Shown here piece after piece: positions 1 through 64,000 of a DNA stretch of 64,000 nt (the first letter of the stretch is position 1; each line of letters opens with the position of its first letter). Source of the DNA: Styela clava. Its lineage: Eukaryota. A program made the position numbers and the translations under genes. The stretch spans positions 12,958,001 to 13,022,000 of the forward strand of contig NC_135263.1 of the NCBI RefSeq assembly GCF_964204865.1. Direction: 5' to 3'. The notes beneath the pieces are model-generated. The model was given only the letters and a program-made list of their open reading frames with translations. It did no database searches and was not told the origin of the DNA.

Positions 1-2649
1 AAGCTGCTATAATAATTATTTTATAAAATGTACCAATATTAAAGTATAATAACAGTTACATAAGTCAATGATTGCTCTTACTTATCAATGGCAGTCAAGT
101 TGTTATCGTATCGTTAAGAGTTTGCGAGATATTCACAGACATCACGTATTTAAAAATTAATTACATCCTTTTTCAAAATATCGACGAACTGTCGAGTCTA
201 ATATTCTACAGATCAGTACCCAGTCATTATTATTAATGTTATTAGTCTTCCCATATTTGCTACGCGGAAGGATCGAGATGTAATTTAGTATTGTTAATAG
301 TCAGTTAGGTTGAAAATAGCAGATACAGAGGTCAAATTCACTATATCGAAGACGAAAAAATACTTAATACTTAACTTGTGTATGTATACAGCACTTTGCA
401 GATGATTTGGATCTAACAGAACAGTTTAGAATTATTTGTGGATTCATGCCAACAGGTATTAACGATGTTGAATGACATTATTTCTTAAATTTTATGGACA
501 TGTCGGCAATAATAAATTACTTGATTTACTGTCACTGGCCGGCTGGTAAATGGACCATTCGTCGGTATGACAGCTTTTATGAGAATAACAGCTTTTCATG
601 CAGGTATATTCATTGAAAATAGTATATACCTTGCGTCAACCACGCAAATTGACTACTAAAATAGCTGAGTATTTAACACACGTGCACAATTTATAATAGA
701 AAAAACAAACAAACATGTAAATAGGATCATTTAAGGCCTTGGTTTATAGTGCAAAATACGAAAAAAAAGTAAAGAGATATTCAACTATCAGAAAATGAGG
801 TTTGTGTACACAAAACGTACAGAAACGATTTTTCAAATGATTATTCCGAGTTGTCAGGTTTTGTTTTCTTGTAAAAAAATGTACTCAGATTTGTCGGGAT
901 CATGATTTTGCAACTGAAGTTCTAACACTACGGGAAACAACATTGAAATCCTGTCACACAACTGCATATATTCGCTCCTAATTAATCCCAGACTACCCTT
1001 GCCACGACGAAAGACTCGGCTCCCAACATCTGTGTAACCCTATTATAACGTATGGCGTTGGCTGTTACATCGATGTAATTGGGTAATTAGATCGTCCTGA
1101 TGACTTAATTTTAAACAAAAGTGCTATCTTAGTGAAATAAACTTAGACTGATTGCCATATGCTGACTTGAGTTTATATTTTGCTACAAGATCCATAGGAT
1201 AATGAATTTTTAATCGCAGTTTAACGCGTAATACTTTAATACTTGCGTTCGTGAGTGTAAAGTCAATCCACAAATCAATTGAAGCTTTTGGAACCTTGTT
1301 TGTGTTGATTAGATGTTACATAGAGAGCAGTGTTCATTTTTATACGAGTAAATAAAGTTTGGATGAAAATAAAAAGGTGGCACTTTAGCATGCGATCTTG
1401 GTGATTTTAGTATTATGCTAACCCTAACCCAACTATGACAGGGTTAGGTCTAGGTACTGAATTCTATAAGAAATTTATTATCAGATTAAACGCATACCAA
1501 ATGGCACCAAAAAAAGTTTGGTGTAGAAAAAAAATATCGAAATAGGGCTTAGCATTTAGTTCGGCAACTTTCTGACAATAGGGCAAGCTTGTATATAAAA
1601 AGATGTTAAGGTATTATTTAATCCTTGTTCGGGATATATCGTGTAAAAGTTGTGGACGCTAATGAAATTTGTTCATTAATGTACGTTCGTATACAATCGT
1701 GCAAATTGAGAATTGGAAAATCAATACAACGAATCTCTTGATCCGACGACGGAGAGTTGTAATATTATTACACAATAATATTTCAAATGTGAAAACTACC
1801 TCAGGGAATATATTAGCCAAAAATCGATATCGTTATTTTGAGATATTTTTTACCCTGCTACGAAATTCTCACTGTTATCCAGGAACCATAGAAAAGTTGC
1901 GTTTTCAATTTTATCGTTTCTATGTTCACGGAGAGTATCAAAACATAACCAGTAGTTATTTCTAGTGTAAACCGTGACTAAACTCTTGCCTATATGCGTA
2001 TACAAAGTGTGGGCCATGCATGCTTTTGTTTGAAAAATCAAATATTCTTTGACTGCAATTTTTGTGTCGAGACGTTCATTTCGCCTATTCCATAGTAAAC
2101 GAAGATAAACTAGAAAATACTCGGTAAAATGTACAAATATATTCTAAGTATAGCGGGCAAGTGTTTTCTCAAAACCAAAATTTGTTGTCATCGTTTTTCG
2201 TGTACGACATATGGATCAATACATCAGAATCCTCTATGTTTCGTGACGGCGAATGAGTTTACGAGGCCAGTAAGCAAACCGGATCTTGAAAGGGTGTTAT
2301 TATACGTTGACGTATGAAACCTTTTAAAATCGCGGTTGATGGAGTTTTAAGTATAGACCAATAGCATGTTTGTTACTAGGATATGATTAGTGGGAAGTTA
2401 TTGAATAATCTTTGCACTACGCAACAGTTGTTCGTAGACAGCAGGAATCCCATGAATGTGACTTTAGTACCATTTTGTGTTAGTGATGTTAATCTTAACT
2501 CTTTTGTTATGTTTCATTCAGGTATAATAGAAAAGAAATTGTTTGTTTTCTAATAAAGATTCTTATAGCAAAATAAATTAACGATAACAAAGAACGTAGA
2601 GCCTGGTCGTAATACGGATGTTTTTCAGTACCATGGAACCTCCAGTACA

Positions 2650-5600
2650 ATGCACAACAGCGTGATAAATGGGACCGTATTTCTCATCATTATCTTTATA
2701 TCAGGTTTGTATTTTTTGTTAGTATTTGAGTTAACTTTTAGTTTGAAATTGCTAATTGGTATATTGCCATGGTTGGTTAATTAATTGGAATCGTCCTTCA
2801 TTCTATGACATTAGCCAGCCTGAGCGTAGACAGACTTTCACAAAAATCCAACTTAATCCACACCGGTAATACTCGGGAATCCTAATGTAAACCAACTTGA
2901 ACATGACGTAACCAATAAAATTATTTAAATGTTTAAACCAAAATTTTATATGACAAATAAATAGCATTTATTATATTATTATTGTAGCGTTCATTATATT
3001 TTCTATGCTAAAGAGTTACTCACTAAAATCATAAACTTTAAATGAAAATCTTGACTTCGCATAGAAATCTGCATTGCAGAGAACACTTTTAGCTGGTCTT
3101 GCTCTATCATGATGTGTTCTTGTCTGACCGAATTTTTTGATAAGTTTCTCTTTTCTAAATTAGCATAAAGAAACATTCATTTGGTCAGTCATTCGTGCTC
3201 ATCTCAACAAAGCATTCATCTGAACTGATTTCTTGACTATTAACGCGAGAATATTCTATGGAAATGAAAATATTTCACATGATATTGTATTGAAAGGCTG
3301 GGCCATCACCCAGCCAGAATGCAAATCTTCCACCTCTAGGCCCTTGACCTACCAGCCGCTGGGCTCTTCGGGCGTTTCAAGTTTAAAAGTAGGCTACCAA
3401 ACGATTTTGGGAGTCAAAAAGGGAACATTGAAATACTAAAATTCATTATAAATTAACTGAAATTTATTTGAAAACTTTAAACAGAATTTCATCTACAGTA
3501 TTGCAGTCTGTAATTTAAATATATCGCTTTGCATTATAATATCACGCTGTGTTTCCTTAATGGGAAACTAAATTATACAGTAAGACGCAAATTAATTGCT
3601 TTTCCATAATATAACCTAATTATATGAGTATTTGATTTATACAAACGTAATTATATCATGTCGGCATAACTTAGCATAATTGTATAGTGAACATTGCTAT
3701 TAAAGGCATCAATCTAATGAAATGGGTATTTCGTAGCTATTAAAATAGTTAAGAACCGTTCTTTCGACAGACAAGCTTTTCGGATTTAAAGTAATAAAAC
3801 GAAACATATAAATTACACGCTTGAATATTAATTTATAAAATATTTAAAAGAGTTAGGCATTCTCAAACATAACAAACTCTGAACGCTGATTGATTAAGTT
3901 GGTTTAGTAATTCGCAAAATACAAATCCAATAATCCTGCATTTGTAAACCTATGAACAACATATCACCAATTTGCTGCCTCCCATGACAAAAATGTGATA
4001 TATTTTGAAAAAAAACCCACTTATTTTTTGTTTATGTGCTTTTAGCTCAATTTCAAGCAACAAGGTCAGATGCTTCAGGCGATATGGGAAGTGGAATGCC
4101 TATTACAAATTCAACTGAAATATACGAAGGATACAGCGGGTCACCATCGATATCAATTAAACCATGTTTCTGCAACGTGACATTTTCCAGCAACGAATCA
4201 TGCGTGGTTTCTCTGACGAAATTCAAGCAAAATGACATGTAAGAAACCGTTTAATCACAATATAAACCAAACATGGCCCAAATGTTTTTTTAAAAGCTGG
4301 ATTCGATCAACATTTAGCCTGTTTCAAACCCTATCTTGCCCATAATTGTTACTTAAATCATAATTTCCAGAAGTGTGGGGAAATTTTTGCAATCAAAATG
4401 TATTCTCTTTTTCACGATATTTATATTTATCTTAATTGGTATTCCGAATGTTTGACTTATCACCATGTTATCGCCCCTTGTTAGTTGGGTAACGTTTTTA
4501 CGTTATAAAAATGATATATTGCATTGAAAAACTATCTAGAAATAGCATTCGTCTTCGTCAGTGAAATTTAAACTGCGAGAACCATAACCTGGGTACCTCA
4601 TTCCTCACCAGGGAGTAATAAATTACGTGTGGACAATCAATACTTTGGCCTTTATGTGAAATGACTGATGTGCCTTCAAATTGGCTGCCTTCTTCAGAAC
4701 TTATTCAGACTGACATAATAGTAGAAACTGTGAGAATTGGAAAATGAAAATATTCACATTCATGCAATGCGTAAACGAGAGTTGGGCAATTACTTCGGTA
4801 AAAAAAGATCGGATTTCTGCGAAACTCAAGACTAAAAACTTGTACGAAATTTCAAATAAAGATTCCTACTTATGATTTATTAATGTCACAGGAACCGTTG
4901 TAAAAACGATGTCAGTTCTTGCTTCCATAAGTTCGCGCCTTTCAAGAACGATTTGATCCTTCTTCGAAAAAGCATGCATAATTTAAAAATTGCTTTAAGA
5001 AGGATCGCCAACAATTCTTTTTCCGTATGCCTAACATAGGAATGAAAACCATACTTATCAATTGAGCTGGTTCATACACAGTCCACGCTTATACAATGTA
5101 TATATTTTAATGTACAAAGTCACAAATATACTAAATAAGGTATTTTGATAACTCACACACAAAGTTGACGTTACATTAATAGTAAATAATATTGTTAAAT
5201 CAGCAACCTCGATAATGATGGTAGATACATAATTAATGAACACGTTCTTTTGAAATGAAAGTTTTTGCTTCATAAAATGTATTTGACCTTGACAGAGGAA
5301 CATTTTAAAGAACCAATGTTTTCAAAACAGGCCGACGTAGAAAATATCGAATTTTTAGAGACGTTTTTTTCTTCTTGTAGAAATCTTACTTTCAGCACAT
5401 TCATCGCATCACCCGCGCAAATTGAATCGGAACGACATTTGTCAGTTTGATTTTTTCTTGGATCTGCGGTAGTAGAATACGACAAGAATTTCTATTGAGC
5501 ATGGCTTAACAATTTCTGCATATGCCATTCTCGACCTCCATCTGACTACGTCAGCCAACAATTACATCAATCCGGCATCACGATGACGTAGTAGGGCTTA

Positions 5601-8208
5601 CAAATACTAGTGATAGATACTATACTACACCAGACCCGATATTTCCAAGCTGATTCAAATATGGAATCAATTTTAATTTTTATTTCTTGATTTTTGGGCC
5701 TACACGAACTACTTTGATCGTGCCTACTATTCATCTGAAAACAATTTCCAGTCACGAGGCAAGAGTACAATGTACAAACCCATACACATACGTTTGACCT
5801 ATTCTTGAAATGCGTCCAATAGCCAGAGACAAATCATGTTTTTTGTTGTCTGCTGTCTTGCAAGCTGCTGCACAAATCGGTTGGACGATAAGTCCTAATT
5901 GGAATTCATTCAAAAATCGATGATAAATTTCATGAAATTGTCAATCAGTGCCGAAAAATTGTCCAAACTGTCAAAATTATGTATTAATTATATAATGGCG
6001 GTGTACTTGAAAATTATAAATTATTTCATGTTAAGATACTTCATCTGTAAAATACAATGCGTATAAAAATAAAACATAATCAATACCTTCTTTTGTAAGC
6101 TGGTGATAATGACAGGGCTGCGAAAACAGTACAATACACCTGCTACTTAGTTATAACTCGTTCATTGTTTCTTGGTTCTTATTCAGAACCTTTAGTAACA
6201 AAGTTGAAGGATCAATCCATTTTTTAAACTTCATATTTCTTCTTATTTAAAGTTACTTATACTTCTATGCCGAGGCACAGACTTTCAAAAACAAAGCATA
6301 TCTAGCATGGCAATGGTACTTGGTTCTAACTTGTGTAGGTGGGTAAGTCAAGGTTGTCCACTCAGGATGCTTTTGTATAATATTTTTGTTAAACACCCGG
6401 ACTTATCGGTGAAACTCTCTAATTTTTATTTCTTATTTATTTTATCCCTCTTAGATGCTCAAATTGGACGGTTCAAATAGAAATACAAACGCGGAAAGTC
6501 GGATCCAACTTAACAGAAATCGAAGAGCAACTTGAAACCACAAACGAAAAAAATTGCACCGTCAACACAGATGCTATATTTGTCACTGTTATTGGTAAAT
6601 TCGTCAATTGTACGAGATAAAAACTTTTTTATTCATGTTGGTATATTTTAAAAGGTAGTATATATTGAAAATCTTTTAAACTGAGGAATTGTGTTGGATT
6701 GAATACCGAGATACAATATTCACTTTCGACTGGTACTGACGTATATGTGAAGGCCGTGTGAAATGGGTTAAATTATTTAAAGCATCACTTGGCAAATCGG
6801 GTTTGCATATCCCATTGTACGTACTCAAATTAGAACGTCAAGATTTCTGTAGTATGCATCGTCGTATAAATCATAAATAATCAATGGTTTGTTTTCATCT
6901 ATTATGCATATTTGTCGTTTTAAAAGTAAGTAAACAACCAGCAAAATGTCCGTAATCTGATTGAAGACCACAAAGAATTGATAAGGCACTATTGTTCGAC
7001 TGTAAAGCCAGCTTTTAGTCAGCCATAACTTGTCGTAACGACTGAAAAATTAAAACAAACATGGTGTCACATCGGTTTATACTCAGTCTATTGGTTTTTC
7101 AGTGTCGGTTTTATAAACAAATGAGTCAAAAAAGTCTAAGTCTTTGACATATATCCTTCTGTCTAAACAATGAACCCCACTCTACGTGGTTCAACAGTAA
7201 TGGCCCCGTTTCACGTGGACTAAGCTGGTAACTTATTAAAAAATCATGTTCAGGCGGAAGGAACGCAATCTTATTTACTACATTCAAATCTATGACTTAT
7301 ATTTTGTTTTATTTCAGTAAATACCTCGATATCTTTGATACAGTCGATACCAGATCATGAATTAGAATATTCCGGTTCTTCCAGTGATGATTTGTTCAGG
7401 TTTCCGACCTTAGATCGATGTGTTATTCAATGTGATGAACACAATAAGGTCTATATCATTCATATTTTTATTTCTATAAATATATGTAAATAAAACGTGG
7501 TGTAGTATTTCCCTATTTGTTTAAATATGAATGATGGTACTCAAAATTGAATGACTGTGTTGAAACGTTAAAATAAGATCTTAAAAGGCTTTTAGTTTTC
7601 TTTCTTTTGTTTGTATATCTAACTGAAATTATTTATGAGGCTTTGCGCTATATCCAAATTTAATTGATGAATGACCTCACTTATGGTTATATTCTGGTGT
7701 TGAAATTTTGGACACTTTGGACGACTAGAATAAATACTTAAATGTCCCCATATCGGTTACGGCAATTATAACCACGTTTATGAATGGAATAAAAAAAAAA
7801 CGCAAAAGAAAAATGGGGTATACTATCGTGCATTTTCTTATTGGTAAGTCCAATAGTGAATAGAGCGAAACTTAAATTCAATTTGAACTAATTTTACAGA
7901 ATTCAATATTTAATTTGAGAGAAGAATTACTTCCAACACTTCAGGATGCGATTGATTGTGCATTTAACCGTTCAAAGCGTGCAATTCCAATATGGATCAA
8001 CAGATATAAGCCTAAAATAACGGTAGAGAGGCTGCAGCCGGCACATTCTAAAGAGTACATGCTTCTTTTTATACTTAACTTTGGACTTGTTCTCATTCTG
8101 ATGAAAGCAATTATATGCTTTCGGGATTTGGTCGAACGGCGAATGACGAGAAAAACCAAACCCCCTTCAAGATCGTCATCCAACGACAACTTGTCTGCTT
8201 TTGTATGA
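2650..8208 (+). CDS. Uncharacterised single-pass type I membrane glycoprotein, 5 coding exons (2650-2704, 4046-4238, 6455-6594, 7318-7448, 7900-8208), 275 aa
   Basis: All four introns are GT-AG with matching phases (1,2,1,0) and give one open frame. Signal-like N-terminus MHNSVINGTVFLIIIFISA; many N-x-S/T sequons (NST, NVT, NES, NWT, NLT, NCT, NTS); several Cys; RSKR site; TM YMLLFILNFGLVLILMKAIICF; tail ending SAFV*. No family recognised. Confidence 0.75.
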
Positions 8209-9077
8209 ATCAAAAAGACCGTTCGTTTACAATTATAACAAAAGAGAGAACAACGCCATAATGGGTGATAGGATATAAATCCACATTTTTAAATTATTTA
8301 CAAAAAATTGAATGGCCGGTATAGATAAGTCTTGTTCTCTGCAAGTTTTGCAACATTGCGAAACACCTAACATTTGTGGGCTATATGTTTTTTCCCACCG
8401 CGCTATCATATCTCAGTCAGTTTAGCATACATAGAAACTACGTTTGGTTCGGTATAACCAATTTTAAATCCTGATTCAAGTTGTGGCTCTAAGCGGGTTG
8501 TTTGGGTTGAGTGTTTGGGTTTTTTCTGTTTATTTTGTTGATATTTTATAAAAATCGTTGCTTACTTTTATATAGAAAATAGTTACTTACAGCAAATATG
8601 ACTAGTGCAACTCAATTCATTAAATTCATATTTCAAGTTTACCAAGCAATTTCAATTTTAAATTTTAGTTTTTGGTGAGATTGCGAGCACCAGTCGAGTC
8701 ATCCCCGAACACTTTTTATTTTTCACCAGTATTATAGTCACATCGTAACCGATTTACAAGATTCATGAATACATTGAAACGAATGTTTTTGAGCCTTTTT
8801 ATAATAATAACTCATTATATGTCTTTGTTTAGTGTTACTATTATTTGTTTGATATAAAAGCTTTTAATACAAAATCGTATGTTTACTTGAATCAATAGTA
8901 GGTGGAATAGTGATAAATAATCTGATTAGTGCAAAAAAATAGCGAAGTTATAATATATAGTATTGCAAAATGCAATATTGACTTGTGTTGCGTCTAAGAA
9001 ACAAATGTAAATTAAAACCGTCGATATGCAGCTGTGGTCTTCGTTCGATTTTGAACGATTCCATATTTAGATGAAAA

Positions 9078-9681
9078 ACAAGAGAAGAATGCTCAAATAT
9101 ATGGAAACGAAGGCCAAAACAAAATTATTTACCCACAATTCCCGTTAAAATCATGAACGAAGCTGGAACTGTGGAACAGCTACCGTAACTTACCAGTACA
9201 TGCAACCGGGAACTGTCCTAGCTTCCCCAGATCTCGTGGGGATAATGGTTCATGCGCCCAGTTTTAACGTAAATCAAAATACCAAATGATTCGAGTCAAA
9301 CTGTATTAAATAGTATCAAATCTGTTACAGTACCGGTAGTGTTACCAGCACCTTATCATAAAAATCTCGACTCCACTGAGCACTAGATCGCTGAATGCGA
9401 TTGCAAAACCGCCACACGGCGCGCAATTTTTTTATTTCAGTGACGTCATTACACAAAAGTATAAAGTGGAAAACGAATCCCATGTGCTCACAGAAATTTT
9501 TGAAATAAATTGAAGTAATAGCGTAGTAGTAATAATCTTCAACCACTGAAAATTTGAAACCAATTGGTCCAGTAGTTGAAGAGAAAAACGACTTTTTTCA
9601 GAACAACAACAACAACAAAAAGAATAAGCTTACCACAGCAACATAATAGCAAAACGATCCATAGGTTCACTTCGTGTTCAA
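9078..9681 (-). mobile_element. Diverged Helentron-associated (HINE/DINE-1-like) non-autonomous element, same family as 37077-39860
   Basis: Begins acaagag..tgctcaaatatatggaaacgaag and ends cttcgtgttca (imperfect subterminal inverted repeats). Contains an (AAC)n microsatellite and the core 'atcttcaaccactgaaaattt..caattggtccagta..aagagaaaa.cgactttt' shared with the 37-40 kb and 47-48 kb elements. Confidence 0.6.
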
Positions 9682-10367
9682 CCATAAGATATAACATCGA
9701 TTCAGAGTAGGCTACTAGCAGCGACGGAGTTCATTACTCACGTTTAGACGCACGCTGGCTTTGTCCTCAGATAAATGAAAGGTCGATCAACGTAACGCAC
9801 GTTTCTACGCATGATCTTAGGCGATTGATTACATTAATTTAGGAATGGAATATTGTATCTTAACGAAATGATACACTACCATTGTGATAAAAACGGGTAA
9901 CACATAGGTCAACACAAACTTGGTAAATCTTGAATGACTCCTTTAGCTTAACAAGTATGAAATTCCAGTCGATTCTGGTAGGAAACGGTTGCTGTTTTTC
10001 CGGTCGTGTTGTACAGCATAATATTTGGGGTAATTTAACTAACTTCACTTAACAGTTGAAGGTGTTTTAACTCGAAACTATTCTAATTTGACTCGGGAAT
10101 TAAAATTAGAACTAAACTTGAGTATTGGGATGTGGTACAGTACAGTTTCATGCCCTCGGTACAACAAAACAAGTTTATAAATGACCACTAGTTCGTAGAG
10201 TAATTGATAAGCCAAGTGACGATAAAACTACGACTACTATGCGTAAGTTGTGTCTGCTGTCAGCCTGTTTTGAACTGTTCACTCTGTATTCGAGAATATT
10301 TACGATATCAATATATGTCTTCGGAAACGGTGTATGCAGTGTCTTTGTCAGATCAAGAAATGGACAT

Positions 10368-10542
10368 AATGTAGGCAAAAATATGTTGCATGTAGTTGCT
10401 TGTATGCTTGCTCGACTGCGGTTGTTGTATTTTCTAATAATATTATGTCACATAATATGTCACATAATATTATTAGAAAATACAACAACCGCAGTCGAGC
10501 AAGCATACAAGCAACTACATGCAACATATTTTTGCCTACATT
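10368..10542. repeat. 175-bp near-perfect palindrome (hairpin/MITE-like)
   Basis: Arm 10368-10448 is the exact reverse complement of 10462-10542 (81 bp). The centre contains a tandem 12-mer (tatgtcacataa)x2. Confidence 0.95.
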
Positions 10543-12010
10543 CACACAAAACTGCAAACGTATTCTATCCTTTTCCTTGCGATGGTGTATTCGTGTGCTT
10601 TTAATGAACGGTTGCTGTAGCAAGAATGAAGATGATTATTGTAGGATGAGTGACTCACGATTCTTGCTACACACCAACACTGCCGTTTCTGGACGATGCC
10701 AAAAATACATTTGTGTTGTTATTAGTGATAGAGGTATTTGGTAAAACACTAAATTACAGGTGAAATTCGAAAATGTACGAATACTAATTAACGAACTTCC
10801 ATTCTATACTCGTAATGAGGTGAATGGAATCATAGGATTTTGAAAATTTTCAATTTGGACTGAACAAAACTTAATTAAATAAAAAGCCTGATTACGTGTT
10901 CACTCATCGATGTGCGTACGTGACTTCGGGTCGACCGTGGGGCGATGAAATATATAATTTTGTTATTAGTGAATATTTTTAATTATCAATATAAACATAC
11001 TAATGGACAATATTGATAATTACCATAATTTACAATCTCCACATTAAACATTTGGATTGGTAAATGATAATTATAATTGATCTGATAATTGATAAGATTA
11101 ACTAACTACAAATGCGACTTCTCTAAAAATGCGTAATATTAATTAGCTATTTATATTTTTTGTGTAATTGTTTATACCACATTCAATGCTCAAATTATAA
11201 AATTTATATTCTTTGTTAAGATTTAGAAATAGCTGAGAAAAGGAAGGAATATGACAATAATCGAACTCACTTATGACATCTAGTGACTAATTTAAGTTTA
11301 ATATGCTGCAAGATTTGTTTCTAAACATCACGTCGACAAGTCTTAAACTTTTCCCTTTGAGTTATATAATATAAAATTGTCTATGCAATTTTATTTTGAC
11401 AATCACAACTAAGTAGAGATACAATATATGCAAATACATTTTCTCATTAAATAGGAACAAACAACAGGCAATATCGAATTGACTATAATGTAATTACCCG
11501 GTGTGATACAATCTTAATTTTCGAAACAAATTTAACAATACTATACAATAATACAATAAACAGAAATATAAAATAAAAAGTTTGTAAAACTATAGAATTC
11601 AAAGGGATATAAGGTTCATTAAGATTCACTAGTTTTTGTCAGTTTTGCAAAACTTTGGAAGCCAGAAATTCATTTTTGCATATAAAATGTTGATTAAATC
11701 AAAACAAAGCATTACATATATTATGCTGTCGTAACAAACTAAATATAATCTAGCTTGCATTGATCAAATCTACAAGAGATATATATTATATATACTAGAA
11801 CAAAATAAGATAGTAAACCTTTACCTATTGTAACCTAGTAAACCAGGAATGTAAGTGATCACCTTCTACGCAATAAACAGTCCTAATTTGAATTGTTAGG
11901 GTAAAAATATTGCACGTTCTGAAAATATCAAGACAATGTAATATAATTTACATTATGTTTCATGAAATGTTTATGACAAATATGTCAATTTGATATTAAC
12001 TGATTTATAA

Positions 12011-15000
12011 TCAAACTCTTTTGAATCCGTAAGCATATGTTTCAGGGAAATCAAACTGATTGTATTTTCCGTTCACAAACTCTTTAAAATGAACGAAACC
12101 TCCATTCTGTTTGTCAAGGTTACCGATACATGGAAATCCTGATCCTGCAATGAAACAACAAGAAATAATTCTTCATTAGATTAAAAACCAAATTTCAAGC
12201 CTACATGAAATTTCCCACCGCTGGTTGGGAATGTGTGGTATCAGGCTTGGATTCTATTTACAATCTTCTATGTTATTCACGGATTTGATTTAGCCAATGT
12301 GCTCATCATAAGAATTGATCAATAGCTTGAACAAAATGACCAACATGTGATTGAACACAAAAATGAAACTAAAAAAATAGAGGTCCATCCTCCCCGACAG
12401 GGTTGTTATATGGTGCAAAGTTTACAGTTTGATATATAAAAAAGCCTACCCATTAACAGCAACTGGAAGACAGTCTCTGAAATATAACTTAGTCCTGCGC
12501 TCAGAGCTTGCGGAGGAGATTGTGAATTTCTCATGATTAAAATTCCATTTTCATTAACAGATATTGTTTGATTTTCCAAATTGTAATAAGAGAAGAATCC
12601 TACGTATTTCTCTGGATTTGGAGCTGGCATGATTTTTTGTTGCATCCTGTAAATAATGAAATATCATTTTATAATTATGCAATTATTCGACGAGTCGAAA
12701 TCACTAATTGTGGGTTTCCTCGCCATAGGCTTGTTTGATTATATCCGTAACATTAGCTAACGAGTACGATATCAATGGTGACGTAACAATTGGACTTTTA
12801 AGACCGTTTTTACTCAGAAATTGTAGTAAACATTAGCTCGTTTTCGTGGTTTTGCGAGCTTTTTTGTTTGCGAAATTTAGGTATAAATCATGTTTATGGA
12901 GTTAGGGGTCGAAGAAACATATATTACATTGACATTGAAATACTTTCGACAGAAAAATAAACCTATGTGCACGCTTAAACTTACTTTCTGAGAGTATCTC
13001 GGAATAGAGGAATAGCTTTATCCAATACAATTCTGGCAGTATCTTCACTTGAAAATCCAGCCCTCAGAATATTAAACGACAATTTCAAATCAGGAATCAT
13101 AGCCATGTCTGACGTGTAACCTTCAAGGGCACCGTTTTTCGATACAACCTGTATGGTTTGAAAATATTAATGTTTTTCTTGATCACTCACGAAAAGTTTG
13201 AAGCAAAAGCCTCTAATTGAACAAATACACAATGAAGGCGTGTTCGCCATTTGTGAAAACCAGTAAAATTTGGAGTGAAATATGGGTCTCATAGAACCTA
13301 GAGAAAATCTGAAAAATACAATAGCCCTCAAACCCTTTCAATCACCAGTACTGTAAATTCAAAATCGATCTATCCGATAGTTTGCCGAGACGAGGAACAA
13401 CCAAAAAATGTATTTAGCAACTTGATCCATACGTCTACTTCGAGTTCAAAATATTCATTTTTGTAGCATTAGTGTTATACGATACTTACCAAATAGTCGT
13501 GTAATTTATTCATTTCCCATGGACTTCCTGTCATATTTACTAGGTAATCATGTCTACATGTTTTTCTAGGACGAAGTATTTCAGTCAAAGTTTCATGTTT
13601 CAGAACTGTTTTTGATGTCTCCATGAATGACATTGATAATTTCGCCAAGTCAGCTACAAATGATAAGATGCATCATGATATATTGTAACATGATATAAAA
13701 AATTCGATCCAAGTTTGGCTATATTAGAAAGCTCCTAATTTTGGACTCAAAGATTCTATGATTCTTCTAAGTATGGAAATATTCGTGTGCAAACAATGTC
13801 AGATTAAGCTGTAGGAAATATTAAATTTTTTTGTTGTAACATTATGTAAAAAATACGAAACATTGAGAATTTTTCACAAATATCTGGTCATGCATTAAAA
13901 ATTGAAATAGACTTTACATCTTTTCCTTATATATACCAACCAATAGTTGAGTAATAATTTCCAGCAGGTGAATACCACAGCAGTTCATATACCGGCGCTT
14001 GTACTCCACTTGGTAAATATCCTGCCGCCATTTTCGCTCTCACGTCCGCTGTGTATGTGAAGCCTGAATAGAAGAATTTCATATTACACAATTGGATCAA
14101 AATATCGAATGAATAATATAGGTCCAAACAAAAAATATTCCATGTAATGCAATGAAAATGCTAGTGTTCACAACAGTTCCGGCAAAGATCTCTGTTAATC
14201 AACACGGTTTCTGGCTTGGTAGACGGTTAAAAATTATGACAATAACCTCCAACTTCAAAAGGCTTGAAATTATTTAAAATAGCTCATAACAACAAAAAAA
14301 CTTCACACATACAAAATCATTAAAATTTTAGAACGAAATGCAAATATTTTGCTCAAGAATTTAGTTTTACTGGTTCACATTTTAAAATTAATTTTGTCAA
14401 AATTATACATACCTGTGTTCGTTAAATCCAATTTATCAGCAATATTCTGTTTCGCCCAATTTTCAAAATTTCCATCAGTTGTGAAATTTCTTGCTAATAT
14501 GTGTCCAAGTAACGCGTAGGCAAGGTTGCTAAAGCAAACACAAAGAGTTGATAACTCGTCTAAAGCTGATATCGATTGAACTAATGTCAAATGTTTATTA
14601 AAGGACTAAAAGCTGCTGAACTTACCTGTAAAAACACGTTGATCGAGGTTCGGCAACCAGAATCTGAGATTGGAGAAGTTGAAGAGCATCTTCTAATTGG
14701 CCATTAAAAAATATTGCCGATCCATTCAGAGGATTGAAAGGCAATGAACTGAAACATAAGATGAATAATGCATCCAATGGATAATAATTAAATGCTAGTA
14801 TAGTTATAGAAATCCGGTAAATACAAAGAGAAACTATTCATATCGATGTACTTTTGGAATAATTGGCTTATTTTTGACATAACACCAAAAGAACCTACAA
14901 TATCACTTATGTTCTCTGTAGAGGCGTCAAACGTTCTAATAAATCTAAATAAATAAGTAATTTAGTTGTTTGATACATGTTACCACCGGTTGATTACGGC

Positions 15001-28847: not shown

Positions 28848-30741
28848 ATGTCTTACCAATACCGAAGCATATCTGTATTGCTCACATTCGGCTTCTTCAG
28901 TTTTTGGATTGCTTCGTGTATAGCTATCGGTGTCGGACCGGTAAGAAAAGATTTAAAATTATTGGTAGAAATCCTAAATGCTATGAATTAACGACATTTA
29001 GTAATAACAGATATCTTGGTTTAGAATTTCTTGATTTTTGAAAATTTTGAGTGGCTACTCCAACGTAGAATAATTCGAACGAATATTCAGTCTAACTCTG
29101 AAATACTGAAGAAAAAAAGCGATTCCTTCTTGAATATAAGTAGTAAATACAAATACAGAATAATGTATGTGATTAATGATACTAATATAGGCCTAAATTC
29201 CGGTCAAAGCTATTCTTTCAACTAGCTAAGTATTGACTTATAGTATATATATCATTAAACAACCTGTCCGTTTTGTAAAAAAAAACACCCATAGATGAAT
29301 TCACGAAGTGTTTGTGAATAGGGCTCTTTACCAGAAATTAACAAGAACTACTACATTCAGGGTTCTCCGTGTGGAATACCATTTGGTTCCAGTCGTTATA
29401 TGGCAAGAGAAGGTCAATTTGGTTGTTATAAATGTGATGCAAATGAATATTGGAATCGGAGAATTAAATCATGTGCGCCTTGTACAGGGTTTCTCACCAA
29501 CACCAGAGCTAACGTTAGATCATCATGCAAAGACAGAAGGTTGGTGCATTGTTATTCTGATTGTGGAAATATTTAATACTTTCAAGGTGTTGCCGGACAA
29601 AATTAATAGAGGCTTAATCAAATGGCGATTGTGATATAATCATTCCTACTCCTAACAGCATTATATAAGACAAAGACTCAATTTCTCATGAAAGACTTGA
29701 AATATAGTTTGTATACCGTTTAGTGTTCTGGTTTATTTATATGCTGGCTTTTCTCTATTGGTGTTTGTTTCGAATCAGTGATTTCTGTCGAGTTGAGGCG
29801 GTTTGATCAAGTTTTGGTGAGATAGAACCTAGTGTCTACGACAGCAATTTTTAAATAGCGTTGTTTTCTGGGCATTTACACAGAATTCCAGTAACCACGA
29901 CAGCAACAACAACAAATCCGACAGCTTCACACGTTTCTAATTCTACTTACTTAGACGAAACAAAAATTTTGATAGCTTCACATGCAAACGCTTCTACACA
30001 AGTGACAAATATAAATGCCTTAAAAAATGATACAAGCACAGTTTTGATGCCAAGAAAGCTCGAAGGAACACAAGGTATTTTAAGACATATATCAGGTAAT
30101 ATTATGCGACTTTCTACAGATATTTTCTTGTATTTATACTTATTCAATGAGACGAGGACAACATTTATAGCTGATAATTAATATGATTTCAAGAAAAAAA
30201 TATACACAATTAAAATAAATAAGAAAAAAATAATAAATAGCATACAAATTTTGACACCTCAAACAAAATACTTGTTATAAATTTGGTTTTATTTATGCAA
30301 ATGAATTTCATTAGTTATGAGTATTGGGGATAAATAATGGATGTTAAGCAAACAAAATTGCCTTTTACATTCCATACTTCCATATATGTATTTAAATGTC
30401 TGTATCAGTATTTCATCTATCGAGTCGTGTATGACCTAACAATAATGAGTGTAAGACCTTCCTTAGCAAATATTTGATATTGTTCATTAGTAAACAATCA
30501 TGTAACACCACTGCTAAAAAAATGCCGTTAAAAAGAAATATAAAATTATCACTCAATGGTAACATTTTTTCAATCAGATAAGATTTCATTACTCAAAGGG
30601 AAAAAACTTAGAAAAAGCAAACGCCGAAATAAAAGAAAACGCACCAAAGGAAAAGCGGAAAAGAAGAAAAAGCTAAACAGAATAAGAAAAAAAAGAAAAG
30701 GAAATAAAAAGAAAAATCTCAAAATAAAGAAAATCTCATAA
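28848..30741 (+). CDS. CRD-family gene A1: secreted protein (signal peptide, one TNFR-like CRD, Thr/Ser-rich stalk, polybasic C-terminal tail); exons 28848-28940, 29361-29539, 29884-30074, 30578-30741; 208 aa
   Basis: GT-AG introns with phases 0,2,1 give one frame: MSYQYRSISVLLTFGFFSFWIASCIAIGVGP / GSPCGIPFGSSRYMAREGQFGCYKCDANEYWNRRIKSCAPCTGFLTNTRANVRSSCKDRR / IPVTTTATTTNPT.. / DKISLLKGKKLRKSKRRNKRKR..KKIS* (31 of 54 residues K/R). No TM segment. Confidence 0.72.
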
Positions 30742-31619
30742 TATGAAAATATAGTCGAATTCATACAATTATTTGTACATTGCAGTGGGAATATTACGTT
30801 TTAGAAACTGTACTTTCTGCATTAAAAACTTGTCATTTTTTTCTTATTGTGCTTTTCAAGATGGCCTATTTTAAAAAACCGGTTGTATTATGTAACATTT
30901 CAAAAATTATTACAATATGTATTGTACAATCGGGCTTGTTATCATACAAAAACTAACACAATTTGCATCCGCCAATATGCATAAACCTAATGTAATTTAT
31001 GGCATTAAATTTAATAAAATAAGTAATCTGGAGGGTTGGAAACACAATAAATATGTCTTCTACGATGTGTCTATACAGCCAGTCGAAATGCTGTATAAAC
31101 AATATATATGTATATTGGAATGGATTGGAGATAATTTTGTTGTACACCGTTTGTATTGTGAATGTTCAACTAACAAACACTTAGTATCCACAGCTTATAT
31201 TTTCAAAACACTTCTACGATTTGTGTGATCTTTATTTCAAGCTGAAATTTTATTTGACAATTGTTCAAGTGACAACGTTATTTACGAAACGTTGAATACA
31301 TGTTTGTTTGTTAAATATCTTTTTCGTGCTGTTTGACGCTCAAGCAACCAGGCAAGGCGAAGCCTACCCAGGTACTCAATTGTATGTATATTAACATTTT
31401 CATTGTTAAATTTTGCCTATTGTTCATAATATATGTCAAAACATAGCAAAAATCAGGAATGACTTTTCTCACTATTGACGTAAAAAGACAGTAAGATAAA
31501 TCCAACAAAAACCAATTTCAACCTGTTGAAACTTGCGTAAACATGCCGGCCGGCTTGCGCAATATCGTGTAACGTGTTTACTAGTTCGTGACTAAAGGTT
31601 TTTTGCTTTAAAATACATG

Positions 31620-31629
31620 GGGAATTCCC
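31620..31629. promoter_or_regulatory. Perfect palindromic NF-kB (Rel) consensus site GGGAATTCCC, ~120 bp upstream of the gene A2 start
   Basis: Exact match to GGGRNWYYCC at a promoter-proximal position. Function is inferred. Confidence 0.45.
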
Positions 31630-31740
31630 TGAGGCTATCAAAGTTGAATGGGGAGCAGAATAAGGCTGATCTTTCTTTTTTGTGGAGGTTCGAGACGGGC
31701 TGTATATGAATAATTCTTTATCCCATTGCAAGCAATTTCA

Positions 31741-34209
31741 ATGTTATATAATGTGCGATGTTGTTCGATATTGCTTCTAGCAATTCAGTATGGTGTTTTA
31801 GGATTGATGACAGCAAATTCTTATGTAGTAAGTAACTGAACTATTTTTTTCATATATATTGTAAAAAATTTGAATCGTTTGTTTGATAGGGTTTAACTTA
31901 GGTAAAAACTGATTCTCAATTGTTTACAGGTTTTGACTAACATTACTAACAAACAAAGATTACTTATGGCTCGTGGTATGAGCATTTGAGTGTGGAGTAT
32001 ACAATATACATACACTCATATTCTCCTCTCGTGCTTAGTAAATCGATAAGAAAATGTGGAAATAAATATTACTCATAAACTGGTGATCGGTAGAACTAAA
32101 CATTTACAGACTGTTTCAACTCAGAATATTTTTTTGCATAATTTAACCATTATTGCAAGCCAGCCATTTTAAAATAAGCTATTGAATGTTTTTGACTAAA
32201 TGTGGATTTTATCAATAGAATATCAAAACCTCGATTTGTCACGTACGTTAGATGCAATTTAATTTCGGAATCGTTTTAATTAGATTAATTCTAAATATCC
32301 ATGGTAGTTCGTTTAGTTTGCACAAAAGTGACCAAGCAAGCGATAGTCAATATATTTTTTGTGAACCTTGTAGGGAATGCGATGTTCTTCAAGACAAATT
32401 TACATGTTGAAAGACAGCCAGTTGGTTTGTGACGACTGTGGGGTGAATGAGTATTGGTCAACACGAACAAAAACCTGTTCTTTGTGCACAAGCCCTCGAT
32501 ACACAAACTTAAAGAGGAATATCCGATCCTCTTGCAAAGATCATGTGTGAGTTGCGTTTTTTAGATTTATTAAAATTTTCAGAATATGTTTGAAAAGATG
32601 TACACTATATCGCATTAAAAATCCTATAGTAAATTATATTAAAAAAATATATATATGATTTTCTATAGCAACCCCAATTCGCGTAATATAATTTACTATA
32701 TATACTACATTTGAAAAAAGTGTATTTAATTTATCACCATCTTTCTGTAAGCAGGTATAGGAACTTGAGTTTACCAAGATAAAACAACTAAGCAACTGCT
32801 TATGTATACTTGGGTAGTGCAAACGGAATAAGTTGAGTGAAAATAACATTGAACAAAACTAATTGAACATATCAATTCAATATTCAGAAAGTCTAAAATC
32901 GTTCCAACATCTTTTGATCAGATATCGACGCAAGAAACTGAAAATTCGTACGTGGTAAGTAATTGGACAATAATGCTATAGAGTCTGAGTCCAGATCTAT
33001 TAGATTTGAGATGCTTGAAGAATAATAATTAGAAACTATAGTGTCCTATCTAGCTTCAGCCATAACCATCTTGTTTAAAGTCTCACGTAAGCCGCCATGT
33101 AGAACCCACTGTTTCTGTAACAAAGATGGATGGACCTATATTTAGTTATAGGACCTTACTTGCGCGGGTATTTGAAATACTATTCTATAGAAGTCAACTA
33201 TTCTAGCATTACTATAATTATATTGATGTTCGTATAGAAAGTTTAGCTGATGGTGTCAGCGGTGAAAGTTCATCAATTTCACGTCTTTAATATCACAGGG
33301 AACACCGTGTGCCCCACGACGACTTTACATGATAAAAAATAACCAATTGGTTTGCGACAACTGTGGAGTCAATGAATACTGGTCACGACAAACAAAAACC
33401 TGTTCCTTGTGCACAAGCCCTCGATATACAAACTTAATGAGAAATATCCGATCATCTTGCAAAGACCATATGTGAGTCGTTTTTATTTTAAGAATTTTTT
33501 CAAATCTTAGTTTGAATAGGATTATGTTTCGTTGAGAAATTGCTCAAATCAAATCGATTTTCAGAAAACCAAAAACTGTTCCAATGCCTACTTACACGAA
33601 GATCAGTACAACTCAAGGACCTAATGATTCGACCGCAATGAACCCTGTTTTTTCCAGTGAGTTATTCATTTATCGATGTACATAATATATTTACTTTCCG
33701 ATAAAAAGTATCTGTTCTAATAGTCTTTATCAAATCACAACATAAAAATAGACGTGAAGAATAATGAGATAAATTCTTAAACGATTTGCTAATGAGAGTA
33801 CACTAAATATATTTGAAATAAATCAAGGTATTCATAGCGTATCTATCTAGATTAATTGAAATCTAAATTTTACTCTTTAGCCTCAACACGGACACTTACG
33901 AGAAGTACAGATAACAGAAATCCAACTACAGGATATCGGCCCACAACTACTCAAGTGTTCACAAAACCAATAAACATTGTTACAGATACAGTTTTAAACC
34001 CAACTCGAGAGACAAACATAGTGACTGAAAAGACTGTTAATTTGACAATATTCTACTTAAGCATGGGGGTTTCATTTTTAGTTGTTATGGCAATATCCTT
34101 GATAGCTATTTTTTTCATCAAGCTTTGCATATCAAAACAACGACAAAACAATCCAAGACGAGTAAGTCAGAGTGTACCTCGCGTTACTTTGAACACCACG
34201 TCTATATGA
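31741..34209 (+). CDS. CRD-family gene A2: type I membrane receptor-like protein with two CRDs; exons 31741-31827, 32374-32546, 32888-32954, 33299-33471, 33565-33656, 33881-34209 (alternative donor after 34161); ~306 aa
   Basis: Signal MLYNVRCCSILLLAIQYGVLG; CRD1 CDDCGVNEYWSTRTKTCSLCTSPRYTNLKRNIRSSCKDH; CRD2 CDNCGVNEYWSRQTKTCSLCTSPRYTNLMRNIRSSCKDH; Thr-rich stalk; TM IFYLSMGVSFLVVMAISLIAIFFI; short basic tail. Phases 0,2,0,2,1 are all consistent. Confidence 0.8.
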
Positions 34210-35389
34210 TAAAACTTTAAGAATAGAAATATTACACCAATCACACAATGTTTATGGCTGCCACTTTGAGAGTTTGATAAAACCATTTTATCAGGTTTAA
34301 AATCATATCAATTGACCGATAACTGGTTTGAAGTTTAACGCCCGAGTCATCTTCGTGTAATTATATGTTTTCAAGCTTTAACGTCCGAACTCAACAATTT
34401 GCGTATATATCCTTTTTTTAAGCATTAACGCCCAAATTCTTCGAATTAGTGTCTTATTATAACTTATAACACCGAGCCCGTTGGATCATTTTGTTGCTGG
34501 TAATGTGATTGTATGGGGGGCAATGGACTCTGATGTCCCCAAAAGGTCATATCGTTGCCTCCCAGTCATGCACCAAAGCATCTGTCTATTTTTTGTTTAT
34601 ATGTGCTTGCATATATAGTGTGTTTTGTGGTTTGACGAATGGAATAAACTCTCTCTCTCTCACTATGTGAATGTTATAACGTTTATAATATGGGACTACA
34701 TGAGTTGCCTGTATTATTAAAAGTGATGGCAATTTTGAGTGTCTTGTCTTCAAAAGATAGTAATGTGGAAAGATCGCTCTGAAGTGAAATCAAATTCAAG
34801 ATTTTAATTATATATACGTAAGGTTAAAGGACGACGGTTATTTGCGACAGCAATTTTGATGACTTGTGTGGTACAAATGTACATAAAGCGCACTTACCAT
34901 TTAATATAAACCTCTGATAAGTCAAAATTAAGAGTTTCGAACGCTTTGATAATCATGAGCAAATTCTCAAGATGTCATTCCCGTCCCTTATCTGACTACC
35001 TCATTCAAATATTTCGTTATAGTGGCGTATAATGCCCGACAAAATGTACAGTCGTTCAAAACGCGCAATCTCGCGCGCCGGTGCGTATAAAAAATCTGAT
35101 TTTCACAATCCATTCGCGTTGCAACTCGTCGCGTAATGTTGCGTCACTTACGCCGCCGTACCCACGGTCTTCCTCTAGAACTTTCGGATTTCGCAACAAC
35201 CGTGTATAAAGGCGTAATGTTCTCCAGCACGCGCTCAATATTGCTTCGTATCTTTCCACGTTTGTATTGTGCCGGCTGTCACGTAAAAATTCAAGTAATT
35301 ATTTCTATTTGATTTATTTTGGTCATAATCATGATATTAGAATATTTTAAAGAAAATATTATTCGAATTTAGTGAAGGTATGCGAGTTA

Positions 35390-35874
35390 TGTAGAATTGA
35401 ACGCCTGCGCAACGCGATATTATATAGTTAGCGAGTTGCTTGTTGAAAAGAAACTTCACTGCTTCAAGAAACGTCCGCAGAAATCCATGCCAGGTGGCAT
35501 TAGTTAAAAACAGAGGTGCGCAACATTATTTGTCGGTGGGCCATATAACCAACTTCTGACATCTAGCTGGGCGCACAAAGAAATTAGTTTTTCCATGTAC
35601 ACAAGGAATTAAAAAATTCCCACAATGCAAAATTTTATTTATTTGATATTTTAGTGGGACACTTGGATTTTCGAGTTTTTACATACTTTGTTAACATCAG
35701 CTTCGACAGCAGTTAGAATTTTATACTTGATGTGTGACAAGGGCTGCACTAAATGGCTTGGCCGCGTTGTGACTCGTGGACTGCCTGTAAAGACCCCTGA
35801 TCTCTCCTGCGTACAATAAACGTGTACTGAAGTCGGGTAGTAAACATCATCATTTTGGACACCAGATTATCACA
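35390..35874 (+). mobile_element. Putative solo LTR (second copy at 45248-45732)
   Basis: TGT...ACA ends, an internal TATA-like motif and AATAAA; homology to the ~53965 paralogous flank resumes right after the ACA end. The TSD is imperfect (gtta/gttt). Confidence 0.3.
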
Positions 35875-36772
35875 GTTTCGACTGTATTTCAATTATTAAG
35901 TTAGCGTTCGGGAGAATAGGCTTTACGCTATACAGCCTCATGTTGCGCCACGGCTTCGTCCTTTGTATTGAAAATACAGTCACCTCTCAAAACCAAGTCT
36001 ATTTGAATATAGGAGCAAATTTAATTCAGGAAATAATCCAAAACTTTCATACATTAAGATAAGAAAGACAATGTAGTAGTCTGTAGCAACATACAGGCAG
36101 TGAAGTAGTATATGTATGTATAGAGGAAGGACATGAAATTAGAAGATCAGAAGTAACTTTTTTTAAATGACGAAAAATTATTTTTATAATTATTTCCTAA
36201 CTTTTTCATATGAAATTTGCCAAAGAAAAAACAATTAGTTAGTTAGTGATATTAGAATTGGAACATAGAATAGATATTAGAATTGATATTAGAACTAAAC
36301 AAAAATATCAAATTAAGCGACTTCTTACAGATGTTTTTCTTGCTTCTTTATCTAGTTATTGTGATGAACCCAACACCTATATCCGATAATTTATATGGTT
36401 TCAGACAAATAGTCATACAACTAAAATTTATCAATAAAAAAAATGATAATAACCATACAAATTTTGACACTTCAACTAACATACTTTGGTTTCATTAGGT
36501 CAAGTGAATCTTATTGAGTAAGAGTACAGGGGATATATGATAGATGTTAAGCAAACAAAATTGCCATTTAAATTCCATATATGTATTTAAATGTCTGTAT
36601 CAGTATTTTATCTTTCAAGTCGTGTATGACTTAACAATAATGAGTGTAAGACCCTCTTTTAGCAAATATTTGATAATGTTCATTAGGAAACAATCATGTA
36701 ACACCGCCGCTAAAAAATGCCGTTAAAAAGGAATATAAAAGTATCACTCAATGGTAACATTTTTTCAATCAC

Positions 36773-36939
36773 ATTCGATTTCATTACTCAAAAGAGAAAA
36801 ACGTAGAAAAGGCAAACGCCGAAATAAAAGAAAACGGTTGCGCACCAAAGAAAAAGCGGAAAAGAAGCAAAAACTCAACAGAATAAGAAAAAGAAATAAA
36901 AAAAGAAAAACTCAAGATAAAGAAAAACTCCTAATATGA
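36773..36939 (+). pseudogene. Orphan copy of the A1 polybasic terminal exon (acceptor AG changed to AC)
   Basis: Homologous to 30578-30741 inside a duplicate of 30230-31560. No phase-compatible upstream exon in this unit; reads caatcAC instead of caatcAG. Confidence 0.65.
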
Positions 36940-37076
36940 AAATATAGGCTAATTAATACAATTATTTGTACATTGCAGTGGGGATATTAAGTTTTAGAAA
37001 CTGTAGCTACTTTCTGCATTAAAAAGTTGTCATTTTTTTCTTATATATTGTGTTTTTTAAGATGGCCTATTTAAAA

Positions 37077-39860
37077 ACAAGAGAGCAATGATCATATATG
37101 GAAATATATGGACACGCAGAACAATTCCCCAAAAATCATATGCGGTGACCAACGACTAACATACCGGCGGTGACTTACCAGTACCTGTATCGGGGTACCG
37201 TGACGGTACAGGGACTGTCATAGATATTTTAGGTCCTGTGACAATTGAAACATCAGTTGAAATATCTCGTGATATGAGTCAATTATGTACCGTATTATCG
37301 GATCAGGTACCGAACCACAGTCAAACATTTCACATAAAAACGTTACTAAATAACATGCGTCAACTTAACACCAGCCGAATCGAGGTACAATTTTTGGTAC
37401 AGTGACTGTCATAGCCGTTTAGGGCTGATGAACAATTCGACTACACGGACAACTCACCAGGCCTAGGGTGGTGTAGCCCGTCTGCGGACAATTTCATTCA
37501 AACCGCTATAAAACAAAAACCAATATATCTAACCCGTTAATTTTTTCACCGTGGGTGCATTGGCGGCATTTATTCTACACGCTAAACCTCGTATTAACTT
37601 TCTACGACAAAGGGTTAAAGCTATACAAATCCCCAAAGTACGGCACTCGAAAGACGTATTTGCGACCGAACGACCAGTGTGCGACCACGGATTTCAAGCC
37701 TTGATCATCGTTTCTGCTGCGTCGAGACTATCGCATACGCAGCCATACAGCAATCAAACAGACAAAACACGGTGGTCGCAAATTGGTTGACAAAGATATT
37801 ATCGACGTATTAGGATAGGATTTACATATTTATCCCGGGGGAGAGAAGTAACTATCAAAGATGGTTAACAAAACTCTACCCACCTGCCAAGTTTCATCTT
37901 TTTATCTCTTATATTTGTATGGATTTTCAAGCTTTTGACAGCTACGAGTTAGTTCAGTGTCACCGCTTTCTGACCGTCATATATTTCAAGAACACGGTTA
38001 TTTCGAACAAAACTCGTTAAATTATAAACAAAGCACCACATCACAGCAATCAAACAGACGAAAACACGGTGGTCGCAAATTGGTTGACAAAGATATTATC
38101 GACGTATCGGAAATGCACACCCCCTATTCCCCCTCCTTCATATGTAGAAACGCGAAACCTTCAAATAAGGTTAAAAGAAACACAACTCTACCCACCTGCC
38201 AAGTTTCATCTTTTTATTTCTCATATTTGTATGGATTTTCAAGCTTTTGACAGCTACGAGTTAGTTCAGTGTCACCGCGCTGTGTTACGGTACCAGAACT
38301 TCTCTATCTTTAGAAGGTCCTGTCTTGTGACAGCGTGAATTGAAATTGCAAGATGGTCCGTTGGACACAAAATGGCGTCCTATATCCGAGAACGTTTAGT
38401 GACGTCATAGCAAACAAAAACAAATCTTACAGAGCTAACAGAAATATTTGAAATAAATAAAAGTAATAGCCTTCTGGAGAAAAATTTCATCTTCAACCAC
38501 TGAAAATTTCAAAGCAATTAGTCCAGTAATCAAAGAGAAAAGCGACTTTTTAAAAACGTGTCAAAGAACAAGAATAAGAACAAGAACAAGAGAGCTATGC
38601 TCAAATATATGGACACGTAGAGTCACATAATTTTGATGACGTCATAGCAAAAAAAAAAGTAATAGCCTTCTGGAGAAAATTTTTATCTTTAACCACTAAA
38701 AATTTCAAAGCAATTGGTCCAGTATTCGAAGAGAAAAGCGACTTTTTAAAAACGTGTCAAGCGGTACTGAGTTAGCAGTCAGGCAGCATCTTACCTGTAC
38801 ACTGTAGGCCATATACGGTAATTGATCACAGAACAGTTGTTCCCTTGCAAATTTTATGTTGTTTACACTTTAGGACAGATAATTGATCACAGAACAATTC
38901 TTCCCTTTCAAATTTTATGTTGTTTCCAGTAGACTCTCATCAAAATAAACAAATATAGTAGGCTACAAGTGCTACAACGCTTGCATTACTGCACTGGTAG
39001 GACCGTGAAAGAATAAGTTACGGTAATTTCATTGTGGTAAGACACCGGTACCGGCACCAGTACCAGTATCGTACTTACGTACTGAGCTACCAGTACCGGT
39101 TAGCAGTCAGCCAGCATCTTACCTGTACACTGTAGGCCATATACGGTAATTGATCACAGAACAGTTGTTCCCTTGCAAATTTTATGTTGTTTACACTTTA
39201 GGACAGATAATTGATCACAGAACAATTCTTCCCTTTTAAATTTTATGTTGTTTTCAGTAGACTCTCATCAAAATAAACAAATATAGTAGGCTACAAGTGT
39301 TTCATTGTGGTAAGACACCGGTACCGGCACCAGTACCAGTATCGTACTTACGTACTGAGCTACCAGTACCGGTACCGAACCTGTAGGTCTGATATTCCGT
39401 TCCGCATACGATAGGCTATAAAACTTGCATTGCAGCATTAGTAATACCGCGGAAGGAATAAGTCAATTTCACTGCGTTACGGTACCGGTACCTACAGTAG
39501 CTGTAGTACTGAGCAAGACAATCGATCGCGAAACCGCTTGAAATAAGTGTAAAACAGTGTTCCCATGAGTAAAAATAAATACCGCGAAATTTTGTATGAA
39601 ATATCATATCTCATAGGATTCATATAAAATTTAAGAATAAACAAAAGTAATAGCCTTCTAGCGAAAAAATTAATCTTTAACCACTGAAAATTTCAAAGCA
39701 ATTGGTCCAGTATTCGAAGAGAAAAGCGACTTTTTAAAAACGTGTCAAAGAACAAGAACAAGAACAACAACATAATATTGAAACGATCGTTATGTCCACT
39801 ACGTGTCCAACAACAACAACATAATATTGAAACGATCGTTATGTCCACTACGTGTCCAAT
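37077..39860 (-). mobile_element. Helentron-type non-autonomous element (HINE) with internal ~296-bp tandem repeat; hosts a nested HINE
   Basis: Absent from the paralogous empty site near 30875. Subterminal IRs tggacacg(c/t)ag ... ctacgtgtcca, an (AAC/AAG)n microsatellite, insertion into an A run without a TSD, and repeat units at ~37748 and ~38044. Confidence 0.75.
38587..39810 (-). mobile_element. Nested HINE inserted into the (AAC)n microsatellite of the outer element
   Basis: caagagagctatgctc (gagc-tat-gctc hairpin)..tggacacgtag ... ctacgtgtccaa. Missing from the unit-2 copy, where the flanks join cleanly. Internal ~328-bp tandem repeat (38772, 39100). Confidence 0.8.
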
Positions 39861-41494
39861 AACAGGTGTATTGGGTAACATCTCAAAAGTTATCACATTA
39901 TGTATTGTACAATCAGGCTTGTTACCATACAGAAACTAACACAATTTGCATCCGCCAGTATGCATAAACCTAATGTAATTTATAGCATTGAATTTATCAA
40001 AATAAGTAATCTGGAGGTTTTGAACTACAATAAAGTCGTCTACAATGTGTCTATACAGGCAGACAACATGCCATATAAACAATATATATATTTGAATGAA
40101 TTAAACGGAATTTTGCTGTACACCGTTATATAGCTTGAGGGAGGTTTATATTCATTGGATTTCTAAAATTTTAACTTGGGAATGTTCAATTAACAAACAC
40201 TTAGTATCCTCAGCTTGTATTTTCAATACACTTCTACGATTTGTGTGCGATTTAAATAAGCTGAAATTATATTTGACAATTGCTCAAGTGACAACTTTTA
40301 TTTACGAAACGTCGAATACATGTTTTTCTTGAATATCTCGGACGAGGCTAAGCCTACACAGATACCGTAATGTATCAATCTTTACATTTTCATTGTTAAA
40401 CTTTTTTATTATTCATATTATATGTCAAAACAAGTAAAAAAAAATGCGTTGGAAAAGGACTCTTCTCACTATTGACGTACGAAGACAGTAACCCAAATCC
40501 GATTCCAGCCTGTTGAAACCGCCGGCTTGTGCAATGTAGCGCAACGTGATAACAGCACGAGTCACAGTGCGGGCTTCTGGAACTTTCGGAAAGTTTCACA
40601 CCGTCCCGTAGCTTTCAACTTTGGGTTGCGCTGGGTGTCAGGTAAAAATTCAGTATTTACATTCAGAGTATTTATAATTTAATTACTTTCATAGATTGAG
40701 ATATAATGAAAAGGGTAGTAGTCTGCAGCAACGTACAGGCAGTGACATAGTATATAAATGTGGACATAGAAGGACAAAAAATTATAATATCAGAAGTAAC
40801 TTTTTTTCTAATGGGATAATTTCAAAAGGACAAAAAATTATATTTTCTATTTTTACCATATGAAATTTGCCAAAGAAACGGTTATTTCGATGTAGTGTAA
40901 GTTCAAGTTGTCTGTTCTGTATAGTTCCCAAATACCTAAAATAAAATGTAGCCTATACATAGACAGCAAAGATGTATGAAATGTATATTTGGTCGGTATC
41001 TATATTGATATTAGAATTAGTTTAGAAATAACATAAATTTAGAATATAGAACACACACAAAATATTCCCAATTATATTGTTGTGCTATATATATATATAT
41101 TTTTTAGAGTCATAAAAATAGGAAATGATGCTAGGTAGCAATCAAGATCAAAGTATCCTTTATGTTATTCGACATATTATAGGTAACAAATATGTCTGGG
41201 TCAGCGATGACATGTTACTTCTTTGAGTTTTTTTTTCTCTAAATGAAGCAAAAATTTTTATAGAAATGAAAAAATTAGATAAAATAGGGATATATTTTAT
41301 GTAAATAGAAACTTTCCTTTTTTGTAAAATACGTAAAATTATAAAATAAAGAAAAGTGATATCACACATGAACCAGGAAATTGCTAACCAGAAACCGAAT
41401 TACACTTCATAATATTTTGTTTTATGTAGATCTTTCTCATGTCACCAGCAAACCCGACATCATAATATCCGTTTCCACACCAGAGGCGAGGAGA

Positions 41495-41508
41495 GGGGCG
41501 TGGCCAAT
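41495..41508 (+). promoter_or_regulatory. GC-box (Sp/KLF) plus CCAAT composite GGGGCGTGGCCAAT, conserved upstream of genes B, C (50086-50099) and D (55183-55196)
   Basis: Identical 14-mer in the diverged D upstream region. A promoter role is inferred. Confidence 0.4.
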
Positions 41509-41756
41509 TACGATTTAATAAAATTATCATTTCAACTTTTTAAATGAACGCTTACGTTAAAAAAAGGTATAATAATTCTTGGATTCGATGTTTCTTAGAC
41601 AAATTAGCATAGGCTACCTATAAATCGATATTTTTTCACTCTTTTTGTTGTTTTCAAGGTTAGGGTGGTAGGTTTTTCAAATTTAGAATTGAAAATGAAC
41701 AGAACAAAATTGATTGTTAGGGCTTCATCCTATAAATTTCAGTCTACCTTGTTTAT

Positions 41757-42088
41757 AACCTTTAACCTTTTTTTTCTAATTTATTGAATATTGCTCAAGA
41801 AAATCAGTAGTGAGTTAGAAACCCAGAAAACACCGTTTGTGCGCGTAGGATTATGCATGACAACGTTGGTCCCAAGCAGAAGCAAATTTTCTCAAACTAA
41901 AATCGCGTGACAACAATGGGCCACGAGGCGGCGATGGGGGAGGAGAAATGCGCCTCGTATTTCGCATTTGCTCGAACAACGGTTATTGAACGAGACGTTA
42001 GTAGAATTTCTCACGCGTTTGAGCAAAGAGTTGACAATTTTTAGGATGGGTATAAAAAGTCGATTTGGACCATCGAAGAGAAAGGGTT
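41757..42088. mobile_element. ~330-bp MITE-like insertion upstream of B (copy at 50348-50679 upstream of C), absent upstream of D
   Basis: D reads taccttgttcaatggaaaatccgaccc without it; ends aacc(c)ttt...aaagggtt. Confidence 0.45.
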
Positions 42089-42313
42089 TGGGAAATCCGA
42101 CCCTGCTCTTGCATCTAGTGTTCTCGCCTCAACTGCCCATTACCAAAACTAAATTTGATCACGATGCTCTTGTGTAGCAAATGTGAAAAGAAAATAATTT
42201 CATTTTTGTGTAACATCTTTATGATCTGTCAACATTTTTATCTCATAAGCACTGTTCTTATTTAGATAGTCTTATATTTAACCCCTCTACTCCAATTCAC
42301 ATATTTTTGCACC

Positions 42314-43594
42314 ATGGCGTTTAATATATGGACTGAATTGATATTTCTTGCTTCTATCAATATGCTCTGCGATGCATCATCTTTGAAAATTAAGGTGAAA
42401 TATTTTATATTTTTAACCACTAAACATAGTCTTAATAACAAAGCAACTGAAAATGTTGCAGATTTTATTCCAAGTTTTATTCCACGGGTATAAACTTCGC
42501 TACATGGCAAGGTGGTTAAAGTCGAAAAAGCTGTAGTTGAACTGAAAGTATATATCAATCGGCATTCAAACTTGCTCTGCTCAAACCTTCCATGCGAAAA
42601 ACACAGCTGGTTTTCGAACTTCAGTAAGCAGTAACATAAAGCAATTAAATCCTATTGAACAATAACATATTTTATTATAGATCGGCGACCCTTGCGGAAT
42701 TCCTCATGGATCTGGAAGATGGATGAACAAAAATAACACATTTGGGTGTGATCAGTGTGATGCAGGCGAATATTGGGATTCGTATAATAACACATGTTCG
42801 CCGTGCACTGGTTCACTGACCAGCTGCAAACCAAATGTATTATCAAGTTCTTGCAGTCACCATTGGAGGTGAGTATAGTTTTCGATTAGTTTATGTTTCC
42901 ATAATCATCGATTACTTTACCAATACACGCGTGTACGATACACTCGTAATAATGCAGCAGAGCTGACATAAAAAATTGGCTTCTTTGACACCAAGCCCGG
43001 TTCACGAGTCTTAATCCCAAGCATTTAACTGAATAACCGAAATACTCAAATAAGTGCGCTTTCGTACATAAACCCCTTTATTGGGAGTAATGGTAACTGT
43101 AGCAGTATTTTTAGCTTTCATTTGGACAGTAACATTATCGGAACCAAAAAACAAACTATTTTTCTCAACGTTATAGGGATTGTGAGACCACGTCACCCAG
43201 CACAACTACAAGAAATGTGTCAACTGATAAACCAGTGATCAATACTTCGTTGAATATTCACAGCACGGCGTCAGTTGAACATATCACCAGTCCAACATCC
43301 ACCAAAGAAATAACCAATGCGAATATTAGGCCAATTACTTCGGCCTCGTTTCAGTCGTCTTTTACTTCAAGCACAACTGTGAAAACCAGTGTTGAACACA
43401 GCGAAAAAACACATTTAGAGCCATGGGTTTACATTATTATAGTACTGGGGTTAATATTTCTCATTGTCAGTATTGCTATTTTAATATTTAGAGTATATAA
43501 ACATCGCACATCGCAGCAAAGTAGGCCTCCAAATGATACACTAGACAACCTGACTGATTCTGGCGAAAAGTTGCTCGAAAACAGCCAATCTTGA
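42314..43594 (+). CDS. CRD-family gene B: type I membrane receptor-like protein with one 8-Cys CRD; exons 42314-42394 (tentative), 42681-42868, 43177-43594; 228 aa
   Basis: CRD IGDPCGIPHGSGRWMNKNNTFGCDQCDAGEYWDSYNNTCSPCTGSLTSCKPNVLSSSCSHHWRDC; Ser/Thr stalk; TM WVYIIIVLGLIFLIVSIAILIF; tail ending DSGEKLLENSQS*. Exon 1 (gcaccATGG context, MAFNIWTELIFLASINMLCDA, phase 0) is less certain. Confidence 0.75.
42914..43131. other. 218-bp indel in intron 2 of gene B relative to gene C
   Basis: The intron is 308 bp in B and 90 bp in C. Weak terminal inverted similarity; it could be a MITE insertion in B or a deletion in C. Confidence 0.6.
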
Positions 43595-43758
43595 AAGCCC
43601 GATATCTGATTTCAAAAATATTACTCGTGTTTATCATTGCTAATGAGAGTACACTAAATATATTTGAAATAAATCAAAGTATTGAATTAACTCTAAGTTT
43701 CATATATATTCCTAGCGTATCTATCTAAATTAATTGAAATATGAATTTTACTCTTTAG

Positions 43759-44038
43759 CCTCAACACAGACACTTACGAGAAGTACAGATAACAGAAATT
43801 CAACTACAGGATATCGGCCCACAACTACTCAAGTGTTCACAAAACCAATAAACATTCTTACAGATACAGCTTTAAACCCAACTCGAGAGACAAACATAGT
43901 GACTGAAAAGACCTTTAATTTGACAATATTCCACTTAAGCATGGGGGTTTCATTTTTAGTTGTTATGGCAATATCCTTGATAGCTATTTTTTCATCAAGC
44001 TTTGCATATCAAAACAACGACAAAACAATCCAAGACGA
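43759..44038 (+). pseudogene. Orphan duplicate of the A2 stalk/TM exon with a 1-bp frameshift
   Basis: The duplication breakpoint lies in the preceding intron. The T7 run at ~34109 is T6 here (~43987), shifting the frame at the end of the TM segment. Confidence 0.8.
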
Positions 44039-46637
44039 GTAAGTCAGAGTGTACTTCGCGTTACTTTGAACACCACGTCTATATGATAAAACTTTAAGAA
44101 TAGAAATATTACACCTATCACACAATGTTTATGGCTGCCACTTTGAGAGTTTGATAAAACCATTTTATCAGATTTAAAATCATATCAATTGACCGATAAC
44201 TGGTTTGAAGTTTAACGCCCGAGTCATCTTCGTGTAATTATATGTTTTCAAGCTTTAACGTCCGAACTCAACAATTTGCGTATATATCCTTTTTTTAAGC
44301 ATTAACGCCCAAATTCTTCGAATTAGTGTCTTATTATAACTTATAACACCGAGCCCGTTGGATCATTTTATTGCTGGTAATGTGATTGTATGGGGGGCAA
44401 CAGACTCTGATGTCCCCAAAAGGTCATGCACCAAAGCATCTGTCTATTTATTGTTTATATGCGTTTGCTATATATATGGTGTGTTTTGTGGTTTGACGAA
44501 TGCAATAAACTCTCTCTCTTGCTATGTGAATGTTATAACGTTTATAATATGGGACTACATGAGTTGCCTGTATTATTAAAAGTGATAGCAATTTTGAGTG
44601 CCTTGTCTTCAAAAGGTAGTAATGTGGAAAGATCGCTATGAAGTGAAATTAAATTCAAGATTTTAATTATATATACGTAAGGTTAAAGGACGACGGTTAT
44701 TTGCGACAGCAATTTTGATGACTTGTGTGGTACAAATGTACATAAAGCGCACTTACCATTTAATATAAACCTCTGATAAGTCAAAATTAAGAGTTTCGAA
44801 CGCTTTGATAATCATGAGCAAATTCTCATGATGTCATTCCCGTCCCTTATCTGACTACCTCATTCAAATATTTCGTTATGGTGGCGTATAATGCCCGACA
44901 AAATGTACAGTCGTTCAAAACGCGCAATCTCGCGCGCCGGTGCGTATAAAAAATCTGATTTTCACAATCCATTCGCGTTGCAACTCGTCGCGTAATGTTG
45001 CGTCACTTACGCCGCCGTACCCACGGTCTTTCTCTAGAACTTTCGGATTTCGCAACAACCGTGTATAAAGGCGTAATGTTCTCCAGCACGCGCTCAATAT
45101 TGCTTCGTATCTTTCCACGTTTGTATTGTGCCGGCTGTCACGTAAAAATTCAAGTAATTATTTCTATTTGATTTATTTTGGTCATAATCATGATATTAGA
45201 ATATTTTAGAGAAATATTATTCGAATTTAGTGAAGGTATGCGAGTTATGTAGAATTGAACGCCTGCGCAACGCGATATTATATAGTTAGCGAGTTGCTTG
45301 TTGAAAAGAAACTTCACTGCTTCAAGAAACGTCCGCAGAAATCCATGCCAGGTGGCATTAGTTAAAAACAGAGGTGCGCAACATTATTTGTCGGTGGGCC
45401 ATATAACCAACTTCTGACATCTAGCTGGGCGCACAAAGAAATTAGTTTTTCCATGTACACAAGGAATTAAAAAATTCCCACAATGCAAAATTTTATTTAT
45501 TTGATATTTTAGTGGGACACTTGGATTTTCGAGTTTTTACATAGTTTGTTAACATCAGCTTCGACAGCAGTAAGAATTTTATACTTGATGTGTGACAAGG
45601 GCTGCACTAAATGGCTTGGCCGCGTTGTGACTCGTGGACTGCCTGTAAAGACCCCTGATCTCTCCTGCGTACAATAAACGTGTACTGAAGTCGGGTAGTA
45701 AACACCATCATTTTGGACACCAGATTATCACAGTTTCGACTGTATTTCAATTATTAAGTTAGCGTTCGGGAGAATAGGCTTTACGCTATACAGCCTCATG
45801 TTGCGCCACGGCTTCGTCCTTTGTATTGAAAATACAGTCGTCTCTCAAAACCAAGTCTATTTGAATATAGGAGCAAATTTAATTCAGGAAATAATCCAAA
45901 ACTTTCATACATTAAGATAAGAAAGACAATGTAGTAGTCTGTAGCAACATACAGGCAGTGAAGTAGTATATGTATGTATAGAGGAAGGACATGAAATTAG
46001 AAGATCAGAAGTAACTTTTTTTAAATGACGAAAAATTATTTTTATAATTATTTCCTAACTTTTTCATATGAAATTTGCCAAAAAAAAAACAATTAGTTAG
46101 TTAGTGATATTAGAATTGGAACATAGAATAGATATTAGATATTAGAATTGATATTAGAACTAAACAAAAATATCAAATTAAGCGACTTCTTACAGATGTT
46201 TTTCTTGCTTCTTTATCTAGTTATTGTGATGAACCCAACACCTATATCCGATAATTTATATGGTTTCAGACAAATAGTCATACAACTAAAATTTATCAAT
46301 AAAAAAAATGATAATAACCATACAAATTTTGACACTTCAACTAACATACTTTGGTTTCATTAAGTCAAGTGAATCTTATTGAGTAAGAGTACAGGGGATA
46401 TATGATAGATGTTAAGCAAACAAAATTGCCATTTAAATTCCATATATGTATTTAAATGTCTGTATCAGTATTTTATCTTTCAAGTCGTGTATGACTTAAC
46501 AATAATGAGTGTAAGGCCCTCTTTTAGCAAATATTTGATAATGTTCATTAGGAAACAATCATGTAACACCGCCGCTAAAAAATGCCGTTAAAAAGGAATA
46601 TAAAAGTATCACTCAATGGTAACATTTTTTCAATCAG

Positions 46638-46774
46638 ATTCGATTTCATTACTCAAAAGAGAAAAACGTAGAAAAGGCAAACGCCGAAATAAAAGAAAAC
46701 GGTTGCGCACCAAAGAAAAAGCGGAAAAGAAGCAAAAACTGAACAGAATAAGAAAAAGAAAAAACTCAAGATAA
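46638..46774 (+). pseudogene. Second orphan copy of the A1 polybasic exon (acceptor intact, 3' deletion)
   Basis: caatcAG|ATTCGATTTCATTACTC..., encoding K/R-rich sequence to TAA at 46772-46774. No matching upstream exon. Confidence 0.6.
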
Positions 46775-46930
46775 AGAAAAACTCATAATATGAAAATATA
46801 GGCTAATTAATACAATTATTTGTACATTGCAGTGGGGATATTAAGTTTTAGAAACTGTAGCTACTTTCTGCATTAAAAAGTTGTCATTTTTTTCTTATAT
46901 ATTGTGTTTTTTAAGATGGCCTATTTAAAA

Positions 46931-48482
46931 ACAAGAGAGCAATGATCAAATATATGGACACGCAGAACAATTCCCCAAAAATCATATGCGGTGACCAACG
47001 ACTAACATACCGGCGGTGACTTACCAGTACCTGTATCAGGGTACCGTGACGGTACATGGACTGTCATAGATATTTTAGGTCCTGTGACAATTGAAACATC
47101 AGTTGAAATATCTCGTGATATGAGTCAATTATGTACCGTATTATCGGATCAGGTACCGAACCACAGTCAAACATTTCACATAAAAACGTTACTAAATAAC
47201 ATGCGTCAACTTAACACCAGCCGAATCGAGGTACAATTTTTGGTACAGTGACTGTCATAGCCGTTTAGGGCTGATGAACAATTCGACTACACGGACAACT
47301 CACCAGGCCTAGGGTGGTGTAGCCCGTCTGCGGACAATTTCATTCAAACCGCTATAAAACAAAAACCAATATATCTAACCCGTTAATTTTTTCACCGTGG
47401 GTGCATTGGCGGCATTTATTCTACACGCTAAACCTCGTATTAACTTTCTACGACAAAGGGTTAAAGCTATACAAATCCCCAAAGTACGGCACTCGAAAGA
47501 CGTATTTGCGACCGAACGACCAGTGCGCGACCACGGATTTCAAGCCTTGATCATCGTTTCTGCTGCGTCGAGACTATCGCATACGCAGCCATACAGCAAT
47601 CAAACAGACAAAACACGGTGGTCGCAAATTGGTTGACAAAGATATTATCGACGTATTAGGATAGGATTTACATATTTATCCCGGGGGAGAGAAGTAACTA
47701 TCAAAGATGGTTAACAAAACTCTACCCACCTGCCAAGTTTCATCTTTTTATCTCTTATATTTGTATGGATTTTCAAGCTTTTGACAGCTACGAGTTAGTT
47801 CAGTGTCACCGCTTTCTGACCGTCATATATTTCAAGAACACGGTTATTTCGAACAAAACTCGTTAAATTATGAACAAAGCACCACATCACAGCAATCAAA
47901 CAGACGAAAACACGGTGGTCGCAAATTGGTTGACAAAGATATTATCGACGTATCGGAAATGCACACCCCCTATTCCCCCTCCTTCAAATGTAGAAACGCG
48001 AAACCTTCAAATAAGGTTAAAAGAAACACAACTCTACCCACCTGCCAAGTTTCATCTTTTTATTTCTCATATTTGTATGGATTTTCAAGCTTTTGACAGC
48101 TACGAGTTAGTTCAGTGTCACCGCGCTGTGTTACGGTACCAGAACTTCTCTATCTTTAGAAGGTCCTGTCTTGTGACAGCGTGAATTGAAATTGCAAGAT
48201 GGTCCGTTGGACACAAAATGGCGTCCCATATATGAGAACGTTTAGTGACGTCATAGCAAACAAAAACAAATCTTACAGAGCTAACAGAAATATTTGAAAT
48301 AAATAAAAGTAATAGCCTTCTGGAGAAAAATTTCATCTTCAACCACTGAAAATTTCAAAGCAATTAGTCCAGTAATCAAAGAGAAAAGCGACTTTTTAAA
48401 AACGTGTCAAAGAACAAGAATAAGAACAAGAACAACAACAACATAATATTGAAACGATCGTTATGTCCACTACGTGTCCAAT
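46931..48482 (-). mobile_element. HINE, unit-2 copy without the nested insertion
   Basis: Same termini and internal repeats as 37077-39860. Confidence 0.75.
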
Positions 48483-50900
48483 AACAGGTGTATTGGGTAA
48501 CATCTCAAAAGTTATCACATTATGTATTGTACAATCAGGCTTGTTACCATACAGAAACTAACACAATTTGCATCCGCCAGTATGCATAAACCTAATGTAA
48601 TTTATAGCATTGAATTTATCAAAATAAGTAATCTGGAGGTTTTGAACTACAATAAATGTCGTCTACAATGTGTCTATACAGGCAGACAACATGTCATATA
48701 AACAATATATATATTTGAATGAATTAAACGGAATTTTGCTGTACACCGTTATATAGCTTGAGGGAGGTTTATATTCATTGGATTTCTAAAATTTTAACTT
48801 GGGAATGTTCAATTAACAAACACGTAGTATCCTCAGCTTGTATTTTCAATACACTTCTACGATTTGTGTGCGATTTAAATAAGCTGAAATTATATTTGAC
48901 AATTGCTCAAGTGACAACTTTTATTTACGAAACGTCGAATACATGTTTTTCTTGAATATCTCGGACGAGGCTAAGCCTACACAGATACCGTAATGTATCA
49001 ATCTTTACATTTTCATTGTTAAACTTTTTTATTATTCATATTATATGTCAAAACAAGTAAAAAAAAATGCGTTAGAAAAGGACTCTTCTCACTATTGACG
49101 TACGAATACAGTAACCTAAATCCGATTCCAACCTGTTGAAACCGGCCGGCTTGCGCAATGCTGGCCGGCTTGCGCAAACTAGCGTAAGTTTCACACCGTC
49201 CCGTAGCTTTCAACTTTGGGTTGCGCTGGGTGTCAGGTAAAAATTCAGTATTTACATTCAGAGTATTTATATTTTAATTACTTTCATAGATTGAGATATA
49301 ATAAAAAGGGTAGTAGTCTGCAGCAACGTACAGGCAGTGACATAGTATATAAATGTGGACATAGAAGGACAAAAAATTATAATATCAGAAGTAACTTTTT
49401 TTCTAATGGTATAATTTCAAAAGGACAAAAAATTATATTTTCTATCTTTACCATATGAAATTTGCCAAAGAAACGGTTATTTCGATGTAGTGTAAGTTCA
49501 AGTTGTCTGTTCTGTATAGTTCCCAAATACCTAAAATAAAATGTAGCCTATACATAGACAGCAAAGATGTATGAAATGTATATTTGGTCGGTATCTATAT
49601 TGATATTAGAATTAGTTTAGAAATAACATAAATTTAGAATATAGAACACACGCAAAATATTCCCAATTATATTGCTGTTCAACATATATATTTTTTAGAG
49701 TCATAAAAATAAGAAATGCTGCTAGGTAGCAATCAAGATCAAAGTATCCTTTATGTTATTCGAAATATTATAGGTAACAAATATGTCTGGGTCAGCGATG
49801 ACATGTTACTTCTTTGAGTTTTTTTTTCTCTAAATGAAGCAAAAATTTTTAAAGAAATAAAAAAATTAGATAAAATAGGGATATATTTTATGTAAATAGA
49901 AATTTTACTTTTTTGTAAAATACGTAAAATTATAAAATAAAGAAAAGTGATATCACACATGAACCAGGAAATTGCTAACCAGAAACCGAATTACACTTCA
50001 TAATATTTTGTTTTATGTAGATCTTTCTCATGTCACCAGAAAACCCGACATCATAATATCCGTGTCCACACCAGAGGTGAGGAGAGGGGCGTGGCCAATT
50101 ACGATTTAATAAAATTATCATTTCAACTTTTTAAATGAACGCTTACGTTAAAAAAAGGTATAATAATTCTTGGATTCGATGTTTCTTAGACAAATTAGCA
50201 TAGGCTACCTATAAATCGATATTTTTTCACTCTTTTTGTTGTTTTCAAGGTTAGGGTGGTAGGTTTTTCAAATTTAGAATTGAAAATGAACAGAACAAAA
50301 TTGATTGTTAGGGCTTCATCCTATAAATTTCAGTCTACCTTGTTTATAACCTTTAACCTCTTTTTTTAATTTATTGAATATTGCTCATGAAAATCAGTAG
50401 TGAGTTAGAAACCCAGAAAACACCGTTTGTGCGCGTAGGATTATGCATGACAACGTTGGTCCCAAGCAGAAGCAAATTTTCTCAAACTAAAATCGCGTGA
50501 CAACAATGGGCCACGAGGCGGCGATGGGGGGAGGAGAAATGCGCCTCGTATTTCGCATTTGCTCGAACAACGGTTATTGAACGAGACGTTAGTAGAATTT
50601 CTCACGCGTTTGAGCAAAGAGTTGACAATTTTTAGGATGGGTATAAAAAGTCGATTTGGACCATCGAAGAAAAAGGGTTTGGGAAATCCGACCCTGCTCT
50701 TGCATCTAGTGTTCTCGCCTCAACTGCCCATTACCAAAACTAAATTTGATCACGATGCTCTTGTGTAGCAAATGTAAAAAGAGAATAATTTCATGTCTGT
50801 GTAACATCTTTATGATCTGTCAACATTTTTATCAAGCACTGTTCTTATTTAGATAGTCTTATATTTAACTCCTCTACTCCAATTCACATATTTTTGCACC

Positions 50901-51963
50901 ATGGCGTTTAATATATGGACCGGATTGATATTTCTTGCTTCTATCAATATGCTCTGCGATGCATCATCTTTGAAAATTAAGGTGAAATATTTTATATTTT
51001 TAACCACTAAATATAGTCTTAATAACAAAGCAACTGAAAATGTTGCAGATTTTATTCCAAGTTTTATTCCACGGGTATAAACTTCGCTACATGGCAAGGT
51101 GGTTAAAGTCGAAAAAGCTGTAGTTGAACTGAAAGTATATATCAATCGGCATTCAAACTTGCTCTGCTCAAACCTTCCATGCGAAAAACACAGCTGGTTT
51201 TCGAACTTCAGTAAGCAGTAACATAAAGCAATTAAATCCTATTGAACAATAACATATTTTATTATAGATCAGCGACCCTTGCGGAATTCCTCATGGATCT
51301 GGAAGATGGATGAACAAAAATAACACATTTGGGTGTGATCAGTGTGATGCAGGCGAATATTGGGATTCGTATAATAACACATGTTCGCCGTGCACTGGTT
51401 CACTGACCAGCTGCAAACCAAATGTATTATCAAGTTCTTGTAGTCACCATTGGAGGTGAGTATAGTTTTCGATTAGTTTATGTTTCCATAATCATCGATT
51501 ACATTATCGGAACCAAAAAACAAACTATTTTTCTCAACGTTATAGGGATTGTGAGACCACGTCACTCAGCACAACTACAAGAAATGTGTCAACTGATAAA
51601 CCAGTGATCAATACTTCGTCGAATATTCACAGCACGACGTCAGTTGAACATATCACCAGTCCAACATCCACCAAAGAAATAACCAATGCGAATATTAGGC
51701 CAATTACTTCGGCCTCGTTTCAGTCGTCTTTTACTTCAAGCACAACTGTGAAAACCAGTGTTGAACACAGCGAAAAAACACATTTAGAGCCATGGGTTTA
51801 CATTATTATAGTACTGGGGTTAATATTTCTCATTGTCAGTATTGCTATTTTAATATTTAGAATATATAAACATCGCACATCACAGCAAAGTAGGCCTCTA
51901 AATGATACACTAGACAACCTGACTGATTCTGGCGAAAAGTTGCTCGAAAACAGCCAAGCTTGA
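50901..51963 (+). CDS. CRD-family gene C (recent duplicate of B); exons 50901-50981 (tentative), 51268-51455, 51546-51963; 228 aa
   Basis: Open spliced frame with a few substitutions versus B (E>G in the signal, G>S before the first Cys, P>L, terminal S>A). Confidence 0.75.
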
Positions 51964-52040
51964 AAGCCCGATATCTGATTTCAAAAATATTACTCGTGTT
52001 TTTCTCTTAGTGTCTTCTTAATTTATTGGCATTATTTATT

Positions 52041-52438
52041 CAGGGTTTCCCAAACTAGGGTCCGTGATGACTGCACAGGGGTTCGCAACAATTTGAAAAG
52101 AGTCTGAGCAATCTTTAATGATCAATTTCAATCAAATTTCCATTGCTGCCAGAAAAGGCAATCAAAATTTTATTGCCTCTTGAAACGACCTACATGTGTA
52201 AGGCAATTTCAGCTCTTACCGATATGATGAAAAAATTCAAGTCGGGACTTGCGGCACAGTCGGACTTACGAGTTTGCTAGTCACAAATTGCTCGAGAATT
52301 GATAGAATGTGCAGTGAAAAGCTAATGTCGTTTGTGTTGACGAAACGCACAGAAATTGATACGACAAAGAATTCGGGTCCGTCAAAACTAAGATTCGTGA
52401 ATAGGGGTCCGCTGCCCAAAAAAGTTTGGAAAACCCTG
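52041..52438. mobile_element. hAT (Charlie-like) non-autonomous MITE
   Basis: TIRs cagggtttcccaaact ... agtttggaaaaccctg with subterminal gggtccg motifs; TSD imperfect. Confidence 0.75.
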
Positions 52439-55400
52439 ATTTATATGATCTGTTTATCTGCCTATTTGTTAGCATGACGGATATTTTTTTGTTATGTTTA
52501 TTTTCAAAATCGAAAAAGCGTATTTGTATTTCAATTAGGATATGATAGGAACATAATATGGTTTATCTCAACTACAAAATACTTGGTAATAAATGAGTGC
52601 AATGATACTTCTATTACAGCCAATAATTAATATTGATATTATAAGCCAATTAAAGTATATTTTTATCGTTATTGTTTCATGTACAGTATGTTATTCATTA
52701 TGTTACTGTGTTACGTACTTGGTCGCCATACCAATTGCTTGCTCTGTTAGTTAAAATGAGACAAAACTAACAATTGTTTACACATATTTATATTATGCAG
52801 TGGGAAGATACCTAGTGGAATATTATATATACGTTTTACATTTATAATGATTTCCTTGTGTTGCTTGCATGTTCCCTCTTATTCGTATGTACTTTTGTTG
52901 GTGAGTTATTTTGTGTTAAGTTTTATATGTTGTTACTTCTTTGATTTTATTTTTTTATATGACGCAAAATATTATGTAAAAATGATGTCACCCATGAATT
53001 GTTGTTTGCTTATTGCGTAAGATAAATTGTGTACGCATACGGGATTACATCCATCTCTCGCGCATGAGGTCAAACACAGTGGTTATGGAGCATGCCAAAC
53101 AATAATTTATCTATTCTAAACTAATCAAGTATTGTAGAAGGGGATATCGACATTACGAAACATGAATAAAACGCATGAGTTGTAGTAAAGATGTAATCAG
53201 CTAACTAAATTGTGGTGAAATAACAGGCAAACCTTTATTTAATGGTGTTATGAACTTATAAAGAAAAATACACTCACAACCAAATGATTTTTAAAATTGT
53301 TAAAAAACATATAGGCTAAACGCACTGATTATTTTCACAATCACCTTCTCATTCGCCATTCCGGAAAACAAATTGAATATGAATGGAATTTGGAAATATA
53401 ATAAAAGGAGTAATCAGGATTACATGATGACATCACGTGAACCTAATCATTTTTACGGCTAACACAGAAATACAACATAACGATATACATGGATATGAAT
53501 ATTATATTTCAAAGGATATTATACTACTACGTTTTGTTGTCGTTGTCTTGCGCTACACTGCGACAACTATACGCTTTAACGTGAATTTTACACCGTGAAT
53601 CTTTTGTTAATGAGATGACATCCCTCGGCTCCACCACTGCGTGAAGTCCTTAAATTTTCAACAGTAATATTAGGCTTCGGCATAATATATGACAAAGAAA
53701 ATTATTGAATCTTCTCAGAACCATATCAGCTCCCGGGGGATTTTTGTTTAAATCTTTGTCTTGCGCAACATTTCTGGTATATCGAGTAGCGACGTGTGTT
53801 TCTAGCTCTAGACCGGCCCATCTTTATACTTGGTAATTATTAAAAGCTCTTTCTTACAATAAACTTGTAAAGTAGTAGACACCATAACTTTGGATATCAG
53901 ATCGTATTTCAGAAATGATAATCGTCTGAGTTTTGAAACAATAGAGAAAATCACGGCTTCTCGAAGTTTCGATTGTCTGTTATTAGTTAATTAGTAAGGT
54001 AGCGTTCAGGAGAAAAAGCTTCGAAATATGGAGCGGCACGTTGCGCATGGCTTCGATTTGTATATAGAATTGAAAACATTGTCACCTGTCAAATTAATGA
54101 CTATTTCAAAACAGAAAGCAAGATTAATTTAAGGGAAAATCTAAAACTTTCCTAGATCAAGATTAAAAATACAATGTAGTATTTTGCAGCAAGGTACAGA
54201 CAGTGACATAGTATATAAAAGTGAACATAGAGGAAGGACATGAATTTATAAGATCAGAAGTAACTTTTTTTCTGATGATAAAATATTCGGATCTCGCGTA
54301 GTTTCGTACCATCACTCTAAGAAATGTTCGGTAAATTTTAGGGATAAAAAATTAAAAAATCGTGTCGGTAAACCGATTTCCGTCTAAAGTCGGTGATATT
54401 TACCGATATTGGAGGCGTGGCGTTAGTCGATGTTGCGCGCGCACACTGTTGAGGGAGAGCAGCCAATCAGAGACTATTGAACTCTGATATGACGATATTT
54501 ACGTCAGTCGACAGCAGTTATACCTTATTTACCTTTGTCATTACTGAGTTAGCAGTATTTCTGTAAGGCAATGCAGCTTGGATTCAATAATGTCAGTGTA
54601 GGAGATGTGCTGTTTAGCGTTGAATATTGTATTGTATTGAAAGATAAAAATATATATACCTAGTTATATGTTTGTTCAGTAGCTATATTGACATTTAGAA
54701 TTTGTTTAAAAATAACATGAATTTATGATATATTAGAACACACAAAAATATTTCCAATTATATAGGTGTGGTATATTTTTAAAGTCATAAAAATAAGAAA
54801 TAGACTGCTATAGGCAGCAATCGAGATTAAACTATCCTTCAAGTTATTCGCCATATTATAGGTAACAAATATGCCTGGGTCAGTGATTAATTGTTACTTC
54901 TTTGAGTTTTTTTTTTTTTTTTGAATGAAGCAAAATATTATATGAAAATAAAAAATAAAATAGATAAAATAGAAAAAAATATATATGTGAATAGAAACTT
55001 TACTTTTTCGTGAATTACGTGAAATATAAAATAATGAACAGTAAAATCACATATAAACCAGAAAATTCCTAACCATAAACTCATTGTCTTAGTTACACCT
55101 CATAATTATTTTTTTTATGTAGATCTCTCTCATGTCACCAGAAACCCCGACGTCATAATATCTGTTTCTGCACCGCAGGTGGGGGGCGTGGCCAATTACG
55201 GATTAATAAAATTATCATTCCATTTTTTAAACAAACGGGTTGCGTTAAAAAAAAGATAAAATAATTCTAATATTCGATATTGCTTAGACAAATTAGCATT
55301 GACTACATATAAATCGATATTTTTTCACCGTTTTCACAAAATGAGGGCAATATTGAAGTGAAACTGGTTCGATTAATTTGAAGTAGCATATTTTGTTTTC

Positions 55401-56349
55401 AAGGTTAAGGTGGTAGAGTTTTTCAAATTTAGAATTGAAATTGAATAGTACAAAATTGAGTATAGAGGCCCGTAAGAGCTTCAGCCCATAAGTTTCAGTT
55501 TACCTTGTTCAATGGAAAATCCGACCCTGCTTTTGCATCCAGATTTCTCTCCCTAACTGTCCATTAACAAAACTGAATTAGATCACGTTGCTTTCGCGCG
55601 GCAAATGTGAAAAGAAAATAAATTCATGTCTGTGTAATATTTATATGATCTGTCAACATTTTTATTCCATAACTGAAGCACTATTTATTTAGATATTGTT
55701 ATATTAAACTCTACTCCAATCTATATATTTTTGCACCATGACGTTTCATATATTGACTCAATTGATGTTTATTGCTATTTTCAATATCCACTGCGAAGCA
55801 CCATCAAGGTGAAATATCTTTAACCACTAAACATCGTCATAACAACGAAGCAACTAAAATGTTGCCGATTCTATTCCAAGCACGGGTATAAACTTCGCTA
55901 CACAACGTGTTTAAAGTCGAAAAAGCTGTATATGAACTGAAAATATATATCAATCCGTATTCAAACTTGCTCTGCTCAAACCTCCCATGCAAAAAAAACA
56001 CAACGGGTTTTCGAACTTCAGCAAGCAGTAACATAAAGCAATTAAAGCCTATTGCACAATACCATATTTTATTATAGATTGGCGACCCTTGCGGAAATCC
56101 TTATGGATCGGGAAGATGGATGAACAAAGATAATACATTTGGGTGCTATCAGTGTGATGCTGGCCAATACTGGGATTCATATAACAGCAAATGCTCTGCT
56201 TGTCAAGGGTCACGGACGAGCTGTCAAAACAACGTATTATCAAATGCATGTAGTCAACATCGGAGGTCAGTCTAAGTTTCAAATAGTTAAATATTGATAA
56301 TCCTTGATTTCTTACAACCCTAAATCTCGAATATCTTCAGTATCTAAAT

Positions 56350-57046
56350 CAGGGTGGTCCAAACCCATGCCCGCGGGCCACAAGTGACCCGCTTCACATT
56401 CGGCGAGTAATCAAAATATATCATTTGGTGTTGTTTTGTCATAAAATTGAACAGAAACTTTTTTTGATATATTGTTACATAACTAATGTTACTGCATTGA
56501 CCTGTGTTATAACTATCTGAGGTAACTAGCGAAGTTTAATGATGTGCTTGGCAGTCTAAATTGTTATTTTGCTTTCTATCATTTTGGTCGGGAGTATACG
56601 CTAACAATTTGGGAATCTTTAAAAACCTAAAAATCAAATGTGGATTATATTTGCCTAGGTTGGCTATGCCTATTATTGAATATCAATATTATGTTTTTTG
56701 GCAACCAGCATAAGCTGTATTACCGAAAAATGCTCTCTAGATGTCGGAAAATTCAGTAATTACCACCCATGTATCTTACATTTGGCTATTTTGTAAACAT
56801 GAAATTGAAAAAACCTGACAAATCCATCGATATTAATTGGATGTGACCACATCGGTGTCCGTGACTATAGAAACACCTATGCAGGTTTTGGTAAGTTTTT
56901 GGTGATGTTTTGCATGTTTTAGTTTGATAAATTACCAAATAGTTTTCAATTTGTTTGTACCAAAATGGATTTGTTGTGTATGTGACCGGCAAAAAATGCA
57001 AAATAATTTAGTTGGCTCCCGGAGCTGACAACCTTGGACCGCCCTG
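56350..57046. mobile_element. hAT MITE with perfect 8-bp TSD ATCTAAAT
   Basis: TIRs cagggtggtccaa ... ttggaccgccctg; TSD at 56342-56349 and 57047-57054. Confidence 0.85.
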
Positions 57047-57054
57047 ATCTAAAT

Positions 57055-57629
57055 CAGTGATTTCCAACCGGTGTTCCGACTAACACTGGTGTTCCAAGAG
57101 AGACTTCCAGGTGTTTCGCGAAAATTCGCTTTTTAATTACTATGACGTCATAACTGAATTTTAATCAGCCGATGTGCTTTTACGAATTATACACGACCAC
57201 ATGTTAAGATTAAAATACTCTGATGTGTTTCTATAAACTTTCTGGGTTGAAGCCTTAATTAAAGTAATTTCCAGCTTCTGCAAAAAACGATTTCGATCTT
57301 GCTACCATTTTTCACGACCTATCTTGCAAAATGAGCTTTTTGAGTATGAGCGCTACAAAAGGTAAAAAGCGTGATAAATTGAAGGACGGAGGAGGAAGAG
57401 CGTGTTCGTGGCTTTTCAATTTTAGCCAGAATAAAATATTTAAACTCATTGAAACAGGTCCAGATATCCCATTAAAATATCATTTCTTTTCTAGCTAACC
57501 AGAGTTTGCCATAAGCATTTATTTGTATCGTACTTTAGCTTTTATTTCCAAAAATCTCATTTAGTGTTCCGCCACAATTTTTAGATTAAAAAAAGGGTTA
57601 CCCGGTACAAAAAAGGTTGAAAATTACTG
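57055..57629. mobile_element. hAT (Charlie-like) MITE abutting the previous element
   Basis: TIRs cagtgatttccaacc ... ggttgaaaattactg with internal gtgttcc motifs; the right TSD is degraded. Confidence 0.7.
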
Positions 57630-57711
57630 ATCCACTGGTCAGTTAAATCCACGTTCACACAAACTTTTGTGCGTAAGGTAATGTTAATCAACTGAATCAG
57701 TATATCAGTAT

Positions 57712-58064
57712 TAGAGCTAAGAGCTGAAGCCCGAGCTCGACCCGAAATTCAGTCCGGGTCGGTCCTGAAATGGCAATCATTACGTTCGGGTCGGGTCGGG
57801 CTTCTCTCTATCACTACCTTATTTTTAATGAGGTGTTTTGGCCACGAGAGACCGTGGTCTGCATAAAAACAGAAGTTGCCTCCTCAACACGACACATAAC
57901 GTACTAAACTTTTGCAATGACAATTCAAAGAACTCCTAAATTTAAATATTAAATTTCGGGCTCGGGCCTGCAAATCCAGTTAATTAGTCGGGGTCGGGTC
58001 GGGTTTAATGCCCACGGGTCTGGGTCTGGTCGGGCTGGAATTTTTGAGCCGCCTTTTACCTCTA
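57712..58064. mobile_element. hAT-type MITE with (CGGGT)n subterminal repeats and 8-bp TSD ATCAGTAT
   Basis: Ends tagagctaa ... ttacctcta; TSD at 57704-57711 and 58065-58072. Confidence 0.8.
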
Positions 58065-59165
58065 ATCAGTATATAAAGTTTGAATCGTATGGCCTACCAA
58101 TTGGAAAATAACAAATATCGAAATCCATAAAAAAAACTATATTTCTCGTCTTTGTAGAGACTGCGAGGGCACTTCACCCATCACACCCACAGAAACTGTT
58201 TTGACGGATCAAGCAGCGACCAATACTTTGTCGACTATTATCAGCACGACGTCAATTGAAGATATTACCAATCCAACAACTAATAAAGAGATAAGCAGCG
58301 TCGATATTCTGTTGGATACTTCACCCCCAACGCAACTGTGCTTGACTATAAATACAACTGTGAAGACCAGTGTCGAACACAACGCAATTACACATACAAA
58401 GCCATGGGTCTACATCATTATCGGAGTTGTGGTGCCACTATTTCTTGTTATTATCGCTTTTTTCATCAAAGTATATAAACATCGCATAACACAACGAAGA
58501 AAAAATACACCATAGAACGTGTCTCATTCTGAGCAAAGGTTGCTCAAACACAAGCAAGTTTAATAGACTATACTGTATAAAATACGCCATAATGAATTAG
58601 TGTGATAACACTTTTATTTAATTTATGTCAAAATATAAAACAAATTAGGTATAGCTTGTATCAATTATATATATAATTGTTTTATATTTTTGGATAATAT
58701 TCGAAATACAACGAAAAACACGACACAAACTCTTCAAATTAATGTGTGATATTCATTGGATACTTCTGTTAAACAGTGAATAGAAATACCGCAACAAAAC
58801 GCAAAATATCAGGTCATGAAATAGTAACAAGATTGTTTTTGTTTGCTCAGTGTAGCCCTGAAGATCGGAGCTAAATGGAAATAGAAACACTGGGTATTGG
58901 AAATACTCTAGCGTTTATGACTTATGATGCTTCGTTCCTTGGCGAGTGGTGGCTTTTGAGTGTATTCAAAGATGAATCGGTCTGTACTCGCCTGGTAGGT
59001 CATTTTTCATGTGTGTGGTACAGATTTCACAACAAGGTTTAAGGTTATTGTTTGGTTATTGTGTATGATAAATTGTACACATATATGGGATATGAAAAGG
59101 ACTCGCACTCTTGCGCGTGAGTTGATCACAGTTATCGAGCTTGTTCAACGATGTTTTATCTAAAC

Positions 59166-59737
59166 CAGTGTTTCCCAAACTTTTTTCTGCCAGCGCCCAC
59201 TTGGACGAAGAAAAAGTGTTGCCGTTTTCCAATTTATGTATTACTTATGTAGCCTTATTATTCAATGACCCAAGAAAGAAAAATGAACCAGTCAAGTTGC
59301 AACATGAAGATGGTTCTATCTGGCGTACGCCAGTTCAATCAGATGCCCAGCTCTCACGTGTTGCTCTTAACAAAACCCAAATTATAACATAAGGATGTTG
59401 TACTTACACTACCTCCTAAAAGCATCAATAAACCCGATAGTAAAATGAAGCTGTTATTCAATACAACGAAACGTGAAGTGCCTGGTGAAGGTAGACTATA
59501 CCGTATGCGCTAGACTAGTATCATTGTGAAACAACAATACGGATTTAAAAAGTCCTAATACCTATTCTACGGTAAGCGAGAAATTTCCAACTCCGAAATC
59601 ACAAGCAAACTAGTTTGAACCAAAACATATAGGAGTAAATGACATAAAATATCACACTTCATGTGAATTACCGTATTGATGTCAGCGCCCCCCAATCGCC
59701 CAGTTTGACGGTCAGCGCCCAACTTTGGGAACCGCTG
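59166..59737. mobile_element. hAT (Charlie-like) MITE
   Basis: TIRs cagtgtttcccaaa ... tttgggaaccgctg; TSD ATCTAAAC/ATCTGAAC. Confidence 0.8.
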
Positions 59738-59789
59738 ATCTGAACTATTCAACTTCTTCCGACGTCTTCCGATCGAAATATCCGACAAA

Positions 59790-62100
59790 ACAGTGTTTTT
59801 TTTCATATTAAAAACCCAACCAAGATCATGACACGTATCGACTTTTCTCTCATTTCCAAACATCTGGTCACGCAGATGACAAAATGTGCTATTATTCCTG
59901 CGGTCAATTCAGACCACGCCCTATGTACTTCAGACTTGAACATAAACCAAGTCAAGAAAGGAAAAGGATACTGGAAACTCAATTGTTCATTGTTAAAAGA
60001 TGAAAATTACCTAAATCTAATGAAAGGACAATATCCAATGCAATATTTGATCATTCTCATGAACCGGTTGATCCCCTGTTGTTCTGGGATGTTCTGAAAT
60101 GTTTGATAAGAAGGGAAAGCATAGCTTATGCAAGTACACAGAAAAAACAAAGAAGAGAATTGGAATCTAAAATCAGCCAACTAAGAAACGAAATGCACTC
60201 AAATAATTCGACAGACACCTATCAAAATCTTTTGAAGGAACAGGAAAAGCTGAATTTATTATATCAAAGCATAACACATGGACATATTATACGCAGTAAA
60301 GCAAAATGGGCTGAAGATGGAGAAAAAACTCTAAGTATTTTTTTGGATCTGAAAAACGAAAAAAGATAAATTCTACAATATCGACCTTAAAACAGAACAT
60401 AGTATCTCAACCAATCAAGAGGATATAATGAAAGTAATACAAAGATTTTACGAAACACTGTATAGTTCTGGTCAACCTGACCATATTCATACCCAAAATA
60501 TTATTGAGACTCTAAATATATCTTCTACGATAAAAGATATTTCTTTTAGGTGCACAGGACAAATAACAGAACAGCAATGTAAAAATGCACTTTTTAAAAT
60601 GACAGACGGCAAAAGTCCAGGTTTAGACGGATTACCTTGCGAACTAAAGACTTTTGGGAAGATTTGAAATGTTATAACCAGGCGTGTATCGCTGGTCACA
60701 TGAGCCAAACTCAATGTGATGGAATAATAATCCCTTATAGTGAAGAAAGGAAAAGACGCCGATAACTAATTTAAGAAACTATCGACCCATTACGCTATTG
60801 AATAGGGATTCCAAAATTTTAAGTAAAGTTCTCACGACATAAATCCAAACAGTAATGAACGATATAATTCACAAAGATCAAAGAGGTTTTATTCAAAACA
60901 GACAAATGGGAGAAAACATACAATTACCTTGTGATATAATAAACCATACAACATACAATAAAATACCTGGTACAATTATTGGATTGGATATTTGTAAAGC
61001 ATTTGATAGTGTCGAATGGTGTTTCCTGTTCCAGTCACTAAAAGCATTCGGATTTCAAAACAACTTCATTTCGTGGATAAAAATTCTTTATAACCAAAAC
61101 AAACTATTCATAACAAACAATAATTTCTTTTCTGGGGCAATTATACCACAAAGAGCGCTTAAACAAGGCGCCCCAATCTCACCGTATTTATTTCTTGTAG
61201 TAATAGAAATTTTCGCAACGATGGTTCGTAATAATAAAGATATCACTGGATTTAAAATTGCAGAAAACGAAATTAAAATAGCCCTAGCTGCAGATGATAC
61301 AATATTCTTCACAGATGGTTCATCTAAAAGCATTGAAACCTAATTTCGAACAGCTGAAGTGTTTGGAACTATATCAGGATGCAAAACAAATGCTGAAAAA
61401 TCACAAGCAATGAATATTGGAACTAAATGTGGCATAATTTAACAAAATATTCACAACAATCTCAACTGGACTCATGAATTTAACATTTTTACCTGTTACT
61501 ATTCCCAAAAAATTTGTTAAATCACTGAATTCTGTAATATTTCGTTTTTTATGGAATTCAAATTGGGGAAGAATCAAACGTAAAACATTGATTGGCCCAA
61601 AAATGAAAGGTGGAATTGATATGGTAGACATTGAAAGTACCAATATTTCTAAAAAACTGAAATGGTTGTAGATAGTCGTAGATGAGTCGAAAGAGGGTAA
61701 TTTGAAAACTATTAAACTTTATTATTTACGTGATATAGAAATACATTGTTTCCTGAAAGGAAATTTATGGTATAACTCTCGTTTCATAAAAAATCTTCAT
61801 TTTATAACAATTAAGGATACAATTTGTACCTGGTACATATATAGGGAATTACCATCTAATGCCAATATCCATCTCTATAATGAACCATTACGTTACAACA
61901 AGAAATTACAAAATGCAAGAATGCCATTTTTAATGAAAAAATGGAAAGAACAGGGAGTCTGTGAATTACACCATTTGGTGAACAGAAATCGATTAAAATT
62001 TTAATGTACGATTATCAAAAAACTTGACCATGTTTATCGTCATAAAAATATGGAAGAATATCTAAAATTCACTCTATATATAAAACTGCCCGCGTTTACA
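59790..62100 (+). mobile_element. Degraded, 5'-truncated L1/Tx1-like non-LTR retrotransposon (end of endonuclease plus reverse transcriptase)
   Basis: Fragmented ORF2 motifs: RIDF..SDH, GYWKLNCSLL, IIRSKAKWAEDGEK, KSPGLDGLP, NYRPITLLN, DQRGF, LDICKAFDSV, LKQGAPISPYLF, AADDT (YADD position), FLWN, PKMKGG. Many stops and frameshifts; boundaries approximate. Confidence 0.9.
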
Positions 62101-62616
62101 GCGAAAGATAACTAGAAAATCACAAAAAATGCAAATTTCTGCCCTGGTGATCACGTTCTCCATAAGAGCCAATGTTAAAATTATTTTGTTTACGCCACTT
62201 TTATTTTTGCGCGTAGGATGGGTTTTGAATGACTAAGGTTTATTACAAATGTATGATGTAACAAATAATGACATCATAAACGTAAATACGTTTTGAGCTA
62301 TGTAGGCTATCCCCTATCATATCAACGGTTAACGCCTAAATACGACGCATAATGACAAACGTGAAATTTATTTCGAAGGATATCGCACTACTATGCTCCG
62401 CTGCTCTCTTGCGCTACACTGCGACAACTATAAACTTTATTGGTAATATAACACCGTGAATCTTTCGTAAATTAGATGACATCATCAGCACATCATTGAG
62501 TGAGATCCTTAAATTTTCAAAAGATGCTTCCGCATATATGATAAAAAAAATATTGCGCTGTCTTAATTATTTCTTTGACCGCCAAATATTTATCTTGTTA
62601 TATTAGGCCCATATCA

Positions 62617-62827
62617 GGGTAGTTCCGTTGTGCGTGTACCAGGTTTGGGTTAGGTCATAATTTCATTCGATTTTCCTTATTTTAATTCCATTGCAAGTTC
62701 GGGGACTGTCTGTTTAGCCAAGTGAATATACCCCATGCCCATAGTTTTCAGTCCCTTCACACAACTTGATGTAAATTAGGCGGAACAAAGTAAGTTACCT
62801 CCATATTGGTGTTGGTCTGGATTGCCC
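62617..62827. mobile_element. MITE related to 19023-19259
   Basis: Shares 'gtacca..ttagg.cataat..attttccttattt..agttcggggact..agccaagtga'; absent from the paralogous site at ~53728. Confidence 0.5.
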
Positions 62828-62951
62828 AAGTCAGCAACCTGGGGATTTTCTTGAAATCTTCGTTGAGCAACCATATTGCGACATGTGTCAGAGCTGCCAG
62901 CGCCCTTTAAACTAAAGGCAGGCTAGGCCTATCTACGTTTTTCCCCTTAAA

Positions 62952-63826
62952 ATGGACGTAACAAAGAGATATGGATGGTTTATGCTGATATTGATGTTTA
63001 TATGTTATTCGGACGTCTTGACAAAGACAAAGGTTAACTTACGGAAACGCACGGTAAGTAATCTAAGATTTCATATTATAACTGAGAAATCTGAGCAAAA
63101 TTTTAATATGAATGTAAAATGCTCATACAAGAAAAAACAACGCCACCAATAGTAAGAATCGCAGCTGCACGTGAGTAACATAATGATACTAAAACTGTCA
63201 CTCCGACTTAAAACAATCATTTACATTTCTAAACCACTGTCAGTGTTCCATATGCATTGATCAATTCTCATTCTAGTGACCCAGCTCGTAGAACCACTAT
63301 TGGTTTAATTCGTCTTAACTGTGTGAAAGACTAATCATGAATGAACGTAAAATCTCAGTGAGATTTGTAACGAATATGGAACGACTTTTTATAATTCTAA
63401 ACCGAAACTAGCTAGTTACACCTAGTTTTAAAATATTGTTTCAAATATAGCTGTTATTTTCTATAGATATTTGTAAGTAATGGTACGGCCCCGCCGCTAC
63501 CACTAGTGAACGGCAGACAAAAAGGCAATACTTTTTTTTTTTAGAAAAAAAGTTCAATATTGTTAGATTATTCTTAGTGCTTTACTCCACCAAATTTGTA
63601 GTGTAATGATGTTATTGTGCTTCAATATTATAATATAATACATATCACGATGTAATTTTCAAATTTTTAGAAAGAAAGGCACATTCACCCACATAGATAC
63701 CACAGCAAATGCAATGTTGGGGAATATCGGTCTAGAAAAGACAGAAAATGTTTACCTTGCACGGATCCCGAATACACAAATCTCATTCCAAGTAATAGGA
63801 AATCATGCAAAAATCATATAAAGTAG
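62952..63826 (+). CDS. CRD-family gene E: signal peptide, basic segment and 4-Cys mini-CRD; exons 62952-63053, 63671-63826 (85 aa secreted form), or splicing after 63822 to exons beyond the window
   Basis: MDVTKRYGWFMLILMFICYSDVLTKTKVNLRKRT|gtaagt, joined in phase 0 to KERHIHPHRYHSKCNVGEYRSRKDRKCLPCTDPEYTNLIPSNRKSCKNHIK*, clearly homologous to the A2 CRDs. Confidence 0.72.
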
Positions 63827-64000
63827 GTGACTGAGAATAATTTATTTATATCAGATCGTGTCAAGACTTTTAAGAAACCGATTAAAGCATAGAATCGCTC
63901 TTTTGAAAAAGATGAAAGTACGGAAATTGCCATAATATAGAAATAACCTAAATCGCCTATATGTAGTTTGTCCGTTGGAATTTCATTTGTGAATATTACT

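Follow-up and report, generated by a model that had tools for sequence, protein, structure and literature searches.

Does an A-rich open reading frame lying behind a cysteine-rich domain gene of the ascidian Styela clava encode a real protein tail and, if so, what would a protein with such a tail do? The question was raised by a 64,000-nucleotide stretch of contig NC_135263.1 (the window), in which a first-pass annotation had joined a signal peptide, a TNF receptor (TNFR)-type cysteine-rich domain (CRD), a mucin stalk and a strongly basic tail into one protein. We find that this gene, gene A, belongs to a tandem family built from a signal peptide, a Cys domain, a mucin stalk and an anchor, in which it alone combines a basic tail with the lack of a membrane helix.

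Gene A lies on the plus strand. Coding exon 1 (28848..28940) supplies a signal-peptide-like N-terminus of 31 codons and ends in a phase-0 donor. Exon 2 (29361..29539; phase 0 to 2) carries a six-cysteine domain with cysteines at residues 4, 22, 25, 38, 41 and 56 and a BCMA/A1-like hairpin. Exon 3 (29884..30095; phase 2 to 1) encodes a Ser/Thr-rich stalk and has alternative phase-1 donors after 30074 (AAG/GTATTT) and after 30095 (CAG/GTAATA), either of which keeps the frame. Ser and Thr make up 20 of 63 stalk residues with the former donor or 21 of 70 with the latter, and there are three N-glycosylation sequons. The tail-exon acceptor (30553..30577) consists of a T-run followed by CAG at 30575-30577, and exon 4 (30578..30741) encodes the polybasic tail and the stop. 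GT and AG are present at all exon ends. When joined through the 30074 donor, the exons form a single frame of 208 codons whose sole stop is terminal, so that the A-rich frame, which had been proposed as an exon behind an acceptor at 30577 in the phase left by the stalk, stands as a genuine tail exon candidate. The acceptor has 11 pyrimidines at positions -22 to -4, and ten acceptors in the cluster range from 9 to 13; by pyrimidine score, two other YAGs of the interval beat it and five equal it. Two candidate poly(A) signals (AATAAA at 31013 and 31046; 31013..31051) follow the stop by ~270-310 nt and are assigned tentatively, since AATAAA is frequent in this DNA. Upstream, an acceptor-like TTTCAG 18 nt 5' of the gene A ATG (window 28805-28847) suggests an untranslated first exon further 5'.

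The predicted protein has seven cysteines in total, six of them inside the one domain. In a hydropathy scan with 19-residue windows, the only strong peak is N-terminal (2.03) and the best later value is 0.65; gene A is therefore predicted to lack a transmembrane helix. We infer that the signal peptide is cleaved and the product secreted.

Gene A corresponds to S. clava LOC120340352 (XP_039264527.1), annotated as 'uncharacterized' with no function assigned; the gene is thus already annotated, but unnamed. A single-sequence search with the Cys-domain exon returned this protein as its one match (1/1 candidates). The RefSeq entry is a computed model that independently predicts the layout proposed by the first-pass annotation, with signal, Cys domain, mucin stalk and basic tail and no membrane anchor. 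Identity to it is 30/31 residues for exon 1 and 100% over the 59 residues of exon 2. The RefSeq junction fits the donor at 30095, 21 nt past 30074; the donor at 30074, which had been favored earlier, is a valid in-frame GT, but it is not the one that RefSeq implies. Using the 30095 donor, the window protein agrees with RefSeq at 211 of 215 aligned residues. RefSeq gives 257 residues against 215 in the window, and its stalk is longer by 38 (a 36-residue repeat unit plus 2). The two tails differ by one substitution, and their last residues are read in different frames. The window's tail ending is probably the older state, because both genomic tail copies described below share its spacing there. 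A full-text search with five gene and protein identifiers of the cluster, with most subscription journals outside its cover, found no paper, and broader literature searches returned nothing on the gene A family by title or start of abstract.

Lys and Arg account for 31 of the 54 tail residues (57%, as had been stated) against 2 acidic residues, giving a net charge of +29. The other two frames of the exon contain 3 and 4 stops and 21-22 K/R. None of 5000 mononucleotide shuffles reached 31 K/R, and 36 of 5000 dinucleotide shuffles did, nine of which were also open. Shuffle means were 20 and 25 K/R (25 for dinucleotides); A-richness therefore accounts for most, but not all, of the tail charge. 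Composition would supply about 20-25 of the 31 basic residues because short A/G tandem repeats lie in the 3' half of the exon. The tail contains one XBBBXXBX pattern and two R-x-K/R-R convertase-type sites, one near its start and one in its second half, and had no Pfam family and no Atlas match. Given its charge of +29, the tail very likely binds polyanions.

Seven related Cys-domain exons occur in the window (29361, 32374, 33299, 42681, 51268, 56081 and 63671), and gene A is the first gene of the array. Its paralogues are all on the plus strand. Gene B (LOC120340354; 31741..34161) encodes a signal, Cys domains at 32374-32546 and 33299-33471, a stalk and a phase-1 transmembrane exon from 33881. 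Gene C (LOC144431979; 42314..43594) encodes a signal, a Cys domain (42681-42868), a stalk with a transmembrane helix and a cytoplasmic tail of ~34 residues, and C' (LOC120340353; 50901..51963) is its recent duplicate. Gene D (LOC144431907; 56081..58515) encodes a Cys domain, a stalk with a transmembrane helix and a tail of ~15 residues, while gene E (LOC120340355; 62952..63821) has a signal exon and a four-cysteine domain exon, its remainder falling outside the window. In 9/12 family proteins there is a transmembrane window (KD 2.4-3.5) with 3-40 residues behind it; the three without one are gene A and two older models that end before or within the helix. The last 50 residues contain 31 K/R in gene A and 3-9 in the other 11 family proteins, so the basic tail is particular to gene A.

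Two very recent segmental duplications (33786-38589 / 43637-48435, 97%; 39626-42919 / 48289-51506, 96%) carried the gene B helix exon, a relic of the tail, and gene C. In gene B, a short linker exon joins the two Cys domains (window 31741-33690). The last exon of the current gene B RefSeq model apparently derives from the duplicate of the helix exon, translated in a different frame, and is probably an annotation artefact. An older model of this gene (XP_039264529.1) ends after the stalk, which would give a soluble two-domain form, and an older LOC120340353 model has a broken helix; soluble variants may thus be recurrent in the family. Cys-domain pN/pS was 0.27 for B1/B2 and for C/D, and 0.46-0.57 for gene A against these; as judged from these ratios, the comparisons show paralogous Cys domains under purifying selection. 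Between paralogues D and E lies a fragmented LINE-type retroelement on the plus strand (59744-62004; RVT_1, E 2.1e-18).

Profile searches kept 9/189 and 11/1725 candidates, every one either an S. clava model or one of two unnamed proteins from transcript assemblies. When 1.84 billion representatives were searched exhaustively with the profile, 17 matches were obtained: seven were from S. clava, and two (P0012 and P0018, the unnamed transcript-assembly proteins) matched the whole domain once. The other 8/17, multi-repeat Cys-rich proteins, were treated as generic and left out. P0018 has the signal-domain-stalk-helix layout of the family. As no other named matches were obtained, the family is apparently restricted to ascidians. 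A tree of 13 domains resolved only the split of B+E from the rest and placed the unnamed proteins on long branches; we therefore claim no order of events.

Copies of the tail occur twice more in the window. A broken copy of gene A intron 3, the tail and the 3' flank (36312..37077, plus) has an acceptor changed to CAC and a later frameshift. A second copy of intron 3 and the tail (46177..46931, plus) retains an intact CAG acceptor and the exon at 46638, with a frame shift near the end and an earlier stop. Neither includes gene A exons 1-3. The tail is 87-90% identical to the two copies and the adjacent intron 92%, and the sole indel in the first 37 codons is 6 nt long and in frame. At 11 changes, pN/pS of the tail against the copies was 0.72, showing no sign of constraint in what is a weak test, as the copies are broken and the changes few. 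A ~2.8 kb insertion with internal direct repeats lies in the 3' flank of the first copy (37080-39858); it includes a 49-nt tandem repeat (39759-39864), and part of it recurs near 9486-9682.

In both copies, the region that corresponds to the beginning of intron 3 of gene A holds an acceptor, followed by an ATG, by 11 hydrophobic codons and by a phase-1 GT that is weak; the ATG and donor are absent from intron 3 itself. In the 46k copy, these elements would define a candidate gene for a small secreted basic peptide of 67 residues, 25 of them K/R (46196-46262 + 46638-46775, plus), whose counterpart in the first copy (36331-36397 and 36773 onward, plus) has lost its acceptor (CAC). A hydrophobicity filter was passed by 5/2389 window ATGs, of which two are these copies and one is a known signal exon; the filter was chosen after the site had been seen, and genes A, B and C have signal exons that fail it. 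T-rich DNA also gives a hydrophobic reading in several frames. The signal and basic peptide frame is thus a lead only and may reflect chance in T-rich intron DNA. We entertain, as a long shot, a bolder history: an undescribed ascidian single-domain TNFR family with a new module arrangement would have expanded in tandem, and one member would have turned independently into a matrix-tethered decoy of the OPG/DcR3 kind when it captured exon 2 of a small secreted cationic-peptide gene next to it, the free gene surviving at 46196-46262 + 46638. We also asked whether a hydrophobic stretch behind the stalk donors is a decayed paralogue transmembrane helix and found no support: for gene A, 256-908 of 1000 shuffles equalled the protein scores, for the copy 360-455 of 1000 did so, and nucleotide scores were equalled by 9-100 of 100.

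Elsewhere in the window, two tandem multi-exon genes on the minus strand (11901-17004 and 19600-25259), with exons 77-90% identical, encode an N-terminal hydrophobic anchor and a beta-lactamase-like domain (PF00144, E 8.8e-10, in one exon). Exon-like frames at 4009-8208 on the plus strand, running from a signal-like Cys-containing stretch (4009-4239) to a helix and basic tail (7876-8208), had no Pfam match and suggest another unannotated membrane protein. An ATG followed by a strongly hydrophobic run at 52679-52745 (plus) is a possible signal exon of an unassigned gene.

Whether the gene A domain is a TNFR CRD, as had been proposed, was examined by sequence and fold. Four Cys, one Tyr and one Thr are invariant in the 13 domain sequences. 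Pfam, PDB and fold searches gave no significant match to the gene A domain. Its best Pfam match was BCMA-Tall_bind at 17.1 bits, below the cut-off of 27, a match found in 3/13 members; TNFR_c6 gave no Pfam match. Among PDB sequences, the family profile matched BCMA best (E 0.005-0.009), with matches spanning residues 24-48 only. All 13 domains have the A1-like Cys-x-Tyr/Phe-x-Cys hairpin spacing, and the model places strands at 29-32 and 37-40, although such a hairpin is also found in non-TNFR repeats. TNFR CRDs are described as consisting of two modules, with BCMA-type receptors binding through a DxL-type tip (PMC8024323), and CXXCXXC or CXXCXXXC is reported as common in invertebrate TNFRs (bioRxiv 10.1101/2024.07.27.603686). 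CxxCxxC, CxxCxxxC, a C2 module and a DxL tip were each found in 0/13 domains.

A first fold from 7 sequences (pLDDT 54.9) had no VIA-align match. A second, from 13 sequences (pLDDT 77.5, pTM 0.58), showed two hairpins and a short C-terminal element and gave 24 VIA-align rows at Z 2.0-3.6. Sixteen were TNFR-superfamily chains and six were class C GPCR cysteine-rich domains, the latter providing the top two rows; EphB2 and meckelin also aligned. Foldseek returned a similar mixture with a best E of 0.29. In a low-confidence model, 18 residues forming a hairpin could be superposed on BCMA and Grindelwald to within 0.5-0.9 A (BCMA at 0.5 A, with an E-value that is not significant), and DcR3 appeared at E 6-8 with the weaker model and E 0.99 with the better one. 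Atlas features were ephrin-receptor-like/GCC2-GCC3 repeats (<=0.84), and Atlas structure rows mixed TNFRs with ephrin-receptor-like repeats at TM 0.51-0.59. As the fold matches are mixed and sub-threshold and TNFR signatures are absent, we place the domain in a broad growth-factor-receptor-like cysteine-rich group. TNFR identity of the gene A domain is only suggested, and at best the domain works like a small TNFR ectodomain.

A death domain was found in none of the paralogues, at most 40 residues follow the helix in the nine membrane members, and four TRAF consensus patterns matched 0/12 family proteins. Because TRAF motifs are absent and so few residues follow the helix, there is no clear sign that the paralogues signal, and the decoy role proposed for gene A lacks support to the same extent, although the membrane paralogues next door could share its ligand. 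Heparan sulfate is likewise only a possible tether. Polyanion binding is very likely from charge, but one study of S. clava found neither dermatan sulfate nor a heparin-like polymer in the flesh, and it did find GAG-like and sulfated-galactan-like polysaccharides in the tunic (PMC8747265). The partner glycan need not be heparan sulfate.

Our tentative preference, held at slightly less than an even chance, is that gene A encodes a secreted, polyanion-tethered family member that traps or presents the ligand of the membrane paralogues, with a TNF-family ligand as the best guess. Its origin would lie in a swap of anchors: paralogues are held by a transmembrane helix, and the gene A stalk would instead be spliced from a phase-1 donor to the polybasic exon. 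By charge, the tail would grip sulfated polysaccharides, either heparan- or dermatan-like GAGs or sulfated glycans of the tunic, and so keep the protein on cell surfaces or in the matrix, while the glycosylated stalk would hold the Cys domain clear of the tethering surface. The domain would bind the ligand class of the membrane paralogues, possibly a TNF-family trimer through its BCMA-like hairpin, making the protein a local trap or depot for that ligand. Cleavage at the convertase-type sites near the tail start could free a soluble form. Potential ligands and few named receptors are on record for tunicates: 10 and 13 TNF-superfamily ligand genes are reported in two Styela species (PMC12843592), and three TNF receptors are named in Ciona (PMC10923776).

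Three other explanations were weighed against this ligand trap. The family may have nothing to do with TNFRs and instead comprise sialomucin-like proteins of the cell surface or matrix that bear a cysteine cap and act in adhesion or recognition. Gene A would then have no cytokine ligand and would be glued to the matrix, its tail binding sulfated glycans or the surfaces of microbes. That would agree with the lack of TNFR signatures beyond the hairpin in all 13 domains, with the equal fold-comparison scores of GPCR cysteine-rich domains, EphB2 and meckelin, with the ephrin-receptor-like/GCC2-GCC3 Atlas features and with the short, TRAF motif-free cytoplasmic tails of the paralogues. A stalk that is 36+2 residues longer in RefSeq than in the window is also what would be expected of mucins. 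The best Pfam match of paralogue C is the sialomucin MGC-24 (E 1.3e-4, below the cut-off), but it covers the stalk and helix only and is probably compositional. BCMA remains the top sequence match in both Pfam and PDB, and the layout of a single domain, stalk and helix is shared by small TNFRs (PMC8024323). On balance we consider a non-TNFR family unlikely, though it deserves to be taken seriously.

The remaining explanations concern the tail itself. The exon could be used rarely or never, with transcripts reading through to a stop at 30181 to give a soluble, tail-less protein or splicing in frame to the gene B exon at 33881, and the basic frame would then be a by-product of A-rich DNA. Both alternatives are open (189 residues for read-through; 263 or 270 for the splice), and AATAAA at 30214 and 30232 could terminate a read-through transcript. 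The short A/G repeats, the dinucleotide-shuffle average of 25 K/R and the lack of visible constraint against the two broken copies fit this as well, and protein-set searches returned only the older gene A model, though models of its neighbors on a 20-Mb contig came up. Against it, RefSeq chose the 30578 exon independently, the sole open tail frame is in the phase left by the stalk, and a frame both open and equally basic arose in just 9/5000 dinucleotide shuffles. Moreover, the copies have a single indel in their first 37 codons, which at 6 nt preserves the frame, and a splice to 33881 must skip four gene B exons. We judge an unused tail improbable, more so than a non-TNFR family. Least probable of the three, and in our view quite remote, is that convertases free the tail from a carrier as a cationic antimicrobial peptide, a function that the first-pass annotation had also offered. 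Polycations are able to damage microbes, the tail has a net charge of +29 with R-x-K/R-R sites near its start and in its second half, and the copy at 46196-46800 holds a possible free signal and basic peptide frame. Conversely, only 9/53 tail residues are hydrophobic and none is aromatic, the helical moment is equalled or exceeded in 1473/2000 shuffles, neither Pfam nor Atlas matched the tail, and sea water weakens killing by charge alone.

If the domain does bind TNF-family ligands, the cluster would add a single-domain receptor family to the tunicates, in which many ligand genes and few receptors have been described, and the sister group of vertebrates would have, in gene A, a decoy that came to be tethered to glycans by convergence. 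If it is not a TNFR module, gene A would still encode a secreted protein particular to this lineage, in which a mucin stalk is followed by a basic retention tail, a familiar design. In either case, the cluster offers a clean test of anchor swapping, as ectodomains of near-identical layout end in a helix in the paralogues and in a polybasic exon in gene A.

Among known systems, BCMA/TNFRSF17, TACI, Fn14 and Drosophila Grindelwald resemble the family in having one small Cys domain and a stalk and, for the paralogues, a helix and short tail as well. The family differs from these single-CRD receptors in an added N-terminal two-Cys hairpin, in lacking a C2-type module and DxL tip, and in paralogues free of TRAF motifs. 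Osteoprotegerin (OPG) and DcR3 have four tandem CRDs, to which OPG adds death-domain-like modules, and their heparan sulfate site is C-terminal. Gene A is like them in being predicted to be secreted without a membrane anchor; OPG is a soluble decoy (PMC4648319) that binds heparan sulfate (PMC10235622), and DcR3 a secreted decoy that cross-links HSPG (PMC5086583). Gene A is unlike both in its one atypical domain, mucin stalk and far more basic, unstructured tail. Styelin/clavanin-type cationic antimicrobial peptides form an amphipathic helix with substantial hydrophobic and aromatic content, from which the gene A tail departs in all three respects. PDGF and VEGF retention exons provide further basic retention tails. 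Comparable in the tail itself are exon 4 of CXCL12gamma and the basic region of R-spondins, which share with gene A a separately encoded, K/R-rich C-terminal exon and a proposed glycan tether: the basic last exon of CXCL12gamma immobilises the chemokine on heparan sulfate (PMC7802348), and the R-spondin TSP/basic region, preceded by two furin-like repeats and a thrombospondin type 1 domain, binds heparin and HSPGs (PMC7239654). Their N-terminal domains are unrelated to that of gene A, in which we found no furin-like pair, thrombospondin repeat, WxxW or such Pfam match. Orthology of gene A to OPG, DcR3 or R-spondin was rejected; one six-Cys domain stands against four CRDs or against furin-like repeats with TSP. 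Basic retention tails on ligand-binding domains are a known design; the variation that is new is their use as a swapped anchor within a tandem family particular to one lineage.

What the first reader, a model, noticed from the sequence alone, without database searches (positions are those of the whole stretch)
28848..63826. Tandem array of BCMA/TACI-like single-CRD receptor and soluble-decoy genes in an invertebrate
Seen: seven homologous phase-0-acceptor Cys-rich exons (29361, 32374, 33299, 42681, 51268, 56078, 63671) in six + strand genes, none translated in the correct frame by the ORF track. Their core C-x3-[EQ]Y[WR]-x6-C-x2-C (e.g. CDAGEYWDSYNNTCSPC, CDAGQYWDSYNSKCSAC) has the 17-residue spacing of human BCMA (CSQNEYFDSLLHACIPC) and TACI (CPEEQYWDPLLGTCMSC), quoted from memory. 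Established: BCMA, TACI and BAFF-R are compact TNF-receptor-family members known from vertebrate B-cell biology. Inference: this is a lineage-expanded TNFR-like recognition locus with membrane forms (A2, B, C, D), soluble forms (A1, E), short tails lacking a death domain, and birth-and-death turnover. It is possibly an undescribed immune or allorecognition system.
Basis: partly seen in the sequence, partly recalled or inferred. Interest (0 to 1): 0.9.

Follow-up and report, generated by a model that had tools for sequence, protein, structure and literature searches.

The report
Sea-squirt cluster of small TNFR-like receptors
This stretch of the sea squirt Styela clava genome holds a real, tandemly duplicated family of small membrane glycoproteins whose cysteine-rich head looks like a TNF-receptor module. 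The claimed link to the vertebrate B-cell receptors BCMA and TACI rests on one short hairpin motif and fails every formal family test.

Summary
Seven homologous Cys-rich exons lie on the + strand at the stated coordinates, in six genes. NCBI already annotates these genes in Styela clava as "uncharacterized protein". Each gene encodes a signal peptide, one CRD (two in one gene), a Ser/Thr-rich stalk, a TM helix and a short tail.

The whole genome holds only about nine such exons. A search of 1.84 billion proteins found relatives only in Styela, plus two unnamed SRA-derived proteins.

The CRD is under purifying selection (dN/dS 0.09-0.24). The stalk is relaxed (0.44-0.65).

The cluster shows birth and death:
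- a very recent ~9.85 kb tandem duplication;
- an orphan frameshifted exon;
- a probable pseudogene (gene D);
- a TM-less gene (A1).

BCMA is the top Pfam and PDB sequence hit, but only over the A1 hairpin, below threshold, and indistinguishable from chance at genome scale. The DxL tip, the CxxCxxxC signature and the signal-peptide-less topology are absent.

A low-confidence AlphaFold model matches almost only TNFR-type CRDs, at weak Z (at most 4.5).

Verdict: an undescribed, lineage-restricted TNFR-like single-CRD receptor family, not a demonstrated BCMA/TACI homologue. The ligand is unknown, and nothing supports allorecognition. No RNA evidence could be obtained.

The parts
28848..28940 (+). 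Gene A1 (LOC120340352) exon 1: start codon and signal peptide, phase 0 donor
   Evidence: P0003 residues 1-31 map here at 97% identity.
29361..29539 (+). Gene A1 CRD exon (6 Cys)
   Evidence: E 5e-30. Folded alone: pLDDT 63.9, two beta-hairpins.
29884..30095 (+). Gene A1 Ser/Thr-rich stalk exon; no TM segment follows
   Evidence: Sequence read. P0003 residues 145-202 map here.
30578..30741 (+). Putative last exon of A1, encoding a Lys/Arg-rich tail. It lies in a purine-rich 776-bp segment found only in this cluster.
   Evidence: The NCBI model P0003 uses it. Copies of the segment at 36312 and 46177 are 81% identical and intergenic. There are no other genomic copies. No RNA evidence was obtained.
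31741..31827 (+). Gene A2 (LOC120340354) signal-peptide exon
32374..32546 (+). Gene A2 CRD1 exon
   Evidence: P0022 residues 30-87 match at 100%.
32888..32954 (+). Gene A2 linker exon between the two CRDs. It ends in the same ...NSYV as exon 1, a trace of the internal duplication.
   Evidence: P0022 residues 88-109 match at 100%.
33299..33471 (+). Gene A2 CRD2 exon
   Evidence: dN/dS against CRD1 is 0.17.
33565..33656 (+). Gene A2 stalk exon
   Evidence: P0022.
33881..34209 (+). Gene A2 stalk + TM + short tail exon
   Evidence: P0022 residues 199-291 match at 100%.
33786..52004 (+). Recent tandem segmental duplication: unit 33786-43635 repeated at 43637-52004 (95-98% identity)
   Evidence: C1/C2 dS is 0.01-0.03.
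42314..42394 (+).
42681..42868 (+). Gene C1 CRD exon (7 Cys; the 8th Cys is at the start of the next exon)
   Evidence: E 4e-32. P0024 matches at 100%.
43177..43594 (+). Gene C1 exon 3: last Cys, 41% Ser/Thr stalk, TM, 34-aa tail
   Evidence: The TM helix has pLDDT above 90.
43759..44042 (+). Orphan duplicate of gene A2's TM exon, with a 1-nt deletion in a T-run (frameshift). The NCBI model P0022 uses it, frame-shifted, as a 3' exon.
50901..50981 (+).
51268..51455 (+). Gene C2 CRD exon
51546..51963 (+). Gene C2 stalk/TM/tail exon, intact
55738..55808 (+). Gene D signal-peptide exon remnant. It is 71 nt long because of a 10-bp deletion, so it is out of frame with the CRD exon.
   Evidence: The NCBI model P0007 starts at an internal Met and has no signal peptide.
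56078..56265 (+). Gene D (LOC144431907) CRD exon, still open
58158..58515 (+). Gene D stalk/TM exon. A premature in-frame TAG removes the conserved C-terminal motif.
62952..63053 (+). Gene E (LOC120340355) signal-peptide exon
63671..63822 (+). Gene E CRD exon: 4 Cys only, the first hairpin is missing. The gene continues past the window end, with its TM exon at L010 679-1008.

Best explanation
This is a cluster of paralogous genes restricted to Styela, or perhaps to stolidobranch ascidians.

Architecture. The genes encode small type I membrane glycoproteins of about 190-320 aa. Each has a cleavable signal peptide and one ~55-65-residue disulfide-rich domain (two in gene A2). The domain's conserved pattern is C-x14-17-C-x2-C-x12-C-x2-C-x13-15-C. 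It is followed by a mucin-like Ser/Thr-rich stalk, one TM helix and a short tail of about 20-35 aa with no death domain.

The domain. It is a divergent member of the broad TNFR-like class of stacked beta-hairpin CRDs, which includes TNFR_c6, BCMA/TACI, Ephrin_rec_like, NCD3G and ELAPOR. It is not a demonstrable orthologue of BCMA, TACI or BAFF-R.

Most likely mechanism (inferred). The CRD is held above the cell surface on a glycosylated stalk. It binds an extracellular protein ligand mainly through the tip of the conserved E-Y-W hairpin. That tip is acidic/neutral (D-S-Y-N) in the C/D clade and Arg/Lys-rich in A1, A2 and E, so the clades would differ in partner. The short tail would recruit adaptors or sorting machinery. 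The C clade keeps a C-terminal ...T-D-S-x-E-x-L-L-E-N-S-Q-x motif. A trimeric TNF-superfamily ligand is the leading candidate partner, at roughly 30% within this reading.

Evolution. The cluster evolves by tandem duplication and decay. C1 and C2 are a very recent duplicate pair. D is decaying. A1 has lost its TM exon and may be secreted.
For: Shown:
- Seven exons and six gene models match NCBI proteins.
- The genome holds only two further CRD exons, on C13 and C1.
- A profile search of 1.84e9 proteins finds single-CRD kin only in S. clava, plus two Logan proteins (P0016, P0018) with the same architecture.
- CRD dN/dS is 0.09-0.24, against 0.44-0.65 for stalk, TM and tail.
- The TM helix has pLDDT above 90. 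The stalk is 41-44% Ser+Thr.

Fold class:
- AF2 on the CRD gives two beta-hairpins at pLDDT 64.
- An all-against-48,161-chain structural search returns 41 chains at Z>=2; the rows listed are nearly all TNFRSF CRDs, class C GPCR CRDs, ELAPOR1 or Eph CRDs. The Foldseek list is of the same kind.
- The best PDB sequence hit is BCMA, then ELAPOR1.
- The family profile also hits multi-repeat Ephrin_rec_like/TNFR_c6-positive proteins at E 1e-6 to 1e-4.
- The ESM-feature neighbours are TACI and BCMA clusters.

Context:
- Styela species carry 10-13 TNFSF genes, including relatives of the EDA/APRIL/BAFF lineage (PMC12843592).
- TNFR_c6 passes its cut-off at only two loci here.

Decay and duplication.
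Against: - No Pfam family reaches its gathering score.
- hhalign against Styela's own TNFR_c6 and Ephrin_rec_like exons gives only 25% and 33% probability, over 16-19 columns.
- Structural Z is at most 4.5, on a model of pLDDT 64 built from 10 sequences. AlphaFold may simply have placed a Cys-rich hairpin in the nearest familiar shape.
- All the sequence-based pointers key on the same ~17-residue hairpin, so they are not independent.
- No transcript, protein, ligand or expression data were obtained.
- No canonical TRAF-binding motif was seen in the tails by inspection.
- No TNF ligand gene lies in the window.
Confidence: 0.6

Rival explanations
1. These are true evolutionary homologues of the vertebrate BCMA/TACI/BAFF-R (or Fn14) minimal-CRD receptors. 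They would descend from the receptor of the ancestral EDA/APRIL/BAFF-type (V22) ligand and still serve as receptors for the tunicate TNFSF-T2/T3/T4 ligands.
For: - BCMA is the top hit of both Pfam and the PDB profile search.
- The top three named ESM-Atlas clusters are TACI and BCMA.
- In the C/D clade the six Cys from the hairpin onward are spaced C-x12-C-x2-C-x6-C-x8-C-x6-C. BCMA has C-x12-C-x2-C-x3-C-x8-C-x3-C. The hairpin reads E-Y-W-D-S against BCMA's E-Y-F-D-S.
- Tunicates have V22-related ligands, one group found only in stolidobranchs (PMC12843592).
Against: - Scores are below threshold and cover profile positions 1-18 of 37 only.
- Native BCMA chains give E 0.1-0.4 against a database of only 177,635 sequences.
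- Genome-wide the BCMA model gives E 5.95, mixed with chance hits, and it also 'rings' in bacterial controls. The TACI and Fn14 models are silent.
- No vertebrate BCMA or TACI appears among the hits of the 1.84e9-protein search.
- The ligand-contacting D-x-L tip (definition: PMC8024323) is D-S-Y in one clade and absent in the others.
- The extra Cys pair is clade-specific, not ancestral to the family.
- These proteins have signal peptides and an extra N-terminal hairpin.
- ESM scores of 0.80-0.83 lie in the range that shuffled proteins reach a third of the time.
- No relatives were found in Ciona, amphioxus or vertebrates.
Confidence: 0.12
2. The Cys-rich head is not a TNF-ligand receptor at all. 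It would be a single hairpin unit derived from, or convergent with, Ephrin_rec_like/GCC-type repeats. The proteins would be membrane mucin-like molecules (adhesion, barrier, co-receptor or endocytic cargo receptor) with some non-TNF partner.
For: - The only database-scale significant hits outside the family are multi-repeat Ephrin_rec_like proteins.
- Ephrin_rec_like appears as a weak Pfam hit for A1 and both A2 CRDs.
- The spacing C-x2-C-x12-C-x2-C equals that repeat's unit.
- hhalign is marginally higher to Ephrin_rec_like than to TNFR_c6 (32.5% against 25.2%).
- The long Ser/Thr stalk, the weak sialomucin MGC-24 hit (E 0.002) and the acidic-dileucine-like tail all fit sorting or mucin biology.
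Against: - Those significances come from summing many repeats, while this family has one unit.
- The Ephrin_rec_like model does not find the exons genome-wide.
- Structural neighbours are dominated by genuine TNFRSF CRDs.
- Strong constraint on the CRD relative to the stalk argues for specific binding, not a bulk mucin role.
Confidence: 0.23
3. The cluster is largely non-functional. It would be decaying gene copies and gene-prediction artefacts, with the C1/C2 pair being an assembly duplication of two haplotypes.
For: - Gene D has a 10-bp deletion and a premature stop.
- There is an orphan frameshifted exon.
- A1 lacks a TM segment and ends in a low-complexity tail.
- C1 and C2 differ by only 2-5%, within the range of tunicate heterozygosity.
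- No RNA evidence was obtained.
Against: - dN/dS of 0.09-0.24 across old paralog pairs (dS 0.7-1.6) shows long-term constraint.
- C1, C2, A2 and the unlinked C13 copy have fully intact exons and splice sites.
- Homologues with the same architecture exist in two independent SRA assemblies.
Confidence: 0.05

Closest known systems
BCMA (TNFRSF17) / TACI CRD2 / BAFF-R: minimal single-CRD TNF receptors of vertebrates
   Same: - Small single-pass proteins with one compact CRD and a short tail without a death domain.
- The same A1-type hairpin spacing C-x12-C-x2-C, with E-Y-[WF]-D-S in the C/D clade.
- BCMA is the top Pfam and PDB sequence hit.
   Different: - Scores are below threshold, and only half the Pfam profile aligns.
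- There is no D-x-L tip and no C-x2-C-x3-C signature.
- No helical second module is predicted.
- A signal peptide and an extra N-terminal hairpin are present, plus a long mucin stalk.
- No recognisable TRAF motif.
- There is no orthology signal in the 1.84e9-protein search.
Canonical TNFR superfamily CRDs (Pfam TNFR_c6: HVEM, DR6, RANK, OX40, CD27 and others)
   Same: The predicted stacked beta-hairpin fold matches these almost exclusively. They share the conserved aromatic after C1 and the C-x2-C turn.
   Different: - TNFR_c6 does not detect the exons.
- There is one domain rather than 3-4.
- The conserved set is 6 Cys, compatible with a 1-2/3-4/5-6 ladder rather than the 1-2/3-5/4-6 pattern. 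Connectivity was not determined.
- Z is at most 4.5.
Drosophila Grindelwald / Wengen: invertebrate single-CRD TNF receptors
   Same: Type I membrane proteins with a signal peptide, a single small CRD, a short tail and no death domain. They set a precedent that highly divergent single CRDs can be genuine TNF receptors despite poor sequence similarity (PMC8024323).
   Different: - Grnd has an X2 hairpin plus a helical C2 module and the CxxCxxxC signature (PMC8024323; bioRxiv 10.1101/2024.07.27.603686). These are not seen here.
- No sequence hit was found.
Ephrin_rec_like / ELAPOR1 / NCD3G TNFR-like cysteine-rich repeats
   Same: The unit spacing C-x2-C-x12-13-C-x2-C with G-x-Y is the same. The family profile hits such proteins at E 1e-6 to 1e-4, and ELAPOR1 is the second PDB hit. 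They also appear among the structural neighbours.
   Different: - Those are long tandem arrays or parts of large receptors, while here a single unit sits on a mucin stalk.
- The Pfam score is 11-13 bits against a cut-off of 23.1.
- The genome-wide model scan misses the exons.

Membership tests
BCMA/TACI/BAFF-R (Pfam PF09257, PF09305, PF09256) | Score over the Pfam gathering threshold across the CRD | tested here: not met
   - BCMA-Tall_bind scores 16.8-17.1 bits against a cut-off of 27, over profile positions 1-18 of 37, for A1, C1 and C2 only. D and E get nothing.
- The genome-wide scan gives E 5.95 at rank 6.
- TACI-CRD2 gives no hit on the window.
- BaffR-Tall_bind is absent from the hmmscan output at E<=10.
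BCMA/TACI/BAFF-R | A1 beta-hairpin C-x12-C-x2-C with a conserved aromatic | tested here: met
   All seven exons carry it. It aligns to BCMA residues in the PDB search.
BCMA/TACI/BAFF-R | Asp-x-Leu ligand-contact motif at the hairpin tip (as described in PMC8024323) | tested here: not met
   The C/D clade has D-S-Y-N. A1 has N-R-R-I, A2 has S-T-R-T and S-R-Q-T, and E has S-R-K-D.
BCMA/TACI/BAFF-R and Grnd-like | Second module with C-x2-C-x3-C spacing and helical C2/D2 structure | tested here: not met
   The spacing is C-x2-C-x6-C in the C/D clade only, and the third Cys is absent in A1, A2 and E. AF2 predicts no helix after the hairpins, but at low pLDDT.
BCMA/TACI/BAFF-R | Type III topology (no cleavable signal peptide); this feature is taken from general knowledge | tested here: not met
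   Every intact gene has a separate hydrophobic signal-peptide exon.
BCMA/TACI/BAFF-R | Binds BAFF/APRIL-type TNF ligands; TRAF-binding tail | not testable with these tools
   Full-length Styela TNFSF sequences could not be obtained unaltered for co-folding. Tails show no canonical (P/S/A/T)-x-(Q/E)-E or P-x-Q-x-x-D motif by inspection.
TNF receptor superfamily (Pfam TNFR_c6 PF00020) | TNFR_c6 profile match | tested here: not met
   There is no hit at E<=10 in hmmscan of the exons or in the genome-wide scan. hhalign to Styela TNFR_c6 exons gives 25% probability over 19 columns.
TNF receptor superfamily / TNFR-like CRD fold | Elongated stacked beta-hairpin, disulfide-ladder fold | tested here: inconclusive
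   The AF2 model has pLDDT 63.9 and two hairpins. Foldseek's best E is 1.2. VIA-align Z is 2-4.5, and almost every listed row is a TNFRSF or TNFR-like CRD.
Ephrin_rec_like (PF07699) | Profile match over cut-off, and tandem repetition of the unit | tested here: not met
   Scores are 11.3-13.1 bits against a cut-off of 23.1. The genome-wide scan misses the window. There is a single unit per CRD. hhalign gives 32.5% over 16 columns.
Fn14 (stn_TNFRSF12A PF12191) | Profile match | tested here: not met
   No window hit in the genome-wide scan or in hmmscan.

The most novel reading that the evidence does not exclude
These genes are the tunicate receptors for the EDA/APRIL/BAFF-lineage (V22-type) TNF ligands that are expanded in ascidians, including the stolidobranch-only T4 group. 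They would share ancestry with the vertebrate minimal-CRD receptors BCMA and TACI. The BAFF/APRIL-BCMA/TACI type of ligand-receptor pair would then predate vertebrates and B cells.
Probability: 0.12. Interest if true: 0.8.

Novelty: new variant of a known kind. Interest (0 to 1): 0.4.

Why it matters
[quoted passage not shown] A recent survey showed they have a surprisingly large and fast-changing set of TNF ligands: 10-13 in Styela, including relatives of EDA, APRIL and BAFF (PMC12843592). That survey does not treat their receptors, and the standard TNFR model passes its cut-off at only two loci in this genome.

This cluster is a concrete, testable candidate for some of the missing receptors. 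It holds small surface proteins whose constrained head domain looks TNFR-like but escapes all profile models. If binding were shown, it would bear on when minimal single-CRD TNF receptors arose.

If not, it remains a tidy example of a lineage-specific receptor-like family evolving by tandem duplication, exon orphaning and decay. That is of local rather than general interest.

Tried and rejected
Exons were searched by reference, one at a time. Whole proteins came only from database hits (P0001-P0024).
- Full-length AF2 of P0024 gave pLDDT 52.8, with the CRD below 70. It was not used for fold search.
- Foldseek against the PDB gave no hit at E<=0.001.
- hhalign against Styela's own TNFR_c6 and Ephrin_rec_like exons gave low, indistinguishable probabilities.
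- The only genome hit covering the whole BCMA profile (C8:21714060, E 2.3) lacks the CxxC and is a chance match.
- Allorecognition or diversifying selection was rejected at the whole-domain level, because dN/dS is far below 1.
- A linked ligand gene was looked for and not found. There is no TNF-domain hit within about 3.9 Mb on this chromosome.
- Literature searches for the LOC identifiers found nothing.

Full report
**Organism and status**

The window is Styela clava chromosome-scale contig C18:12,958,001-13,022,000. The genes in question are already modelled by NCBI as "uncharacterized protein": LOC120340352, -353, -354, -355, LOC144431979 and LOC144431907. They are therefore not hidden genes. 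They carry no family assignment, and no paper mentions them.

**Observation**

Each exon follows an AG acceptor in phase 0 and ends two bases into a codon. A profile of the seven exons retrieves them from the 377 Mb genome at E 1e-19 to 4e-32. It finds only two more: an intact paralogue on C13 (LOC144428071) and a distant copy on C1. The family is thus small and almost entirely contained in this window.

**Gene models**

Exons were searched by reference. Whole proteins came from database hits, which I mapped back with tblastn.

- **A1** (28848-30741): signal peptide, 6-Cys CRD and Ser/Thr stalk, with no TM segment. The NCBI model ends in a Lys/Arg-rich exon. That exon lies in a purine-rich 776-bp segment found only in this cluster. 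Its other two copies are intergenic, about 2 kb downstream of A2's last exon. A1 therefore looks like a duplicate that lost its TM exon. Whether the basic tail is really expressed is untested.
- **A2** (31741-34209): two CRD exons joined by a 67-nt linker exon, then stalk, TM and tail.
- **C1** (42314-43594) and **C2** (50901-51963): signal peptide, an 8-Cys CRD whose last Cys lies in exon 3, a stalk that is 41-44% Ser/Thr, a TM helix and a 34-aa tail.
- **D** (55738-58515): a 10-bp deletion puts the signal-peptide exon out of frame, and a premature TAG removes the conserved C-terminus. It is a probable pseudogene.
- **E** (62952 to beyond the window): a 4-Cys CRD lacking the first hairpin. 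Its TM exon lies 0.7 kb past the window end, so it is a membrane form and not soluble.

**Turnover**

- A 9.85 kb unit (33786-43635) is repeated in tandem at 43637-52004, at 95-98% identity.
- This duplication produced C2. It also produced an orphan copy of A2's TM exon, which now carries a 1-nt frameshift.
- The current NCBI model of A2 splices into that orphan exon in a shifted frame.
- C1/C2 dS is 0.01-0.03. Older pairs have dS of 0.7-1.6.
- Without reads, I cannot exclude that the C1/C2 pair is a haplotype mis-join.

**Selection**

CRD dN/dS is 0.09-0.24 in all pairs, including A2's two CRDs. For stalk, TM and tail it is 0.44-0.65. The Cys-rich head is therefore the constrained, functional part. 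There is no sign of the diversifying selection expected of an allorecognition determinant.

What does vary between clades is the tip of the conserved hairpin. It reads D-S-Y-N in C1, C2, D and the C13 copy, and is Arg/Lys-rich in A1, A2 and E.

**What the domain is**

- No Pfam family passes its cut-off. The best is BCMA-Tall_bind at 17 bits against 27, over profile positions 1-18 of 37. Ephrin_rec_like and ELAPOR1 TNFR-like follow, weaker still.
- Against all PDB sequences, the family profile's best hit is BCMA. E is 0.005 for the two best-scoring 35-residue chains (8qy9_A, 8qyb_A; taken here to be engineered variants) and 0.1-0.4 for native ones, over the hairpin only. ELAPOR1 comes next.
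- The BCMA model run over the whole Styela genome places a window exon sixth at E 5.95, among obvious chance hits. It also rings in bacterial controls.
- The TNFR_c6, Ephrin_rec_like, TACI-CRD2 and Fn14 models do not find the exons.
- In the exhaustive HMMER search of 1.84 billion proteins, single-CRD kin are the Styela paralogues plus two unnamed Logan proteins of the same architecture.
- The remaining hits at E 1e-6 to 1e-4 are mostly multi-repeat Ephrin_rec_like proteins. Many of these also score on TNFR_c6, NCD3G and ELAPOR models. Two exceptions were a C2H2 zinc-finger protein (E 4e-9) and a protein with an IL-13 receptor Ig-like domain. No vertebrate BCMA or TACI appears.
- hhalign to Styela's own TNFR_c6 and Ephrin_rec_like exons gives 25% and 33%, again over the hairpin only.
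- ESM-feature neighbours are TACI and BCMA clusters at 0.80-0.83, a range reached by a third of shuffled proteins.

All the sequence pointers therefore read the same ~17-residue A1-type hairpin and are not independent.

**Structure**

AF2 on the full protein was poor, apart from the TM helix. On the CRD alone it gave pLDDT 63.9 and two beta-hairpins. Foldseek found nothing significant.

The exhaustive VIA-align search over 48,161 chains returned 41 chains at Z 2-4.5. The rows listed are almost all TNFRSF CRDs (HVEM, DR6, CrmE, RANK, CD27, OX40, LTbR, OPG, TNFR1/2, GITR, 4-1BB, DR5, Fas, EDAR) or TNFR-like CRDs of class C GPCRs, ELAPOR1 and Eph receptors.

It is not met. The evidence for a TNFR-like fold is qualitative, not statistical.

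**Why it is not BCMA/TACI**

- The D-x-L tip that makes the main ligand contact in BCMA, TACI and BAFF-R (PMC8024323) is absent.
- The C-x2-C-x3-C signature shared by BCMA, TACI and Grnd-like receptors is replaced by C-x2-C-x6-C in one clade and is absent in the others.
- That second Cys pair is clade-specific.
- These proteins have signal peptides, an extra N-terminal hairpin and a long mucin stalk.
- No relatives were found in Ciona, amphioxus or vertebrates.

**Context**

The window holds no TNF ligand gene. The nearest weak TNF-domain hit lies about 3.9 Mb away on the same chromosome.

Published work shows that tunicates have a large, dynamic TNFSF: Styela has 10-13 genes. The T2/T3/T4 groups are related to the vertebrate EDA/APRIL/BAFF ancestor, and T4 is limited to stolidobranchs (PMC12843592). 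TNFR_c6 passes its cut-off at only two loci in this genome. Divergent receptors are therefore to be expected. This makes a TNF ligand the leading, but unproven, candidate partner.

**Verdict**

This is a real, constrained, lineage-restricted family of single-CRD membrane glycoproteins with a TNFR-like head, evolving by tandem birth and death. The BCMA/TACI reading is a motif-level resemblance. The novel reading, pre-vertebrate receptors of V22-type ligands, stays open at about 12%.

Noticed in passing
window 59800-62050 (+): A non-LTR retrotransposon remnant lies between genes D and E. ORF 60855-61343 matches reverse transcriptase RVT_1 at E 7.7e-18. The flanking ORFs are broken into pieces.
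   Followed up: partly
window 11901-17004 vs 19600-25259: Another pair of diverged tandem duplicates (77-87% identity in six blocks) lies upstream of the cluster. Its content was not identified, and it does not match the CRD profile.
   Followed up: no
window 34161 -> 43759: The current NCBI model of the two-CRD gene (P0022) splices from a GTAAGT donor inside the TM exon into the orphan duplicated exon 9.6 kb downstream. The orphan exon is read in a shifted frame and gives a new 30-aa C-terminus. If the junction is real, the duplication has created a new 3' end.
   Followed up: partly
gene A1 stalk, window 29884-30095, vs P0003: The older-assembly protein P0003 carries an extra ~36-aa internal repeat in the Ser/Thr stalk that is absent from this window. 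C-type proteins from the older assembly (P0002, P0004) differ from C1/C2 at several CRD residues, and P0002 has a different signal peptide that is not found in the window. These may be stalk-length and copy or allele polymorphisms between individuals.
   Followed up: partly
G000:C4:6356917-6357036 (+) and C4:6358790-6358915 (-): The best TNFR_c6 exon in the genome lies about 1.8 kb from a weak TNF-domain hit on the opposite strand. This agrees with another first-reader note about a tail-to-tail TNFR/TNF pair.
   Followed up: no
G000:C4:20.43-20.54 Mb and C2:16.91-16.96 Mb: There are two large clusters of Ephrin_rec_like / TNFR-like repeat exons, with dozens of hits, including a 664-aa open frame made of repeats.
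   Followed up: no
L009 1318-1683 (-) = G000:C1:18868903 region: A distant family member keeps the 6-Cys pattern (C-x17-C-x2-C-x12-C-x2-C-x14-C) and has the Thr-rich stalk in the same exon. Its gene structure was not examined.
   Followed up: partly
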